Below, piece after piece: positions 1 to 64,000 of a DNA stretch of 64,000 nt. The position numbers and the translations under genes were made by a program. This stretch comes from Sphingobacteriales bacterium (GTDB lineage: Bacteria > Bacteroidota > Bacteroidia > Chitinophagales > Chitinophagaceae): contig REAR01000069.1 of NCBI GenBank assembly GCA_004295245.1, positions 9,587 to 73,586 on the forward strand. The letters are read 5' to 3'. Numbering within the stretch: the stretch's first letter is position 1; each line of letters begins with the position of its first letter. The notes beneath the pieces were generated by a model. That model was not told the DNA's origin, searched no databases, and saw only the letters and a list, made by a program, of their open reading frames with translations.

Positions 1-3000
1 TTTGCCTCTTACAATTAAACGAGCCGTGTAAGTGCTGTAGTTGTTGTAGAAATGATCTGTATTTAAAAGAGTGGATGTCTCTCCATCACCAAAATCCCAG
101 TAAGAAGAATCATAATCCCTTCCCTTAAATATGAACTTGGTTTGCAGTGGTGCACAAATAGAAATACTATCAATCATATCAAAATCTGCTACCGGTTGTT
201 TAATATAGATAAAATTGTTTTTTATAACAGAATCCCTACAACCGCGGCCATTATCTACCACCAACTTAATAGTATAGCGGGCACTATCACTGGTATAGGT
301 ATGTATTGGGTTCTGTTGTACAGAAGTAGTACCGTCACCAAAATCCCAAAAAAAACTGGTGGGGTTTATTTTTGAGCTATCTGTAAATTGTAAGGGTACA
401 TTAGGGCAATACATAGAATCGGGTACAGAAAACCCCGCTTTTAAATCAGTAATCTTAACGGTATCTATCAGTAATACACTGCTAAAACATCCTGCTGCAT
501 CCTGGGTAAATAGCTGCACCGTATAAGAGCCTGTATCTGCATATGTATGTGTAAAAGGTGGTGCTGTAAATATTTGCTGCTGCCCATCACCAAAAACAAA
601 ACGCCAGTTGGTAATAGCATTGATACCGTCTGTTGTTGAAAGGTCGGTAAATGTTATTGGTTTGTCTTTGCAGGCACCGCCAGTTTGCACAGAGAAGTTC
701 GCATAATTTCCGATAACCGTTAAATAGTTAGTAACTGTTTTGGTACTCACACACCCGTTGCTGTCTGTTATTGTTAAACGCACATCAAATACGCCGTTAA
801 ATGGCAGATTGCCAGTATAAGAGCGACCTGCAATTACAGGCGGAAACCCTCCAATTTGCCATTCATATTGCCGGATGTTTGCCGGGTTACTGGTAATTGC
901 ATTTAATGTAAAAGTATTGGTACGGCAAATTGTTGTTGCTGCTGCAGTAAAATCGGCAATCTCAGCAGATAACGTAACGGTTCTTTGTATGGTATTACTG
1001 CAACTACCATTAGTAACAGTTAATTTTACTATATAGCTACCGTATGCCGGATAGGTAAAATTTGGATTAACAAGGGTAGAAGTAGTATTGCCAGGGTCTC
1101 CAAATTCCCATAAATAAGAAATGGGGCCATAGGCTGCATCTGTTGCACTACTGTCTCTGAAACTTACCTCTAAGGTGGCACTACAATTTACAGTATAATT
1201 AAAACGTGCAACGGGTGGTAAAGAATGTATGAAAGAAGTTTTAGTAGTGGTTACGGCGCAACCATTATTAGTGGCGGTTAAAGAAACAGTATACCGGCCG
1301 GTATCTGCATAGCTATGGGTGGGGTTTTGCAAGTTGCTATTTCCTCCATCACCAAAATTCCACATCCATGCATCGGCCACATTGCTTAAGTCAGTAAAGT
1401 TTACAGCTTGCTGTGCACACACATTTAAAGGCGCCGCACTAAAATCTACTACAGGTACATTACCTGCTCTTACGCCACCCACATAAATAACAGAATCCGT
1501 ACAACCTCCGTTAGTGGTTACTACCAGTTTTACAGTATAATTTCCTTGAGTGTTATATATATGAGAAGGGGTGGGGGATGTACTTGTTGCACCTGCATCT
1601 CCAAAATCCCAGAAATAACTGGCCACTCCATCAACTGCATTTATATTGGCAACAGGTGAAAAATTAAAAGGAACACAACCTTGGGCTGTCATGCCATTTA
1701 TAGTTGGAACAGGACGTGTAATGCGTACAAATTTTAATTTTGTAATAGTGTTACTGCAACCCGCAGCATTGGTAACAGTTAAAGTAACATCAAACTCTCC
1801 CTGTGTGGTATAGGTATGTGCGGGGTTTTGCAAAGTGCTGGTGCCGCCATCACCAAAATTCCAAAGCCAACTAACACCGCCCACTGTTATATCTGTAAAA
1901 TTGGTGGTTAGGTTGGGTCGGCAGGCTATTGTATTTACCGCCGTAAAATCAGGTGTTGGCCGATCAATTACACGGATGCTTTTTGTAATAGAGTCTATAC
2001 AAGTAGCATATTTATTAACCAGTTTAACATTGTATAAACCAGCTGTTGGGTATGTTTTTGTTGGGTTTGCTACGGTGCTGCTACTACCATCTCCAAAACT
2101 CCAGTTATTGGAAGTGGGCACAGGGGCCGATGTGTTTGTAAAACTTGCCGTGGCACCTACGCATATTGTATCTGGCCCGCTGAAATTAGTAGTAATGGCT
2201 GGAAAGCTGATTGTTTTTTGAATATTGGCTGCACAACCAAAACTACTTTGCACATTTAATATAACAGTATAGTTGGTACTTGTTGGGTAGGTGGTTGCAG
2301 GGTCTGTGGCGGTGCTGGTTTGGGCATTCCCCAAATCCCAGTTATAACTTAAAGTGCCGGGCCCACTGGTTTGGTTTAAGAAAGAAACAGCAAATGGCGC
2401 TGAGCAGGATAACGAAGTTTGGTTGTAAGCAAACTGTGGTGTAATACCTGCAATAACACGTATATAACGTTGCAGCTTTAATTCTGTTTGGCAATTATTA
2501 GAGTTGGTTACCCTTAGAGTAACTGTATAAAAACCTGCTGTATTATAAGTGTGATTGGGGTTTTGTTGGTTGCTGGTTTGCCCATCTCCAAAATCCCAGT
2601 CCCATTGGGTAATGCTACCTGCACCTGGGGTAGAGGCATCTGTAAATTGTATAAAGCCCGGCGCACAAACCACGGTTCTGCTGGCACTAAAGTTTACAGT
2701 GGGAGATGCAAATACGGTGATATAGGCTGTTTTTCTTTCACTGGCAGTACCGCTGGCATTGCGGGCAATTAATGTAACGGTGTAAACGCCCGGTGTGTTA
2801 TAAAGGGTACTTGGGTTTTGCAGGTTAGATACCGAGCCGTTTCCAAAGTCCCAGGTCCAACTGGTGGGGGTGTTTGAAGATTGATCTGTAAAAGAAACAT
2901 TTAAAGGAGCGCAACCGCTCAAAGGAGTTCCGGTAAAGTTTGCCACGGGCGCCTGAGCCCATGCACTAATAGTTAATAAAATACCCGTAATAAAGGATAG

Positions 3001-3012
3001 AACAGCTTTCAA
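1..3012 (-). CDS. PKD-repeat cell-surface protein, N-terminal 1004 codons (3' end runs off the left edge of the window)
   Basis: It is absent from the ORF track because no stop codon lies in the window. The minus-strand frame is open from TTG at 3012-3010, with an in-frame TAA upstream at 3054-3052, and no other minus-strand ORF is listed in 1-3338. The N-terminus LKAVLSFITGILLTISAWAQAPVANFTG looks like a signal peptide. About 12 WxFGDG-type PKD motifs recur every ~250 bp, for example WDFGDG encoded at 99-82. Confidence 0.8.
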   Translation of the reverse strand, partial: MKAVLSFITGILLTISAWAQAPVANFTGTPLSGCAPLNVSFTDQSSNTPTSWTWDFGNGSVSNLQNPSTLYNTPGVYTVTLIARNASGTASERKTAYITVFASPTVNFSASRTVVCAPGFIQFTDASTPGAGSITQWDWDFGDGQTSNQQNPNHTYNTAGFYTVTLRVTNSNNCQTELKLQRYIRVIAGITPQFAYNQTSLSCSAPFAVSFLNQTSGPGTLSYNWDLGNAQTSTATDPATTYPTSTNYTVILNVQSSFGCAANIQKTISFPAITTNFSGPDTICVGATASFTNTSAPVPTSNNWSFGDGSSSTVANPTKTYPTAGLYNVKLVNKYATCIDSITKSIRVIDRPTPDFTAVNTIACRPNLTTNFTDITVGGVSWLWNFGDGGTSTLQNPAHTYTTQGEFDVTLTVTNAAGCSNTITKLKFVRITRPVPTINGMTAQGCVPFNFSPVANINAVDGVASYFWDFGDAGATSTSPTPSHIYNTQGNYTVKLVVTTNGGCTDSVIYVGGVRAGNVPVVDFSAAPLNVCAQQAVNFTDLSNVADAWMWNFGDGGNSNLQNPTHSYADTGRYTVSLTATNNGCAVTTTKTSFIHSLPPVARFNYTVNCSATLEVSFRDSSATDAAYGPISYLWEFGDPGNTTSTLVNPNFTYPAYGSYIVKLTVTNGSCSNTIQRTVTLSAEIADFTAAATTICRTNTFTLNAITSNPANIRQYEWQIGGFPPVIAGRSYTGNLPFNGVFDVRLTITDSNGCVSTKTVTNYLTVIGNYANFSVQTGGACKDKPITFTDLSTTDGINAITNWRFVFGDGQQQIFTAPPFTHTYADTGSYTVQLFTQDAAGCFSSVLLIDTVKITDLKAGFSVPDSMYCPNVPLQFTDSSKINPTSFFWDFGDGTTSVQQNPIHTYTSDSARYTIKLVVDNGRGCRDSVIKNNFIYIKQPVADFDMIDSISICAPLQTKFIFKGRDYDSSYWDFGDGETSTLLNTDHFYNNYSTYTARLIVRGK

Positions 3013-3126
3013 GTAATTTTCTTTTACAGTTATCAGAGTTGCCCGGCAAAATTAAGGTTGCTTGCTTAATAGAAAAACCTTAGACAAATAATATCTATAA
3101 AACTGTAAATGAGGGATTTTAGTATA

Positions 3127-3330
3127 GATGGCCCAGCATTTTATCCACTAATCAACATCGTTGCGTCGCACACTTCAGCGAAAGAATAAAAGATGGAAAG
3201 TTGGAAAGTCCTGGAGATGCTTACACAAATCACTCAAGTCTTTCCAACTTCTCTTATTGCTGACTTACCGACGTATTGCACAAGTGTGCGACGCAACGGC
3301 TGCTTAATAGTAGTACCAAGGCTGGTTACC
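3127..3330. repeat. Dispersed inverted-repeat element (GCGTCGCAC family), paired arms
   Basis: The left core GTTGCGTCGCACACTT is at 3160-3175 and the right core AAGTGTGCGACGCAAC is at 3282-3297. The right terminal repeat GCTGGTTACC is at 3321-3330, 9 nt from the stop of the upstream gene. There is also an internal GTTGGAAAG/CTTTCCAAC stem. Confidence 0.8.
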
Positions 3331-3338
3331 CAAAATTT

Positions 3339-6300
3339 TTACCGTATTATAGCAATATTGCCAGAGTACAAAAGAACTTGTTGATTTTCACATACTATTT
3401 CTACGGTATATACATACACATCGTTGGGTACGGCCTGTCCTTTGTAATTTCCATTCCATGCTTTTGTGGCATCGTTGGCAGTAAAGTTTCTTTGCTCAAA
3501 GAGGGTTTCTCCCCAGCGGTTAAATACCCGCATAGATTTTATGTTGTATAGGCCTGTGCCTCTTGGGTAAAAAAGGTCGTTATTACCATCTCCGTTAGGC
3601 GAGAAGGTGTTGGGGAAATACACATTGCCATTGTTACAGACCACGTAGATAGTTACCTCATCGGTTGTGGCGCAACCGCCCTCATTAACTGCGGTAATTT
3701 TATAGGTAGTGGTTTGTTTGGGTGTAGCCACCGGGTTAGGGCAGGTAACACAACTTAATCCAACAGCGGGCCGCCACTGGTAATTGCTGGCATCTGCAAT
3801 GGTTGCATTTAATTGTGTATTGGTGCCAACAGAAATGGTTACATCTTTACCCGCATCTGCAATGGGTACGGGATATACCACTACTTGCACATACCCGGTA
3901 TCGTAAAAGCAGCGCATGCTATCGTAGCCAATTACTCGGTAATTGGTGGTTTGTTGTGGTCTTGCCACCGGGTTTTTTGTAAAGGCATTATCTAAACCAA
4001 TTGCCGGAGACCACTCATAGTTTTCTGCATCACCTGCAAACAATTTGAAAGATTCTCCTTTGCATAAGGTATCGCCCGGCCCCACTTGCATTACAAATGG
4101 GTGTTTTACACGTACGAAAACAGAGTCTGTCGCTTCGCATCCAAAGTTTGTTTTTCCGGTTACATAAAACATCATATCTGTAATAGGAGCCGCCATTGTT
4201 ATAGCACAATCTGTACAAGAAAGTGCGGGTGAAGGATACCATGTATAGGTGCTGGCTCCCGTTGCCTGTAACGTAAGCGTTTTGTTTTCACAAATGGTGG
4301 CATTTAGCCCGGCATCAGTTTTGGGTAGCGGATACGCTGTAACTGTTTTGGTGCGGGTAGTTATACAACCTGATAAATTAGTTACGGTAAGAGAAATAGT
4401 ATAGTCACCCTCTTGCTGGTAAGTAATATCTGGCGGATTTTGTAAATCAGAGCTGGTGCCGTTTCCAAAATCCCATAACCAGCTAAGGGTAGTGGTATCA
4501 CTTAATAGGTTATCTCCAAAAATAGTAAGTGTTGCTGGCGCACATGCACCAGAGTCGCCTCTAAGTAGTACTTGGGGGCTGCTAACTATTTTAATGTCGG
4601 TTATTTGTTTCGATGTATCAGTGCAACCAAACACGGAGGTAGCAATGAGTTGTACAGAATATATGCCTGGGGTATTATATACATGCTGTGGATTTTTTTG
4701 ATTGGAGGTATTTCCGTCTCCAAAATTCCAGCTATAAGAAACAATTTGATCATTTGAGGTGGAGTTGTCTGAAAAAACAACAAGCCCCGAATCGCAAAAG
4801 ATTGCTTTACTGGTATTAAAAATAGCCTCCACACCAAATATTCTGATGGTGTCTTTTCCAAGTATAGGCACTTTACATCCCTGCAGATCTTCTAGTATCA
4901 TACGTGGTACATATACACCCATTGATGAGTAGGTGTGTGTTACTATAGAATCAGTACTTAAGTAAGTTTCACCATCATTATAATCCCATATAAACGAGCT
5001 TGTATTTTGAGTAATTGCTTTAAATTGAATGTCGGCTGGTTTACACGCATCTGTTTTATCGTATGTAAATATTCCGGTAGGGCCTTCCACCACAATTTTT
5101 TTAGTAAGCGTATCGGTGCACCCGCCCGGGCTGGTAACTATCAAGCGGGCATAATAGGTACCGGGGTAATTATAGTAATGCTCTGGGTTAGAAAGGGTAG
5201 AACCGGTACCGTCTCCAAAGTTCCAATCAAAATACCTGAAGTATGTAGATTGATTGGTAAATCGTACGATCAATGGCGGACAGGTTCCTACAGAGTCGCT
5301 CATTGTAAAAAGGGCTTTCGGTTCATCAATATTTATGTAAGTGGGTAAAGTAACAGAGTCTTTACAGCCATACCCATCAGTAATTGTAAGCTTTATATCA
5401 TATACTCCATTAGCAAGGTATCTGTGAGTAGTGTTATTTACAGCACCCGTAGCGCCATCACCAAAATCCCAAATAGAACGTATGGAGGGCCCTTGTGAGG
5501 TATTGATAAAACGTACCAGACTGTTTTTACAACTTAAAGTATCGGGGCTAAAAAAACTTGCTTTAGGGTCTGATATATATACATGGTTTGTTTTTTTGAT
5601 GGTATCTGAGCAACCAAATGCATCTGTTATTTTTAATGACACATTATAAAAACCAGGGTTTGAATAGTAATGACTAAAAGGAGGTGTATTAAAAGCTTGT
5701 GTAACCCCATCTCCAAAATTCCACGTCCATGTGCTAATGGCATTTCTTCCATCCGTTAGAGATGAATCGTTGAAATTAATGATGGGCATATTATTATAAC
5801 AAGCCGATTTATTAATTGCTCCGAAGTTTGCAGTGGGGCCGTTTACGGTTATGTAATTTAACTTGGTAATAGTATCTCTGCAACCCAGAATATTAGTGGT
5901 AATAAGTGTTATGCTATAAAGGCCCGCTTTGTTAAACGAAATTTTTGGGTTTCGGGCAGTATCTGTTTTATTGTTATATTTCCACAGATAGTAAACAATA
6001 TTTCTTGAATTATAATTAAACGGCTCAAGTGTCAGAGAATCTCCTTTACAGATACTGGTAGTGCTGGCCGTGAAATCCGGGTTTTCATCAATTATCCGTG
6101 CATAGTATGAGGTGCTATGTGTGCAAGTGTCATTGCTAACTGTTAGCACCACTAAATATGTGCCTGGTGCGGTATATGTATGCACCGGGTTTTTAACGTT
6201 AGAGGTTGTACCATCACCAAAATCCCAAATATGAGAAGTAGCTCCGATAGACCGATCGGTAAAGAAATATTTGAATGGGTTATTACAATTAAAAAGTGCC

Positions 6301-6647
6301 CCAAATTTTGCAACAGGCGGTTTTATGTGTACAAATCTTGGTTTCCTTATAGTATCGGTGCAACCATTATTACTGGCAATTAATGTTATAGTAAAATAAC
6401 CGGTATCTCTATACAGGTGTAATGGGTTACGCGTCGTATCCGCACCCCCATCGCCAAAAAACCAGAAGTAATTAGTACTGTTTGATGAAGATTTGTTAAT
6501 GAATTGTATGGCTGTGGATGCACAGGCATCTTTTGGCATTGCATCAAAATCGGCTACCGGACGTTGCCCTACTTTTACGGCATTTTTATAATAAAGGGTA
6601 TCCGAGCATCCATCTGCTGTGGTATAGGCAAATGCAATATCATACAA
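3339..6647 (-). CDS. PKD-repeat protein with T9SS type-B (gliding-motility-associated) C-terminal domain; C-terminal fragment of a disrupted gene
   Basis: The 1102-aa ORF has many FGDG PKD motifs. Its C-terminus, FPNTFSPNGDGNNDLFYP...VFNRWGETLFE...GNIAIIR, matches the type-B T9SS sorting domain pattern. The listed start is only a TTG inside PGLYDI, so there is no signal peptide and no genuine start. Confidence 0.85.
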   Translation of the reverse strand: MYDIAFAYTTADGCSDTLYYKNAVKVGQRPVADFDAMPKDACASTAIQFINKSSSNSTNYFWFFGDGGADTTRNPLHLYRDTGYFTITLIASNNGCTDTIRKPRFVHIKPPVAKFGALFNCNNPFKYFFTDRSIGATSHIWDFGDGTTSNVKNPVHTYTAPGTYLVVLTVSNDTCTHSTSYYARIIDENPDFTASTTSICKGDSLTLEPFNYNSRNIVYYLWKYNNKTDTARNPKISFNKAGLYSITLITTNILGCRDTITKLNYITVNGPTANFGAINKSACYNNMPIINFNDSSLTDGRNAISTWTWNFGDGVTQAFNTPPFSHYYSNPGFYNVSLKITDAFGCSDTIKKTNHVYISDPKASFFSPDTLSCKNSLVRFINTSQGPSIRSIWDFGDGATGAVNNTTHRYLANGVYDIKLTITDGYGCKDSVTLPTYINIDEPKALFTMSDSVGTCPPLIVRFTNQSTYFRYFDWNFGDGTGSTLSNPEHYYNYPGTYYARLIVTSPGGCTDTLTKKIVVEGPTGIFTYDKTDACKPADIQFKAITQNTSSFIWDYNDGETYLSTDSIVTHTYSSMGVYVPRMILEDLQGCKVPILGKDTIRIFGVEAIFNTSKAIFCDSGLVVFSDNSTSNDQIVSYSWNFGDGNTSNQKNPQHVYNTPGIYSVQLIATSVFGCTDTSKQITDIKIVSSPQVLLRGDSGACAPATLTIFGDNLLSDTTTLSWLWDFGNGTSSDLQNPPDITYQQEGDYTISLTVTNLSGCITTRTKTVTAYPLPKTDAGLNATICENKTLTLQATGASTYTWYPSPALSCTDCAITMAAPITDMMFYVTGKTNFGCEATDSVFVRVKHPFVMQVGPGDTLCKGESFKLFAGDAENYEWSPAIGLDNAFTKNPVARPQQTTNYRVIGYDSMRCFYDTGYVQVVVYPVPIADAGKDVTISVGTNTQLNATIADASNYQWRPAVGLSCVTCPNPVATPKQTTTYKITAVNEGGCATTDEVTIYVVCNNGNVYFPNTFSPNGDGNNDLFYPRGTGLYNIKSMRVFNRWGETLFEQRNFTANDATKAWNGNYKGQAVPNDVYVYTVEIVCENQQVLLYSGNIAIIR

Positions 6648-6650
6648 TCC

Positions 6651-6694
6651 GGGTGTTGTATACGTGTGCGTTGGGTGTTGTATACGTGTGCGTT
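6651..6694. repeat. Perfect 22-bp tandem duplication (2 copies) inside PKD coding sequence
   Basis: GGGTGTTGTATACGTGTGCGTT at 6651-6672 is repeated exactly at 6673-6694. The length is not a multiple of 3. Confidence 0.95.
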
Positions 6695-6908
6695 GGTATG
6701 GCTAAAGTGGAGGTGGTACCATCTCCAAAGTTCCACCAGTAGCTGGTTATAGGTGTTAAAGTATTAATAGCGTAACTCGGTGAAAAATTTAAAGGAGCGC
6801 AACCATTTTTGGGAACATTGTAAAATTCAATTTTTGGTTTAGCAATGGCAATATAATTCTGTTTTCTTATAGAGTCGCTACAGCCGGATGCGTTGGTAAC
6901 TACAAGTT

Positions 6909-8219
6909 TTACGCTAAATGATCCTTCTTTAGTGTAACGCTAAATGATCCTTCTTTAGTGTAAATATGAATTGGATTTTCCAGGTCTGATGAATCACCGT
7001 CTCCAAAATACCATTTATAATTTATGCCGGATGTAGAAATGTTTGTAAACTGTACACTAAAGGGGGCACTGCAGCTATTGGTTGCAGAAGAGTTAAAGCC
7101 CATCACAGGTTTGGGTATAACATTTATAGTTTTTGTTGCGGTATCGCGGCAAGAACCAAAATCGGTTATAAGTTTTATAATATAACTGCCACTGCTAGCG
7201 TAGCTTTTTGAGGCCACAGAGTCTGTCGACGTGTTGCCATCTCCAAAACGCCAAATAAAGTTAGTGTTATATGGTATAGTGGTATTAACAGCTTTAAAAA
7301 TTTCTTTTTCACAAATACTATCCGGTATAATAAACGAAGAACGGGCAATACCAATTAAAATTGAATCAGTTTTTATGAGAGTATCTGCGCATCCGGCATT
7401 ATTCGTAGTTATCAGCTGCACAGTATATTTGCCTGCATTTAAATAAGTGTTTGATGGGTTGGCATTAGTGGAAGTAGTGCCATTTCCAAAATCCCATTTA
7501 TAAGAGAGTATACCTGTGCCGGTACTATTATTGGTAAAGTTTACTACTGCCGGCGGGGAGCACAGATTAGATGTAACAAAAGAAAAATCGGCAACTGCAC
7601 CGCCGTTAATTTTTATATACTTCTGTTTTGAAATTGTTTTTACACAACCCGCTGCATTGGTTACTCTTAAAATAACATTATAGCTGCCTGCCGTTAAATA
7701 AGTATGTACAGGGTTCTTTAAAGTAGAGAGCGTACCATCCCCTAAATCCCATTCCCATTGCACAATATCGCCTTCATTGGCTATGCTCTCATCTGTAAAT
7801 TGTACGTTTAATGGATAACAACCAACGGTATCAGATGCTTTAAAAGAAGGGGTAGGCAGGGCGTTTACAATTATGTATTGTGTTTTAATTATTGAATCGG
7901 CAGTACCTGATGCGTTTTTTACCACTAATTTAATGGTGTACATGCCGGGTGTAAAGTATGTAGTTGATGGGTTTTGTAAGTATGAAACAGTACCGTTGCC
8001 TAAATTCCACTTCCAGTAGTTGGGTTTTCCAATTTCGCCCTCGCGGCTATCCCAAGTAGAGGCATCTTTGAAGCTTACAAATAATGGGGCGCAACCACTT
8101 AATGGGGTAGCTGTAAAGTCTGCTCTTAATTGTGCAGTAAGCCTATTACTTAAACTAATAAAGAACAGCAATACTAATAAGGCACGGGGCACAAAGGCCC
8201 TTTTGGTTTTCATACGCAA
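6909..8219 (-). CDS. PKD-repeat protein, N-terminal fragment of the same disrupted gene (carries the signal peptide)
   Basis: The 436-aa ORF starts MRMKTKRAFVPRALLVLLFFISLSNRLTAQ, a signal peptide, and contains about 5 PKD repeats. It ends at a TAA created inside the second copy of the 26-bp duplication. Confidence 0.85.
   Translation of the reverse strand: MRMKTKRAFVPRALLVLLFFISLSNRLTAQLRADFTATPLSGCAPLFVSFKDASTWDSREGEIGKPNYWKWNLGNGTVSYLQNPSTTYFTPGMYTIKLVVKNASGTADSIIKTQYIIVNALPTPSFKASDTVGCYPLNVQFTDESIANEGDIVQWEWDLGDGTLSTLKNPVHTYLTAGSYNVILRVTNAAGCVKTISKQKYIKINGGAVADFSFVTSNLCSPPAVVNFTNNSTGTGILSYKWDFGNGTTSTNANPSNTYLNAGKYTVQLITTNNAGCADTLIKTDSILIGIARSSFIIPDSICEKEIFKAVNTTIPYNTNFIWRFGDGNTSTDSVASKSYASSGSYIIKLITDFGSCRDTATKTINVIPKPVMGFNSSATNSCSAPFSVQFTNISTSGINYKWYFGDGDSSDLENPIHIYTKEGSFSVTLKKDHLA
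6911..6962. repeat. Perfect 26-bp tandem duplication (2 copies) inside PKD coding sequence
   Basis: ACGCTAAATGATCCTTCTTTAGTGTA at 6911-6936 is repeated exactly at 6937-6962. The length is not a multiple of 3. Confidence 0.95.
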
Positions 8220-8348
8220 TGGATTCTGGTTTAACTCAGGATACTACGTACTGAAAACGGCATGTGTAAGAATTACTTATTTATTTAATAACAGCGTTTC
8301 TTAAATTAAAGGTTAACACTAAGCAGCTGTTTAGTGCTTATGTATAAA

Positions 8349-8372
8349 CAAAAAAACTGCACCGGGGTGCAG
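8349..8372 (-). terminator. Rho-independent terminator-like hairpin (minus strand)
   Basis: The stem CTGCACC/GGTGCAG has a 2-nt loop and is followed on the minus strand by a run of 7 T (A-run at 8350-8356 on the plus strand). Confidence 0.5.
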
Positions 8373-8595
8373 TAGTAATAGTTACGGACTTTCTACCAAA
8401 AAGATGTGGTTACAGAAATAAAGGAAGCAGGATGGTTTCACTGCTTCCATGTTGGACGCTTTCAAAAAGGTAAAGACCTAAGACGCTCTATTGATGCGTG
8501 TAAACCCTTATTGGTTGCAGGTAATATATTTTTTATTAAATAAAGCCGGTATTTGGGTAGTAACTATAACCCGCGCCAGAGCTCCATTAATTATC

Positions 8596-8649
8596 TGCCC
8601 TTGAACCGAGCGTGGCAACAATGCTGCCCTTTTTACAAATGCTGGTGCC
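8596..8649. repeat. Diverged copy of the dispersed element (GAGCGTGGCAAC variant)
   Basis: TTGAACCGAGCGTGGCAACAATGCTGCCC is followed by GCTGGTGCC. It closely resembles 30222-30270. Confidence 0.5.
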
Positions 8650-8684
8650 AAAAAAAATCTCCTGCCATGGCAAGAGATTTTTTT
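8650..8684. terminator. Bidirectional terminator hairpin downstream of ssb
   Basis: The stem AAATCTC..GAGATTT has an inner TGCC/GGCA pairing and is flanked by an A-run and a T-run. It lies about 25 nt after the ssb stop. Confidence 0.7.
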
Positions 8685-8710
8685 AAAAAGCTATAAAATT
8701 TTCTGCATTA

Positions 8711-9130
8711 CTAAAATGGCAGATCATCAACAGGTTCTGTAATTTCATTAGCAGGAGAGCTGCTTACTGATGCGGGTGCTGCATAGCCACCACCGCCAGA
8801 AGGGCCACCTTCATTTTTGCCACCCAGCAACTGCACACTGCCCACTCTTAATGAAAGTGATACACCGGCGGTGCCGTCACTTTTAGTATATGAACGAACA
8901 TCGGGGGTACCTTCTACATACACCTGGGTGCCTTTGCGTAAATATGGGGCAATACCGGTGCGATCGCTCCAATAAGCACATTCAACCCAAATGGTTTTGT
9001 CTTTTTGGTTGCCCTGTGCATCTTTGTACTTTTCTGTGTGTGCCACATTAAAGTTCATAACTGTTTTACCATTTACATTGTTGGTAACACAATCTTTACC
9101 CAGGTTGCCAATAACTTGTAGCTTGATCAT
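8711..9130 (-). CDS. ssb: Single-stranded DNA-binding protein
   Basis: The 139-aa protein has an OB-fold-like N-terminus (MIKLQVIGNLGKD...), a Gly-rich linker and the acidic tail DDLPF typical of SSB. Confidence 0.9.
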   Translation of the reverse strand: MIKLQVIGNLGKDCVTNNVNGKTVMNFNVAHTEKYKDAQGNQKDKTIWVECAYWSDRTGIAPYLRKGTQVYVEGTPDVRSYTKSDGTAGVSLSLRVGSVQLLGGKNEGGPSGGGGYAAPASVSSSPANEITEPVDDLPF

Positions 9131-9249
9131 ACTTAATAAATTTAGCTTCGTAATTAAAATTGTTTAGACGGGCAATTTAAAGCTAAAACCCAATACCACC
9201 ATACCACTTTATGGTAGTTTTTGCGGGTGTGGAAAATTTTGTAGAAGTG

Positions 9250-9300
9250 GGCATTGTTGCAAAGGTCGGCAGCCGTTGCGTCGCACCCTGCAACAGTGGT
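9250..9300. repeat. Dispersed element, solo core of the CACCCT subtype
   Basis: GGCAGCCGTTGCGTCGCACCCTGCAAC at 9268-9294 sits within the stem CATTGTTGCA (9252-9261) / TGCAACAGTG (9289-9298). Its exact reverse complement is at 21444-21470. Confidence 0.8.
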
Positions 9301-9319
9301 GCAAAGCCGGGCCAGGGGT

Positions 9320-10402
9320 TTATACCAACGGGCTTTGTTTAAAATTGGTAATAAAATTTTCTACCTGTTGGTTAAATTGGGGCCCTTCTTCAAACAAAAA
9401 TTCCATTTCAATAGGTAAAACATAAAAAGGCAGTGCATCCAGCTCATGCTGAAATTTAACCAGCCGTACGGCATCTTTTTCTGTAGTTAAAATTATTTTA
9501 TTGTGGTGGGGTATTTCTTCAAAGCGTTGTATAATTTCTTTTAAATCGTCTATGGTAAAAATATGATGATCGCTATAGGCTTGCTGGTAATAGGTTTTTG
9601 AGCACTCGTGTAACCAGTTTTTTAAAGGGGCCGGGTTGGCAATGCCGGTTACCAGCAATACTTCAGTGTGTTTATCAATGGTAACATGTTCTCCTTTTTT
9701 TAAATGGTAGGGGTGCCCATATTTTATAGTGCTAAAATAAACCTGCTGATGGGGCAAAGGGTTTATTTCTGTTGTAATTTTTTGTTTCTCATTAATAAGT
9801 AAAGTAGCCGGGCATTTGGTAACTATAAAAACTTGTGCACGTTGGGCACTTCTTTTTTCATCTCTTAAATCGCCGGTGGGCAGGTACCAGTCTTTTGTAA
9901 ATAAGTTACTATAATCTGTAAGTATAATATTAAACCCCGCAGTAACCTTACGGTGCTGAAAGGCATCATCTAAAATAATTGCTTGTGTAGCCGGTCGGTC
10001 GTGCAGTAGTTGCGGAATGGCTTCCAGTCTTTCTTCGCCCACTGCCACCGCTACAGTTGGAAATTTTAAATGAAACTGCATGGGTTCATCGCCAATTTCT
10101 AAAGCATTACTGTTGTGGTTGGCCAATGCATAGCCTTTTGTTTTACGCATATAACCCCTGCTTAGCGTGGCTAATACAAATTGATTTTTTAACTGCCGTA
10201 CGAGGTATTCTACCATTGGAGATTTACCGGTACCACCTACCGCAAGATTGCCTACACAAATTAAAGGCAGGTTAAAACTGGCAGCAGGCAACAATTTTTT
10301 ATCGTAAAAAAAATTTCTAAGGTAAATAACGCCATAGTACAAAAAAGACAAGGGAAACAAGAGTATACGTATTGGCCTTAAAAAAGGGAAATTAAAATTC
10401 AT
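9320..10402 (-). CDS. lpxK: Tetraacyldisaccharide 4'-kinase
   Basis: The protein is 360 aa, with the P-loop VGNLAVGGTGKSPMVEYL after an N-terminal membrane anchor. This is the typical LpxK layout. Confidence 0.85.
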   Translation of the reverse strand: MNFNFPFLRPIRILLFPLSFLYYGVIYLRNFFYDKKLLPAASFNLPLICVGNLAVGGTGKSPMVEYLVRQLKNQFVLATLSRGYMRKTKGYALANHNSNALEIGDEPMQFHLKFPTVAVAVGEERLEAIPQLLHDRPATQAIILDDAFQHRKVTAGFNIILTDYSNLFTKDWYLPTGDLRDEKRSAQRAQVFIVTKCPATLLINEKQKITTEINPLPHQQVYFSTIKYGHPYHLKKGEHVTIDKHTEVLLVTGIANPAPLKNWLHECSKTYYQQAYSDHHIFTIDDLKEIIQRFEEIPHHNKIILTTEKDAVRLVKFQHELDALPFYVLPIEMEFLFEEGPQFNQQVENFITNFKQSPLV

Positions 10403-10961
10403 AAATGCGTTGTGGCGTAATGCAGATATTTAAAGGTACATCAAAGGCATGAATATCATCAAACCCATCAAAAGGCTCAAAAAAAGAAATACCCACTTTT
10501 AAAGTTTGGGGGCTGCACCGGGAGAGGTAACGATCGTAATAACCCATGCCATGCCCAATGCGGTACCCTCTTTTATCAATACCACTAGAGGGTACAAAAA
10601 CAATTTCTAACTGGTTAGGAGAGATAATAAAACCATCCAGGGGCTCTAATATATTAAACTTGTTTTTGGTATAAAATTTCTCGTTGTTTATCTCATGGGC
10701 TTCCATTGATTTGTCGGAGGGATTGATTTTTGGCCAGCAAATAACTATACCAGGTAAAGTAGAACGAAATTGATCTTCAAATAACAACGAGTCAAATTCC
10801 CTTTTGGTTCTCATCGGGCTATAGGAAAGCACATTTCTTACCAATGGCCATGGGTATTGGCAAAACTTATGAAAGATTAAAGCAGTAGCCGTATCATACT
10901 CTTCTTGCGTTAAGGCAGTAAGCTTTTTAACATACTGATTACGGGCAGTTGCTTTTAACAT
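10392..10961 (-). CDS. 5-formyltetrahydrofolate cyclo-ligase family protein
   Basis: The 189-aa protein carries the motif GYRIGHGMGYYDRYL. It overlaps lpxK by 11 nt and bioD by 7 nt, which suggests translational coupling. Confidence 0.8.
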   Translation of the reverse strand: MLKATARNQYVKKLTALTQEEYDTATALIFHKFCQYPWPLVRNVLSYSPMRTKREFDSLLFEDQFRSTLPGIVICWPKINPSDKSMEAHEINNEKFYTKNKFNILEPLDGFIISPNQLEIVFVPSSGIDKRGYRIGHGMGYYDRYLSRCSPQTLKVGISFFEPFDGFDDIHAFDVPLNICITPQRIYEF

Positions 10962-11587
10962 AGGCCTTGCAATTGTTTTTTTAAATATGCTGCCTGCTGG
11001 CAGATAAATACTTTGTCTATTGTTTCAGTAAAGGGTATAGAGAGTAGTTTTGGATAACCGGTCCACGCCACAATTTCTTCTTCGTATGAAAGATAACTAT
11101 CCGTAAAAACCCACCCCAACACTGGTATGCCCGCTTGCTTACAAGATGCTGCTGTAAGCAAAGAATGATTGATGCTACCAAGATAATTTCTGCTGACTAA
11201 TAGAACCTTGGCCTGTAGTTGTTGAATGAGATTGGCTACAAAAAATTGGTTACTTAAGGGAACCATGAGGCCGCCTGCTCCTTCAACAATTAAGTTACTG
11301 TTTTTAGTAGGAATTTGTTGCAGAATTTTTTCTACAGAAATGGTAATCCCTTCCTCACGTGCTGCTATATGAGGTGAGGCCGGTTTTTTTAGTTTATAAA
11401 CTTCCGGGTGAATACAGCTTTTTGTGTTGCTAATATGGGCCTGTACCCATTCGCTATCCGTGCCTTCATCAAAACCTGCTTGTATAGGTTTCCAGTAGTC
11501 AGCCTCCAGTGCTTCTGCTGCAATCGCAGCCACCAATGTTTTACCAACACCAGTACCAATACCCGTAATAAAAATAGGTTCACACAT
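10955..11587 (-). CDS. bioD: Dethiobiotin synthase
   Basis: The 210-aa protein has the P-loop ITGIGTGVGKT and the motif DYWKPIQAG. Confidence 0.85.
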   Translation of the reverse strand: MCEPIFITGIGTGVGKTLVAAIAAEALEADYWKPIQAGFDEGTDSEWVQAHISNTKSCIHPEVYKLKKPASPHIAAREEGITISVEKILQQIPTKNSNLIVEGAGGLMVPLSNQFFVANLIQQLQAKVLLVSRNYLGSINHSLLTAASCKQAGIPVLGWVFTDSYLSYEEEIVAWTGYPKLLSIPFTETIDKVFICQQAAYLKKQLQGLC

Positions 11588-11723
11588 TGTATAAGGCGGT
11601 ATTCAGCGATTTAAAGTAAGTTAAAGCAAATTTGTTGTTTATACCGGTTACTTAACAAATATGTTTTTTTATAATTACTTCTTATGTAGCGGCAGGAAGG
11701 GATTGGTATAAGTAATTTTTAAA

Positions 11724-12284
11724 CTATGCTGTTGTAGTATTTTCAACCCGGTTAATAAAGATGGAAAAAATGGTAGTACCGTAATTTCTTTCTGTTACAT
11801 ACTGCGCATAATTTTTATAATCGTTACGTGGGGTGTGTTCTAATACAAACCACCCCGCTGGTTTTAATAATTTTTTTTCTGCCACCAGCTTAGGCAATTC
11901 ATCAATAGTAGTTAGCGCATAAGGCGGGCCTGCAAAAATAAAATCATACTGCTCATTGCATTGGTGCATATAACTGAATACATCCATCTTTATAACCTTA
12001 CTATTTCCAATTTTCAGTAAGTCTATATTTTTGATAATAAACTCATACATCTTAGGGTCTTTCTCCACTATCGTTAAATTGGCAGCACCACGGCTGGCCA
12101 ATTCGTAACTAATGGCACCTGTGCCACCAAATAAATCAAGGGTATCAATACCCTCCAGCTCAATATTATTTTGAATAATATTGAAAAGCCCTTCCTTGGC
12201 AATATCAGTTGTTGGTCGGGTATTGGGCATATGTGGGGGCGGGTTAATGCGGCGGCCACCCAGTGTGCCACTTATAATACGCAT
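11724..12284 (-). CDS. rsmD: 16S rRNA (guanine966-N2)-methyltransferase
   Basis: The 186-aa protein starts MRIISGTLGGRRI, has the SAM motif DLFGGTGAISYE, and has the FAGPPY catalytic motif. Confidence 0.85.
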   Translation of the reverse strand: MRIISGTLGGRRINPPPHMPNTRPTTDIAKEGLFNIIQNNIELEGIDTLDLFGGTGAISYELASRGAANLTIVEKDPKMYEFIIKNIDLLKIGNSKVIKMDVFSYMHQCNEQYDFIFAGPPYALTTIDELPKLVAEKKLLKPAGWFVLEHTPRNDYKNYAQYVTERNYGTTIFSIFINRVENTTTA

Positions 12285-13111
12285 AAAGACATATTCAATA
12301 ATGGTGAGAAAAAATGATTGGGATATTCATTGAAGCCTGCTGCTAAAGCACTGTTAGTTGTGTTTATAAAATTTAATTGTGCCAGGTATTTTTGCAGCTC
12401 AGTAAATACAGCAGAGCTTTCCTCAATGGTACCTGCCAGCGTAACCTGCGTTGAGGCAGGTGATAGGCCCAACTGCTCTAGTACATTTAGTACATAGTAG
12501 GCTACATCTTCTGCAGCCTGGTATGCATAACTCTGTACTAACTCAATGCCTTTATTAGTAATTACACCAATAATAATACGTGATGGGTAGAACAAGATGC
12601 TAACTGTAGGTGTGGATACCGCCTCTTGCTTCTTTAAACACTCCAGCCACACGCTGTAAAAATGCCAGTATTTACCATTGGTAAACCTACGTTGAAATAA
12701 ACGGTGTATTTCGCCAGGTACGGTAAAAACGCAATAGCTATCAAAACCATGTACTTTTTCACTCAGTATGGTGCCATTATTAAAATCTCCTTGCAATAAC
12801 AGCGTTTGTTCTTGTGTTGCGTTTATATTAAAAAAATCTTTTGGCACAAACTGGCTTTCCGGAAAATTATAGAGTACAACCGTTTCACTTAATTCTTCAC
12901 GCAGCAAAGGCGTTTCGTTTATAATTTCTTCTACAGAAGCAGCCAGTTCACGGGCATGCACGGCTGGCAACTCATAACAGCACAAGGTAACAGGTGTTTC
13001 GTTTGCGAGCAGCAGGTAGGCAAAATAATACGGACCTATCTCCATTACCAGCTGACGCCGGCTGCTGTCAGTAGCAACCCCGGTATTAATATTAAAAAGT
13101 GGATGATGCAT
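12272..13111 (-). CDS. Conserved hypothetical protein (DUF3822-like, commonly upstream of rsmD in Bacteroidota)
   Basis: The ORF overlaps the rsmD start by 13 nt. The start is placed at the MHHPLF ATG, because the longer ORF-track start at 13165 overlaps the divergent MATE gene region. The family call comes from gene context and recollection only. Confidence 0.45.
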   Translation of the reverse strand: MHHPLFNINTGVATDSSRRQLVMEIGPYYFAYLLLANETPVTLCCYELPAVHARELAASVEEIINETPLLREELSETVVLYNFPESQFVPKDFFNINATQEQTLLLQGDFNNGTILSEKVHGFDSYCVFTVPGEIHRLFQRRFTNGKYWHFYSVWLECLKKQEAVSTPTVSILFYPSRIIIGVITNKGIELVQSYAYQAAEDVAYYVLNVLEQLGLSPASTQVTLAGTIEESSAVFTELQKYLAQLNFINTTNSALAAGFNEYPNHFFSPLLNMSLCVL

Positions 13112-13198
13112 AAAAGCGCTGCAAAATAGTGTTTTTTGCTCATTGCCGCTTTTTGTAAGGGCCACGCTGTTTTAATTTGTAGGTTTGCGCCAATTTTT

Positions 13199-14557
13199 AT
13201 GGCAGCAGCACCAACATTATCGCATTTACAGGTAAGTATAACCAACCGGCAAATACTGGGTATTGCGTTGCCTATTACATTATCACTAATAGTGCCTCAG
13301 TTAAATTTTATTACCAATAATATTTTTCTGGGTAGCCTTGGAGAAAAAGAGTTGGGCAATGCCGGCATTACCGGTGTTTATTACCTCATTGTAGCTGTGG
13401 TGGGTAATGGCTTAAACAATGCCATACAATCACTCATCAGCCGCAACGCCGGCAAAGGAGATATTAAGGCAATAGACGTAATACTAATGCAAGGTATGCG
13501 CATTGCATTGTTATTTGCCTTAGCGGGTATTGCTTTTACCTGGGTGGTTACCCCTTATATTTTAAAACCATTTGCTGCGCCAGAAAGCTTTGCTGCAGAA
13601 ATGCAGTTTTTAAAAATACGCGTATTGGGCCTGCCTTTTTTATATCTCTTTCAAATGGGCAATGCGTTTTTGGTAGGCACTTTAAACAGTCGCTATTTAC
13701 TATTAGGTACCATTGTAGAAGCGGGTGCAAATATTTTGTTTGATTATCTTTTTATTTTTGGGCATGCCGGTTTTCCGCAACTGGGTTTTAATGGTGCTGC
13801 TGTTGCTTCTGTTATTGCAGAGGTAGTAGGCTTATTAGCTGTAACCGGTGTAATTTTTAGTTTAGGGTTAAAAAGAAAATTTCATCTGTTTACGCATTGG
13901 CAGTTTAATAAAAAAGTTAATAAATCCATTACCAATATTGCGGCCCCTCTGGTATTACAATACGTTATCAGCTTAACTACCTGGTTGGTTTTTTTTGTAA
14001 TGATAGAAGGTTATGGAGAACGTGCCAAAGCCATTAGTAATACCATGCGCAATGTATTTGGTGTGGTGGGGATTTTTATATGGGCTTTTGCCAGCACCAC
14101 TAATACCATGGTTAGTAATTTAATTGGGCAGGGCAAACAAGATAAAGTGCTTTATGCCATTAAGCGGGTAATGTTGTTAAGCTTTTTGTTTGCCAGTGTA
14201 GTGGCAGTGCTGCTCAATGTTTTTCCACACCTTTTTTTAAGTGTATTTGCGCAAGGAGAAAATTTTATTGCCGATGCTATACCCGTAATGCGTATGGTAA
14301 CCGCCGGTATGCTTTGTATGAGTGTGGCTTCAGTGTGGCTAAATGGCTTAACCGGTACCGGCCAAACACGTGTTAATGTGTTGGTAGAGATAGCCGCTAT
14401 TTTACTTTATCTTCTTTACAATTGGATCATCATTTACCACCTCAAATGGTCTTTAGCGGCTGCCTGGGGCAACGAAATTGTTTATTGGGTGGTAATCTTC
14501 ATTATTGCATTTATTTATTTGCGCAGCGAGAAATGGAAGGGAAAAATTATTTTGTAA
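13199..14557 (+). CDS. MATE family efflux transporter
   Basis: The protein is polytopic (~12 TM). The N-terminus ITNRQILGIALPITLSLIVPQLNFITNNIFLG is typical of MATE. The start is placed at the ATG at 13199 (MAAAPT). Confidence 0.8.
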   Translation: MAAAPTLSHLQVSITNRQILGIALPITLSLIVPQLNFITNNIFLGSLGEKELGNAGITGVYYLIVAVVGNGLNNAIQSLISRNAGKGDIKAIDVILMQGMRIALLFALAGIAFTWVVTPYILKPFAAPESFAAEMQFLKIRVLGLPFLYLFQMGNAFLVGTLNSRYLLLGTIVEAGANILFDYLFIFGHAGFPQLGFNGAAVASVIAEVVGLLAVTGVIFSLGLKRKFHLFTHWQFNKKVNKSITNIAAPLVLQYVISLTTWLVFFVMIEGYGERAKAISNTMRNVFGVVGIFIWAFASTTNTMVSNLIGQGKQDKVLYAIKRVMLLSFLFASVVAVLLNVFPHLFLSVFAQGENFIADAIPVMRMVTAGMLCMSVASVWLNGLTGTGQTRVNVLVEIAAILLYLLYNWIIIYHLKWSLAAAWGNEIVYWVVIFIIAFIYLRSEKWKGKIIL

Positions 14558-14663
14558 CCAGCTTTAGAATTATTGATTTGAAATTTCAAATAGGAAACTT
14601 TAAATATCAAATGCTCAAGTGTGCGACGCAAGGATGCCGAATAATGTTATATGGCTGGTTACA
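14553..14663. repeat. Dispersed element (111 bp) with perfect 10-bp terminal inverted repeats and a single core
   Basis: TGTAACCAGC at 14553-14562 pairs with GCTGGTTACA at 14654-14663. The core AAGTGTGCGACGCAAG is at 14618-14633, and the internal perfect palindrome ATTTGAAATTTCAAAT is at 14576-14591. The MATE stop codon TAA (14555-14557) lies inside the left terminal repeat. Confidence 0.85.
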
Positions 14664-14697
14664 TAAAAAAACACCCACATGGTAGCGGGTGTTTTTT
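14664..14697. terminator. Bidirectional terminator between the MATE gene and fba
   Basis: The stem ACACCC/GGGTGT is flanked by an A-run and a T-run. Confidence 0.65.
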
Positions 14698-14715
14698 ATA
14701 AAGAAGTTGATTAAG

Positions 14716-15783
14716 TTATGCGTTGCGGTTAATGCAATTTAAATCTTCAAAAGCTACTTCTAAACGCTTCATAAAAGTTTCTTCTCCTTTACGCAACCAA
14801 ACGCGTGGATCATAGAATTTTTTATTGGGCTTATCAGCTCCTTCTGGGTTACCTAATTGGCCTTGCAGGTAAGCTTCGTTCTTTTTATAAAACTCCATTA
14901 CCCCTTCCCAGAAACTCCATTGCAAATCGGTATCAATATTCATTTTAATGGCACCGTAGCCTATGGCCTCACGTATTTGGTGTTGCGGGCTGCCGCTACC
15001 ACCATGAAATACAAAATACACAGGTTTGCTGCTGGTCTTCAATTCTTTTTCAATATAGTCCTGACTGTTTTTTAAAATTTCTGGACGTAGCTCTACATTG
15101 CCGGGTTTGTAAACACCATGCACGTTACCAAAAGCTGCTGCAACGGTAAACATATTGCCTACTTTGCTTAACTCAGTATAGGCATAGGCCACGTGTTGTG
15201 GTTGGGTATATAATTTATCGTTCTCCACATCGCTGTTGTCAACACCGTCTTCTTCACCACCGGTTACACCCAGTTCAATTTCTATGCTCATGCCTAATGG
15301 CGCCATGCGTTTGTAAAAGGCTGCAGACGTGTGTATATTTTCTTCAATTGGCTCTTCGCTTAAATCTAACATATGACTGCTAAACAGGGGCTGCCCTTTT
15401 TCTTTATAAAATTGCTCGCCGGCATCAATTAACCCGCTTATCCATGGCAACCATTTTTTTGAAGCATGGTCTGTATGCAATACTACGGGCACACCGTAAT
15501 GCTTGGCAACATTGTGAATGTGCAGTGCGCCTGAAATGCCACCGCTTATATTAGCTTGCAAGGCATCATTGGGCATTCCTTTGCCAGCAATAAATTGTGC
15601 GCCGCCATTAGAAAATTGAATGATTACAGGAGAATTAACTTTAGCAGCAGTTTCTAAAGTAGCGTTGATGTTGTTAGTGCCAATAGTGTTTACTGCGGGT
15701 AAAGCAAATTGGTTTTCTTTAGCATCTTTATACAGGGCTTCCAGTTCTTTGCCAAAGAGTACCCCGGGTTTGTACTTTTTCAT
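14716..15783 (-). CDS. fbaA: Class II fructose-bisphosphate aldolase
   Basis: The 355-aa protein has the motifs VVLHTDH and FVFHGGSGS and the overall class II FBA pattern. Confidence 0.9.
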   Translation of the reverse strand: MKKYKPGVLFGKELEALYKDAKENQFALPAVNTIGTNNINATLETAAKVNSPVIIQFSNGGAQFIAGKGMPNDALQANISGGISGALHIHNVAKHYGVPVVLHTDHASKKWLPWISGLIDAGEQFYKEKGQPLFSSHMLDLSEEPIEENIHTSAAFYKRMAPLGMSIEIELGVTGGEEDGVDNSDVENDKLYTQPQHVAYAYTELSKVGNMFTVAAAFGNVHGVYKPGNVELRPEILKNSQDYIEKELKTSSKPVYFVFHGGSGSPQHQIREAIGYGAIKMNIDTDLQWSFWEGVMEFYKKNEAYLQGQLGNPEGADKPNKKFYDPRVWLRKGEETFMKRLEVAFEDLNCINRNA

Positions 15784-15906
15784 TTTTGTAAAATTATTAG
15801 ATGGTAATTAAGTGTTATGTACCAAAACAAGCAACGTTTTGGCGGCGCTAAGATAATGTTTAATGCAGTTATTGTTTCAATAAAATTGACTAAACCCAAA
15901 TGAATG

Positions 15907-17013
15907 TTAGTCTTCTGTGTTGCTTTTTAACTTGGGTATGAGCAGCAGGTTTTTACGCAACGATTGCTTGAGATTGGTTTTTACCACCTGCCCCATTGAG
16001 TGGCAATTTTTAAAAGCAGTATTCTGGTAAAACGTATTCAACTCTTTTTTTATAAGGTCAATTTTTTCTGTGGTGGATATTTCGTCACGGGTCATAATAT
16101 CCAGCAATTCTTTAACACGGTAGCGGCTACTGGCCAGGCGAAAGGCCATGAGTGTGCGTTCTTCTGTTTGGTATTGCTCAATAGAATCTTTATTAAGATG
16201 CTGCAGCGTAAGATCTACATACGCTATGTTTTCTTTAAAAAATTGAGGCCGGTATAAATTGCGGCGCCCCTCAAAACTTTGCTGATCAAAGTCTATTGCC
16301 CGGATGCGGTATTGAAAATCTTCAATATCTGGTGTAATGTCTACCACAAAATTATAGCTCCGCATATCGCCCAATAATCGCACAAAACAACGCTCATTAA
16401 ATTTTACAAATTCTTTGGCCAGGCGTATTTTATTGGTGTCTGCTGCTTCCAGATAATTTTTTATAAAAAGATCTCCGGGTATGCCGGGTATATGTTCTTC
16501 TACAAGGGTGTTATGATGCGTAAAAAAAGTAATGCGGTTGGGAGACAAAAGATGCTCTAGCTCTAACCCATAAATACGGCTGGCGTCTGCTACTTTAATA
16601 TAGTAATGGTCGTAATTATCGTTAAACTTATTTACAATACGAATGCGGAAGGGGTGCGAATTACCAAAAGTGCAGAAATCAATACGGGCGACATCCAGGT
16701 GTTTTGTAAAACTTAAATCTCCTTCTGTTTTTAAAATAGCATAAATGCGTATTAATCCATCTCGAATGTAATTCCACTCCCGCATGTCATAGCTTACACT
16801 TTCCCAAAGTGTGTCTTTGCCATGTTTGTCTTTTATTGGAAAGGAATAGGTATAATGTAAAAGGTCTTTGTAAGCAACGGGCAATTTCACTTCCCGACCA
16901 TGTTGTTTCAGGTAAGAACGTAATGGGGTACTTACCGCAAACATTGGTTTTTTGCGGCTGGGTTTACCGGGTTCGTTACCAGCTAATTCGTTTTTATAAT
17001 TTACAAAGCCCAT
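15907..17013 (-). CDS. Hypothetical protein
   Basis: The ORF is long with normal coding appearance, but I recognise no family. The start is placed at the ATG (MGFVNYK) rather than the upstream TTG at 17049. Confidence 0.55.
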   Translation of the reverse strand: MGFVNYKNELAGNEPGKPSRKKPMFAVSTPLRSYLKQHGREVKLPVAYKDLLHYTYSFPIKDKHGKDTLWESVSYDMREWNYIRDGLIRIYAILKTEGDLSFTKHLDVARIDFCTFGNSHPFRIRIVNKFNDNYDHYYIKVADASRIYGLELEHLLSPNRITFFTHHNTLVEEHIPGIPGDLFIKNYLEAADTNKIRLAKEFVKFNERCFVRLLGDMRSYNFVVDITPDIEDFQYRIRAIDFDQQSFEGRRNLYRPQFFKENIAYVDLTLQHLNKDSIEQYQTEERTLMAFRLASSRYRVKELLDIMTRDEISTTEKIDLIKKELNTFYQNTAFKNCHSMGQVVKTNLKQSLRKNLLLIPKLKSNTED

Positions 17014-17041
17014 GATGTAAGTTGAGATTACTAAAGATACA

Positions 17042-17824
17042 TCAGCCAACGGAAGCCATCAACTCTTTAAAATAGGCAGGTGCCATTGCAAGCCGGCTAC
17101 CATACCAGCTAAAATATTCTCCGTCTGCTAATGCTATTTTGCAAGCAGGTAATTGCTGTTGCAGCGCAGCTATATGCTTTTCTTTAAAAGGGTAGGGCTC
17201 TGAGGATAGTAATAGCAATTGGCAATTTGCCTGTTGCAGTTCTTCTATGGTTATTACCGGATAACGCTTAAGATGACCGAAAATATTTTTAAAACCACAA
17301 AGCGACAATAAATGGTGAATAAAAGTATCTCCACCAACGGTCATGAATGGATCTTGCCAGATGAGGTATGCGGTGTTAATAGATGTTGAAAGTGGTTGCA
17401 GTTGCTCAAAAGCCTGCTGTATATTTTCAATAAGTGCTGCTGCTTCAATTCTTTTATTGGTTATAGTACCAAGTTGTTGCATCATTATAAATGCATCTGC
17501 TGTAGCGTTTATATCACTTGTGTATACAACATACTGTTGCTGCAATGTTTCTACTTGTTCTTTGTTGTTTTCTTCTTTGTTGGCAATAATCAAATCGGGT
17601 TGCAACTGCCTGATGGTTTCAAAGTTTATATTTTTGGTACCACCTACTCTTTTTTTGTGTTGCTGCCAAGGCGCAGGGTGTACGCAAAATTTTGTAATGC
17701 CAACAACATTATTATCTAAACCAAGGGTATACAATAATTCTGTTTGAGAGGGCACCAGACTTATAATGCGTTGCGGAGCAGAACCAATAAAAATATTTTT
17801 ACCTATCTGATCCGTTATAAACAT
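17042..17824 (-). CDS. Periplasmic binding protein, BtuF/FhuD-like (helical-backbone metal or cobalamin receptor)
   Basis: The 260-aa protein has IISLVPSQTELLYTLGL...VVGITKFC...LQPDLIIANKEEN, typical of this substrate-binding family. Confidence 0.7.
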   Translation of the reverse strand: MFITDQIGKNIFIGSAPQRIISLVPSQTELLYTLGLDNNVVGITKFCVHPAPWQQHKKRVGGTKNINFETIRQLQPDLIIANKEENNKEQVETLQQQYVVYTSDINATADAFIMMQQLGTITNKRIEAAALIENIQQAFEQLQPLSTSINTAYLIWQDPFMTVGGDTFIHHLLSLCGFKNIFGHLKRYPVITIEELQQANCQLLLLSSEPYPFKEKHIAALQQQLPACKIALADGEYFSWYGSRLAMAPAYFKELMASVG

Positions 17825-17835
17825 ATAATTTTTTA

Positions 17836-18222
17836 TTATTCTCCCGTAAAGTCCCCAATATCTCTACGTTGCTTTTTAGTGGGGCGACCAACCTTACTCA
17901 AACGTTTGCCGGTATTAAAACTAGCTGCCTGAAATTGGATCCGTTCCAATTCTTCAGCAGGTGTAATATCGGTATAATATTTAATGGCCTCTGTATAAGC
18001 GGCACGGTTGTTTAGTAAACCGGTAACTTTTATACGCCACCGCTTCGCTTCAGTTTTTACTTCATATTCATCATCAATGGCTACTGTTCTGGATGCTTTG
18101 GCAGCGGCATCGCTAAATTTTACTTTTCCTTTATCGCAGGCATCTGCAGCCTGGCTGCGTGTTTTAAACAGCCGTATACTCCACAGGTATTTATCCAGTC
18201 TTAATTTTTCTTTCTCTGCCAT
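17836..18222 (-). CDS. RNA-binding S4 domain protein (Hsp15-like)
   Basis: The 128-aa protein has LRLDKYLWSIRLFKTRSQAADACDKGKVKF, the S4 domain signature. Confidence 0.75.
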   Translation of the reverse strand: MAEKEKLRLDKYLWSIRLFKTRSQAADACDKGKVKFSDAAAKASRTVAIDDEYEVKTEAKRWRIKVTGLLNNRAAYTEAIKYYTDITPAEELERIQFQAASFNTGKRLSKVGRPTKKQRRDIGDFTGE

Positions 18223-18262
18223 AAAAAATATAACACGCTAAAGTTACAGCAATTTATTTTTT

Positions 18263-18380
18263 TGTTATCAGCAGTATATCGCTATTCGCCATCGTTGCGT
18301 CGCACACTTCAACATTTGATATTTGAAGTTTCTGATTTGAAATTTCAAATATCAAGTCAAAAATTTTACAGCTGGTTATT
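18263..18380. repeat. Dispersed element with a single core, the same subfamily as 14553-14663 in opposite orientation
   Basis: TGTTATCAGC is at 18263-18272 and GCTGGTTAT at 18371-18379. The core GTTGCGTCGCACACTT is at 18294-18309. An 18-mer identical to that in the other element, TGATTTGAAATTTCAAAT, is at 18333-18350. Confidence 0.85.
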
Positions 18381-18391
18381 TAATTCTATTA

Positions 18392-19609
18392 TCAAAATTG
18401 TGCCGTTACCTGGTTGCGTAGTAAATCATCCATATCATCCCGCTTGCGTATTAACTGTGCCTGGTTGTTAAGCCACAACACTTCTGCAGGTTTATAACGG
18501 CTGTTATAATTAGAAGCCATTTCAAAACAATAGGCACCGGCGTTTTTAAATACCAATAAATCGCCTTCACGCACTTCTGGTAAAGAGCGGTCTTCTGCAA
18601 AATTATCCGTCTCGCAAATATTACCCACTACATTGTATTTTTTGTGTGGTGCATCTCCATTAGTAAGGTTTATTATTTCGTGGTAAGCCCCATAAAACAT
18701 AGGGCGTATTAAATGATTGAGCCCTGTATCAACACCTGCAAAATTGCGGGTGGCATTTTCTTTCAACACATTTACTTTAGTTATAAAATACCCCGCTTCG
18801 CTTACTAAAAATTTGCCAGGCTCAAACCACGCTTTTAATTGGCGGTTATGAGTTTGATTGTATTGGGCAAATGCCATATTTACTGAGCGGCCCAGTTCTT
18901 CAATATCCGTCCCGGCTTCGTTGGGTTTATAAGGCACTTTAAAACCGCCGCCTAAATCAATAACCTCTACTTCTGAAAATTCTTGAACAATTTCAAACAA
19001 CACGTTAAGCCCTTTAGCAAACACAGCCACGTCTTTTATTTCGCTACCAGTGTGTATGTGTAATGTTTTTATATGCAGGTTGGTGGTTTTAATCAGGTCA
19101 ATAATTTCCTGCACTTGTTCTAAGGGCACACCAAATTTACTATCCTCGTGCCCCGTTGAAATTTTTAAATTGCCACCTGCCATAATATTAGGCCTTATGC
19201 GCACGCCAACAGGGTAGCTATGGCCAAAACGTTCTCCAAATTTTTTAAGATTAGATAAACTGTCAATATTAATATGCACACCCAATTCTTTGGCAGTTAT
19301 TATTTCTTCAAAAGAAATATTGTTGCTGGTATACAAAACGCGGTGCGGTTCAAAACCGGCATGCAAGGCCAGTTGTACTTCGTTTACTGAGCTGCAATCA
19401 ACATTGCAGCCAATATGGTTTATATAACGCAGTATGTTTATATTGGTTAGTGCCTTGGCGGCATAAAAAAAGGTGGTGGTTTCTTTGTTAAAGGCATTTT
19501 GCAAACGTGCAAACTGTTCTTTAATTTTTTCGGCATGGTAAACATAAACTGGAGTGCCATAGGTGGCAGCCATATTTTCTAAAGCCTGTGCTGGTATTGA
19601 GGTGGTCAT
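18392..19609 (-). CDS. lysA: Diaminopimelate decarboxylase
   Basis: The 405-aa protein has group IV PLP decarboxylase motifs (FYAAKA, HIHTGSE, DLGGGF). Confidence 0.85.
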   Translation of the reverse strand: MTTSIPAQALENMAATYGTPVYVYHAEKIKEQFARLQNAFNKETTTFFYAAKALTNINILRYINHIGCNVDCSSVNEVQLALHAGFEPHRVLYTSNNISFEEIITAKELGVHINIDSLSNLKKFGERFGHSYPVGVRIRPNIMAGGNLKISTGHEDSKFGVPLEQVQEIIDLIKTTNLHIKTLHIHTGSEIKDVAVFAKGLNVLFEIVQEFSEVEVIDLGGGFKVPYKPNEAGTDIEELGRSVNMAFAQYNQTHNRQLKAWFEPGKFLVSEAGYFITKVNVLKENATRNFAGVDTGLNHLIRPMFYGAYHEIINLTNGDAPHKKYNVVGNICETDNFAEDRSLPEVREGDLLVFKNAGAYCFEMASNYNSRYKPAEVLWLNNQAQLIRKRDDMDDLLRNQVTAQF

Positions 19610-19636
19610 TTTTTGTAACTGATCTTTATAGTGGGT

Positions 19637-20386
19637 TTATTTATCTGCAGTTGCGGCAGCAAAATTTTTTAATGCGGGGTTCCAGTTGTAGGGCAACCAA
19701 ACAATTCTGGGTGTAAGGTTCATATACACTACTTCCTGTTTACGAAAGAGTGCTATCAATCCATCGGTGCCACCAAAATTGGCCAGGTACCAATTGAACC
19801 ACTCAGGTACATTCACTTCAAAACCACGTTCAGTCATTTTTACATGGCTTTTAATATAGTTTCTGGTAGCTTCCTTCAATTGCTCCTCTATGCTGTGTGC
19901 TTCATAGAAATAAATAGGGGGGGCATCAGCACTGCCATTATTTAATGCAAAATGAATGCGATTGTCAAAATTTTCAACGGCAAATTTTTTTGCAAATTTT
20001 CCTTTGACAGGTTTCCCAGCAGCATCATTTCGCAATAAAGCATTTTGTATATCATTTGGGCTAATAGTATTGCCTGCAACAATAATGAATTTTCTTTTTA
20101 AAAAGCTTTTAGGTTTATTGAACCAATCGGGGTTTTTAGCCAACGCGTTTTGTACAGATGCATTGTAAACATTTATCCAAAAAGTTTTACGCAGTGCATC
20201 GGTATTTAATTCTTTTTGCAATGCAGCGGCATCATAGCTGGCCAGCGCTGTTTCCATTTCTGTTGCTGACTCACCGGTTTGTGCCGTATACAATAATTGT
20301 TGCGCATATTTAAGCGCTACTGGGTTTTCTTGTGCCCATAGCGTAGCCCATACGAGTGTTATAATTAGTGATAGTAAAACTTTCAT
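19637..20386 (-). CDS. DUF547 domain protein, secreted
   Basis: There is a signal peptide (MKVLLSLIITLVWATLWAQ) and a FWINVYNA motif characteristic of DUF547. Confidence 0.65.
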   Translation of the reverse strand: MKVLLSLIITLVWATLWAQENPVALKYAQQLLYTAQTGESATEMETALASYDAAALQKELNTDALRKTFWINVYNASVQNALAKNPDWFNKPKSFLKRKFIIVAGNTISPNDIQNALLRNDAAGKPVKGKFAKKFAVENFDNRIHFALNNGSADAPPIYFYEAHSIEEQLKEATRNYIKSHVKMTERGFEVNVPEWFNWYLANFGGTDGLIALFRKQEVVYMNLTPRIVWLPYNWNPALKNFAAATADK

Positions 20387-20474
20387 TGTTATGACAAATT
20401 AATGAATGGCAAAGATAAGTTGTGCTCCTTTCAATGCGTTTTTTTCGATGTAAAAGCTTTTTGGGGTGTTTAAT

Positions 20475-20499
20475 AAAAAAGCCCCAAACGGGGCTTTTG
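20475..20499 (-). terminator. Terminator downstream of scpB
   Basis: The stem AGCCCC/GGGGCT has an AAAC loop and is followed on the minus strand by a T-run (A-run at 20475-20480 on the plus strand). Confidence 0.7.
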
Positions 20500-20500
20500 T

Positions 20501-21334
20501 TTATGCGGTTGGGGGTGTATCTTCCTCTTCGTCGCTTGCTGTTGCATCAGCGTCAGCATCGGTATCAACTTCAGGTGCTGTATCTGCAGCAGCACTTACT
20601 ATTTCTTCAGTAGCCGTTACTTCATCAGTCTCATCTGTTGTTGCGGCAATTAATTCTCCGTTGGGTGCTACTGCTAAAGATTCTGGGGTGGCTTCTTCTT
20701 CTAAAACAAGTACTGTTTCTTCTGCAGCTTCAGATGCAAAGCCGGTAGTTATTATGGTGGGCTCGGCGTTTTGTTCTGCCAACACTTCTTTAATTTTTGG
20801 CAAATCATCAGTATTGTTAATACCAAAGTAATCCATAAAGTTTTTAGAAGTAGCATATACCAGTGGTTTGCCCGGCAGGTGCTCGTTACGGCCAGAAATA
20901 ATTACCAGCTCTTTTTCTAAAAGTTTTTGTACGGCATAATCGCAGTTAACGCCGCGAATAGCTTCAATTTCGCTTTTTGTAATGGGTTGTTTGTAAGCAA
21001 TAATAGAAAGTGTTTCCATGGCGGCTGCCGAAAGACGCTTTAAAAACTTTTCTCCGTTTAGCTGCGCAATGGTTTTATGAAAATCTCTTTTAGTAAGAAA
21101 CTGCCAGCCACCACCACTTTGTTTTACTTCAAAGGGGTAAAACTCACTTTGGTATTTTTCTACAATACCTTCCAAAGAAGCTTCTACCTGGTCCAGCACT
21201 ATCTTATCTTCCATAAAGCCAAAGGCATTATTAATCAATTCTGTTATTTCAATTGATGTTAAGGGCTTATCGCTGGCAAAAACCAGTGCTTCTATATGTG
21301 GTATCAGGTTTGTTATTTCCATACGTATCAGCAT
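20501..21334 (-). CDS. scpB: SMC-Scp complex subunit ScpB, with an acidic low-complexity C-terminal tail
   Basis: The motifs are IEALVFASDKPL, LSAAAMETLSIIAYKQPITKSEIEAIRG and PGKPLVYATSKNFMDYFG. Confidence 0.85.
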   Translation of the reverse strand: MLIRMEITNLIPHIEALVFASDKPLTSIEITELINNAFGFMEDKIVLDQVEASLEGIVEKYQSEFYPFEVKQSGGGWQFLTKRDFHKTIAQLNGEKFLKRLSAAAMETLSIIAYKQPITKSEIEAIRGVNCDYAVQKLLEKELVIISGRNEHLPGKPLVYATSKNFMDYFGINNTDDLPKIKEVLAEQNAEPTIITTGFASEAAEETVLVLEEEATPESLAVAPNGELIAATTDETDEVTATEEIVSAAADTAPEVDTDADADATASDEEEDTPPTA

Positions 21335-21443
21335 TTATTCATTTATGCAGTTGGCAAATCTAATTGTTCTGCTTCTTTAGGGCTAAATAGCTATCCTATA
21401 ATTATCCACACAAAGGAGTTTAACGGTTGAAATGCGTGCAACT

Positions 21444-21470
21444 GTTGCAGGGTGCGACGCAACGGCTGCC
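21444..21470. repeat. Dispersed element, solo core of the CACCCT subtype (reverse orientation)
   Basis: GTTGCAGGGTGCGACGCAACGGCTGCC is the exact reverse complement of 9268-9294. Confidence 0.85.
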
Positions 21471-21497
21471 CAATAGCCTTGCCACCGCCGGCCCCAA

Positions 21498-21528
21498 TAA
21501 AAAACCCCTGCATTTTTTGCAGGGGTTT
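21498..21528 (-). terminator. Terminator downstream of atpG
   Basis: The stem CCCCTGCA/TGCAGGGG has a T5 loop and is followed on the minus strand by a T-rich run. Confidence 0.75.
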
Positions 21529-21547
21529 ACTATTTATAAAGTATTTA

Positions 21548-22429
21548 TTAGCCTTTTAATGCGGCGGCACCGCTCACAATTTCTGTTAACTCTGTAGTAA
21601 TTGCAGCCTGGCGGGCACGGTTGTAAGAAATTTTTAGTGTTTTAATCAGCTCGTTGGCGTTTTCGCTGGCTTTATCCATAGCGGTCATGCGGGCGCCGTG
21701 TTCGCTGGCGTTGGCATCTAGCACGGCTTTATACAATTGTGTGTTTAATATTTTGGGCATCAGTTCTGCAATCAGTGTTTGCTTCTCGGGCTCAAAAATA
21801 AAATCGCTTTTCTTAGCATTGGTTTTTGCCACCACTTTGGGTATGGGCAAAAAACGTTCTACAGAAAAAGTTTGGGTGGCGGCATTTTTAAACTCGCTGT
21901 ACACAATTTCTACCACGTCGGCTTCTTTGTTTTCAAACGCTTTTACCGCGGCTTGTGCGCAGGCTTGTACGTTCTCAAAGTTTAAAGAAAGAAAAATGTC
22001 TTTATGTGCGGCGTTTACGTTAAATCGGTTTTTAGTAAAATGTTCCCAACCTTTTTTACCAATCGTCCATACCTGCACATTGCCTTTATCAAATTGAGCT
22101 TTGTATTTTTCTGCAATAGTAAGTTTGGTAAGTTTAATAACATTACTGTTATAGGCGCCGCACAAGCCACGGTCGCTGGTAATTGCAATAAACAATACTT
22201 TTTCAATAGGGCGTTCAACACCCAGGCTGCCACCGGTTTCTCCTTCACTGCCGCTAACAATATTACTTAGCATTTCTTGCAGCTTTTTGGCATAAGGGCG
22301 CATTTGTGTAATGGCATCTTGTGCACGGCGTAGTTTGGCCGCACTTACCATTTTCATAGCCTTGGTAATTTGCTGTGTACTTTGTACTGATTTTATTCGG
22401 TTACGTACCTCTTTTAAAGCACCACTCAT
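21548..22429 (-). CDS. atpG: F0F1 ATP synthase gamma subunit
   Basis: The 293-aa protein starts LKEVRNRIKSVQSTQQITKAMKMVSAAKLRRAQ and ends ITTELTEIVSGAAAL. Confidence 0.9.
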   Translation of the reverse strand: MSGALKEVRNRIKSVQSTQQITKAMKMVSAAKLRRAQDAITQMRPYAKKLQEMLSNIVSGSEGETGGSLGVERPIEKVLFIAITSDRGLCGAYNSNVIKLTKLTIAEKYKAQFDKGNVQVWTIGKKGWEHFTKNRFNVNAAHKDIFLSLNFENVQACAQAAVKAFENKEADVVEIVYSEFKNAATQTFSVERFLPIPKVVAKTNAKKSDFIFEPEKQTLIAELMPKILNTQLYKAVLDANASEHGARMTAMDKASENANELIKTLKISYNRARQAAITTELTEIVSGAAALKG

Positions 22430-22453
22430 AATGTAGCGAGTTTTATTTTATGA

Positions 22454-22520
22454 AACCAGCCATTGCACTGCCTTCAGCAGCCGTTGCGTCGCACCCTTCA
22501 ACCGAAGTGCGGGGCTGGCC
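22454..22520. repeat. Dispersed element, solo core of the CACCCT subtype
   Basis: CAGCCGTTGCGTCGCACCCTTCA at 22478-22500 has its exact reverse complement at 37143-37165. The outer AACCAGC / GCTGG arms are present. Confidence 0.8.
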
Positions 22521-22554
22521 CAATTTTGGCCGCAAAGGTAAAGGTTTGATGCTT

Positions 22555-22586
22555 AAAAAACCACAGGTTTTTTTGATAAAACCTGT
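22555..22586 (-). terminator. Terminator downstream of the 694-aa gene
   Basis: The 9-bp stem ACAGGTTTT/AAAACCTGT is followed on the minus strand by GG and TTTTTT. Confidence 0.65.
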
Positions 22587-22636
22587 AAAATGTGAGAACT
22601 GTGTGGATGAGTGTTTTTTTGAGCTTAGTAGCTGAT

Positions 22637-24721
22637 TTATAAACTAAAAACCTCTCTTAAAAACAAGATGCCTGCGTATTTATTTGGTGGTATGTACGAT
22701 TCAAACAATTCTTTAGCATTTTTATTGCCGTTAAAACGTTTGCCCAATGCCTCCCAAACCGGGGTCCACTCAACGTTTTTGTTATTGGTTAAATAATTGT
22801 TTACGGTAGTTAGAATAGGATCGTTAATAAGCATTGAGCCGATACGCCGGGTGGCAATAATATGGGCATCGGGGTTTATCATAAATACCCGTATTACATT
22901 ATTAAAGCCACCGCAAGAGCCCAAAAATACAAGCTGGCTGCTGGCGGGTATTTGCCGTAAGCTTTTATGCAGGTGATAGCTGTGCCCACGATGAATAAAA
23001 TATGTGACCTGCAATTTTCTTATTGCAATATTGCGCATCATGCGTGCCTGCACCGTATCATCGCCGGCCTTGGTAAGCGGTTTATTAAAAAATATTTTCA
23101 TGGGTACCGGGGTGGCAGAAGTATATTCTAAATAATCTCCATGATCTTTTTTTTGCCAGCTACCTGTTTTAAAAGATGCCAAAAAACTTTTATAGGAAGC
23201 GGAACCATCCTCATCATCATAAAAAAGACAGGCCTGCACTATCTGATTATTGGTTTGCATTTTGGTTGCCAATAAACTGTTGTAGGTTTCTTTATCAGCC
23301 ACTTGTTGCCCTTTGTCTGTAAGTATATTTTTAAAACCAGTATACATACGGCTTAAAAAAATATCATCAACCACTTGTGTGCTTAATATAACATCAATTT
23401 GTGCCACCAGCTGCTTGCTGATATTGTTATACTTTTTTAATTCATTGGCAATCTCAGCTATGTTAAGGGCTGTAATAACAATTTCATTATCGTTTAATTG
23501 TTTGTTGGTTAGTACATCCAGGTATTTAGCCGTTACACGGGCAAACTGTTGTGGTTCCATTTGCTGCATCAGTTCATCTATATAACCATAACTGCATAAG
23601 GTGACTAAAAATTTATCAAACTGATAGTAGCGGTTGTTTTCAAAAAACTGCAGCAAACCTTCTTGTTGTACTGCTTTTATAAAAAGGTTATACACATAAA
23701 TAAAGCTGGATGTGTACATTTCGCTTTCTCCACCCAGTATTAAAAAATATAATTCGTCGGCTGTTAAATTTGTGAGTGATTTGAAGCGGATATTATCTGG
23801 CTTTTCGTGCAACTCATTAATATAATCTATATAAAAATCGCCGGCAAATAAAGCATTGGCTTCTTGCAAAGGGTATTTTAAAAAACTTTTTTTAAAATCT
23901 GTTTCTGCGGTTGCCAAATACTTCACCTCTTTAATAAACTCATTGTAATAGGTAGCGGGTGTTTGCACCCATTTTTTTACAGTAGCTATACTTGTTCTGT
24001 TTTCATAAATGGCAAGGCTAAAGGGAATGATGCGGTCGTAAAAATTATCAAATGGTATGGCAGCTACTGCTTTTACCGTTGGGTTTTTGCTTAGTATTAC
24101 CAGATCAGTTAAAAAAGCATCTTTATTCTGCAGCTTTATACTTAAAATATCGGGCGCCAGATTAGCCAGGTAAAATAATAGTGTGTCTTTGTAGGGGGCA
24201 AAAACGGGTTGGCTAATGCGGCCGGGTATTAACTCTGGCATATTCAGCATTCTTCTTAAATCAGCAAATACCTGTATGCTATCTCCCAGTGTTGTTTTTT
24301 CAAACGTTTTTTGAAGAATGCTGGTTTGTGTAACATTAACATTGCGGTACAGTTTAATTAGTGGCTGTTTTTTATAGTTGTGTATTGTTGCCAGAAAATT
24401 TTGGTTAAGGGTTGGAATATTAAGTAAGCTAATGTTACGGGTAGCTACTGCTTGTTCGCAAGCCGTAAAATAGTTAACCAGCACATCTACATATGGCAGC
24501 CCTTCTAAACTGCCGGGTGCTTTTATTAATGAATCGCAAGTTGTATTATAAAACTGGTTTATTTTTTCAGCAAAAGCCGCATCATTAAACCGCTTGCTGA
24601 GCTTGGTATATAAACTTTTCTTTTTAGCGGCATAAACTACGGTGTTTTGTGCATATAGTGTAGCAGTAAAAAAAAGGGCTGCAAAAAAAAGAGGGATGGT
24701 CTTGGTTATTTGTGGCTTCAT
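22637..24721 (-). CDS. Hypothetical secreted protein (694 aa)
   Basis: There is a signal peptide (MKPQITKTIPLFFAALFFTATLYAQ). I recognise no family. The C-terminal region has HRGHSYH followed about 25 aa later by FLGSCGG. Confidence 0.6.
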   Translation of the reverse strand: MKPQITKTIPLFFAALFFTATLYAQNTVVYAAKKKSLYTKLSKRFNDAAFAEKINQFYNTTCDSLIKAPGSLEGLPYVDVLVNYFTACEQAVATRNISLLNIPTLNQNFLATIHNYKKQPLIKLYRNVNVTQTSILQKTFEKTTLGDSIQVFADLRRMLNMPELIPGRISQPVFAPYKDTLLFYLANLAPDILSIKLQNKDAFLTDLVILSKNPTVKAVAAIPFDNFYDRIIPFSLAIYENRTSIATVKKWVQTPATYYNEFIKEVKYLATAETDFKKSFLKYPLQEANALFAGDFYIDYINELHEKPDNIRFKSLTNLTADELYFLILGGESEMYTSSFIYVYNLFIKAVQQEGLLQFFENNRYYQFDKFLVTLCSYGYIDELMQQMEPQQFARVTAKYLDVLTNKQLNDNEIVITALNIAEIANELKKYNNISKQLVAQIDVILSTQVVDDIFLSRMYTGFKNILTDKGQQVADKETYNSLLATKMQTNNQIVQACLFYDDEDGSASYKSFLASFKTGSWQKKDHGDYLEYTSATPVPMKIFFNKPLTKAGDDTVQARMMRNIAIRKLQVTYFIHRGHSYHLHKSLRQIPASSQLVFLGSCGGFNNVIRVFMINPDAHIIATRRIGSMLINDPILTTVNNYLTNNKNVEWTPVWEALGKRFNGNKNAKELFESYIPPNKYAGILFLREVFSL

Positions 24722-24792
24722 GCACGGGTATTTAAAGTAGCCGTTAAGTTAAAACAATAATGGCATACTATCCGGGTGTGCTGCCCCAATGT

Positions 24793-25497
24793 TTAATTAG
24801 TTTTTCGTACTAATTGTAATTGCCAGTCCTGTATAAAATAGTATAAAGAAAAAGTGCCACCCTCTGCCGGGCAATTTTGTAATGGCCAGATTTGGTTTAT
24901 ATAGGTACTAATGATAACCGGCCCACTTGCGAGGCTATCAAAAAAAGCAGGTTCTATTTGCAGTTGATTGTTTTGTGGGCTAAGCTTGCGGGTGAAACTA
25001 TAATCGTTGCCAACACTATCACTTAGCTGAACGGTTATTTCTACTGAAGTGTGCAGTTGCTGGTAACTAAGTGTATAGTTGTTAGGTTGAATACTATCTG
25101 TAAAACTGGTATTGCAAATTGGTAATTGCAGGTGGAAGGGCTCTTTAAATGTCTTTCCGTTGATATCCTTATAAAACCAATAATGCGTGCCTTTAAGTGA
25201 AGGGGCTGCAAATTGTTGCTGGTAATAAGCGCCTTCAAATTCACTGCTGTCTGCCGTTAGTTGTTGTTCATCTAAGCTTACCATAGCAGGCTGGCTTAAT
25301 ACCAATGTGGTGCCATTTTGCCCTGCAAATCGGTATTGCGCTCGGCAGCGGATACTATCTTCCCCTTTATTACGAGTAATGCTGTATTGGGTATAAATTG
25401 TGGCGGGGTTCACGTCTTTGCTGTGCCCAATTTCGTTACTGGCGCAGGCGGTTAAAAAAAATAGTAATGCTAAAGCTAGTGGCAGGTTGTATTTCAT
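24793..25497 (-). CDS. Hypothetical lipoprotein
   Basis: MKYNLPLALALLFFLTAC is a lipobox-type signal. The start is placed at the ATG at 25497 rather than the TTG at 25509. Confidence 0.6.
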   Translation of the reverse strand: MKYNLPLALALLFFLTACASNEIGHSKDVNPATIYTQYSITRNKGEDSIRCRAQYRFAGQNGTTLVLSQPAMVSLDEQQLTADSSEFEGAYYQQQFAAPSLKGTHYWFYKDINGKTFKEPFHLQLPICNTSFTDSIQPNNYTLSYQQLHTSVEITVQLSDSVGNDYSFTRKLSPQNNQLQIEPAFFDSLASGPVIISTYINQIWPLQNCPAEGGTFSLYYFIQDWQLQLVRKTN

Positions 25498-25636
25498 AAA
25501 GAGATGCAATTTGAGCTTTATACATTTGGCTGGTATAAGGTTAGTTAAGAAAGCTATAAAGAAAAAATAGCCTGCTGTAAAATGTAGTTACAGGCGTATA
25601 ATTGCTGTCAAGATTGAGATGAAATGCAATTACATA

Positions 25637-25705
25637 CAGTTGCAGGACGCGTTGCAGTACAAGTGTGCGACGCAAGGATGCTGGGCTGCTTGCTGCCGCT
25701 GGTAC
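25637..25705. repeat. Dispersed element, solo core
   Basis: The core AAGTGTGCGACGCAAG is at 25661-25676 and the terminal GCTGGTAC at 25698-25705. It lies in the divergent region upstream of secA. Confidence 0.75.
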
Positions 25706-25851
25706 TATTAATAACTAACTGCATAAAAACCAGCTTCTAAAAACTGGAAACTGTTTTTTACCTTTGTGCCCCTGTCAATTTGGCCATAACTGTGTTGTAG
25801 CATCTTTTTTGACGAGGAGAAAACCATTAAGACCAAAATAATAAAGTTTTT

Positions 25852-28800
25852 ATGTTAGGAATATTTCAGAAAATTTTTGGGAGCAACAAGTCGGAAAAAG
25901 ATGTAAAAAAGATAGAGCCGATTGTTGGAAAAGTGAACCACCATTTTACCGCTTACCAATCCATCTCTAACGATGCATTGCGGGGTAAAACAACCGAGTT
26001 TAAAGAGCGTATACAGCAACATATTAAAGCCATTACTGAAGAAATTGCTACTAAAAAAGCAGCTGCAGAAGCACTTTCTACCACGGAGATGATGGCAAAA
26101 GACGAAGCCTACAATGAAATTGATAAACTGATAAAAGAACGGGATAAGCAAATTGAAGAAGTTTTACTTGAAATAGCTGCCGAAGCTTTTGCAGTGGTTA
26201 AAGAAACGGCCCGCCGATTTAAAGAAAATACAGATATAGTGGCTACCGCTACAGAGCAGGATCGTAACCTGAGTGTTAAGAAGGAATATATAACTATTAA
26301 CGGCAATCAATCTACTTATAAAAACACCTGGCTGGCCGGGGGTGGGCAGGTTACCTGGAACATGGTGCACTATGATGTGCAGTTAATTGGTGGTACAGTT
26401 TTGCACCAGGGTAAAATTAGTGAGATGGCAACGGGTGAGGGTAAAACGCTGGTAAGTACTTTGCCTGCGTATTTAAATGCATTAGCCGGAGAGGGGGTTC
26501 ATATTGTAACGGTGAACGATTACCTGGCCCGCCGCGATAGTGAATGGAACGGACCCATTTTTGAATGGCTGGGTTTAACTGTTGATTGTATTGATAAGCA
26601 TCAGCCCAATAGCGAAGAGCGGAGAAAAGCTTATCAGGCTGATATTGTATATGGTACCAACAACGAATTTGGTTTTGACTACCTGCGGGATAATATGGTG
26701 CATACACCCGATGAAATGGTACAACGCAAACATCATTTTGCGATGGTGGATGAGGTGGATAGCGTATTGATTGATGATGCCCGTACGCCTTTAATTATAT
26801 CTGGGCCAGTACCAAGGGGCGATGAGCAGCAATACCACATTTTAAAACCAAGAGTACAGCAACTGGTGGATGCACAGAAGCAGGTTACCAATAAATATTT
26901 AATTGAGGCAAGAAAACTGTTTGCTGAAGGCAACGATGACCCCAAAGAAGGCGGCCTTGCCTTAATGCGTGCCTACCGTGGCTTACCCAAAAACAGTGCA
27001 TTAATTAAATTTTTAAGCGAACCGGGTATAAAAGTTAAACTGCAGAAAGCAGAAAATTATTACCTGGCCGATCAGCAAAAAGAAATGCCAAAGGTGGATG
27101 CTGAGCTTTATTTCCATATAGATGAAAAAAACAATCAGGTAGATCTTACAGATAAAGGACTGGCAATGATTACCCGGACCGGAGAAGATCCGGAGTTTTT
27201 TGTATTGCCGGATATTTCTATCAGATTAGGCGAGCTGGACAAAGACGAGCAATTAAGTGCAGATGAAAAACTGCATAGCAAAGAAGCTATTTTAAATGAG
27301 TACTCTGTAAAAGCCGATCGCATACATACCGTACAACAATTATTAAAAGCCTATACATTGTTTGATAAAGATGTAGAGTATGTGGTAATGGATGAGCAGG
27401 TGAAAATTGTAGATGAGCAAACCGGCCGTATTTTAGATGGCCGCCGATATAGCGATGGATTGCACCAGGCCATAGAAGCAAAAGAGAATGTAAAGATTGA
27501 AGCTGCCACACAAACCTATGCTACTATTACCTTGCAGAATTATTTCCGCATGTATCATAAGTTAGCAGGTATGACGGGTACTGCAGAAACAGAAGCTGCT
27601 GAGTTGTGGGATATTTATAAATTGGATGTGGTAACTATTCCAACCAATGTAAAAGCTATTCGTAAAGATGAGCAGGACCTTGTGTACAAAACCAAGCGTG
27701 AAAAATACAAGGCTGTTATTGATGAGATAGAGAAACTGCGCAACGAAGGCCGTCCTGTTTTAGTGGGTACCACTTCTGTTGAAGTAAGTGAGTTGCTAAG
27801 TAAAATGCTGGCAGGTAAAAAAATTCCGCACAATGTATTAAATGCCAAACAACATGCCCGTGAAGCACAAGTGGTAGCAGAAGCTGGTTTGGCTGGCGCT
27901 ATTACTATTGCCACCAATATGGCTGGTCGTGGTACTGATATTAAATTGGGACCCGGTGTAAAAGAAGCAGGTGGCTTGGCTATTATAGGTACTGAGCGGC
28001 ATGAAAGCCGCCGTGTAGACCGCCAGTTGCGTGGCCGTGCCGGTAGGCAGGGAGACCCCGGCTCTACACAGTTTTATGTAAGTATGGAAGATGAACTGAT
28101 GCGTTTGTTTGGTAGTGAACGCATAGCCGGTTTAATGGATCGCTTTGGGTATAAAGAGGGCGAAGTGATACAACACAGCATGATTACCAAAAGCATTGAA
28201 CGGGCACAAAAGAAAGTGGAAGAAAACAACTTTGGTATACGTAAACGCCTGCTGGAGTATGATGATGTAATGAACAAACAACGTAATGTGGTATATAAAA
28301 AACGTAACCACGCTTTGTTTGGAGAGCGCCTGGCCTTAGACCTTGATAATGCCTTTTATGTAGTTGCAGAAGGGTTAGTGAATTCTTTTAGAGAGCAAAC
28401 CGATTATGAAGGATTTAAGTTAGCCGTAATTGTAAACTTTGGGTTAGATACGGTCCTTACTAAAGAAGAACTGGAGAAAGGAAATGCCGGCGAAGCCATT
28501 GAAAAATTATACCAGGAAGCTACCCGTAATTACCAACGCAGGATGCAGGAACTGGCAGCCCATTCAGTACCTGTATTTAAAAACATACGCAGCACACAAG
28601 GCAACCATATCGAAAATGTAGTAGTGCCGTTTAGCGATGGTAAAAAGGTTATACAAGCATTGGCTAGCATGCAAAAGACCTTGGAAACCGAAGGAAAAGA
28701 GTTGGTAAACTCCCTTGAAAAAACCATTACGCTAATATTAATTGATGATGCTTGGAAAGAACACCTGCGGCGCATGGACGATTTAAAGCAGAGTGTGCAA

Positions 28801-29178
28801 ACAGCGTACTTAGAACAAAAAGATCCATTGGTAATTTACAAGGTAGAAGCTTTTGAAATTTTCCGCCAGATGGATAGCGAAGTAAATAAAGATATTGTAA
28901 GCTTCTTATGCCATAGCGGTATACCCACTGAGCAAAGTAACAGTACTATAAAAGAAGGCAGAGAGCAAAAAACTGACATGAGTAAGATGCGTGCCAATAA
29001 AGAAGCAATAGATGCTGCCGGAGATGATTATGGTGCCAATCAAAACGATTATTTTGACCCCTCTGGTGCGGGTGTAAAACAAGAGCCAATTAAAGTGGGT
29101 CCAAAAGTTGGCAGAAACGATGCCTGCCCTTGTGGTAGTGGTAAAAAGTTTAAGCAATGCCATGGTAAAGACGCATAG
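25852..29178 (+). CDS. secA: Preprotein translocase ATPase SecA
   Basis: The 1108-aa protein has Walker A MATGEGKT, the motif VDEVDSVLIDDARTPLIISG, and the C-terminal zinc motif CPCGSGKKFKQCHG. Confidence 0.95.
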   Translation: MLGIFQKIFGSNKSEKDVKKIEPIVGKVNHHFTAYQSISNDALRGKTTEFKERIQQHIKAITEEIATKKAAAEALSTTEMMAKDEAYNEIDKLIKERDKQIEEVLLEIAAEAFAVVKETARRFKENTDIVATATEQDRNLSVKKEYITINGNQSTYKNTWLAGGGQVTWNMVHYDVQLIGGTVLHQGKISEMATGEGKTLVSTLPAYLNALAGEGVHIVTVNDYLARRDSEWNGPIFEWLGLTVDCIDKHQPNSEERRKAYQADIVYGTNNEFGFDYLRDNMVHTPDEMVQRKHHFAMVDEVDSVLIDDARTPLIISGPVPRGDEQQYHILKPRVQQLVDAQKQVTNKYLIEARKLFAEGNDDPKEGGLALMRAYRGLPKNSALIKFLSEPGIKVKLQKAENYYLADQQKEMPKVDAELYFHIDEKNNQVDLTDKGLAMITRTGEDPEFFVLPDISIRLGELDKDEQLSADEKLHSKEAILNEYSVKADRIHTVQQLLKAYTLFDKDVEYVVMDEQVKIVDEQTGRILDGRRYSDGLHQAIEAKENVKIEAATQTYATITLQNYFRMYHKLAGMTGTAETEAAELWDIYKLDVVTIPTNVKAIRKDEQDLVYKTKREKYKAVIDEIEKLRNEGRPVLVGTTSVEVSELLSKMLAGKKIPHNVLNAKQHAREAQVVAEAGLAGAITIATNMAGRGTDIKLGPGVKEAGGLAIIGTERHESRRVDRQLRGRAGRQGDPGSTQFYVSMEDELMRLFGSERIAGLMDRFGYKEGEVIQHSMITKSIERAQKKVEENNFGIRKRLLEYDDVMNKQRNVVYKKRNHALFGERLALDLDNAFYVVAEGLVNSFREQTDYEGFKLAVIVNFGLDTVLTKEELEKGNAGEAIEKLYQEATRNYQRRMQELAAHSVPVFKNIRSTQGNHIENVVVPFSDGKKVIQALASMQKTLETEGKELVNSLEKTITLILIDDAWKEHLRRMDDLKQSVQTAYLEQKDPLVIYKVEAFEIFRQMDSEVNKDIVSFLCHSGIPTEQSNSTIKEGREQKTDMSKMRANKEAIDAAGDDYGANQNDYFDPSGAGVKQEPIKVGPKVGRNDACPCGSGKKFKQCHGKDA

Positions 29179-29213
29179 TATAACTAAGAATTGATAACTA
29201 ATACCGAATAAGA

Positions 29214-29240
29214 GCCCCGCATTTGCGGGGTTTTATTTTG
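29214..29240 (+). terminator. secA terminator
   Basis: The stem CCCCGC/GCGGGG is followed by TTTTATTTT. Confidence 0.75.
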
Positions 29241-29242
29241 GG

Positions 29243-29295
29243 GTAACCGGCAGTAGTATTTTATGGCGGCATACTTGCGTCGCACACTGCAACAA
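29243..29295. repeat. Dispersed element, solo core
   Basis: The terminal GTAACCGGCAG is at 29243-29253 and the core CTTGCGTCGCACACTG at 29274-29289. Confidence 0.75.
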
Positions 29296-29319
29296 TAAAA
29301 CAAATAGCAACATAACATT

Positions 29320-30036
29320 TTACAAGCGTTGCATCTTCATTTCCATATGCATAAAAAAGCTGGAGATGATGAAACCGGCCATTTTTTCCATCAAAGGTTT
29401 GTAAAAGGGGCCATCCTGTAACTCAAACGCAATTTTTATTTGTTGAGTGAGTGTATTGTTGGTCATGTTTAGCCAAATCCTTTGTTCTTTTAACCCAAAG
29501 TAGCGGTCTAATAAATTATTAGCCTCAAAAAGTTCGGGTATATGTTGTTGCAGCCAATTACGGGGCACAATAATACTCATTACCTCATATTGTAGTTTGG
29601 CTTTACCAAAAAAGCTGATGGCGTCTTCATCGTTAGTCATTATAGCTGCCTGTATCTCCGGAAAATTTATTGCAGAAGAGATGCCATTAAATGTAAAATT
29701 GAAGCCGGTATTATTTTTTACATACACAAAATGAATGGCGTAGTGATGTTCTTTATGAGGCAGGCCTTTTAAAATATGATCGGTTGATAAATTAAAATCG
29801 GCCATTTGTAAAATCAACCCCTCACCTAAATTTACTTCCCGCAGGGTGCCTTTAATGGGCCCCTCTGAAAAAGACATTACCGTGCCATAGAAATATTTCT
29901 GGACAGTTGCCTTGTGTTTTTCTTTTAAATGATAAAGGTTAAAAAAATCGTATTCAATAGTAAACATAAATAATCTGGTTTGCGCAGACATAGGAGGGAT
30001 ATACGTAAAGGTTAGGTTGCAGTTTTTAAAGTTCAC
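29320..30036 (-). CDS. Hypothetical protein
   Basis: This is a 238-aa ORF with an uncertain start and no family I can name. Confidence 0.45.
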   Translation of the reverse strand: MNFKNCNLTFTYIPPMSAQTRLFMFTIEYDFFNLYHLKEKHKATVQKYFYGTVMSFSEGPIKGTLREVNLGEGLILQMADFNLSTDHILKGLPHKEHHYAIHFVYVKNNTGFNFTFNGISSAINFPEIQAAIMTNDEDAISFFGKAKLQYEVMSIIVPRNWLQQHIPELFEANNLLDRYFGLKEQRIWLNMTNNTLTQQIKIAFELQDGPFYKPLMEKMAGFIISSFFMHMEMKMQRL

Positions 30037-30221
30037 AAAAAATAAATTGAAATAAAAATTTTTCTTGGCATTACGCTTTAGTGTAGCCCATTTAAAGTAA
30101 TTACCCGGTAGATATATGTAATTTTTTATTTATTTCAGCTGCCAAAACCTGTTTCTTTTACGGCTAACCCAACATATATTTTTTGTATGCAGTTACCTAA
30201 ATAGGTACTGCTTTCAGCCCC

Positions 30222-30270
30222 TATTGGCATTGCTGTTGAAACGAGCGTGGCAACGATGTTGCCCAGAATT
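30222..30270. repeat. Diverged copy of the dispersed element (GAGCGTGGCAAC variant)
   Basis: GGCATTGCTGTTGAAACGAGCGTGGCAACGATGTTGCCC resembles 8596-8649. Confidence 0.5.
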
Positions 30271-30308
30271 ACTTTTGCCGGTTACCACCTTTCTCATAGC
30301 TTTGAATT

Positions 30309-31100
30309 ATGGCCAGCCAAGTAAAAAGAAAGAAAGAACAACCCGTAATACTTATTACTAATGATGATGGTATTACCGCCCCCGGCATCCGCAATCTGGT
30401 AGCCGCTGTTAAAGACCTTGGTAAAATTGTAGTGGTGGCACCCGATAAACCACAGAGCGGAATGGGGCATGCCATTACCATTGGCCATCCATTGCGGTTG
30501 CACAAACAAACTATTTTTGATGGGGTAGAGGCTTACAGTTGCACAGGCACACCCGTAGATTGTGTAAAACTGGCTGTTGATAAGGTATTGCACCGCAAAC
30601 CAGATTTATGTTTAAGCGGTATTAACCACGGGGCCAACCACAGCATTAATGTAATATATAGTGGCACTATGAGTGCTGCTGTAGAAGCGGCAATTGAAAG
30701 CATCCCTTCTGTTGGGTTTTCGTTGCTGGATTACAGCATTGAAGCCGATTTTACTGCCGCCCGTGAGTATGTGCATGAAATTACCAAACGCATGCTGCAA
30801 AAACCAATGGATAAACATTTGGTGTTAAACGTAAACATACCCGCCGTTAGCAGCGCCCTTATAAAAGGTATTAAAATTTGCCGCCAGGCTTATGCTAAGT
30901 ATGAAGAAGATTTTATTGAAAGAACCGACCCGCATGGCAGAAAATATTTTTGGCTTACCGGTGCTTTTATTAATAAAGATAAAGGACGAGACACAGACGT
31001 GTGGGCTTTAGAACATAATTATGTAAGTGTTGTGCCCGTGCAATTTGATTTAACCAATTACGTTCTTAAGAGCAAATTAGAAAAACAGTGGAAATTGTAA
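30309..31100 (+). CDS. surE: 5'/3'-nucleotidase SurE
   Basis: The 263-aa protein has the N-terminal motif ILITNDDGITAPGI and GINHGAN. Confidence 0.9.
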   Translation: MASQVKRKKEQPVILITNDDGITAPGIRNLVAAVKDLGKIVVVAPDKPQSGMGHAITIGHPLRLHKQTIFDGVEAYSCTGTPVDCVKLAVDKVLHRKPDLCLSGINHGANHSINVIYSGTMSAAVEAAIESIPSVGFSLLDYSIEADFTAAREYVHEITKRMLQKPMDKHLVLNVNIPAVSSALIKGIKICRQAYAKYEEDFIERTDPHGRKYFWLTGAFINKDKGRDTDVWALEHNYVSVVPVQFDLTNYVLKSKLEKQWKL

Positions 31101-31399
31101 TGCTAAAGAAAGACGATATAAAATTAGGCCTTGTATTAGGGTTACTTACTCCCTTACTGGGGCTTATTATTTACTATTTTGTTGCCTTTTACAGCCGCAA
31201 CGTAGGGTTCATAGAATTTCTGGGCTTTTTAAAACAATATAAAAGCCTGTTAACTGCTGTTAGCAGCATTTCTTTAGTTGCTAATGCGGTACTCTTTACT
31301 TTTTATGTAAATGCCCGCAAAGACAAAACCCTCCGTGGCATTTTTATTGCAACCATTATTTATTGTATAGCCGTATTGGTTATAAAACTAGTAGGGTAG
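31088..31399 (+). CDS. Small hypothetical membrane protein
   Basis: The 103-aa protein has three hydrophobic segments and overlaps the surE stop by 13 nt. The true start may be the ATG at 31100. Confidence 0.5.
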   Translation: MEIVMLKKDDIKLGLVLGLLTPLLGLIIYYFVAFYSRNVGFIEFLGFLKQYKSLLTAVSSISLVANAVLFTFYVNARKDKTLRGIFIATIIYCIAVLVIKLVG

Positions 31400-31402
31400 T
31401 TT

Positions 31403-31470
31403 TAACCAGCAGCAGCAAAAAGCCCGGCATCGTTGTGTCACTCACTTGTACCACAACACTACATTGGGCA
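31403..31470. repeat. Diverged copy of the dispersed element (GTTGTGTCACTCACTTGTAC variant)
   Basis: The terminal TAACCAGCAG is present. AAAGCCCGGCA plus the core at 31432-31451 matches the 20-mer core at 38682-38701. Confidence 0.65.
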
Positions 31471-31671
31471 CCTTGTATTCTCAACTATTCAAGGCTGTTT
31501 TACAACCATACAAATTGGTTTAAAACCAATATCTATTTACTGCCGCTTGTTTTTGTTTTTTTTATGAAAAATCCACATCCTTTACCATTAATTTTTGTTG
31601 TAGCAGGGTAGTTTGGCTACCTTAGCCCAACTGCATAAAAATTACATCACATTATTTAAAAAACGTATGCT

Positions 31672-32997
31672 ATGGGCATATTAAAAGACAGGTTTAAAGC
31701 AAAAGCAGATGTTGCCGGCGCAGAAATCAAAGAACTTTTAAAGGAACACGGAAACCGCAAAATAGGAGAGGTTACGCTGGGTCAGGTCTATCAGGGAATG
31801 CGTGGAATTACCGGTCTTGTAACAGAAACCTCATTGCTAGATGCCCAGGAAGGTATTCGTTTCAGAGGCTATACCATACCAGAGTTACAGGAAAAATTGC
31901 CTAAAGCAGTTGATGGTAAAGAGCCACTGCCAGAAGGATTGTTTTACCTGATGCTGATTGGCGAATTACCAACTGAAGAAGATGCCCACCATATAACCAA
32001 TGTATGGCAGCGCCGCAGCCACGTACCCAATCATGTATTTGCAGCAATAGACGCTTTGCCAACATATGCGCACCCCATGACCATGTTTGTAACAGGTGTA
32101 ATGGCCTTGCAAACAGAAGGTCATTTTTCAAAAGAATATGCAAAAGGCATTAATAAAAAAGACTATTGGAACCCTGTTTACGATGACTGTATGGATCTGA
32201 TAGCACGTTTACCACGCATTGCTGCGTATGTATACCGCAGAAAATATAAGAACAATGAGCATATACACCCAAATGGTTTGTTAGATTGGGCCGGAAACCT
32301 TGCACATATGTTGGGTTTTGAAGATGAAGGCTTCAGAGAGTTGATGCGTTTGTATATGACCATTCATGCAGACCATGAAGGAGGAAATGTATCTGCACAT
32401 ACTACACACCTGGTAGGTTCAGCGTTAAGCGACCCTTACTTAAGTTATGCAGCGGGTATGAACGGGCTTGCGGGTCCGTTGCATGGCTTGGCTAACCAGG
32501 AAGTAATAAAGTGGATATTTGAAATGCGGGAAGAACTGAATACAGAATTACCTACTAAAGAGCAAATTGCAGAATACGTTAAAAAAACACTGAGTAACGG
32601 AAAAGTAGTACCAGGTTACGGGCATGCTGTTTTAAGAAAAACAGATCCACGTTTTACTGCTCAAATGGAGTTTGGCAAGCAACATATGCCAGACGATGCC
32701 TTGGTGCAAACCGTTTGGAATGTGTATGAAGTGGTACCCCCTATTTTACAATCTTTAGGAAAGATTAAAAACCCCTGGCCCAATGTAGATGCACATAGCG
32801 GTGCCTTGCTGGTGCATTATGGTTTGGTGGAGTATGAATATTATACTGTGTTATTTGCCGTAAGCCGTGCTTTGGGTGTTTTAGCCAGCCTATGTTGGGA
32901 TAGAGCACTTGGATTTGCTATAGAACGTCCGAAATCTGTAACCACAGAATCTGTTAAATTGTGGTTAGAAGGAAAAGATGAGATTTGGGAAGGTTAA
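31672..32997 (+). CDS. gltA: Citrate synthase
   Basis: The 441-aa protein has the motifs HADHEGGNVSAHT and GLAGPLHGLANQEV. Confidence 0.9.
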   Translation: MGILKDRFKAKADVAGAEIKELLKEHGNRKIGEVTLGQVYQGMRGITGLVTETSLLDAQEGIRFRGYTIPELQEKLPKAVDGKEPLPEGLFYLMLIGELPTEEDAHHITNVWQRRSHVPNHVFAAIDALPTYAHPMTMFVTGVMALQTEGHFSKEYAKGINKKDYWNPVYDDCMDLIARLPRIAAYVYRRKYKNNEHIHPNGLLDWAGNLAHMLGFEDEGFRELMRLYMTIHADHEGGNVSAHTTHLVGSALSDPYLSYAAGMNGLAGPLHGLANQEVIKWIFEMREELNTELPTKEQIAEYVKKTLSNGKVVPGYGHAVLRKTDPRFTAQMEFGKQHMPDDALVQTVWNVYEVVPPILQSLGKIKNPWPNVDAHSGALLVHYGLVEYEYYTVLFAVSRALGVLASLCWDRALGFAIERPKSVTTESVKLWLEGKDEIWEG

Positions 32998-33023
32998 AAA
33001 AAATTCTATTATATAATTACAAA

Positions 33024-33047
33024 AGCTCTCCAAAAGGAGAGCTTTTT
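33024..33047 (+). terminator. gltA terminator
   Basis: The stem AGCTCTCC/GGAGAGCT has an AAAA loop and is followed by TTTTT. Confidence 0.8.
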
Positions 33048-33178
33048 AGTTAACCATAGCCTTATCCGCCAAATTTTTTTAATGTGAACATTCCATTATT
33101 ATAGAGTGGTTAGTTACAGTTAACCTATTGCTTTGTCACATCCGGGTTCTCACAGGGAAATAAGTTGTTAAATAGTTA

Positions 33179-33541
33179 TTAGTTGTACAAGAGTCTTCTC
33201 AATACTGTGGGTATCGTTTTAAAGTCTTTATTTTTATCAACAAAAACATCTGCCCCATAAGCCCTGCAAAGGCTTAAACTAAAATCATCAACAAAGCTGT
33301 ATAGTACCAGTGCAGTAGTTTGTTCGTTTGCTTTTTTAACACTCCTTAATAAATCTATCGCACCATTACCAGGAAATTTCATATCCAGCAAAATTGCATC
33401 GGGCCGGTGTTTTGCTAATAATATTTGTGCTTCTTTATAGGTGGTTGCTCTATATACTGTTGTTTCTTTAAGATGTTCTTTTAACAAGTCTGCTAACCGA
33501 TCTGCTAAAGCTCTTGAACTATCAAAAATCAATATCATCAT
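33179..33541 (-). CDS. Stand-alone response-regulator receiver domain protein
   Basis: The 120-aa protein has a receiver fold pattern (ILIFD..., PDAILLDMKFPG). Confidence 0.75.
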   Translation of the reverse strand: MMILIFDSSRALADRLADLLKEHLKETTVYRATTYKEAQILLAKHRPDAILLDMKFPGNGAIDLLRSVKKANEQTTALVLYSFVDDFSLSLCRAYGADVFVDKNKDFKTIPTVLRRLLYN

Positions 33542-33668
33542 CAGCTTTATTTAGAATATAAAGTACCGATGAAATGAAGTTTTAAAATGTAGAAAAGGGT
33601 GCAATTTTCAGCTAGAAGTAAGCCGAGAAGCTTATAGTATTAATTCTACATCAAGGGCTTTAAAATTG

Positions 33669-34304
33669 TCACCGATCAATGTCGGAGATGATATTATGAG
33701 AAATAGCATACCTGGTGAGCTCAGCATTGGTATGTAATTGCAGTTTTTCCAGTATGCGGCTGCGATGGGTGCTTACAGTAGTTAATGCAATTGACATAGA
33801 TTCTGCAATTTGGGTAATAGTTTTACCGGCCGCCACTAATTTAAATATTTCAAACTCGCGGTTTGAGAGTAGTTCATGCGGATTACTTACGCCTTTTTGC
33901 AATAATAATTTTTCTGCAATATCTGGGGTAATGTATTTTTTGCCAAGTGTTACTCTTTTTATGGCATCCACCAATTCATAAGGCGCTGCATTTTTGTTTA
34001 AGTAAGCAGAAGCTCCGGCTTTTAATACTCTTACCGCATATAAATCATCGGGATAGATGCTCAAAATAATTACAGGCAAATAAGGATGAATCAGTTTAAT
34101 TTGCTCCAATGCCTCTAGTCCACTGCGGCCAGGCATATCAAGGTCAGAAATTACCAGATCCCATTCTTGAAGGGTTACTTCTTTTATCAAACTTTCTCCA
34201 TCGGCCACTTCTTTAATGAAAGCGTTTGGGTATTCATCTTTTAAGATCTGTATTAAACCTAGTCTAACAAAGCTGTGGTCATCAGCAAGAATTATTCTTT
34301 TCAT
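33669..34304 (-). CDS. NarL/LuxR-family response regulator (REC + HTH)
   Basis: The protein starts MKRIILADDH, has WDLVISDLDMPG, and carries a C-terminal LuxR HTH (LSNREFEIFKLVAAGKTITQIAESMSIALTTVSTHR). Confidence 0.9.
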   Translation of the reverse strand: MKRIILADDHSFVRLGLIQILKDEYPNAFIKEVADGESLIKEVTLQEWDLVISDLDMPGRSGLEALEQIKLIHPYLPVIILSIYPDDLYAVRVLKAGASAYLNKNAAPYELVDAIKRVTLGKKYITPDIAEKLLLQKGVSNPHELLSNREFEIFKLVAAGKTITQIAESMSIALTTVSTHRSRILEKLQLHTNAELTRYAISHNIISDIDR

Positions 34305-34316
34305 AGATAGTATTTT

Positions 34317-36419
34317 TTAATAACCAGTTAGAGGCAGTTTTATTTTTAATGAAGTGCCATTACCCGGAGCCGTATTAAGCTCAAAACTTCCATGCAGCGA
34401 ACTAACTCTTTCCTGCATACCCAAAATGCCAAATGATTGGTTTGATTTAGTTGCGCTGCTATTGAACCCATCGCCATCATCAGATACTGTTAGCTCAATG
34501 TTTTCAGCACTATATTCCAAACGGCAGGTAACGGTGTTGGCGTTGGCGTATTTGGTAATATTGGTTAATGCTTCCTGAAAAACGCGGTATAAGCAATTTG
34601 AAACAGGTGTGGATAGTTTTGTTGCTATAGTATTACTGCTGAATGCAACTGGTATACCGGTTGTGGATGTAAACTGTCGGGCCTGCCATTCTAATGCTTC
34701 AATAATTCCATAGCTGTCTAAAAGATCAACCCGCAGCTCTTTTAATATTTTTCTTACAGACTGGTTACTACCGTCTAACAGCCATATAATATTTCTTAGT
34801 TTGTCTTTTAGTACTTCTTCAGTATCTGGTATTTTTTTGTTAATCCAAACCACATCCATCTTAATGGCGGTTAATTGTTGCCCCAGCTCATCGTGTATTT
34901 CTCTGCCTATTCTTTTTCGTTCTTCTTCCCGTATATTTTGTAGGTGAATTGCCAATCTGCGGATATCTTCAAACGATTGTTTTAACAATTTTTCCGATTG
35001 CAGCCGTTCGGTTACATCGTTTACCAGGATTAAAGAAGCTTTTTTACTTTCGTAAAGAATATTGTACGCAAATATTTCAACATCTATCAAGCTGCCGTTT
35101 CTTTTTTTATGGCGCCAAAGGCCACTATTGTGTAAGGCGCTATAGTGCGTACGGTTAAGATCAATAAAGCGTTTTACTTCTTCTTCTGGACGTATGCCTT
35201 TTGCCCCTAATTTTAAAAATTCATCTTTTGTATAACCATAATGTTTTAAAGCAGCTTCGTTAACAGCGAGGAAACTAAAAGTTTCCAAATCTAATACCCA
35301 CATGGGCATAGGATTGCTTTCAAATAACAGTTTGTATTTTTCTTCAGATGACTTTATCTCTTTCTCTGCTTTTTTGCGTTCGCTGATGTTTCTGAAGAAT
35401 ATTGATACTCCATCAGGTGAAGGATAAATATGATTTTCAAACCATTCATCCAAGGGTGGGTAGTATTCTTCCTGATGAGTGTATTTTTGAGTTTTCATTG
35501 CTTGTTGACAGGCATTGTAAAAATCTTTCCCAACAGCGTCAGGAAAGGCTTCCCAAATACTCTTACCCAAAAGATCTTCGGGTTTTCTTGCAATTAATTG
35601 ACCCGCTTTTTCATTTAGGTAAATATATTTCCAGTTTTTATCTAATGAAGAAAATCCATCAGTAATTCTGGATAGCATTTGTTGTAATTCCTGTTGTGTT
35701 TTTTGTAAATCAGCAGTTCTGCCTGCAACTCTTTGTTCTAAAGTGTTATTTAGACTTTGTAATGACAATGCATTTTTCTTATTGCTTACAAAATCGAATC
35801 TTACTTTTAATAAAAACAAAAAAAGTAATACTAATAACCCTGATATAATGAACAAAAGTATATTAACAGACCCTTTTGTTTTTTTTTCTAAGACTGCCCT
35901 GCGTGTTGTTAATAGATTATTTTCTGTTTCCTGTATTTTATAAGTCAATGCTCTTATCTGGTCGGTATACCGCTTTCCTTCACCGGTTTGTACCAATTGC
36001 AAAGCTTGTGTAGTTCCTTTTTCATTATAAACAGCTATTGTTTTTTTTGAAAAGTCAATTCTTTTTTGGAGGTATATTAATAAGGTATCAAATCGTTGGC
36101 TTTGGATAGGATTATCTTGTAAGCGTAGTTTCAAAAATTCTAAATGTTGTTTTATTGCAGTAACCGATTCTTTATAAGGTTCTAAAAAAGCGGGTTGTCC
36201 GGTTAATACATAACCCCGGGAGGAGGTCTCGTTAGTTATTGTTTGTGTTAGTATTTTTTCTGAAGAAAGTAGTACTTCTTGGGTTGTATAAATTAATTCA
36301 TTGTTTTGCTGTAATTCTCTTGATTGAAAAATGGACACTAATATAAGGGCGGCAACAGAAACTATTAGTGCTGTTGCTGTAATAATTAAAATACTATCTG
36401 TGGTGATTTTTTTACTCAT
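34317..36419 (-). CDS. Sensor histidine kinase: CHASE3-like N-terminal domain, two PAS-like regions, HisKA_3 and HATPase
   Basis: One TM segment is followed by SSRGYVLTGQPAFLEPY (CHASE3 pattern). The H-box is IGREIHDELGQQLTAIK, and the C-terminus has the ATPase motifs DDGDGF and GILGMQERV. Confidence 0.85.
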   Translation of the reverse strand: MSKKITTDSILIITATALIVSVAALILVSIFQSRELQQNNELIYTTQEVLLSSEKILTQTITNETSSRGYVLTGQPAFLEPYKESVTAIKQHLEFLKLRLQDNPIQSQRFDTLLIYLQKRIDFSKKTIAVYNEKGTTQALQLVQTGEGKRYTDQIRALTYKIQETENNLLTTRRAVLEKKTKGSVNILLFIISGLLVLLFLFLLKVRFDFVSNKKNALSLQSLNNTLEQRVAGRTADLQKTQQELQQMLSRITDGFSSLDKNWKYIYLNEKAGQLIARKPEDLLGKSIWEAFPDAVGKDFYNACQQAMKTQKYTHQEEYYPPLDEWFENHIYPSPDGVSIFFRNISERKKAEKEIKSSEEKYKLLFESNPMPMWVLDLETFSFLAVNEAALKHYGYTKDEFLKLGAKGIRPEEEVKRFIDLNRTHYSALHNSGLWRHKKRNGSLIDVEIFAYNILYESKKASLILVNDVTERLQSEKLLKQSFEDIRRLAIHLQNIREEERKRIGREIHDELGQQLTAIKMDVVWINKKIPDTEEVLKDKLRNIIWLLDGSNQSVRKILKELRVDLLDSYGIIEALEWQARQFTSTTGIPVAFSSNTIATKLSTPVSNCLYRVFQEALTNITKYANANTVTCRLEYSAENIELTVSDDGDGFNSSATKSNQSFGILGMQERVSSLHGSFELNTAPGNGTSLKIKLPLTGY

Positions 36420-36688
36420 GACCGAATAAACTCATTGCTAAAAGGGGTACGGTAAGTTAGCTAAAAATAGGTATGTACTCCGGTAAAATAAATGAGTGGT
36501 ATGTAAATATAATTACTGGTTGTATTTCATTTTACGACTGTTATAGAATACAATGACAAAGAAATTGAGCTATAGGTAAATCTTATATATGAGTAAATGT
36601 ATTTACTGAGTTAGGATGATGAGTATTGGCTGAGCCTTTATTCCTATAAAATTAATAAAACGTAGTTTGGTGGGTGCATTTTAAAATT

Positions 36689-36744
36689 TGGTTGAGCATA
36701 TCGGGGTCGAACCGACGACCTTCCCGATTGCCGGTCGGGACGCT
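36689..36744 (-). other. tRNA-derived 3' fragment (anticodon arm to CCA), copy A
   Basis: The minus strand reads AGCGTCCCGACCGGCAATCGGGAAGGTCGTCGGTTCGACCCCGATATGCTCAACCA. The T arm is the same as in tRNA-Ala, the anticodon arm differs, and there is no 5' half. Confidence 0.75.
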
Positions 36745-36760
36745 GTAGTAACAATGCAAT

Positions 36761-36788
36761 AAAAAAACGCACTCAAAAGGTGCGTTTT
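36761..36788 (-). terminator. Terminator hairpin inside repeat unit A
   Basis: The minus strand reads AAAACGCACCTTTTGAGTGCGTTTTTTT, with the stem ACGCAC/GTGCGT followed by a T-run. Confidence 0.6.
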
Positions 36789-36794
36789 AAAATG

Positions 36795-36850
36795 TGGTTG
36801 AGCATATCGGGGTCGAACCGACGACCTTCCCGATTGCCGGTCGGGACGCT
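36795..36850 (-). other. tRNA-derived 3' fragment, copy B
   Basis: This is the same 56-nt sequence as copy A, 106 bp away. Confidence 0.75.
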
Positions 36851-36866
36851 GTAGTAACAATACAAT

Positions 36867-36894
36867 AAAAAAACGCACTCAAAAAGTGCGTTTT
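36867..36894 (-). terminator. Terminator immediately downstream of tRNA-Ala
   Basis: The minus strand reads AAAACGCACTTTTTGAGTGCGTTTTTTT, starting 7 nt after the tRNA CCA end. Confidence 0.7.
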
Positions 36895-36900
36895 AAAATA

Positions 36901-36977
<77 letters not shown>

Positions 36978-37003
36978 ATTATAATTTGAAAAGAACATTT
37001 TTT

Positions 37004-37062
37004 GAACCGCCGACCTTCCCGATTGCCGATCGGGACGCTCTGGCCAACTGAACTAATTCCCC
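37004..37062 (-). other. tRNA-derived 5' fragment (positions 1 to the T loop), truncated
   Basis: The minus strand reads GGGGAATTAGTTCAGTTGGCCAGAGCGTCCCGATCGGCAATCGGGAAGGTCGGCGGTTC and then breaks into AAAAAATG. Its anticodon arm is the same family as the two 3' fragments, and no 3' acceptor strand follows. Confidence 0.75.
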
Positions 37063-37072
37063 AAACGGGTTG

Positions 37073-37104
37073 CAAATATAGATTGGCAATAAATTGTTTC
37101 CAAA
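37073..37104 (-). promoter_or_regulatory. Candidate Bacteroidota sigma-A promoter for the tRNA locus
   Basis: The minus strand reads TTTG (37104-37101), a 20-nt spacer, then TATATTTG (37080-37073). This matches TTTG-N19-21-TAnnTTTG. It ends 10 nt upstream of the truncated tRNA-like fragment. Confidence 0.5.
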
Positions 37105-37127
37105 AAATAAAAGAAGCGTGTGGCTGA

Positions 37128-37190
37128 AAGTAGCTATACTGCTGAAGGGTGCGACGCAACGGCTGTTGCACAAAGTGCAGTGGCTGGTAT
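37128..37190. repeat. Dispersed element, solo core of the CACCCT subtype (reverse orientation)
   Basis: TGAAGGGTGCGACGCAACGGCTG at 37143-37165 is the exact reverse complement of 22478-22500. The terminal GCTGGTAT is at 37183-37190. Confidence 0.8.
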
Positions 37191-37983
37191 AAAAATAAAA
37201 AAACCTGCTTTTTGCTGGCAACAACATGGCTTAAGTAATCCAAGGAAGCAATTGGTGCGGTTAAACACAGGCTCTTATGCCTCAAAAAATTGCTCTCGCT
37301 ACTATTTTCTATAGTTGCACATAAAAAGCAGGTACGTATGTTTAGTTAAGAACTTAAAAGTTAGGATAAGGTCTTCAGGGGATATTCCTGGATTTTTTGT
37401 GGCTTCAGCATACTGGATTTGTGTCTTCTGAGGATAAGGTATGTAGTGAAAATGTGGTTCTGGAGCGGGTTCCAGAGATAAGCATGGTTACACAAGGGAT
37501 ATTGAAAAAGGGGTGTTTTTCTTAGGATGACGGACCTGGTGGTTGGATATTGGGGTAAGTTTTAAAGGATACTGAACTCAAAAGAAAAAAAAGAAGTTGA
37601 TTGACATTGGACTTGCTCGGGTTTCATGGAATATTGAACAAAGTTTCTGGACGGTTATTTCAGGACATTGGATGGTTGAGGTTGCTAATCCTCGTCAATC
37701 AACTTTCAATACAAAAGTACATGTGCATAACCTTGTTAACAAGAGCATAACTGCCCTATTTTATTTCTACAGTTTTTACTGCCTAAATCGTAAATCTATC
37801 ATAAGCCCTTGGGTTTTTTCCTACACTTGGTTACGGGTTTTTTCTAAAAGGGCATCGGGGCATAGTATATTCCGAAATCAATTAATTTCGTAAATCTACC
37901 ATAGTATTTATGACAAAATTTTATTCAATTTGCAGTAAGGCTCTTCTTATATCAGTGCCTTATGTAAAAACAAACAGACCCGT

Positions 37984-38658
37984 ATGAAAAGACTTGACCC
38001 CAGTCAACCCATAAGAGTAGCAATTGCAGATGACCACGCACTGTTTCGTGCCGGCGTAAAAACCGCATTGTCTGTTCGTAAAGACATTGAAATGGTTGCG
38101 GAAGCTGACAATGGTATGCAGCTATTGAATCTGTTAAAACACATTACCCCCGATGTGATTTTGCTGGACATTCAGATGCCCATTATGGATGGTATTGCAA
38201 CACTACCAGAAATAAGAAGACTATACCCAGATATTAAAGTGGTAATGTTAAGTATGCATAACGATCACTCCATGATTAGTAAAATGATGGAGATTGGTGC
38301 AAATTCTTATTTAACCAAAAACAGCGATAGTGAAACTATTTATCAGGCAATAAAAACCTGTGCAGAACAAGAGTTCTTCTTTAACGATTTAACTAATAAG
38401 GCACTTTTAAGTGGTTTGCGTACTAAAAAGCCAGAGCATGGTATAGAAGACATTCAGCTAAGCGAGAAAGAAATACGCATTCTTAAACTGATGTGTGAAG
38501 AGAAGACCACTAAAGAAATTGCAGATATTGTAGATATTAGTCCAAGAACTGTAGAAGCCATTCGCGATAAATTGAAATCTAAAACCGGTGCAAAAAGTAT
38601 GGCAGGGCTGGTAATGTATGCCGTTAAAAACGGAATATTAGCAGAAGAAGGTAACTAG
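37984..38658 (+). CDS. NarL/LuxR-family response regulator (REC + HTH), with no adjacent kinase
   Basis: The motifs are IRVAIADDH and PDVILLDIQMPIMDG, with a C-terminal LuxR HTH (LSEKEIRILKLMCEEKTTKEIADIVDISPRTVEAIR). Confidence 0.9.
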   Translation: MKRLDPSQPIRVAIADDHALFRAGVKTALSVRKDIEMVAEADNGMQLLNLLKHITPDVILLDIQMPIMDGIATLPEIRRLYPDIKVVMLSMHNDHSMISKMMEIGANSYLTKNSDSETIYQAIKTCAEQEFFFNDLTNKALLSGLRTKKPEHGIEDIQLSEKEIRILKLMCEEKTTKEIADIVDISPRTVEAIRDKLKSKTGAKSMAGLVMYAVKNGILAEEGN

Positions 38659-38667
38659 CCATCGCAC

Positions 38668-38725
38668 AAAGCCCGGCAGTGGTTGTGTCACTCACTTGTA
38701 CATTTTGTTGGCATAGCAGCCACAC
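38668..38725. repeat. Diverged copy of the dispersed element (GTTGTGTCACTCACTTGTAC variant)
   Basis: AAAGCCCGGCA is followed by the core at 38682-38701, identical to 31432-31451. Confidence 0.65.
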
Positions 38726-38735
38726 CTTATAAAAT

Positions 38736-38770
38736 AACAAAGCCCTGTTTACGCAGGGCTTTGTTATTTT
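38736..38770 (+). terminator. Terminator after the response-regulator gene
   Basis: The 12-bp stem AACAAAGCCCTG/CAGGGCTTTGTT is followed by ATTTT. Confidence 0.75.
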
Positions 38771-38779
38771 CGCAACCAT

Positions 38780-39607
38780 ATGAGCCACCCATTTATTTGT
38801 TACAACGGTAAAATTATTAATGCAGCCAATGCAATTATAGCAGCAGGCAACCGCGGCTTGCGTTATGGCGATGGTTTGTTTGAAACCCTGCGTTATGAAA
38901 GCGGCACTATTGCATTTGCTTCTTTTCATTTTGAACGATTGTTTAAGGGCTTGCAATTGCTGCAGTTTGATTGCCCGGGTTATTTTACACCACAATACCT
39001 GCAAACACAAATAGAAGACCTTTGCAAAAGAAATAAAATGACCCGCGCAAGAGTGCGTTTAACCGTAGTAAGAGGAGATGGCGGTTTGTATGATGCTATC
39101 AATCATTTTCCAAATTGTATTATAGAAACCCTGCCCTTGCAACCCCGTATGTGGAATGAGAACGGCTTGGTAAGCGGCATTTACACTACCGCACAAAAAA
39201 ATGCAGATGTGCTGGCTAATTTAAAACACAATAATTACCTGCTTTATGTGCTGGCAGCATTACATGCCAAACAACAGCATTGGAACGATGCCATTGTAAC
39301 AAACAATCGCCACACCATTTGCGATAGCACCATTGCAAATGTATTTATTGTAAAAAATAAGGTGTTGCAAACCCCGCCTTTAACCGATGGTGCTGTGGCA
39401 GGTACCATACGCCGCTGGGTATTAGAGAACGCGACAAGTATTACCGGCATAAAATGCGAAGAAGTAACTATTGGGGCTGATGCATTATTTGCTGCCGACG
39501 AAATTTTTTTTACCAATGCTGTATATGGCATTCGGTGGGTGCAAAGCATAGAAAGTGCAACATATGGTTATCAATATAGCCGCCAACTTTTTAATATGCT
39601 GCCCTGA
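38780..39607 (+). CDS. Class IV aminotransferase family protein (aminodeoxychorismate lyase-like)
   Basis: The 275-aa protein has the N-terminal motif NRGLRYGDGLFETLR typical of fold-type IV PLP enzymes. Confidence 0.7.
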   Translation: MSHPFICYNGKIINAANAIIAAGNRGLRYGDGLFETLRYESGTIAFASFHFERLFKGLQLLQFDCPGYFTPQYLQTQIEDLCKRNKMTRARVRLTVVRGDGGLYDAINHFPNCIIETLPLQPRMWNENGLVSGIYTTAQKNADVLANLKHNNYLLYVLAALHAKQQHWNDAIVTNNRHTICDSTIANVFIVKNKVLQTPPLTDGAVAGTIRRWVLENATSITGIKCEEVTIGADALFAADEIFFTNAVYGIRWVQSIESATYGYQYSRQLFNMLP

Positions 39608-39663
39608 ACTTTTTAAATGTTGAACTGTTTGAGACGTTAAGTATTACCCAAAACAACCGGTTT

Positions 39664-40971
39664 ATGAAACAAGAGTTGAGTATTTGCTGGTTCAGAAGAG
39701 ACCTGCGTTTAACAGATCATGCTGCCTTATATCATGCACTAAAATCAGGTAGCCCCGTATTGCCAATTTTTATCTTCGATAAAAATATTTTGGATGAACT
39801 GGAGGATAAAGACGACAAAAGAGTAGCATTTATTTATCAGGCTATTTTAGCCATGCAACAACAACTTGTAGCAATGGGCAGTAGCATGCAGGTTTTTTAC
39901 AGCACTCCGATGCAAGTATTTAAAAACCTTTCTGAGCAATATAATATCAAAGCTGTTTTTACCAACCATGATTATGAGCCTTATGCAAAACAAAGAGATC
40001 AGCTTATTACAGATTTTCTTGCAACCATGGGTAGTGCTTTTAAAACCTATAAAGATCAGGTAATATTTGAAAAAGAGGAAGTAGTAAAAGACGATGGTAA
40101 ACCTTATAGTGTATTTACACCCTACAGCCGCAGGTGGAAGAGCTTGCTAACTTCATTTTACTATCAAAATTACCCGGTAGAAAAATATTATAATGCTTTC
40201 TACAAACAAAAACCCTATGCCATACCCACATTAGCAGCAATGGGTTTTACAGATAGCGGGTTTCAGTTTCCTTCTAAACAGCTGAAAGAAGAACTGGTAA
40301 AAAAGTACAGCCAGCAAAGAGATTATCCCGCTATTAATGGTACTTCTAAGCTGGGGGTTCATTTACGCTTTGGTACTATCAGTATACGGCAATTGGTGCA
40401 AAAAGCACTTCCATTAAATGAAACATATCTGAATGAATTAATCTGGCGAGATTTCTATCATATGATTTTATGGCATAACCCAGGGGTAGGAATGGGAAAA
40501 TCCTTCAAGCCGGAATATGATTTTATTGAATGGCGAAATAATGAAGAAGAATTTGCACGTTGGTGCGAAGGAAAAACGGGCTACCCCATTGTAGATGCAG
40601 GTATGCGAGAGTTAAATGAAACCGGCTATATGCACAACCGTGTAAGAATGATTGTAGCCTCTTTTCTTACCAAACATTTATTAATAGACTGGCGTTGGGG
40701 TGAGGCTTATTTTGGCCGCAAATTGCTTGATTTTGATTTGGCCGCCAATAATGGTGGCTGGCAATGGGCCAGCGGCAGTGGTTGCGATGCGGCACCTTAT
40801 TTCCGTGTATTTAACCCCTACCTGCAAACACAAAAATTTGATGCCAATTTAAAGTACATACAGCACTGGGTGCCCGAGTTAAATGAATTCAGCTATCCAC
40901 AACCCATAGTAGCGCATGAACTGGCCCGCAAGCGTTGTCTGGAAACTTACGCAAAAGCGCTGAAGAAATAA
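39664..40971 (+). CDS. Deoxyribodipyrimidine photolyase / cryptochrome family protein
   Basis: The 435-aa protein has CWFRRDLRLTDHAAL, WRDFY and TGYPIVDAGMRELNETGYMHNRVRMIVASFL. Confidence 0.9.
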   Translation: MKQELSICWFRRDLRLTDHAALYHALKSGSPVLPIFIFDKNILDELEDKDDKRVAFIYQAILAMQQQLVAMGSSMQVFYSTPMQVFKNLSEQYNIKAVFTNHDYEPYAKQRDQLITDFLATMGSAFKTYKDQVIFEKEEVVKDDGKPYSVFTPYSRRWKSLLTSFYYQNYPVEKYYNAFYKQKPYAIPTLAAMGFTDSGFQFPSKQLKEELVKKYSQQRDYPAINGTSKLGVHLRFGTISIRQLVQKALPLNETYLNELIWRDFYHMILWHNPGVGMGKSFKPEYDFIEWRNNEEEFARWCEGKTGYPIVDAGMRELNETGYMHNRVRMIVASFLTKHLLIDWRWGEAYFGRKLLDFDLAANNGGWQWASGSGCDAAPYFRVFNPYLQTQKFDANLKYIQHWVPELNEFSYPQPIVAHELARKRCLETYAKALKK

Positions 40972-41811
40972 TTACGCATGCAAAAACAGCGTATCCCTTT
41001 CAAATTCTTGTTGTTGATTTTTACCATACACATTCATTAACTGTAGCACAGCCGCCTTGCCGGTATCTGTTAAGTTGTAAGAATACCGGTTAACGTACAA
41101 ATCAATGTGCTGGCGCATTACTGCTTCCTCCATTTCTTGCGCATGTTTTTTTACATAGGCTGTTAATGTGTGGTAATTGTTTTTAAAAGCATAAGCTACG
41201 CTTTCATTAATCAGCGCATCTACTTGTTTTGCTACAGCCTCAGTTAGGCTGCGCTTGATTACAATGCCACCCAATGGAATGGGTGTGTGCGTTGTTTGCT
41301 CCCAATAGGTTCCCAGGTCAATTATTTTATGCAAGCCTTTTTGCTGGTAGGTAAACCGGTTTTCATGAATAATTACCCCCAACCCTTTTTGCTGCAATAC
41401 AAAATCCTCTATCTCATTATAGCGCAGAAAAATCTTATTGCGTGCATTGGGATACGCCAAAGAAAATAATAAGTGTGCTGTGGTATTTTCTCCCGGTATA
41501 GCAATGGGCATTTCATTTATCAGTTGGTTGGTTTGCAATAAGGGCTGATAACTTATTAATAATGGCCCCACGCCATTACCCAATGCACCACCGGCATTTA
41601 ATACAGCATACTGTTTATATATTAGTGGTAATACGCCGTAACTTATTTTAGTACAATCTAATTTTCCGGCAAGGGCCCACTCGTTTAAAGTTTGCACATC
41701 TTCCAGATGAATATTGAAAGTAATACCCGCTGTATCAATGGCACCGTTTACAAGGGCGTCAAAAATAAAAGTATCGTTTGGGCAGGGAGAAAACCCCAGA
41801 CTAATAGTCAT
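40972..41811 (-). CDS. mqnD: 1,4-dihydroxy-6-naphthoate synthase (futalosine pathway)
   Basis: The 279-aa protein has the N-terminal motif LGFSPCPNDTFIFDALV. It is adjacent to mqnB. Confidence 0.8.
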   Translation of the reverse strand: MTISLGFSPCPNDTFIFDALVNGAIDTAGITFNIHLEDVQTLNEWALAGKLDCTKISYGVLPLIYKQYAVLNAGGALGNGVGPLLISYQPLLQTNQLINEMPIAIPGENTTAHLLFSLAYPNARNKIFLRYNEIEDFVLQQKGLGVIIHENRFTYQQKGLHKIIDLGTYWEQTTHTPIPLGGIVIKRSLTEAVAKQVDALINESVAYAFKNNYHTLTAYVKKHAQEMEEAVMRQHIDLYVNRYSYNLTDTGKAAVLQLMNVYGKNQQQEFERDTLFLHA

Positions 41812-41816
41812 GAGCT

Positions 41817-42473
41817 TTAAATCAGTTTATTAATAATAGTAATCAGTTCTGTGTTCAGTACTTCAATAGCTGTAGCTATTTTCCATTTTGTTTTATCACG
41901 TTCTCCCACCATATTAGAGATGCTGCGTAATTGTAAAAAAGGTATTTTTTCTAAACTGGCCACATAATGCAATGCGGCACCCTCCATACTTTCTACTGCC
42001 GGGTTGTATTTTTTTATTAGCCGGTGTATTTGTTGTTCGTTGGTGGTTATCTGGTTAACCGTAATGCCGCTTACAATGGGTAGCCGGCATTTATCCAGCA
42101 AATGCTGATGGGTATTAACTATTTTCTTGTTAATAAAGGGTGGGTCCTGCCATCCTACCAGGTTTAAATCAAACAGGTCTTTAATTTCTTCGTTCTCAAT
42201 AGCCATCATATCACCAAATACTTCATCTTTTACCACAACAACGGTGCCCGGTTGGTGCAAAAGATGAAAGCTGCCGGCAATGCCAGCTTGTATAATTATC
42301 TCTGGCCGGCTTTTTAAAAGCTGTTTGCTTAACTGGTAGGTAGCGCTAACCATGCCCACACCGGTTATTATAACGCCAATCTGGTGGCGGCTGTTCAGAT
42401 ACATACGTTCTTGCAGGTATTGCACTACCGGCTGAATTTCCTGCGGGGTGGCCGCGGTTAACAGCAATTTCAT
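41817..42473 (-). CDS. mqnB: Futalosine hydrolase (nucleoside phosphorylase-like)
   Basis: The 218-aa protein has a PNP/UDP-type fold pattern (GVGMVSA, SMEGAALHYVA) and sits in mqnD context. Confidence 0.75.
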   Translation of the reverse strand: MKLLLTAATPQEIQPVVQYLQERMYLNSRHQIGVIITGVGMVSATYQLSKQLLKSRPEIIIQAGIAGSFHLLHQPGTVVVVKDEVFGDMMAIENEEIKDLFDLNLVGWQDPPFINKKIVNTHQHLLDKCRLPIVSGITVNQITTNEQQIHRLIKKYNPAVESMEGAALHYVASLEKIPFLQLRSISNMVGERDKTKWKIATAIEVLNTELITIINKLI

Positions 42474-42562
42474 GCTGCAAATATCTTAATAATCGGCTTA
42501 CCAGCCTGCATCCCTTTTTATGGGGGCTATATAGTACCTTTGGCAAAATTTTTTGAGGCATT

Positions 42563-42973
42563 ATGGTATATCTTACCCGGTTAGAACATTTTAATGCAGC
42601 ACATAAATTATACAACCCAAAATGGAGTGCTGAAAAAAACGAAGCAGTCTTTGGCAAATGCGCCAATGAAAACTGGCATGGTCACAATTATGAGTTGTTT
42701 GTTACTATTAAAGGGGAAGTGGATGAAGACACCGGCTTTTTATTTGACGTTAAAAAGTTAAGTGAGCTTATAAAAGTGCATGTAATAGATCAACTAGATC
42801 ATAAAAACCTGAACATGGATGTGGCTTTTATGAAAGACCAGATGTGTAGCACCGAAAACCTGGTAAAAGCCATTTGGCAACAACTGGCCCCGCATTTACC
42901 CGCTGCAGTTAAATTACATTGTTTAAAACTGTACGAAACCCCCCGCATTTATGTAGAGTATTTTGGAGAATAA
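42563..42973 (+). CDS. 6-pyruvoyl-tetrahydropterin synthase family protein (paralog 1)
   Basis: The 136-aa protein has FNAAHKLYNPKWSAEKNEAVFGKCANENWHGHNYEL (Cys-x5-HGH motif). Confidence 0.85.
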   Translation: MVYLTRLEHFNAAHKLYNPKWSAEKNEAVFGKCANENWHGHNYELFVTIKGEVDEDTGFLFDVKKLSELIKVHVIDQLDHKNLNMDVAFMKDQMCSTENLVKAIWQQLAPHLPAAVKLHCLKLYETPRIYVEYFGE

Positions 42974-43042
42974 CCTTTGTTACAAAAACAAAATAGCAGC
43001 CTTGCTGTTATTAGCCTTGTACAAAAAGACAGCGCACCAACT

Positions 43043-43459
43043 ATGAGTAAAAAAGTGGCCGTTTACAGAAGAGAACATTTTAACGCCGCACACCGGTTAT
43101 ACAATCCGCAGTGGGATGACGCTACCAATGACGCGGTGTTTGGCAAATGCAACAATCCCAATTTTCATGGGCATAATTACGAGCTGGAAGTAAAAGTTTC
43201 TGGCATACCCGATGTGCAAACCGGTTATGTAATGGATATGAAATTACTTTCTGATCTTATTAAAGAACATGTGCTGGAGGTATTTGACCATCGCAACCTT
43301 AATAAAGATGTAAGCTATTTTGAAAAATTAAACCCAACGGCAGAAAACATAGCCGTGGTTATTTATGAAATTTTAAGAAAGCAACTACACAAAAAATTTG
43401 ATCTGCAGGTGCGCTTGTATGAAACGCCCCGCAATTTTGTAGAGTACCCGGCATCTTAA
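43043..43459 (+). CDS. 6-pyruvoyl-tetrahydropterin synthase family protein (paralog 2)
   Basis: The motif is FNAAHRLYNPQWDDATNDAVFGKCNNPNFHGHNYEL. The start is placed at the ATG at 43043 (MSKKVAVYRREH) rather than the TTG at 42977. Confidence 0.85.
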   Translation: MSKKVAVYRREHFNAAHRLYNPQWDDATNDAVFGKCNNPNFHGHNYELEVKVSGIPDVQTGYVMDMKLLSDLIKEHVLEVFDHRNLNKDVSYFEKLNPTAENIAVVIYEILRKQLHKKFDLQVRLYETPRNFVEYPAS

Positions 43460-43473
43460 AAAATAAATTTATG

Positions 43474-43642
43474 AAACCGGCGGTAGCAATAATGACGGCA
43501 GTGGTTGCGTCGCACCTGTTAACAGCATATCATTATTCAGCAATATAAATACCGTACAATAAATAAACAATTGGTTGCATAACGTGTTATAGTATAAGTG
43601 TGCGACGCAAGAATGTTGAACACGGTACTATTGCTGATTACA
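43474..43642. repeat. Dispersed element, paired arms
   Basis: The left core GGTTGCGTCGCACCTGT is at 43503-43519 and the right core AAGTGTGCGACGCAAG at 43596-43611. The terminal GCTGATTACA is at 43633-43642. Confidence 0.8.
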
Positions 43643-43660
43643 AAAAAATAAAAACTACTA

Positions 43661-44257
43661 ATGGCATACAGTAAAATAGAAAAATACGATGAACAGATAA
43701 CAGAAGGTTTGGTGGTAAACTACCGTGAGGCACTATCGTTATTGGGCGAAGACCCAACAAGAGAAGGCTTGCTAAAAACACCAGAACGGGTAGCCAAGGC
43801 CATGCAATATTTAACACAGGGCTACCAACTGGATGCTGGTGCTATCTTAAACTCAGCAAAGTTTCACGAAGATGTAAGTGAAATGATTATTGTAAAAGAT
43901 ATTGAGCTGTATAGTATGTGCGAACATCATATGCTGCCTTTTTACGGCAAGGCGCATGTGGCTTATATACCCAATGGTTATATAACCGGCTTAAGTAAAA
44001 TTGCAAGAGTGGTAGATGTGTTTGCCCGCCGCTTGCAGGTGCAGGAACGATTGACCCACCAGGTAATGGATGTTATTAAAGATACATTAAACCCCTTGGG
44101 TGTAGCCGTAGTTATTGAGGCTTCTCACCTTTGTATGATGATGCGTGGGGTGCAAAAACAAAACTCTGTTACCACCACGTCTGCCTTTTGCGGTCAATTT
44201 GAAAAGAATGAAACCCGCGGCGAATTTATACGGCTAATAGGTGCTCAACTGCATTAA
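43661..44257 (+). CDS. folE: GTP cyclohydrolase I
   Basis: The 198-aa protein has the motifs CEHHMLPF and [10 protein letters not shown]. Confidence 0.9.
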
Positions 44258-44282
44258 CAAATAACTTTATTTTACTTTTTTT

Positions 44283-44330
44283 AAGGTTTGCCTGAAAGTT
44301 ATACATACTTCAGGCAAACCTTTTATATTT
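44283..44330 (+). terminator. folE terminator
   Basis: The long stem AAGGTTTGCCTGAA/TTCAGGCAAACCTT is followed by TTTATATTT. Confidence 0.75.
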
Positions 44331-44351
44331 GAAGCCATAATAAGAAGCAAT

Positions 44352-45242
44352 ATGAAACATGCATTTGTATTTCCCGGACAGGGCTCGCAATTTAAGGGTA
44401 TGGGTAAAGACCATTATGACAACAGTGCGTTTGGTAAAAAATTATTTGAGCAGGCTAACGAAATTTTAAAGTTTCGTATTTCGGATATTATGTTTGAAGG
44501 GTCTGATGAAGATTTAAAACAAACCAATGTAACACAACCGGCTGTTTTTTTACATTCGGTAATTGCTTATAAAAGTATTGAAGGTGCACGGCCCGATATG
44601 GTGGCTGGTCATTCTTTAGGTGAGTTTTCTGCACTGGTGGCCAATGGTACGTTGAGTTTTGAAGATGCGTTGCAATTGGTAAGCATTCGTGCAAAGGCCA
44701 TGCAAAAAGCTTGTGAGTTAACACCCTCTACCATGGCCGCTGTATTAGCACTGGCCGATGATAAAGTAGTGGCTATTTGCCAAGAGGTGACCAATGAAAC
44801 AGGCGAAGTAGTGGTAGCGGCAAACTATAATTGCCCCGGCCAGTTGGTTATTAGCGGCAGCATAAAGGGTATTGAAATAGCTTGCGAACGCATGAAAGCT
44901 GCTGGTGCAAAAAGAGCATTGGTATTGCCTGTAGGAGGTGCTTTTCACTCTCCGTTAATGGAGCCTGCTAAAGATGAGTTGAAAGCGGCTATTGAAAAAA
45001 CAACTTTTCATCAGCCCACGGCCCATGTGTATCAAAACGTGGTGGCTAAAGCGGTGTACGACAGGGATGAAATAAAACAAAACCTGATTGACCAATTAAC
45101 CGGTGCCGTGCGTTGGACACAGAGTGTGCAAACAATGGTTACTGATGGAGCTTCTAAATTTACGGAGGTTGGCCCGGGTAAGGTATTGCAGGGGTTAGTT
45201 TTAAAAATAGATAAAACCATGCAGGTAGATGGCGTTGCATAA
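44352..45242 (+). CDS. fabD: ACP S-malonyltransferase
   Basis: The 296-aa protein has FVFPGQGSQ and GHSLGEFSAL. Confidence 0.9.
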   Translation: MKHAFVFPGQGSQFKGMGKDHYDNSAFGKKLFEQANEILKFRISDIMFEGSDEDLKQTNVTQPAVFLHSVIAYKSIEGARPDMVAGHSLGEFSALVANGTLSFEDALQLVSIRAKAMQKACELTPSTMAAVLALADDKVVAICQEVTNETGEVVVAANYNCPGQLVISGSIKGIEIACERMKAAGAKRALVLPVGGAFHSPLMEPAKDELKAAIEKTTFHQPTAHVYQNVVAKAVYDRDEIKQNLIDQLTGAVRWTQSVQTMVTDGASKFTEVGPGKVLQGLVLKIDKTMQVDGVA

Positions 45243-45281
45243 AAATTATAGCAACTGAAATAATAATTTTCTAAAGGCATT

Positions 45282-45318
45282 ACAAAAAAAATCCCCGCAG
45301 CAAGCAGGGATTTTTTGT
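45282..45318. terminator. Bidirectional terminator between fabD and xylA
   Basis: ACAAAAAAAATCCC ... GGGATTTTTTGT forms a hairpin with an A-run on one side and a T-run on the other. Confidence 0.7.
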
Positions 45319-45333
45319 AAGGAGGCTGAGTTA

Positions 45334-46662
45334 CTAAATGAAACGGTTAATTAAATTTTCATAGTACTCCAGTTTACCACTGCGCATAGCAGGCTCTCCA
45401 TTGTTCACAGCATAGTTTCTTAAATCTTCTAAGGTCATTGCTCCTTCAGTAAAGGCTTTACCTTCTTTACTGTTAAAAGAAGCATAGCGATCTTCTCTTA
45501 GTTTATTATACTCGCCATCTTTAATAATTGCGTCGGCAATTACCAATGCTCTTGCAAACATATCCATGCCACCAATATGTGCATAGAACAAATCAGCAGC
45601 ATCTGTACTGTTGCGGCGTATTTTAGCATCAAAGTTAATGCCACCACCTGCAAAGCCACCTGCTTCTAATATCACCAGCATGGCTTCTGTTAATTCATTA
45701 ATGTTATTCGGAAACTGATCGGTATCCCATCCATTCTGATAATCGCCGCGGTTGGCATCAATACTGCCCAGCATACCGGCATCTGCAGCCACCTGTAACT
45801 CGTGTGTAAAAGTATGGCCCGCTAATGTAGCGTGGTTTACCTCTACATTAATTTTAAAATCACTCAGCAAATTGTACTCACGTAAAAAACTAATTACAGT
45901 AGCACTGTCATAATCGTACTGGTGCTTGGTAGGCTCGCAGGGTTTGGGCTCAATAAAGAAAGTGCCTTTAAAACCATTGCGGCGGGCATAGTCTTTTGCG
46001 GTGTGTAAAAAGCGGGCCAGGTGCTCCTGTTCTTTTTTCATATTGGTGTTCAGCAAGCTCATGTAACCTTCTCGGCCACCCCAAAACACATATCCACCAC
46101 CACCTAATTCAATGGTAGCGTCCATAGCAGCTTTTACCTGTGCAGCGCCATGTGTTAATACATGAAAATCGGGGTTGGTGGCTGCGCCGTTCATATACCG
46201 CTCGTGGCTGAAGAGGTTGGCTGTGCCCCACAATAGTTGTATGCCGCTGGCTTTTTGTTTTTCTTTTGCGTAAGCTGTTAAAGCTTGCAGGCGTTTATCG
46301 TTTTCGTTAATATCATTGCCGTAATCCACCACATCCACATCGTGAAAGCAATAGAAAGGCAGGTTCATTTTCGTCATAAATTCAAAAGCAGCATCCATTT
46401 TATCTTTGGCTCTTTCTACCGCATCTGCTTTTTCATCCCATGCAAAAAAATGAGTGCGGCCACCAAAGGGGTCTGCGCCATTGCCGCAGAAGCTGTGCCA
46501 ATAGGCGCAGGCAAAGCGCAAATGCTCTTTCATGGTTTTGCCAGCCACTACTTTATTTTCATCGTACCATCTGAAGGCTAATGGATTTTTTGATTGTAAA
46601 CCTTCATATTGAATTTTTCCGATGCCTTTGAAAAATTCTTTGTTACCTGTAACGATACTCAT
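45334..46662 (-). CDS. xylA: Xylose isomerase
   Basis: The 442-aa protein has WGGREGY and [18 protein letters not shown]. Confidence 0.95.
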
Positions 46663-46683
46663 AATTGATCTGTTTTAGTTTTT

Positions 46684-46785
46684 TGTTGCCAGCAGTTGCG
46701 CTTTGTGCAGCATTTGTTGCGTCGCACACTTCAGCTGAAAAGTGCGACGCAACGATGCTATATAGCATTACTACTGCTGGTTACC
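46684..46785. repeat. Dispersed element, compact paired form, between xylB and xylA
   Basis: GCATTTGTTGCGTCGCAC, a 14-nt loop and GTGCGACGCAACGATGC form an approximately 17-bp stem (cores at 46716-46731 and 46738-46752). The outer arms are CCAGCAG / CTGCTGG. The element ends 4 nt from the xylB stop. Confidence 0.85.
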
Positions 46786-46788
46786 TGT

Positions 46789-48276
46789 TTATAAGAACTT
46801 ATTTAATTGTTGCTGCCATTGTGCATAAACATTGTTATACACGGCTGCTTTTGTGGGTTCAATACGGGCCAGTGGTTTAAACTTGCTAAACGCTTCTGCA
46901 CTGTTTTTATAATAACCCACGCCAATGCCGGCACCCAATGCGGCGCCTACGCTGCCATCATTATTATACAACTCTACCGGGGTGTTGGTGGTGTTTACAA
47001 ATGCTTCTGTAAACACGCTGCTTAAAAACATATTGGCATTACCGGCACGTATTACAGCGGGTGTAATGCCATTGCTGCGCATAATATCTAATCCGTATCT
47101 AAAGGCGCAGGCAATACCTTCTTGCCCGGCACGGTACATATGGGCTGCGCTGTGGCGGTTTAAATCTACACCGGTTATTTGTGTACCAATTAGTTTATTA
47201 TTAAATATGCGTTCAGCGCCATTGCCAAAAGGTAAAATGCTCATACCATCGGCACCCGGTGTTATGCCTGCGGCAGCTTCATTTAATTGCGCATAACTGC
47301 TATTGCCACCAAAATTATTCTTCAGCCATTTGTTTAAAATGCCTGTGCCATTAATGCAAAGCAGTACGCCAATTCTTTTATTGGTATTGCTATGGTTTAC
47401 GTGTGCAAAACTGTTTACCCTAGATAGTGCATCATAATCTGCACTATCACTTACTGCATAAATAACACCCGATGTGCCGGCGGTGGCTGCTACCTCGCCG
47501 GGTTGCAATACATTTAACGAAAGTGCATTATTGGGCTGGTCTCCTGCTTTGTAAGAAACAGGAATACCAGCCTTTAATAATAATGCTTCTGCTATTGGTT
47601 GTTTTAACGAGCCGTGACATGAGAAAGCGGGTTGTATTGTTGGAATGATGGATGCCGCAAAACCAAAATGCTGCATTACATCATTGCTCAGTGTGTCGTT
47701 TTTAAAATCCCAGAAAATACCTTCACTTAAAGCCGATGGACTGGTGGTGGTTTGTCCGGTTAATTGTAGGGCAATAAAATCTCCGGGTAGTAATACTTTA
47801 TCAATATTATCATAAACTTCGGGTTCTTGCTCTTTTACCCAGGCCAGTTTGGCAGCGGTAAAATTGCCGGGGCTGTTTAGTAAATGCTGCAGCGCTTTGC
47901 TGTGGCCAATAGCATCAAATGCTTTTTGGCCATAAGGCACGGCGCGGCTATCGCACCAGATAATACTATTACGTAAAACCTTTTGTTGTTTATTAATACA
48001 AACCAAGCCGTGCATTTGGTAGGCAATACCAATGGCACCAATAGCATCAGGATTGTACAGAGAAGTAGCATGAGCTTTTAAGATGGCTTGCTGGGTAAAG
48101 TTCCACCAATCTTCTGCAGACTGCTCGGCCCAGCCGGGTTGTAAAGAAAGAATCGAAGCCTCAGTTTCGGGGTATTGCGCAGTGGCTATGCATTGCTGGG
48201 TGGCGGCATCTACCACAGAAACCTTTACAGAAGAAGTACCTACATCAATACCTAATAGCAGCATATGGCGCAACAA
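46789..48276 (-). CDS. xylB: Xylulokinase (FGGY family)
   Basis: The 495-aa protein has LGIDVGTSSVKV at the N-terminus and an FGGY C-terminal pattern. It lies directly upstream of xylA. Confidence 0.85.
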   Translation of the reverse strand: MLRHMLLLGIDVGTSSVKVSVVDAATQQCIATAQYPETEASILSLQPGWAEQSAEDWWNFTQQAILKAHATSLYNPDAIGAIGIAYQMHGLVCINKQQKVLRNSIIWCDSRAVPYGQKAFDAIGHSKALQHLLNSPGNFTAAKLAWVKEQEPEVYDNIDKVLLPGDFIALQLTGQTTTSPSALSEGIFWDFKNDTLSNDVMQHFGFAASIIPTIQPAFSCHGSLKQPIAEALLLKAGIPVSYKAGDQPNNALSLNVLQPGEVAATAGTSGVIYAVSDSADYDALSRVNSFAHVNHSNTNKRIGVLLCINGTGILNKWLKNNFGGNSSYAQLNEAAAGITPGADGMSILPFGNGAERIFNNKLIGTQITGVDLNRHSAAHMYRAGQEGIACAFRYGLDIMRSNGITPAVIRAGNANMFLSSVFTEAFVNTTNTPVELYNNDGSVGAALGAGIGVGYYKNSAEAFSKFKPLARIEPTKAAVYNNVYAQWQQQLNKFL

Positions 48277-48390
48277 TTTAGAAAAGCAAATTACCCACTG
48301 CCAGCAGTTTTTCCTTCCACTTTATTGTTGAAAACAACAACTATTTTAATAAAAATTATAAATTAGCAGTAATAAATTGCTTAAGATAGT

Positions 48391-49293
48391 ATGGCTAAAC
48401 GCCCATTAATAGAAAAACTCACGTTAACAGAAGATGCTTCTTTTTTGGCCAGAACCTATTGCACCCCCCAATTTGAAGTGCCGTGGCACCAACATTTAGA
48501 AACCGAAATAATTTTATTTAACGAAGGCGAGGGCACTGCTTTTATTGGTAATTATATAGGTCATTTTAAAAGCGGTGATGTGTTTGTAATGGGTGCCAAC
48601 CTGCCGCATATGTTTCAAAACTCAAGAGCCGAAATGAAAGTGAGTGCCACGGTAATACAGTTTACGGCCAATTTTTGGGGTACTCTTTTTTTAGAATTGC
48701 CAGAAGCAAAACCTATACAACAGTTATTGCAAACAGCTTTGCAGGGCCTGCGTTTAGAAGGAGATTGTTTATATCAATTGCAGCGGCTGTTGCCGCAGTT
48801 AGAAAATGCACAGGGTTTTCAGCGGATTATTTTGTTATGCCAATGCCTGCAGCAAATAGCCAGCACCCGTCAGTTTGTAAAAGTATCTACCCAAGAAGTA
48901 AAATCATTAAACAGTAAGCAAAGAGAGCGTATCGATAAAGTGTATCAATACACGTTCAGTAATTTTCAGGAACTGATTGCTTTAAACACCATTGCCGGCA
49001 TTGCAGATATGAGTGTGCCCGCCTTTTGTAATTACTTTAGAAAAAGCACCAAAAAAACCTATATCGATTTTTTAAATGAAGTACGTATTGGTTACGCCTG
49101 CCGCCAGTTAATGGAAACACAAAAAAACATAGAAGCCATTGGTTACGAAAGCGGGTTTAATACGCTGGCTAATTTTAATAAGCAGTTTTTAAAAATAAAG
49201 AAAATAAACCCCAGCCAGTTTAGGCGGCAATACAGCCGTGCGGTAACCGCAGCATTGGCCCCCACGCAGGATGCAGTACGCAGTTTTGAATAA
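48391..49293 (+). CDS. AraC-family transcriptional regulator (cupin N-terminus + HTH), divergent from xylBA
   Basis: The 300-aa protein has a C-terminal AraC HTH (IAGIADMSVPAFCNYFRKSTKKTYIDFLNEVRIGYACRQL...GFNTLANFNKQF). Confidence 0.85.
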   Translation: MAKRPLIEKLTLTEDASFLARTYCTPQFEVPWHQHLETEIILFNEGEGTAFIGNYIGHFKSGDVFVMGANLPHMFQNSRAEMKVSATVIQFTANFWGTLFLELPEAKPIQQLLQTALQGLRLEGDCLYQLQRLLPQLENAQGFQRIILLCQCLQQIASTRQFVKVSTQEVKSLNSKQRERIDKVYQYTFSNFQELIALNTIAGIADMSVPAFCNYFRKSTKKTYIDFLNEVRIGYACRQLMETQKNIEAIGYESGFNTLANFNKQFLKIKKINPSQFRRQYSRAVTAALAPTQDAVRSFE

Positions 49294-49300
49294 TTTTTTT

Positions 49301-49494
49301 TGTAGCCAGCTTTGGTGTTTCATAGCAGCAGTGGTTGCGTCGCACACTTGTGCACACTTGTGCAGTGGAATGTTTATGGTCCATGGTATATAGTTAATGA
49401 TATTGCCATGTACCATGCACTATTGCCTATTGGCATCTTGCCGTACAAGTGTGCGACGCAACGATGCCCAATAGTACTACTACTGCTGGCTACA
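49301..49494. repeat. Dispersed element, complete 194-bp copy with perfect 10-bp terminal inverted repeats
   Basis: TGTAGCCAGC at 49301-49310 pairs with GCTGGCTACA at 49485-49494. The cores are at 49334-49349 and 49447-49462. A 10-bp tandem duplication, CACACTTGTG x2, lies at 49342-49361. Confidence 0.9.
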
Positions 49495-49497
49495 TAA

Positions 49498-50601
49498 TTA
49501 TTGCAAGGCCTGCTCTAAATCAGCCAATATATCCTGCACGTTTTCTATACCAATACTCATGCGTATCAATCCATCGGTAAACTTTTTACCGGCTGTTAAG
49601 CCGTCTTTTAATTCCATACTCATCATGGGGCCGGGGTGGCGCATTTGTTTGGCGCTAACATAATAATCCGGGTGGTCGGGCAGGCCATTATAATTAACTT
49701 GGGCAACAGCGGGGTGGTCTTGCAGGTAATGGGCAATTTCCATAGCGTTATGGCAATGGCGTTCCATACGCAGTTCCAGTGTTTTCATACCCAATGTAAG
49801 CAGGTAAGCATCAAAGGCATTGCTGTTGCCACCCAGCAGGCGATACCACTTGGTCATTTTGGTATTCATAAACTCAAGGTCTTTACCCAACAGTACGCCG
49901 CCTATAGCAGTACCATGCCCATTTAAAAATTTTGTGGTGCTATGAAAAACATAATCCACACCGTAGCGAAACGGTTGTTGCAGGTAAGGTGTGGCAAACG
50001 TATTGTCTACCGAAACACCGGTATTGTATTTTTTGGCAAGGGTAGTAAGTTCTTCAATATCCACACACTGTATGGTGGGGTTGGCAGGCGTTTCTAAATG
50101 CATCCATTTGATGCCGGGGTTGTTTTTAAAAACAGCTTCAGCTTTATTTAAATCACGCAGGTCTTCTATAATTATTTCAATACCCATGGGCGGTAAAATT
50201 TTATGCAACAGCTCATGCGTGCCGCCATAGAGCGAGTAGTGAGAAAGTACTTTATCGCCTTGTTGCAGATTAGAAAGAAAGAGGGTGGTCATGGCTGCCT
50301 GGCCACTGCTGTGTAAAAAAGCTTTTAGTTGCAGCGGGCTGCCGTTGGCATGGGTAATACCCAAACTTTCAAATGCTGCAATTTTTGCTTCTGCCTCGGT
50401 AAAATTAGGGTTGCCCCAGCGGGTGTATATATAACCTTCTTCTTTATTGGCAAAACGGCGCATGCCCTGCTCTGCATTATCAAACGTAAAAGTAGAAGTG
50501 GCATAAATAGGCGTTAGGTGAGAAGATAGCGGATCGTTTTGATGCCCGCCATGAACACCAACAGAACTAAAACCGGTTAATGGAAAATTTTTTGCAGCCA
50601 T
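49498..50601 (-). CDS. Cys/Met-metabolism PLP-dependent enzyme (methionine gamma-lyase / O-acetylhomoserine sulfhydrylase-like), apparently with an in-frame C-terminal deletion
   Basis: The 367-aa protein has the PLP-lysine motif HSTTKFLNGHG. The C-terminus reads ...ELKDGLTAGKKFTDGLIRMSIGIE, so the conserved SLGG-ESL-HPA-MTH block normally found between these segments is missing. Confidence 0.75.
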   Translation of the reverse strand: MAAKNFPLTGFSSVGVHGGHQNDPLSSHLTPIYATSTFTFDNAEQGMRRFANKEEGYIYTRWGNPNFTEAEAKIAAFESLGITHANGSPLQLKAFLHSSGQAAMTTLFLSNLQQGDKVLSHYSLYGGTHELLHKILPPMGIEIIIEDLRDLNKAEAVFKNNPGIKWMHLETPANPTIQCVDIEELTTLAKKYNTGVSVDNTFATPYLQQPFRYGVDYVFHSTTKFLNGHGTAIGGVLLGKDLEFMNTKMTKWYRLLGGNSNAFDAYLLTLGMKTLELRMERHCHNAMEIAHYLQDHPAVAQVNYNGLPDHPDYYVSAKQMRHPGPMMSMELKDGLTAGKKFTDGLIRMSIGIENVQDILADLEQALQ

Positions 50602-50681
50602 AACTGAGATTGAATTTATTTTGTTGTTGTAATTACCACAACAAATATCTTTTTAATCTTCTAAACCCACAGTAAAAAATT

Positions 50682-51176
50682 ATGAAAGAACTGCTGCAAC
50701 AATATGCTGCTTACAATGTGTGGGCCAATCAAAAATTGCTGGAAGTAGTATTAAAGCTGCCGGAGGAAAGCTGGCACCAAAAAATTGCCAGCAGTTTTCC
50801 TTCTTTACACACTACTGTTTTGCATATGTGGGATGCAGAAAGCATGTGGTGGCAGCGTATGAAAATGCAGGAAGTGGTAACCCGCCCCAGTGATCAGTTT
50901 AAAGGCACTACCCGAGATGCTATTACTGCGTTGCAACACCAAAACAGGCTGTGGCAGGAGTGGGTGAACGGCACCAGCCCTGCCATGTTAGACCATGTGT
51001 TTCAGTATTACGATACCAAGCGCAATCATTATAAGCAGCCTATATACCAGATGCTGCACCATGTAATGAACCACGGCACTTATCACCGCGGCCAAATTGT
51101 TACCTTATTACGTCAGTTAGGAGAAACCAAAATACCTGCTACCGATTTTGTAGTGTGGGCCAGGCTAAAGAAATAA
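50682..51176 (+). CDS. DinB family protein
   Basis: The 164-aa protein has YNVWANQKLLEV and HVMNHGTYHRGQI (His triad pattern). Confidence 0.8.
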   Translation: MKELLQQYAAYNVWANQKLLEVVLKLPEESWHQKIASSFPSLHTTVLHMWDAESMWWQRMKMQEVVTRPSDQFKGTTRDAITALQHQNRLWQEWVNGTSPAMLDHVFQYYDTKRNHYKQPIYQMLHHVMNHGTYHRGQIVTLLRQLGETKIPATDFVVWARLKK

Positions 51177-51884
51177 TTATTTTCCATTAACTGATTTACC
51201 CAGCTTGCTGCTAATATCTTCCAACGATATTTTATTAGCGTCTATTTTAATAAAAAACTGGCTGTAGTTTTTGATGTCGTTATTTACAGAAACAATAAAG
51301 CTATCAATAATTGGTTCGTTCTTTAGTGAATCGTATTTTCCGGAAGTGCCGAGGAAAGAGATAATATTGGTTTGCACTTTATCGTATAAAATATATTGTT
51401 TGAAATTGTTTTCATAATTCTCTTGCTGGCTGAGGCTTACCGACATGATGCCAAAAAAAGTAGAAATGGCAAAAAGAATAAAGAAGAGGGTTTTGATTAA
51501 AGCATTGGTATCTTCCCACCCCTTTTGAATGATTACAAAAAGCAATACAGCCGCTAAAATAGTAGATACTGTAAGTAATACTGTAAAAGTGTAGTAGTTA
51601 GAATAATATACTTTCCCTAATTCTTTATGATGGCTTTTTAAGTTTTCGAGTGTGATGTATTGGGTTTTTATAGTGGCTACTTTTTGTAAGCCCAGGTTGG
51701 CAAAAGGCTTTTTGGTTACATAATCGCTACGGGTATTATTAAATGTTTGCAGGGGGTTGTATACCCGGTTGATAACGGCATACATTGTTTTAAGGGAAAT
51801 AAACCCCAGTATAATAAAAAGCAGCACCACCAAAATACCAGCAACCAGGGGTTGGCGTATGGTTGCATCAAACTTCTGCCACAT
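51177..51884 (-). CDS. Hypothetical membrane protein
   Basis: The protein has several hydrophobic segments and no family I can name. The start is placed at the ATG at 51884 (MWQKFDA) rather than the GTG at 51935. Confidence 0.5.
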   Translation of the reverse strand: MWQKFDATIRQPLVAGILVVLLFIILGFISLKTMYAVINRVYNPLQTFNNTRSDYVTKKPFANLGLQKVATIKTQYITLENLKSHHKELGKVYYSNYYTFTVLLTVSTILAAVLLFVIIQKGWEDTNALIKTLFFILFAISTFFGIMSVSLSQQENYENNFKQYILYDKVQTNIISFLGTSGKYDSLKNEPIIDSFIVSVNNDIKNYSQFFIKIDANKISLEDISSKLGKSVNGK

Positions 51885-51964
51885 AAGCTTTGTTTTACTA
51901 AAGGTAGTGAGGCAGTAACCATTAAAAAATACCACAAACAGGGAAGCGTGCTAAAACAAGTTGT

Positions 51965-52966
51965 TTAATACTCCCACTTCACTAAAGTAGCGCCCCAGGT
52001 AAAGCCTCCACCAAAAGCAGCCAGCACCAGGTAATCGCCTTTATTAATTTGTTTGCGGTACTCCCACAAACATAATGGAATGGTAGCCGCTGTGGTGTTG
52101 CCATAACGTTCTATATTCATCATTACTTTATCGTGCGATAAACCAATACGGTTGGCGGTTGCGTCTATAATACGTTTGTTGGCCTGGTGCGGTACCAGCC
52201 AGGCAATATCATCGCCGGTCATGTTGTTACGCTCTAATAATTCCGCACTCACATCGGCCATGCCTTTTACGGCAAATTTAAAAACGCTTTGTCCTTCCTG
52301 GTAAGCAAAATGTTCTTTATTGGTAACGGTTTCAATACTGGCAGGCTTTAAAGAACCGCCAGCTTTCATATGCAGGTAGGGGCGGCCACTGCCGTCTGCC
52401 CTTAATAAGCTGTCTAATACGCCAAAGCCATCATGGTTGGGTTCCAGCAGCACACCAGCCGCCGCATCGCCAAATAAAATACAAGTAGTTCTATCGGTAT
52501 AGTCTACAATGGCACTCATTTTATCGGCACCCACCACCATTACTTTTTTGTAACGGCCGCTTTCTATTAAAGAAGCACCGGTGGTTAAGGCAAATAAGAA
52601 ACCAGAGCAGGCAGCGCCAATATCAAAACTCCAGGCGTTTTTAACACCGGCTTTATCGCAGGCAATATTAGCGGTTGCCGGAAATACCATATCGGGGGTA
52701 ACTGTAGCTACAATAACGCAATCAATTTCATCGGTACTGATGCCTCTTTTTTCACACAATTGTTTAATTACCGGTGCTACCATATCAGAGGTAGCAAGTC
52801 CTTCGCCTTTTAAAATGCGGCGTTCGCTAACGCCGGTGCGGGTGCGTATCCATTCATCAGTGGTATCTACCATTTTTTCAAGGTCGGCGTTAGTTAATTT
52901 ATCTTCTGGCACGTATCCGCCTACGGCTGTTATGGCGGCAGTTATTTTTGCGGGCTGTTGGTTCAT
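51965..52966 (-). CDS. fabH: 3-oxoacyl-ACP synthase III
   Basis: The motifs are [16 protein letters not shown] and GNTTAATIP. The start is placed at the ATG at 52966 ([21 protein letters not shown]). The longer ORF-track extension runs into a repeat element. Confidence 0.9.
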
Positions 52967-53046
52967 TGTACAGGTAATTGGTAAAAAATTTTGGTAAATG
53001 TAGGGCAATTTTTTGTACTGCTTTTTTATGCTTGTTAGCAAGGTTA

Positions 53047-53220
53047 TGTAACCGGCAGCAGTGCAGGTGGCGGCATTGTTGCGTCGCACACTTGTGCAGT
53101 TGGTAGTTTGTGGTCAATGGTTAATAAACAATAGTAAAAATTTATGAACTATGGTTTATTAACGCGTTACCGTACAAGTGTGCGACGCAACGATGTTGAA
53201 TAGCGTACCAAAGCTGGGTT
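53047..53220. repeat. Dispersed element, paired arms
   Basis: The terminal TGTAACCGGCAG is at 53047-53058. The cores are at 53078-53093 and 53176-53191, and the right end is AGCTGGGTT. Confidence 0.85.
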
Positions 53221-53254
53221 CATTATAACTTGTTTTACCTTATTTTCGCAACCT

Positions 53255-53839
53255 ATGATTGCATTTGTTAGAGGTTTATTTGTAAGAAAAAGTCCGGCCC
53301 AGGTTATTGTAGATGTAAACGGGGTGGGGTATGAGGTGCATATTAGCCTGAACACTTTTTCTGCTATTGAGGGCCAAACCGAAGGGTTGCTGCATACGTA
53401 CCTTCATATACGTGAGGATGCGCAGGTATTGTATGGTTTTGCTGAGCTGGCTGAGAAAGATATGTTTGTGCAATTGATAGGGGTAAATGGTATAGGTGCA
53501 GCAACGGCTAGGGTGATGCTGTCATCTATAAAACCTGCAGAAATTGCTACGGCCATTTTGCAGGGTAATGTAAAATTGCTGGAGAGCATTAAAGGTATTG
53601 GCAAAAAAACAGCAGAGCGCCTTGTTTTAGAGCTAAAAGATAAATTGCACAAGTTACCCGGCACTTTAAATAATGCATCGTTGGTAAGCAATAGTTTAGA
53701 GCAGGAAGCGTTAATTGCTTTAACTGCTTTGGGCATTGCCCGTTCGGCGGCAGAGCAGGCTGTAAAAAAAGTACTACAGTTAGGTGCTGCGCCGGAAAAA
53801 GTAGAAGATATTATTAAACAAGCATTGAAAATTATTTAG
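53255..53839 (+). CDS. ruvA: Holliday junction branch migration protein RuvA
   Basis: The 194-aa protein starts MIAFVRGLF...VDVNGVGYEV and has the HhH motifs LIGVNGIGAATA and IKGIGKKTAERL. Confidence 0.9.
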   Translation: MIAFVRGLFVRKSPAQVIVDVNGVGYEVHISLNTFSAIEGQTEGLLHTYLHIREDAQVLYGFAELAEKDMFVQLIGVNGIGAATARVMLSSIKPAEIATAILQGNVKLLESIKGIGKKTAERLVLELKDKLHKLPGTLNNASLVSNSLEQEALIALTALGIARSAAEQAVKKVLQLGAAPEKVEDIIKQALKII

Positions 53840-53882
53840 GCCTATTGATCCTATTGCTACTTAACTAATTTCCTCAAGAGAA

Positions 53883-56800
53883 TTGGCTTCTTTTTTTCAG
53901 TTTATAACCAGACCAGCGGTTAGCGCCCTTTTGGCATTTATTGCCACCAGTTTTATTGGTGGTAAAATATTTGCACAAACAGAACGCCCTGCCGGCGATT
54001 CTTTAAAATATCCTATTAAAGATCGCAGGGGCGATCAGTATACGGAACCGGGCCGCCGCTCTATGAATCTTAAAGACCCGGCCAACCTGAACCAAACGGT
54101 AGAATACGACCCCATTACCAAACGCTATTATATTGTTGAAAAAATTGGCAACAGCTATTACCGCAAGCCTACCTACCTCACTTTTGATGAATACCTGAAA
54201 TTAAAAGGCCGTGAACAGGAGAATGACTATTTTAAAAAGCGGGCTAATGTATTAAGCAGTTTGAATAAGAAATTGGTAAAGCCCAAAATGAGTGTTACCG
54301 ATAACTTGTTTAACCGCATTTTTGGTAATGGCAAAGTAGAAATAAGACCACAAGGAAATGTTGATATTATTGCTGGTTACCAGGGCCAGAAAGTGAAGAA
54401 CCCCACTTTGCCAGAAAGGGCCCGTAAGTTTGGCGGCTTTGATTTTGATATGAATGCCAACCTGAGTGTGGTGGGTAATGTGGGTGATAAACTGAAACTG
54501 CCCATTAACTTTAATACGCTGGCTACTTTTGATTTTGAGAACCAATTAAAATTAGATTATAGCGGTGGCAGCGATGAAATTATAAAGCGCTTAGAAGCTG
54601 GTAACGTTTCTTTCTCTACCAAAGGCAGTTTAATACAGGGTGCACAGGGTTTGTTTGGTATTAAAACCCAATTACAGTTTGGAAAACTGTTTGTGAGCAC
54701 CGTAATTGCTAATATGAATTCTACCCGGCAAAGCCTGGGTTTACAGGGTGGTGCCTCTAGTGCCATTTTTGAGTTTAAGGCCAATGATTATGAAGAAAAC
54801 CGCCACTTTTTATTAGCCCATCATTTCCGGCAGAACTATAATAAGGCTATGGCCAACCTGCCTGCCATTAATTCTTTAATACAAATACTGCAAATAGAAG
54901 TTTGGGTAACCAACCGTAATGGCTCTACCACAGAAACAAGAGATGTGGTGGGTTTAATGGATTTGGGAGAAAGAGATACTTATTTGCAACCGCCATTAAT
55001 AAATGCATTACCGGGCAATGCCACTAACCTGCCCTTTAATGAGGCTAATGATTTGTACAGTAAAATTATTAGCGACCCCAATGCACGGCGTTCATCTTTT
55101 GTAACATCAAGATTGGCTGCACTGGGTTTAACCAGCGTACAGGATTTTGAAAAAACATTTGCCCGTAAGCTGAATCCCAACGATTATATTTTTGACCCAC
55201 AAGTGGGCTATATTACTTTAAGCCAACCGCTGCAGCCCGATGAAATATTAGGAGTTGCATTTCGCTACAGCTACAATGGTAAAATTTATCAGATAGGTGA
55301 GTTTTCTCAGGATGTGGTGCCAGACGGTGATTCTACCAACGGTGTTGTAGGCAACCAAAAAGTATTGTTCTTAAAATTATTAAAAGCCACCTCTCAAAGA
55401 ACCAACCTGCCGATTTGGGATTTGATGATGAAGAATGTGTATGCATTAAAAACAAGAGATGGTAACTATTTAAGCAGCGTACAACCTACTGATTTTTCTT
55501 TAAATGTTTTATACGAAGAACCTAGTTTGGGCCCTAAAAACTTTTTGCCCGAGAGTGATGCGGCAGCAAAGGGGCAACCATTAATTCGTTTATTAAACTT
55601 AGACCGGTTAAATAATCGTAATGACCCGCAGCCCGATGGTATGTTTGATTATATAGAAGGCAAAACGATTTTATCGCAGCAGGCACGTATTATGTTTCCG
55701 TTATTAGAACCATTTGGTAGAGATTTAGAGCGTATTGCTTTCTTAAACAGTACGCAGGCACTGAAAGATAAATATGTGTACTATCCTTTGTATGATACTA
55801 TTAAAGAAATTGCAAAAACCTATGCTAATCTTGACCGCTATATAATAAGTGGTAGGGCAAAAGGGCAGTCTACTTCAGAAATTTCTTTGGGGGCTTTTAA
55901 TGTGCCGCCGGGTTCAGTAACTGTTACAGCAGGTGGACAGGTATTGAGAGAAGGAATGGATTATTCGGTTGACTATAATTTAGGTACTGTAAAAATTTTG
56001 AATCAGGCATTGGTGAATAGTGGCGTGCCGGTAAATGTACAGTATGAAAACAATGCAGGTTTTGGATTACAGCAGCGCAATTATCAGGGCATCCGCTTTG
56101 ATTATATGGCAAAGAATACCGCCAAGCAGTCTTTTAGTTTTGGTGGACAAATGGTACGGATGGGAGAGCGGCCTTTCTTTACTAAGATTAATACGCAAGA
56201 CGGTGACCCGATAAAAAATGCAATGTTTGGTTTAGATTTTAATTATCGTTCAGACTTTGCAAAATTGACAAGAGCCTTAGATAAATTGCCCGGCTACCAT
56301 AGCTCTGAGATGAGTAATGTGCAAGCCTTTGGAGAAGTGGCAATGATAAAACCGGGCCACCCCCCTCAAATAGGTAAAGGAACGGCAGGACTTATTTACA
56401 TTGATGATTTTGAGGGAACACGTGCCAATATTGATTTACGTTTTCCACTGGTAAGCTGGGGGCTGGCATCTACCCCGCAAAAAAACGGATTGTTTCCGGA
56501 AGGGATTTTGCCTGATTCTTTGGCGTATGGCCTGAACCGAGCAAAAATTGCCTGGTATAATATTGAACCGAACCTGCAAGATGCCAAAGGCAATAATAAT
56601 CCTGTATCTGGCTTAGGGTTAAACTATTTTGGAGATCCTTATATACGTGCCGTTAACCAGCAAGAAATTTATCCTACCAAAACACCTGATTTTGGACAGG
56701 CACAATTAGTTACGTTTGATTTAAGTTTTAATCCTGCAGAAAGAGGTCCTTATAATTTTGATGTTAACCCTACTGCATTTTCTGATGGGGTAGCTACAGA

Positions 56801-59800
56801 TGGTAAGTTATTGAACCCACGTAAAAGATGGGGCGGTATTATGCGGGGTATTGACCAGATAGATTTTGAAACGGGCAACGTTGAGTTTATTGAATTCTGG
56901 ATGTTGGACCCTTTTTTAAAAAAACCAGGAAGCAATGGCGGACAGTTTTATATAAACCTTGGTAATATTTCTGAAGACATTTTAAAAGATGGCAGACGCC
57001 AGTTTGAAAACGGCTTGCCCGGTGCAGATGGTAAAGCGCCTTTAGATGCCACTTCAAAATGGGGGCAGGTTCCTGCCAATCCTATACAAGTTACCACGGC
57101 GTTCAGTAATGACCCTGCCGACAGGCCTACACAAGATGTAGGTTTTGATGGATTAACCAATGATGCAGAAAAAGTAAAGTTTCAAAATTTCTTAAATCAA
57201 TTATCGGCAAAAGTAGGTACTTCATCACCTGCCTATCAGAAAGCGGAGCTTGACCCGTCTAGTGACGATTTTAAAAACTACCGCGATGGTAGTTACGATA
57301 AAATAAATGCTGATATAATTACACGGTACAGAGATATTAATAGTCCGCATGGTAATTCTCCTATTGCCAATACTGGTTCTACCATTACTACAGCTTTTAC
57401 ATTGTATCCAGACCAAGAAGATTTTAACCGCGATAATACATTGAATGAGTTAGAAGAATATTTTCAGTATAAAGTAGAATTAAAACCAGCTGAATTGCAG
57501 GTGGGCCGAAACTACATTACAGATATCAGAAGGTTTACACCTAAAGCCCCGGGAGCTATGGAAGAAAAATGGTATCTCTTCCGCATACCCATACAAGACT
57601 ATGAGCAAAAAGTAGGTAATATACCCGACTTCAAATCTATCCGCTTTATGCGTTTGTTTTTAAATGGCTTTGATGAAGAAGTGATTTGCCGCTTTGCAAA
57701 ATTTGAATTGGTAAGAAACCAATGGCGTCGGTTTGCCTTTAAAATAGATACAACGGGTAATTACGTTACTAATCCTGTTGGTAATGCTACAGAGTTTAAT
57801 GTATTGGGTGTAAATATTGAAGAAAACAGTAAGCGTTCTCCTATTCCATATGTAACACCTCCTGATATTCAGCGGCAGCAGTTTTTAAGCAACAATAATA
57901 TTAATATTCTGCAAAATGAGCAGAGTATCAGTTTGCAAATTTGTAATCTGCAAAAAGATGATGCCCGTGGTGTATTTAAAACGTTTAATCTTGATTTACG
58001 CCAGTATTCAAAACTCGCTATGTTTATACATGCAGAAGGAAGAGGTACCAGCGATTTATTAGAGCCGGGTACATTGGTGGCTGTAATACGTTTGGGTAAC
58101 GATTTTGTGAGCAACTACTACGAAATAAAAATTCCATTAAAAAAAACAGCCTGGGGCAGCAGCAAAGATGAAGATATATGGCCTAAGGAAAATGAATTGG
58201 ATTTAGATCTGCAACGCCTTATTCAGCTAAAAATAAAACGCAACGCCACCGGTCTTGTAAATAAGTATTATAAAGAAACTGATGCCGGTGGAACCAGCTA
58301 TGCCATCTTAGGAAATCCAAACCTGGGTGAAACAAGAGGTATTTTTATGGGGGTTCAGAATGTAAAAATGGAGAGTGCTTGTACTGAAATTTGGTTTAAT
58401 GAATTGCGCTTGTCCGGATTAGATGAAAGAAACGGATATGCTGCTTTAGGAAGAGTTGATTTTAAATTAGCCGATTTAGGAACACTTTCTTTATCGGGTA
58501 GTTTCCGGGGTATTGGTTTTGGTGGCTTAGATCAGCGGGTGAATGAACGCTCAAGAGATAACACATTACAGTTTGATGCGGCTACTAATTTAGAGCTGGG
58601 TAAATTCTTTCCACAAAAATCGGGTATCTCAATACCCATGTACGCCAGTTATTCAAGAACTACCATTACACCAGAGTATGATCCGTATGCGTTGGATGTA
58701 ACATTAAAAGAAAAATTAAAAAATTCTGCTAACAAAGATTCTATCCGTAACGATGCGGTTGATCAAACTACTATTAAAACGGTCAACTTCACGAATGTTA
58801 AAAAGAATAATACCAGCGGCAAAAAGCAAAAATTATGGAGTGTTGAAAATGTGGATGTGAGTTATTCTTACACTCATATGGAACGTACCAGCCCATTAAT
58901 AGAAAGCGATGAATTGATATCACATAGGGGCGGTATTGGTTATAATTACGCCACTGCACCCAAATATATAGAACCATTAAAACGCAGCATCAAATCAAAA
59001 TCGCCCTGGTTAAATATTATTAAAGACATCAACATAAACCTGCTACCTTCTGTGGTAACCTTCCGTGCAGACGCACGCAGACAGTTTGGTGCATTTCGTC
59101 CGCGTAATGTAGGCGGTCCTAAAGGTGTATTACCAGAAACCTATAATAAATATTTTACGTTCGACAGGTATTATGTGTATCGTTGGGATATTACCCGTTC
59201 GCTCAATTTTGATTTTACGGCCACCAACCTGGCTCGTGTGGATGAAGCTCCCGGACGCTTGGATCAGACAGGCAAAAAAGATATGTGGAGCTTGTTTTGG
59301 AGAGGCGGCCGAAATACTTCTTATCAGCAAAGTGCCACCTTCAGCTATACATTGCCAACTGCTAAATTGCCCTTGTTAGATTGGACGACGATGCGATTGG
59401 GTTATGTAGGCAAATACAATTGGATGGCTTCTTCATTAGATTCTTTTGCACGAAGCCTTGGTAATTTTATTGGTAATACACAAGAAAAAAATGCTACTGC
59501 AGAATTAGACTTTACAGCTCTTTATCGTAAAAGCCGTTTGTTAAGAGCTATTGATTGGGATGCACCACCTGCTGCAAGCCCTGCACCACAACCAACCATA
59601 CAGCCTAAAATAATTGCAGATACCAGTACTGTAAAAGGAAAAAAGAAAAAGAAGAAAGAAAAGAAAGTAAAAGACCCCAATCAATTACCCGAAGTAGGAA
59701 CTTTTGTAAAAGTATTTGGGCGGTTGGTTACTTCTGTTAAGCGGGCCAGTATAACATATGCTTCAACCGGTAATACTAATATTGCTGGTTACTTAGATAG

Positions 59801-61148
59801 TACCCGTGCACTGGGTATGAACTGGCGCAACATGGCACCCGGTGCCGACTTTGTATTAGGCCGTCAGCCAGATACCAATTACATTAACAACTTTGCACGC
59901 AAAGGTTTTTTAACCCGTAATACTTTGCTTAATCAGCTAAACCGGCAAGATTTTAATCAAACACTAAACCTGAATGCACAGGTAATACCATTAAGAGATT
60001 TAACGATTGATGTTACCTTGCAAAAAACATTCGGCAAAACCTATTCAGAATTATTTAAAGACACTTTAAATACACCGGGCTCGCAGTTTGTGCGCTTAAG
60101 CCCTTATGCATCGGGTAGCTTTAGGGTAAGTTATATTTCTTTTCAAACCCTGTTTACTAAAATAAAACCCAATCAGGTTACAGAAACCTTTAAAACTTTT
60201 CAGGAGTATCGTAAAAGTTTATCGTTGCGCCTTGCAAAACTAAATCCATACTCGCAGGATATTAATGGCAACCCCATTGCAACTGGCGATGGTTATTTTA
60301 AAGGCTATGAAAAATATGCACAGGATGTATTAATACCATCTTTCATTGCTGCCTATACCGGCAAAGACCCTAACAAGGTTTCATTAATAAAACAAAACAG
60401 TTCTAAAATAAGTTCCAATCCATTTAGTGGTATTAAACCATTGCCTAACTGGCGGGTTACCTACAATGGCTTAACCAGAATACCGGGTATGGAACGCATC
60501 TTCAGTTCGTTTACAATTACACATGCCTATAACAGCGATGTAAGTATGAATAGCTTTAATTCGCATTTACTCTTTCAAGATCCTTTAAAAATTAATTACC
60601 CTGGCTTTGTTGATACTGCTACTGGTAATTTCTATCCCTATTTTATGGTGCCTAATATTTCTATATCAGAAGCATTTGCACCGTTTATTGATTTAGATAT
60701 GCAGTTTACTAACCAACTGGGTATGCGTTTTGAATATAAAAAGAGTCGCCAGTTAAGTTTAAGCCTGGTTGATTTTCAATTGAGCGAAGCCCGCAGCACC
60801 GAGTTTACCATTGGTGCCCGCTGGCGCAAGCGTGGGTTTAAATTACCGTTTAAAGTACCGTTTAGTAAAAAAGACACCAAAACACTGGATAACGATATCA
60901 CCTTCACGTTCGACTTTAGTTTGCGTGATGATATCACCAGCAACAGCCGCCTCGATCAGGAAACAACGCTACCCACTGCCGGACAAAAAGTAATTACCAT
61001 AAATCCATCCATAGATTATGTGTTAAACAACCGCGTTAAAGTAATCCTGTTTTTTGATCAGCGCAGAACCATTCCTAAAATTTCTACCTCGGCGCCTATT
61101 ACCAATACAAGAGCCGGTTTAAGAGTTAATATTTCATTGGCGCAATAA
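53883..61148 (+). CDS. sprA: T9SS translocon / cell-surface protein SprA
   Basis: The 2421-aa protein has a signal peptide. Its size and composition, a giant beta-barrel-type protein directly after ruvA, match SprA. It has a TTG start. Confidence 0.8.
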   Translation: MASFFQFITRPAVSALLAFIATSFIGGKIFAQTERPAGDSLKYPIKDRRGDQYTEPGRRSMNLKDPANLNQTVEYDPITKRYYIVEKIGNSYYRKPTYLTFDEYLKLKGREQENDYFKKRANVLSSLNKKLVKPKMSVTDNLFNRIFGNGKVEIRPQGNVDIIAGYQGQKVKNPTLPERARKFGGFDFDMNANLSVVGNVGDKLKLPINFNTLATFDFENQLKLDYSGGSDEIIKRLEAGNVSFSTKGSLIQGAQGLFGIKTQLQFGKLFVSTVIANMNSTRQSLGLQGGASSAIFEFKANDYEENRHFLLAHHFRQNYNKAMANLPAINSLIQILQIEVWVTNRNGSTTETRDVVGLMDLGERDTYLQPPLINALPGNATNLPFNEANDLYSKIISDPNARRSSFVTSRLAALGLTSVQDFEKTFARKLNPNDYIFDPQVGYITLSQPLQPDEILGVAFRYSYNGKIYQIGEFSQDVVPDGDSTNGVVGNQKVLFLKLLKATSQRTNLPIWDLMMKNVYALKTRDGNYLSSVQPTDFSLNVLYEEPSLGPKNFLPESDAAAKGQPLIRLLNLDRLNNRNDPQPDGMFDYIEGKTILSQQARIMFPLLEPFGRDLERIAFLNSTQALKDKYVYYPLYDTIKEIAKTYANLDRYIISGRAKGQSTSEISLGAFNVPPGSVTVTAGGQVLREGMDYSVDYNLGTVKILNQALVNSGVPVNVQYENNAGFGLQQRNYQGIRFDYMAKNTAKQSFSFGGQMVRMGERPFFTKINTQDGDPIKNAMFGLDFNYRSDFAKLTRALDKLPGYHSSEMSNVQAFGEVAMIKPGHPPQIGKGTAGLIYIDDFEGTRANIDLRFPLVSWGLASTPQKNGLFPEGILPDSLAYGLNRAKIAWYNIEPNLQDAKGNNNPVSGLGLNYFGDPYIRAVNQQEIYPTKTPDFGQAQLVTFDLSFNPAERGPYNFDVNPTAFSDGVATDGKLLNPRKRWGGIMRGIDQIDFETGNVEFIEFWMLDPFLKKPGSNGGQFYINLGNISEDILKDGRRQFENGLPGADGKAPLDATSKWGQVPANPIQVTTAFSNDPADRPTQDVGFDGLTNDAEKVKFQNFLNQLSAKVGTSSPAYQKAELDPSSDDFKNYRDGSYDKINADIITRYRDINSPHGNSPIANTGSTITTAFTLYPDQEDFNRDNTLNELEEYFQYKVELKPAELQVGRNYITDIRRFTPKAPGAMEEKWYLFRIPIQDYEQKVGNIPDFKSIRFMRLFLNGFDEEVICRFAKFELVRNQWRRFAFKIDTTGNYVTNPVGNATEFNVLGVNIEENSKRSPIPYVTPPDIQRQQFLSNNNINILQNEQSISLQICNLQKDDARGVFKTFNLDLRQYSKLAMFIHAEGRGTSDLLEPGTLVAVIRLGNDFVSNYYEIKIPLKKTAWGSSKDEDIWPKENELDLDLQRLIQLKIKRNATGLVNKYYKETDAGGTSYAILGNPNLGETRGIFMGVQNVKMESACTEIWFNELRLSGLDERNGYAALGRVDFKLADLGTLSLSGSFRGIGFGGLDQRVNERSRDNTLQFDAATNLELGKFFPQKSGISIPMYASYSRTTITPEYDPYALDVTLKEKLKNSANKDSIRNDAVDQTTIKTVNFTNVKKNNTSGKKQKLWSVENVDVSYSYTHMERTSPLIESDELISHRGGIGYNYATAPKYIEPLKRSIKSKSPWLNIIKDININLLPSVVTFRADARRQFGAFRPRNVGGPKGVLPETYNKYFTFDRYYVYRWDITRSLNFDFTATNLARVDEAPGRLDQTGKKDMWSLFWRGGRNTSYQQSATFSYTLPTAKLPLLDWTTMRLGYVGKYNWMASSLDSFARSLGNFIGNTQEKNATAELDFTALYRKSRLLRAIDWDAPPAASPAPQPTIQPKIIADTSTVKGKKKKKKEKKVKDPNQLPEVGTFVKVFGRLVTSVKRASITYASTGNTNIAGYLDSTRALGMNWRNMAPGADFVLGRQPDTNYINNFARKGFLTRNTLLNQLNRQDFNQTLNLNAQVIPLRDLTIDVTLQKTFGKTYSELFKDTLNTPGSQFVRLSPYASGSFRVSYISFQTLFTKIKPNQVTETFKTFQEYRKSLSLRLAKLNPYSQDINGNPIATGDGYFKGYEKYAQDVLIPSFIAAYTGKDPNKVSLIKQNSSKISSNPFSGIKPLPNWRVTYNGLTRIPGMERIFSSFTITHAYNSDVSMNSFNSHLLFQDPLKINYPGFVDTATGNFYPYFMVPNISISEAFAPFIDLDMQFTNQLGMRFEYKKSRQLSLSLVDFQLSEARSTEFTIGARWRKRGFKLPFKVPFSKKDTKTLDNDITFTFDFSLRDDITSNSRLDQETTLPTAGQKVITINPSIDYVLNNRVKVILFFDQRRTIPKISTSAPITNTRAGLRVNISLAQ

Positions 61149-61222
61149 TTTTTTTTACAGGTAACCAGTAAGAAAAAATAGTTAATAAAATATTCTTACT
61201 GGCTTGCCGGCTATATATTTTT

Positions 61223-61366
61223 TGTAGCCAGCTTCAGTAAGCATAGCATCACCGTTGCGTCGCACACTTCAACTTTAGAACTACTGATTTAAGGTTTGAA
61301 ATTTAAAATTTCAAATGTACAAGTGTGCGACGCAACGATGATGCCCAAAGAACAACTGCTGGTACA
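61223..61366. repeat. Dispersed element, complete 144-bp copy
   Basis: TGTAGCCAGC is at 61223-61232 and GCTGGTACA at 61358-61366. The cores are at 61254-61269 and 61321-61336, and the centre is AT-rich (TTTGAAATTTAAAATTTCAAAT). Confidence 0.9.
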
Positions 61367-61421
61367 ATAAAATTTTTGTTGCCCCTAATACAGTAACTTA
61401 GATACCTATAAATATATTTTT

Positions 61422-63416
61422 ATGAAGCAATTGTTTTTTTGGCTAGCTGTTATAACCGTGCAGCAAACCATGGCACAAACAGATACCACCAGTTACTCGG
61501 TAATAATGGCGGGTAATATAAAAGGGTTTTCTAAAACATGGCAACTAACAGATGGCACTTATAGAGAATGGTACCAGTACAATGACAGAGGCCGCGGAGA
61601 TAGTATGGTTACTGATTACAAAACAGATGAAAAAAGTGTGATTACCTACCTAAGTGCTGCCGGGGTAGATTATATGAAGAACCCAGTAATAGAAAGTTTT
61701 TCTTTAACCAATGGGTTAGCACAATGGAAGAATAGTGCAGAGAACGAACAAAGAAAAATAAAAGGCCCTGCGTTTTTTATTCCGCTTAAAACAAATGCAG
61801 GCAATCTGGTAAAAGCTATATTAGATAATGGGGGCAGTTTAAACTTATTACCTACCGGTAAAGCAACTGCCAAAATTATTTTTAAAAGCACTTATACCGT
61901 TAATGGCAAAGCAAAAACACTGGCATTGGTAACCATAGAGGGTTTGGGTTTTACGCCTGCCTATATCTGGATAGAGGAAAACAGTCGTTCTTTTTTTGCC
62001 AATGTAAACGATTGGATGAGCATTGTATTAAAGGGCAACGAAGCATTGGTGCCGCAGTTGTTAACCATACAAAAGAAAGAGCAGGCACGATTTTATAATG
62101 TATTGGCCCAACGGCTGCGGCAAAAACCTGTAAAAGGTATTTGCATAAAAAATGTACAACTGTTTGATGCAGAAAAAGCAACAGTGATACCCAATGCCAC
62201 AGTAATTGTTCGTAATAATATTATAGCAGATGTTATTACCAGCGGCACTCCTTTTGTTAATGATGATTTGGAAGTGGTAGATGGGAAAGGCAAATTTTTA
62301 ATGCCCGGCTTGTGGGATATGCATACGCATATGAGTGATGAATTGGACGGCTTATTTCATATGGCTGCAGGGGTTACCAATATAAGAGATATGGGTAATG
62401 GGCCAGAGCTATTGCAACGGATGAAGGATATAAAAGAAGGAAAAATAATTGGTCCGGAGGAAGTTATTATAAGCGCATTTATTGATGGGGCTGGCCCATT
62501 TGCAGCACCCACGGGTGCGTTAATTAACAGTGTGGAAGAAGGGAAAAAAGTAATACAAGAATATGCGGCTAAGGGATACCAGCAAATAAAATTGTACAGC
62601 AGTATTAAACCAGAATGGGTAAAGCCACTGGTGGCAGAAGCCCGTAAATATAAAATGAAAGTATGTGGCCATATACCAGCATTTATGACGGCTACACAAG
62701 CAATAGAAGCCGGTTACAATGAAATTACACACATGAATATGCTGGTGTTAAATTTCTTTGGAGATACGGTGGACACCCGTTCTCCGAACCGGTTTAAATT
62801 ACCGGCACAAAAAGCAGCCTTCTTAGATTTAGAAGGGTATGAAGTGCAAAACTTTTTGCAATTATTAAAAGAAAAAAATATTGTAGTAGATCCAACATTG
62901 GGGGTGTTTGAAGGAATGTTTACAGACCGGGAAGGAAGTGTGGCAGAAAGTAATTTATTATTGGTAGACCGTATGCCTTTGCAGGTGCAGCGTTACTGGC
63001 GTGCGGGTGGTGGTGGGTTACCTGTACCCGATGGTATGAACGATACCTACCTGAAATCTTTTGACGTAATGCTGAAGATTTTAAAAATGTTGCACGACCG
63101 TGATATTACAATTGTGCCTGGCACCGATGGCTTTGCCGGTTTTATGTTACACCGGGAGCTGGAATTGTATGTACGTGCCGGTATACCTGCCAATGAAGTA
63201 TTGCAAATTTCAACACTGGTGCCAGCAAAAGTTACGGGTAAAGAAAAAGAATTGGGCAGTATTACTAAAGGAAAAATAGCCAATATGGTTTTAATAGATG
63301 GTAACCCCACTGTTAACATCAGCGATATTCGCAAAACAATACTGGTAATTAAAGAAGGTGTTATATACGACCCCGCAAAAATTTATGCAGCATTGGCTAT
63401 AAAAAATTATAAATAG
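61422..63416 (+). CDS. Secreted amidohydrolase family protein
   Basis: There is a signal peptide (MKQLFFWLAVITVQQTMAQ) and the metal-binding motif LMPGLWDMHTHM. The C-terminus is typical of the amidohydrolase fold (ANMVLIDGNP). Confidence 0.7.
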   Translation: MKQLFFWLAVITVQQTMAQTDTTSYSVIMAGNIKGFSKTWQLTDGTYREWYQYNDRGRGDSMVTDYKTDEKSVITYLSAAGVDYMKNPVIESFSLTNGLAQWKNSAENEQRKIKGPAFFIPLKTNAGNLVKAILDNGGSLNLLPTGKATAKIIFKSTYTVNGKAKTLALVTIEGLGFTPAYIWIEENSRSFFANVNDWMSIVLKGNEALVPQLLTIQKKEQARFYNVLAQRLRQKPVKGICIKNVQLFDAEKATVIPNATVIVRNNIIADVITSGTPFVNDDLEVVDGKGKFLMPGLWDMHTHMSDELDGLFHMAAGVTNIRDMGNGPELLQRMKDIKEGKIIGPEEVIISAFIDGAGPFAAPTGALINSVEEGKKVIQEYAAKGYQQIKLYSSIKPEWVKPLVAEARKYKMKVCGHIPAFMTATQAIEAGYNEITHMNMLVLNFFGDTVDTRSPNRFKLPAQKAAFLDLEGYEVQNFLQLLKEKNIVVDPTLGVFEGMFTDREGSVAESNLLLVDRMPLQVQRYWRAGGGGLPVPDGMNDTYLKSFDVMLKILKMLHDRDITIVPGTDGFAGFMLHRELELYVRAGIPANEVLQISTLVPAKVTGKEKELGSITKGKIANMVLIDGNPTVNISDIRKTILVIKEGVIYDPAKIYAALAIKNYK

Positions 63417-63421
63417 TTTTT

Positions 63422-63490
63422 TGTAACCGGCAGTTGTGCTTTGGGCAGTCCCGAAACTTCGGGATTGCGTCGCACACTTCAACATTTGTA
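63422..63490. repeat. Dispersed element, solo core
   Basis: The terminal TGTAACCGGCAG is at 63422-63433 and the core ATTGCGTCGCACACTT at 63465-63480. There is an inserted mini-hairpin, TCCCGAAACTTCGGGA. Confidence 0.8.
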
Positions 63491-63492
63491 CC

Positions 63493-63526
63493 GCAGGTAA
63501 GCATAAAAAGTTTACCTGCTTTTTTA
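63493..63526 (+). terminator. Terminator after the amidohydrolase gene
   Basis: The stem GCAGGTAA/TTACCTGC is followed by TTTTTT. Confidence 0.7.
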
Positions 63527-64000
63527 TTGGCCGCCTTGTTTATTTAATTTCAGTTCAGCTTCCTTTGCTTCTTTAATATCTTCTTCATCTGCATCAGTGG
63601 TGCTTAGCGCATCGGTTTTTTTGCCGCGCCGCATTTTAACTATTGGGTTTTCTGAATTGCCGGTAATGCTTAACGGAATACCTACTATGCCAAAGGGAGG
63701 CAGGCCTAAACGGCATTGTAAATTTAACTGCCCATCTAAACTCATTTGTCCTTTAAACTTAGGCTTAAAGCCAGCTACTTTCAGTTTTAGCTTTTCTATG
63801 GTAAGAATATTTTTATCAATGGTGCTTTTAATATCAATTTTAGAGAGGTCGGCATTGGCATCTAACTCTTTTCCGGTTTCTTTATTAATAGCGCTGAACA
63901 GTTTAAAGCCCTTCAATTTCACTTTTCTTATTGATAAAGTGCCGCCACCTTTAATGGTAGGTAAAATAGGATACATACTGTCATTTAACAAACCACTCAA
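63524..64000 (-). CDS. C-terminal part of an AsmA-like outer-membrane assembly protein (5' end off the right edge)
   Basis: The ORF is open to the window edge. Its C-terminal region (MSLDGQLNLQCRLGLPPFGIVGIPLSITGNSENPIVKMRRGKK) resembles AsmA-family C-termini. The family call is tentative. Confidence 0.4.
   Translation of the reverse strand: MSGLLNDSMYPILPTIKGGGTLSIRKVKLKGFKLFSAINKETGKELDANADLSKIDIKSTIDKNILTIEKLKLKVAGFKPKFKGQMSLDGQLNLQCRLGLPPFGIVGIPLSITGNSENPIVKMRRGKKTDALSTTDADEEDIKEAKEAELKLNKQGGQ

Follow-up and report, generated by a model that had tools for sequence, protein, structure and literature searches.

An undescribed intergenic repeat family of Chitinophagaceae with a putative protein recognition site as its core

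A short sequence recurs between the genes of a 64,000-nt stretch of a Chitinophagaceae genome (contig REAR01000069.1, assembly GCA_004295245.1; hereafter, the window). An earlier note on this DNA compared the copies with MITEs and with REP/REPIN elements mobilised by RAYT transposases. This raises the questions of what the basic element is, whether it has moved, and which part of it is kept.

Enrichment, position and anatomy of the units

The 16-mer GTTGCGTCGCACACTT is present in 10 exact copies in the window (0 expected), and 23 matches are found with up to three mismatches (0.38 expected). The dense family described in the earlier note is therefore real, at the places given and far beyond chance. 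The count of 21 copies of the 16-nt core, however, applies to the 11-mer TTGCGTCGCAC, the exact 16-mer occurring only 10 times, and five core positions had been shifted by one base (14617, 21448, 22483, 43504 and 63464 are correct). Several details are borne out: both core subtypes, CACACTT and CACCCT, are seen; the terminal repeats TGTAGCCAGC/GCTGGCTACA (49301/49485) and TGTAACCAGC/GCTGGTTACA (14553/14654) are exact; the palindrome ATTTGAAATTTCAAAT stands at 14576 and 18335. The four diverged copies are true relatives, those at 31432 and 38682 carrying the identical variant GTTGTGTCACTCACTTGTAC and those at 8596-8649 and 30222-30270 sharing another variant, ...CATCGTTGCCACGCTCG...

The strictly intergenic position claimed for the copies holds as well. 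None of the 23 copies lies in a gene supported by sister-assembly gene calls, in a window of which 11.4% is non-coding. Where copies coincide with ORFs (36968-37285, 38624-39010 and the 5'-extended part of 51965-53089), the sister assembly has no gene call. Over the window and the genome loci together, 197 of 208 core matches fall outside crude ORFs. Neither Rfam nor the literature searched gave a match, in agreement with the note, which had not recognised the repeats from any description; the family is previously undescribed.

When 128 copies taken from other genera are aligned, the basic element emerges as a directional unit ~85 nt long, which the earlier note had missed. The unit consists, in this order, of a T-run, the head TGnnnCCRGC, about 20 variable bases with CTATTnAGC, the core GTTGCGTCGCACACTT with its internal 9-bp palindrome TGCGTCGCA, GTAC, and a variable tail. 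A profile built from the other-genera copies alone recovered 20 window units at E < 1e-6 (nhmmer). Units stand alone or tail to tail (Table 1). Across genera, conserved sequence flanks the core of solo units on both sides, and outside this genome solo units with perfect cores predominate. The GTAG/GTAA that had been taken for the terminal head is not conserved in the alignment, the consensus being T-run + TGnnnCCRGC instead.

A long hairpin is possible only for tail-to-tail pairs. The single unit shows no consensus structure and no covariation (folding z ~0), whereas the six facing pairs fold at z -2.4 to -10.3, as the note had anticipated; a seventh pair has a decayed arm (14543-14572 / 14604-14672). 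Pairing within doublets involves heads and cores only, the intervening arms being different, and the two arms of one pair are as unlike each other as they are unlike other copies. Close pairs are arranged "+ then -" in 17 cases and "- then +" in one, with no tandem case.

Table 1. Units and doublets located in the window
Feature	Positions	Strand	Evidence
Unit, left arm of doublet 1; exact 16-mer core 3160-3175	3129-3184	+	nhmmer E 1e-10, model from other genera only
Unit, right arm of doublet 1; core 3282-3297	3256-3341	-	nhmmer E 2e-16
Diverged unit, variant core of GTTGCCACGCTCG type	8615-8659	-	E 0.011
Solo unit, CACCCT subtype; core 9275-9290	9233-9286	+	near match + profile
Head-only remnant of left arm (TGTAACCAGC at 14553), facing the 14604-14672 unit	14543-14572	+	profile
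Unit, core 14617-14632; tail, including ATTTGAAATTTCAAAT, common to the 18.3 kb copy	14604-14672	-	near match + profile
Solo unit, exact core 18294-18309; tail subfamily as in 14604-14672	18254-18350	+	exact match + profile
Solo unit, CACCCT subtype	21423-21504	-	near match + profile
Solo unit, CACCCT subtype	22440-22505	+	near match + profile
Solo unit upstream of secA; site and orientation also occupied in distant genome L011	25639-25718	-	near match + profile
Solo unit directly after secA terminator hairpin, whose T-run is the unit T-run; site empty in L011	29231-29300	+	near match + profile
Diverged unit, variant core as in 8615-8659	30250-30285	-	E 0.006
Unit, variant core GTTGTGTCACTCACTT, downstream of surE operon; intact units at same site in L110 and L026	31396-31455	+	near match
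Solo unit upstream of tRNA-Ala	37123-37203	-	near match + profile
Unit, variant central 40 nt as in 31396-31455	38650-38719	+	near match + profile
Unit, left arm of doublet, PTPS-folE spacer	43463-43544	+	near match + profile
Unit, right arm of PTPS-folE doublet	43572-43652	-	near match + profile
Compact doublet, cores 46716+ / 46738-, 6-nt loop, xylB-xylA spacer; absent in Paracnuella (L055)	46674-46785	.	exact + near match, profile
Unit, left arm of best doublet; 10-bp tandem duplication 49342-49351 missing from sister assembly	49289-49353	+	exact match + profile
Unit, right arm of best doublet; in L211 (96% identical strain) ~145 bp between left head and right arm deleted	49423-49501	-	exact match + profile
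Unit, left arm of doublet, fabH-ruvA divergent spacer	53043-53106	+	exact match + profile
Unit, right arm of fabH-ruvA doublet	53154-53228	-	exact match + profile
Unit, left arm of doublet after sprA	61212-61285	+	exact match + profile
Unit, right arm of post-sprA doublet	61308-61376	-	exact match + profile
Solo unit; small extra hairpin TCCCGAAACTTCGGGA (63449-63464) just 5' of core, where related strain L210 has the usual CATCG linker	63411-63504	+	near match + profile

Range, copying and conservation of the core

More than 118 loci from many genera of Chitinophagaceae (Segetibacter, Flavihumibacter, Terrimonas, Sediminibacterium, Ferruginibacter, Flavisolibacter, Niastella, Puia, Limnovirga and others) carry the exact 16-mer; a search of related genomes had been proposed in the note. 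Core identity in these loci is given by construction, because they were collected via the exact 16-mer. In other Bacteroidota, 862 kb of xylB loci yielded 0-1 matches. Related genomes differ hugely in density: a unit stands about every 3 kb here, whereas many loci have none. Units also lie in spacers of true phage genomes with head, sheath, tape-measure and primase genes, and phage units have a head 88% identical, against 77% overall. This range across the family and its phages had gone unnoticed in the earlier note.

Past multiplication by copying into new intergenic sites is seen in several ways. Paracnuella has no doublet between xylB and xylA, L011 has no unit downstream of secA, and in Sediminibacterium different spacers of one and the same operon are occupied. 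Subfamilies have derived tails or variant centres common to different loci, and long non-core tails common to a subfamily imply that whole elements were copied. These lineage-specific sites, the subfamilies and the phage copies are signs of past duplication, in support of the earlier note. Other sites have been kept since before the genera diverged: the same site is occupied in the same orientation upstream of tuf in at least five genomes, between nuoC and nuoD in three, downstream of the surE operon in three and upstream of secA in two. Such same-site occupancy across genera could instead reflect repeated insertion at hot spots. On the strain timescale the copies stay put. Strains with 96-99.9% identity have every unit in place, with one internal deletion and no unit insertion or excision; the presence/absence polymorphism sought was thus not found, and current mobility is unproven.

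Conservation in place is limited to the core, an aspect that the earlier note had missed. The 11-mer is identical in 21 window copies, for an arm identity of 29-45%. Compared with sister strains, the 11-mer core has changed at 1 of 249 positions, against 43 of 1415 for the remainder of the unit (p = 0.0098); other non-coding DNA has changed at 98 of 5706. The comparison covers one core substitution and two or three sister lineages. Only the 11-16-nt core is protected, and the arms drift like other non-coding DNA. The core would therefore be the working part, and since it alone is kept unchanged, it is probably a protein recognition site. The palindrome within the core is, as a caveat to such a site, just 9 bp long. 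In phage L230, the core is interrupted by a 20-nt palindrome, precisely at TTGCG^TCGCAC, and the 31432 and 38682 copies have only the central 40 nt in common; both observations fit break or repair at the core centre.

Alternative explanations

Taken together, we are moderately confident that the units form an old, non-autonomous interspersed repeat family across Chitinophagaceae, with the core as putative protein recognition site. Among known systems, ERIC/IRU is likewise a family-wide intergenic repeat with a conserved central core, uneven copy number and some orthologous sites and, to our knowledge, without a transposase. However, its sequence is unrelated and belongs to another phylum, and ERIC, ~127 bp long, is one imperfect palindrome, whereas the present unit of about 85 nt is directional and non-palindromic, a palindrome arising only in pairs.

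MITEs such as Correia/NEMIS of Neisseria or RUP of Streptococcus are also small, non-coding and non-autonomous. If the family were an ordinary MITE, each doublet would derive from a DDE-type IS by internal deletion, with the arms as its terminal inverted repeats, and a solo unit would be half of a broken copy. The 10-nt terminal inverted repeats and long subterminal repeats of the doublets, their modular and variable centres, the lineage-specific sites and the phage copies are in keeping with this, host-phage sharing of MITEs being documented (bioRxiv 10.1101/2024.01.18.576219). Yet no autonomous parent was found; the check for target-site duplications proposed in the note gave none at the units, and there was no transposase among recurrent genes near or bracketed by units in ~0.9 Mb. 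MITE status, as suggested in the note, is therefore not demonstrated, and strains show no insertion polymorphism. Moreover, across genera the solo half-element prevails and is conserved on both sides of the core, the arms of one pair differ from each other as much as from other copies, dead MITEs should decay uniformly and not around a constrained core, and an exact 16-mer common to many genera is unusual for a MITE. An origin of this kind appears unlikely.

A comparably doubtful explanation is a host cis-element that was never mobile, namely a site at gene boundaries where a Chitinophagaceae protein, nucleoid-associated or related to transcription, would bind, and which phages would have copied so as to exploit that protein. 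It would account for a palindromic core constrained in place between neutral arms, for the same sites beside the housekeeping genes tuf, secA and nuoC-D across genera, and for retention in compact phage genomes with the head identity given above. But the copies show no bias with gene orientation (both orientations relative to transcription occur) or towards convergent or divergent spacers, no Bacteroidota -7 promoter motif was found with the units, and association with terminator hairpins is limited to ~10% of copies. The hugely uneven density among related genomes, the whole-element copying implied by subfamily tails and the use of different spacers of the same operon by different genera likewise argue against it.

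REP/BIME/REPIN elements, reportedly linked to RAYT by Nunvar in 2010 and by Bertels and Rainey in 2011, are also extragenic, of high copy number, conserved beyond their flanks and able to form inverted dimers that fold into larger hairpins. Here, unit pairs would replicate through recognition by a vertically inherited RAYT (Y1 HUH transposase). The exact 16-mer is kept in 9 of 12 pair arms versus 1 of 9 solo units (p = 0.0075), which resembles a REPIN-versus-singlet pattern, and the RAYT of Chitinophagaceae (172 aa, NF047646 at 84 bits; the best 120 of 1740 relatives are 68-95% identical) is highly conserved, and a conserved enzyme could account for a conserved core. However, a REP unit is a hairpin of 20-40 nt with a GTAG or CGTC tag (Di Nocera 2013, PMC3733652), and the single unit here has neither hairpin, covariation nor conserved GTAG. 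In addition, the note had suggested looking for a RAYT gene next to the same repeats, but four RAYT genes (L047, L201-L203) are flanked by a different one, CGCCG-N-GGTNGGTG...CACC (CGCCG-N-GGTNGGTG-loop-CACCNACC). This is a separate family of the same hosts, also intergenic and repeated, forming a true short hairpin; its copies gather near RAYT genes, and the window has none. Profile scanning of the L201-L203 flanks detected no unit within 3 kb, and the nearest unit to the L047 gene is ~4.4 kb away. Solo units of perfect core, too, dominate other genomes. A REP/REPIN-RAYT system is thus disfavoured and very unlikely.

Structured small RNAs or cis-regulatory RNA motifs, or else a DNA uptake sequence, are highly improbable: doublets fold well, and Neisseria uptake sequences also form inverted pairs between genes, but Rfam gives no match, the unit has neither consensus structure, covariation nor promoter motif and lies in both orientations relative to transcription, and uptake sequences are common inside genes, where none of the 23 copies is found.

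A putative site for a trans-acting protein

Returning to an old, non-autonomous family with a protected core, the core would most likely be recognised, and either bound or cleaved, by a trans-acting protein conserved across Chitinophagaceae. One candidate is the enzyme by which the elements were formerly copied, which may still be making their centres uniform through short-tract repair. The other is a DNA-binding protein of the host that came to use the elements secondarily.

Anatomy and pairing of the intergenic repeat

The exact 16-mer GTTGCGTCGCACACTT is present in 10 copies in the window (0 expected), and 23 matches are found if up to 3 mismatches are allowed (0.38 expected). An earlier note, made from the sequence alone, had reported 21 copies of the 16-mer. 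This number holds for the copies carrying an unaltered 11-mer TTGCGTCGCAC; 10 of the matches are exact 16-mers and the others are near copies. Five of the coordinates reported in that note were shifted by one base, while the two core subtypes, the four diverged copies, the terminal repeats and a shared palindrome that it described were all recovered (Table). Its proposal that the family is strictly intergenic is borne out as well, since every copy lies outside the genes supported by the gene calls of the sister assembly (GCA_013298065.1, contig JAAFJD010000003.1, 98.6-99.5% identical to the window). Non-coding DNA makes up 11.4% of the window, which has a G+C content of ~40% and contains ~22 units per 64 kb. 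Matches to the 16-mer are almost confined to Chitinophagaceae and Chitinophagales genomes.

Alignment of 128 copies, all from other genera, defines a directional unit of ~85 nt. The unit comprises, in order, a T-run, TGnnnCCRGC, ~20 variable bases including CTATTnAGC, a 3-4-nt linker and the 16-mer. This core, which contains the 9-bp palindrome TGCGTCGCA, is followed by GTAC (or CAAC/CAGC), ~10 variable bases and a second CTATTCAGC-like motif. A profile HMM built from the foreign copies only retrieves 20 window units at E < 1e-6, plus weaker remnants.

[quoted passage not shown] These doublets fold stably (z from -2.4 to -10.3), with pairing limited to heads and cores because the arms within one pair differ as much as those of unrelated copies. 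Terminal inverted repeats are present in the 6-7 doublets of the window, and most copies across genera are solo, without an inverted partner. In the window, the exact 16-mer is found in 9 of 12 pair arms vs 1 of 9 solo units (p = 0.0075); in other genera, perfect-core solo units predominate, in a set that was gathered by exact core. Within the single unit, RNAalifold applied to the 128 copies gives no helix except 5 invariant pairs in the core, and complementary covariation was not observed either. Folding z averages ~0 for the segments before and after the core. A hairpin in the pre-core arm, suggested by three loci (L036, L044 and L112) and by a phage unit, was rejected as a general feature on the same grounds.

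Table. Positions of units and neighbouring features in the window and at loci of other genomes or contigs (L-numbers)
Position	Feature	Remark
6915-6940	26 bp near the 3' end of gene 6909-8219 (minus)	Missing from L204 and L205, otherwise 99.3-99.7% identical
14553/14654	Terminal inverted repeats	
14576 and 18335	Palindrome ATTTGAAATTTCAAAT	
14604-14672 and 18254-18350	Two units	Entire tail in common
29231	Unit after secA	
31432 and 38682	Two units	Identical variant central 40 nt, unlike outer parts
36673-36933	106-bp tandem repeat, 2.5 copies, 95% match	Adjoins the tRNA-Ala gene; each copy is a tRNA 3'-half-like fragment plus a terminator-like hairpin
36901-36977 (minus)	Intact tRNA-Ala gene	
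~37003-37060	Further tRNA-like fragment	
49301/49485	Terminal inverted repeats	
49342-49351	10-bp tandem duplication GCACACTTGT, core region, left arm of the best doublet	Absent in the sister assembly
49498-50601	Cys/Met-metabolism PLP enzyme gene, 367 aa	Without in-frame ~120 bp at 49578-49580
63449-63464	TCCCGAAACTTCGGGA in place of the CATCG linker	Not in strain L210
L001 4181-4300	~120-bp stretch of the PLP enzyme gene	Compared with the window, as were L209 and L211
L024 ~5650	G+C-rich palindrome CCCCAAAGGGG	In or beside a unit
L047 6046-6843	RAYT gene of Terrimonas sp. R1	
L117 ~3100	Near-identical copy of CCTGCCTGCCGGCAGGCAGG	Beside a unit
L201-L203 3001-3519	RAYT genes	
L230 ~5500	CCTGCCTGCCGGCAGGCAGG	Splits the core of a phage unit

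Constraint on the core

The arms of the window units show ungapped pairwise identities of 29-45%, while the 11-mer is identical in 21 copies. In an unbiased test against sister strains, the core has changed at 1 of 249 positions, vs 43 of 1415 in the other parts of the unit (Fisher p = 0.0098); the corresponding figures are 98 of 5706 for other non-coding DNA and 905 of 60439 for coding DNA. For each comparator, the arms change at a pace equal to, or a little above, that of the remaining non-coding DNA. Hence the arms are neutral and the core is protected. Recognisable units of the window fall into two groups: in 21 the 11-mer is perfect, and in 4 it is heavily altered. This suggests that maintenance of the units needs an intact core.

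One phage unit (L230) has its core interrupted by a 20-nt palindrome, precisely at TTGCG^TCGCAC, and a search for other cores split by inserts gave none beyond this one. Small G+C-rich palindromes nested in or beside units were also seen in the window and at two other loci (Table); they may represent a second, very small repeat family.

Past copying and long retention

Several comparisons between genera reveal lineage-specific sites. The xylB-xylA spacer measures ~126 bp with its doublet in the window and ~50 bp without a doublet in Paracnuella. L011 has no unit after secA. In Sediminibacterium, a unit lies between gene A and PTPS, and in the window a doublet lies between PTPS and folE. The nuoC-nuoD spacer is occupied at three loci (L021, L022 and L087) and empty at another (L065). 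Density also varies enormously: the window has ~22 units, and 862 kb of Bacteroidota xylB loci, including relatives with 57-69% identical XylB, contain 1 weak match. A metagenome scan with xylB gave distant relatives only (<=69% identity) and served as negative control.

Units are also carried by viruses. The exact 16-mer is found in 15 IMG/VR contig stretches, most of them with full units. Two contigs that were inspected are real phages, encoding a major head-protease fusion, tail sheath, tape measure and primase-helicase, and their gene spacers are filled exactly by units, which occur in either orientation. Among the IMG/VR contigs (L212-L230), full units lie between the genes of a structural module resembling that of myoviruses and of a replication module. 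Small repeats common to hosts and phages have a precedent (bioRxiv 10.1101/2024.01.18.576219). Taken together, the density differences, the lineage-specific sites, the subfamilies and the phage copies are evidence for past copying. Typical units in a Chitinophagaceae-like context were also observed at two loci (L013 and L072) of a bin labelled 'Asaia bogorensis', and this label or the binning is probably wrong.

Once in place, units can be retained for long. Among 118 randomly captured loci, units recur at matching sites and in a constant orientation: at least 5 genomes have one in the spacer separating a tRNA gene from tuf, and 3 genomes have one in the nuoC-nuoD spacer. The unit upstream of secA in the window has a counterpart in L011, and where the window has a degenerate unit 3' of the surE operon, two other genomes (L110 and L026) have intact units. 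Moreover, the species complex is represented by five more contigs (96-99.9% identity, covering ~60 kb of the window), and all units are in place in these. Structural changes at this level are limited to one 10-bp tandem duplication, one 11-nt hairpin by a core, and one ~145-bp internal deletion in L211 that removed both cores of the 49.3 kb doublet and left both heads. Presence/absence polymorphism, which the earlier note proposed as a check, is thus found between genera, whereas none is seen between these strains apart from the internal deletion.

The sister assembly appears to have one extra copy of the 106-bp tandem repeat (the blast blocks overlap by 106 bp). Both the sister assembly and a 96%-identical strain have the ~120-bp stretch of the PLP enzyme gene, with a protein of 408 aa. 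The 26-bp absence in L204 and L205 would change the frame at the protein C-terminus.

Possible nature of the unit and comparison with known repeats

Hundreds of copies, otherwise diverged and lying in either orientation, keep a short palindromic core intact in hosts as well as phages, and the best explanation for this is that the core is a site recognised by a protein. On balance, we lean slightly towards a mobile-element-derived interspersed repeat, the core of which is a candidate for such a site. It can be proposed that an enzyme would cut the core and that the break would then be mended by short-tract repair, with other copies as template. The split core of phage L230 and the sharing of a central tract only by the units at 31432 and 38682 suggest that the core is broken and repaired, without proving it. 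Binding of the core by a host DNA-binding protein would account equally well for its constraint. A more far-reaching version of the recognition-site reading, which we regard as rather doubtful, is that the core is a selected recognition or cleavage site of a Chitinophagaceae-wide protein, in a domesticated genome-wide partnership between repeat and protein distinct from REP-RAYT. Such a protein would have hundreds of gene-boundary sites per genome, and sites on the phages of its hosts; identical centres would result from selection or from break-induced short-tract gene conversion.

The MITE origin envisaged in the earlier note agrees with site polymorphism between genera, whereas neither target-site duplication nor transposase was found. 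The outer flanks of six doublets have no consistent direct repeat, the ends being uncertain and the T-run possibly belonging to the element. ORFs from the 118 loci and the window were clustered (798 ORFs or ORF clusters). The 10 most recurrent clusters, checked against Pfam, are housekeeping only (EF-Tu, NusG, L11, NuoC/D, ABC ATPases and others), and 10 Pfam-checked genes bracketed by unit pairs (PGK, PhoH, AHAS small subunit and similar) are likewise housekeeping and include no transposase. No parent autonomous element was found among the Pfam-checked genes near or between units, and tblastn with Y1 probes found RAYT alone, carrying other repeats.

The analogy with REP/REPIN elements mobilised by RAYT, also drawn in the earlier note, fares less well. 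REPs are defined as 20-40-bp hairpins with a GTAG or CGTC tag (PMC3733652). The unit has no palindrome of its own of 20-40 nt and no covariation. The CGTC of the unit belongs to the core and does not form a terminal tag beside an 8-9-bp stem (cf. PMC3733652), and the GTAG/GTAA head noted previously is present in a subset of copies only, the consensus being the T-run and TGnnnCCRGC. A weak tblastn match of an E. coli RAYT probe pointed to a Terrimonas sp. R1 gene (L047) that matches the NCBIfam REP-associated tyrosine transposase model NF047646 (84 bits, cut-off 80) and Pfam Y1_Tnp. Its family (172 aa) has 1740 members, the best-scoring 120 being 68-95% identical to the query, and several sources call members RayT or Chitinophagaceae transposase. 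The repeat on either side of the L047 gene is not the unit but a genuine short hairpin, CGCCG-N-GGTNGGTG-loop-CACCNACC, which also flanks the RAYT genes of L201-L203. This hairpin repeat (CGCCG-N-GGTNGGTG...CACC) was also observed at nearby intergenic sites. The highly conserved 172-aa RAYT of Chitinophagaceae and its own hairpin repeats are a classical REP-RAYT pair, separate from the unit family. Scanning L201-L203 with the profile gave no unit within 3 kb of the RAYT gene, the unit nearest to the L047 gene is ~4.4 kb away, and the RAYT-type hairpin repeat is absent from the window. The expectation that RAYT genes would be flanked by units is therefore not borne out by the four Chitinophagaceae RAYT genes examined, which carry another repeat. 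Since, in addition, the unit does not fit the REP definition, having neither hairpin nor conserved tag, a REPIN-RAYT reading is unsupported. The unit family fails defining tests of REP-RAYT (own hairpin, end tag, flanking of a RAYT gene), and the defining evidence for a MITE, a target-site duplication and a parent IS, was not found in the DNA covered.

A structured RNA is contradicted by the lack of consensus structure, folding z of ~0 and lack of covariation; tRNA-Ala alone passed the Rfam gathering threshold in the window, and a permissive Rfam search of 43400-53400 gave overlaps with units at chance level only. The Bacteroidota -7 motif TAnnTTTG is found in 2 of 182 units, and spacings are, by inspection, unsuitable for sigma-54 or ECF promoters. 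As for terminators, a hairpin stands right before a T-run in ~10-17% of copies, equal to the control side, and doublets have the T-run 5' and an A-run 3' of the hairpin, opposite to the order in an intrinsic terminator. The copy after secA (Table) is one of those in which the terminator T-run of the gene is also that of the unit. DNA uptake sequences, taken as short motifs abundant within genes and between genes alike, do not correspond to a ~85-nt conserved context found in genes in 0 of 23 cases though 88.6% of the window is coding. Orientation shows no bias relative to flanking genes (68 antisense-tandem, 54 sense-tandem, 30 divergent and 19 convergent) or to replication (solo units 5 plus and 4 minus, one replichore). 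A plasmid collection searched with the best doublet gave no match. The core recalls group II intron domain V and the head recalls IS3/IS150 ends, both of which we take to be coincidental.

REP, ERIC and MITE intergenic repeats are well studied in Proteobacteria. To our knowledge, there are scarcely any descriptions of interspersed intergenic repeats from Bacteroidota and none from Chitinophagaceae, a family prominent in soil and freshwater. Literature searches on the core sequence, Bacteroidetes RAYT/REP, Chitinophaga REP and Bacteroidetes MITEs returned no description of the unit family. It also resembles REP/BIME dimers and MITEs, and closest in kind is ERIC/IRU, which is likewise distributed across one bacterial family, intergenic and variable in copy number, with a conserved core and no known transposase. 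The likeness is in kind only, as there is no sequence similarity and the host phylum differs. The family is a bacterial interspersed intergenic repeat with unusual traits, namely a non-palindromic unit, constraint on the core only and a range of one family plus its phages. One genome can hold a RAYT with its own hairpins and an unrelated, far more abundant repeat family, which calls for caution against ascribing every intergenic palindrome to RAYT. In some genomes, the units occupy a large share of the non-coding DNA. They could provide a ready marker tying uncultured phages, such as those of L212-L230, to Chitinophagaceae hosts, and the clean separation of a constrained core from drifting arms makes the search for a partner protein directly testable.

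Follow-up and report, generated by a model that had tools for sequence, protein, structure and literature searches.

SprB-like type-B cargo proteins of the T9SS, found in Bacteroidota, combine an N-terminal signal peptide with an array of Ig-like (PKD) domains and a C-terminal sorting domain of the TIGR04131/CHU_C type. Surface-protein genes are also found among the slipped-strand contingency loci, in which the reading frame is altered by repeat copy number. Genes can be corrupted by assembly as well. Uncurated MAGs are reported to carry local assembly errors that damage genes, and 13 were found in one 1.13-Mb genome, of which one (1/13) fell in a repeat-containing gene (Chen et al., PMC7111523). 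Overlaps left unmerged at contig boundaries give rise to false tandem duplications (VGP paper, bioRxiv 10.1101/2020.05.22.110833). The locus described here shares features with each of these.

The window, meaning here the whole 64 kb stretch of DNA that was analysed, carries a gene whose product is predicted to be a secreted PKD-repeat surface protein and a T9SS type-B cargo. The likeness to this class extends to the N-terminus (MKTKRAFVPRALLVLLFFISLSNRLTAQ, signal-peptide-like by inspection), the PKD array and the C-terminal TIGR04131 domain. The difference is that in the window record the gene is split in two. When the split was repaired, the protein gave 14 PKD_4 matches and a C-terminal CHU_C match, all above the curated cutoffs. 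The sorting domain scored 53.2 bits with PF13585 (CHU_C; cutoff 27) and 51.8 bits with TIGR04131 (cutoff 35), the latter match covering residues 1011–1101 of the 1,102-aa ORF that makes up the C-terminal part of the split gene. The orthologues have been named 'gliding motility-associated-like protein' by JGI. A preliminary description of this DNA had proposed a T9SS adhesin-like gene of about 1,610 aa, and this was borne out by the finding of five uninterrupted orthologues of 1,608 aa that contain PKD repeats and the CHU_C/TIGR04131 sorting domain.

The order of genes in the orthologous loci is an AAA_26 (PF13500) family gene, 5-FTHF cyclo-ligase, LpxK, SSB, the PKD gene, a 1,446-aa PKD/T9SS gene and PorP/SprF. 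SprB-like type-B cargo proteins are usually encoded in a setting of this kind, and a second such gene followed by a PorP/SprF gene is a further likeness to the T9SS type-B cargo of Bacteroidota. In the syntenic locus L120, PF11751 (PorP_SprF) was found two genes downstream of the PKD gene, and the corresponding position in the window falls beyond base 1. The downstream PKD/T9SS gene (1,446 aa in the orthologous locus) and the PorP/SprF gene that follows it suggest a module made up of two cargo genes and PorP/SprF.

In the window, the PKD gene is interrupted by two exact tandem duplications, and these and the other features of the region are listed in Table 1. Bases 6651–6672 are repeated at 6673–6694 (22-bp unit GGGTGTTGTATACGTGTGCGTT), with the identity extending a further 2 nt to 6696, and bases 6911–6936 are repeated at 6937–6962 (26-bp unit ACGCTAAATGATCCTTCTTTAGTGTA), with the identity extending 1 nt to 6963. 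TRF reported a 100% match for both, in agreement with the positions and sequences first given for them. No other exact two-copy tandem of at least 20 bp was found in the 64 kb, with the exception of a 106-bp tRNA-linked array. The expectation for an exact tandem copy of 22 nt arising by chance is about 64,000 × 4^-22, roughly 4e-9, and the duplications are therefore not due to chance. The lesions are 264 nt apart and both lie within 312 bp, and the PKD repeat has a period of 252 nt. They had been placed inside one PKD repeat but were found to sit in two consecutive repeats, 5 (aa 418–425) and 6 (aa 498–505), in each case in the NPxHxY...G motif. The two copies of each unit are identical, and the gene otherwise shows no decay and, apart from the positions given below, no further differences from the contig of X1, one of the metagenome runs.

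Table 1. Position of the PKD-repeat gene, its fragments, the duplications and neighbouring features in the window
Feature	Coordinates	Strand	Remarks
Whole PKD-repeat surface-protein gene	3339..8213	-	4,875 nt as in the window; 4,827 nt / 1,608 aa when repaired
N-terminal fragment ORF	6909..8213	-	434 aa from ATG (436 from TTG); PKD repeats 1-5, signal-peptide-like N-terminus, without sorting domain
C-terminal fragment ORF	3339..6647	-	1,102 aa; PKD repeats 6-14 and sorting domain; without signal peptide
T9SS type-B C-terminal sorting domain (TIGR04131 / PF13585 CHU_C)	3345..3617	-	Profile scores above cutoff
26-bp x2 tandem	6911..6962	.	First in coding order; frame +2; leads to TAA 6909-6911
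22-bp x2 tandem	6651..6694	.	Second in coding order; frame +1; original frame regained
Candidate 'patch', U1-M-U2 bounded by the inner copies	6673..6936 (264 bp)	.	Carries 6698A and 6705A
Strain-hypervariable core between the lesions	6744..6838	.	X1/X2 short-read contigs end and bubble here
Second large PKD / T9SS gene, downstream neighbour	1..3012	-	Off the window edge; start approximate, from synteny with L120

The two ORFs into which the gene is divided (6909..8219 and 3339..6647) share frame 0 of the minus strand. With one copy of each unit deleted, they form one uninterrupted reading frame, which has 1,610 codons when counted from the TTG and 1,608 when counted from the ATG at 8213. The earlier calculation that repair of both units fuses two same-frame ORFs was correct. 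When only the 26-bp copy was deleted a stop was reached at codon 517, and when only the 22-bp copy was deleted a stop was reached at codon 436. In the coding orientation, the TAA at 6909–6911, an out-of-frame stop, comes after the second 26-bp copy. The listed start of the C-terminal ORF (3339..6647) is a TTG inside PGLYDI. The possibility that the second duplication is a second-site suppressor that restores the frame, given that 26+22=48, was considered and rejected because the shifted frame reaches a stop straight after the first duplication. For two frameshifting indels, the chance that the summed length is divisible by three is about 1/2. The source record annotates the 434-aa (P0137) and 1,102-aa (P0141) fragments as separate proteins, and both are found in nr. 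As recorded, the N-terminal fragment would have no sorting domain and the C-terminal fragment would have neither a start codon nor a signal peptide, and it is likely that neither is a real protein.

Close orthologues were reached only by an exact-sequence cluster look-up, which retrieved a 90%-identity cluster containing the five full-length 1,608-aa proteins. The best match outside this cluster in a large protein collection was only 54% identical, and when the repaired protein was used to search the GTDB representative genomes and JGI metagenome contigs, nothing closer than 40–45% identity was found. The DNA of the orthologous loci (L120–L124), which come from five other assemblies, was compared with the window. 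The gene is exactly 4,827 nt in 5/5 and shares 92.5–97.6% nt identity with the window. In each comparison exactly two indels were found over 4.8 kb, namely the extra 26-bp and 22-bp copies, and there were no indels otherwise at up to 7.5% nt divergence. The dN/dS of the orthologues versus the repaired window gene was about 0.10. Together with the uniform length of 4,827 nt, this value indicates that the gene is functional and that its length is conserved in the lineage, and points to strong purifying selection on the gene in all of the relatives. The preliminary description had considered that the two-ORF structure might be shared by orthologues, but none of the five (0/5) shares it. No mention of the orthologue accessions was found in the literature.

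The copy number of each unit was examined in Logan contigs (k=31) from seven independent metagenome runs (X1–X4 and X6–X8) that cover one or both sites; X9, X10, X30 and X31 have no coverage of the lesion sites. The 22-bp unit is single-copy in all seven (X1–X4, X6–X8) and the 26-bp unit is single-copy in X1–X4 and X6. The nearest relative, X1, shares about 99.97% identity with the window (17 SNPs in 54.7 kb), and over this region of approximately 55 kb no indels separate the two apart from the duplications. The X8 contig is the same as the window, apart from a 22-bp gap. Because the units are shorter than 31 nt and no 31-mer can recur within tandems of this length, the duplications would be kept in Logan contigs if they were present in the reads. 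Among the indexed public runs, none holds all of the sampled junction-spanning words of either lesion. X1 and X2 include no minor junction contigs, and X2 retains small variant bubbles, none of which contains a junction, though contigs drop rare variants. Heterogeneity in copy number, which had been suggested as something to look for, was not seen, as every covering contig in the seven runs and 5/5 of the orthologous loci are single-copy. This, with the absence of the junction words, shows the two-copy state to be private to the window record.

Within the gene, variation among strains is greatest between the lesions. In the 95 bp at 6744–6838, X4 shows 18 differences, and L120 has 31 differences in 6700–6900 versus about 1% elsewhere in the gene. 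Within the 264-bp piece bounded by the inner copies, the two positions 6698A and 6705A differ from X1–X4 and match X7 and X8. Hence 2/17 of the SNPs that distinguish the window from X1 fall in this piece, where about 0.08 would be expected (P ~0.003), and the haplotype is that of X7/X8 within the piece and X1-like on either side of it. Sequencing errors at a low-quality join were considered as the source of the two differences and rejected; the same alleles are present in both X7 and X8, and they are therefore natural variants. The arrangement, which can be written A-U1-[U1-M-U2]-U2-B, and the differing haplotype of its central part are more readily accounted for by a single event that took in the whole piece than by two slippages unrelated to each other.

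The PKD gene also includes a longer mosaic hypervariable tract, at about 5500–6950 with its core at 6744–6838, in which divergence reaches about 15–19% versus about 1% in the flanks. Found among otherwise near-identical strains, this tract is more likely to be a product of recombination or gene conversion within the surface-protein repeat. It is unlikely to be a DGR target because the substitutions are not adenine-specific.

With moderate confidence, we favour a local assembly or patching error in one draft assembly as the source of the duplications. The gene would then really be intact and functional, encoding 1,608 aa, and the extra copies would be absent from the DNA of the organism. Such an error could have occurred if a 264-bp piece covering the strain-variable stretch was joined to its flanks with the overlapping 22- and 26-nt ends left unmerged, and an unmerged join of this type would yield the A-U1-[U1-M-U2]-U2-B structure; the exact software or editing step behind the copies is one that we infer. 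An artefact is favoured because the lesions are private, the site is strain-variable, the copies are exact, there is no other decay, the haplotype is chimeric and all of the relatives are MAGs or metagenome contigs. The contig in the source record, a draft, is 80,105 bp long. In line with the errors in PMC7111523 and the boundary-overlap duplications in 10.1101/2020.05.22.110833, the duplications occur in only one assembly and in a strain-variable region, consist of exact copies and have led to a corrupted gene model in protein databases. They differ from the documented boundary duplications, which are approximately of read length, in measuring only 22–26 nt.

Several observations weigh against an artefact. 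No specific assembler step was matched to overlaps of 22 and 26 nt, and the rest of the window is clean when compared with X1, with no other indels, which indicates that the assembly is accurate outside the lesions. The junction microhomologies, of 2 nt and 1 nt, also exceed what would be found at random paste points (P ~0.05 for a total of at least 3 nt), and this excess slightly favours a real replication or repair event. A cycle or loop in a de Bruijn graph was examined as a specific source of the copies and rejected, as no word recurs at the unit spacing and the single-copy locus shares at most 18 nt with sequence elsewhere in the window. The fact that the single-copy locus has only the 2-nt and 1-nt microhomology also disfavours a loop.

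It is possible, though in our estimate less probable, that the gene was really inactivated, and very recently, in the sequenced strain or population by two frameshifting tandem duplications. The sequence stands in the deposited record with both fragments annotated, and the finding of no other indel discrepancy with X1 in the window is consistent with an assembly that is generally accurate. Junction microhomologies of 2 and 1 nt are expected of slippage or microhomology-mediated switching, and a very recent event would explain why the copies are identical and the gene is not decayed elsewhere. Loss of large surface adhesins is common, and the ORF as recorded is disrupted relative to intact orthologues, as it would be in a pseudogene. 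However, inactivation would require two rare events of the same type within 312 bp, at about 0.03% divergence from a relative with an intact gene. The chance of such proximity is about 1% if the events are distributed uniformly over the compared region and about 11% if they are confined to the gene. The strong purifying selection (dN/dS ~0.10, with no indels up to 7.5% nt divergence) and the absence of both duplications from every other sample also argue against a real inactivation.

If the inactivation were real, the duplications may have arisen in two independent events, with the second neutral once the gene was dead, or in one error-prone repair tract, through two backward slips of the polymerase (26 nt and 22 nt) at the 1-nt and 2-nt microhomologies. 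One repair tract accounts more economically for the structure than two independent events. We nevertheless consider it unlikely that the duplications are real and were produced together, by two backward template switches at 1–2-nt microhomologies during error-prone repair or replication of one tract of about 264 nt. Were this to be the case, the locus would represent a bacterial example, at the scale of base pairs and in a natural population, of a duplication-normal-duplication structure formed via microhomology-mediated template switching, and the event would have been captured before divergence from the intact ancestor had exceeded about 0.03%.

A special form of artefact, in which a 264-bp gap-closing PCR amplicon was pasted together with its primers (a 22-mer and a 26-mer) between ends that already held the primer sites, is improbable. 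The A-U1-[U1-M-U2]-U2-B geometry is exactly as expected for such a paste, 22 and 26 nt are typical primer lengths with the AT-richer unit being the longer one, and primers with these Tm values would be usable (57.4 and 54.0 C; with Mg, 62.5 and 59.0 C). Against this, the Tm gap of 3.4 C is no better matched than in random pairs (P ~0.31), and finishing by PCR would be unlikely for a draft with 80-kb contigs.

The three explanations originally offered were a recent pseudogene, a reversible switch and an assembly artefact; the first and the last survive, with the evidence leaning towards the artefact, and the switch is unsupported. Surface proteins are the usual target of phase variation and two-copy tandem duplications can in principle be precisely lost, but an on/off switch of the surface protein by gain and loss of tandem copies is highly improbable here, as the 22-nt and 26-nt units are each present only twice and form no simple-repeat tract, restoring the gene would take two separate deletions with either alone still leading to a stop (codon 436 or 517), no copy-number heterogeneity was found in the seven runs and five loci, and no indexed run contains the junction words. 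The locus resembles slipped-strand contingency loci in that the frame of a surface-protein gene is altered by repeat copy number, and differs from them in having two lesions, long two-copy units and no population heterogeneity that could be seen. None of the hallmarks of a phase-variable locus, namely a hypermutable tract, copy-number heterogeneity and a toggle that depends on a single change, was found.

The lesions are thus either not real or an ordinary, recent and private knockout, with no sign of a new mechanism. The main value of the finding is for data quality, in that two spurious entries, of 434 and 1,102 aa, stand in the protein databases for one functional gene of 1,608 aa, and the record should carry a flag that marks it as frameshifted or possibly misassembled. 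Real lesions would represent an ordinary, very recent and strain-private loss of a T9SS surface protein, and the only extra interest would be in the occurrence of two microduplications one PKD repeat apart.

Two further types of repeat were found in the window. A REP-like palindromic intergenic motif (core GCGTCGCACACTT / AAGTGTGCGACGC) is present in both orientations, with 14 exact copies of the core. The motif was found at 3156–3176, 3277–3300, near 9269–9289, 14612–14668, 18282–18311, 21449–21476 and 22445–22498, and also near 25659–25683, 37137–37165, 43596–43619, 46716–46757, 49296–49493, 53078–53217, 61247–61343 and 63467. Copies are often arranged in inverted pairs with a spacing of about 100 bp. 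Metagenome contigs break at this motif and the depth there increases 4–10 fold, and the element is therefore multi-copy genome-wide. It may be a terminator or a REP/MITE-like element. The tRNA-linked array, at 36673–36977, consists of 2.5 tandem units of 106 bp that are 95% alike, each of which includes the 3' half of tRNA-Ala(GGC). A complete tRNA was identified using ARAGORN and Rfam in the last unit alone (36901–36977, minus strand). In X1 and X2, the depth over the array is approximately 5–10 times the local background. The array could consist of the remnants of repeated integration at the tRNA, or it could be a tRNA-derived repeat.
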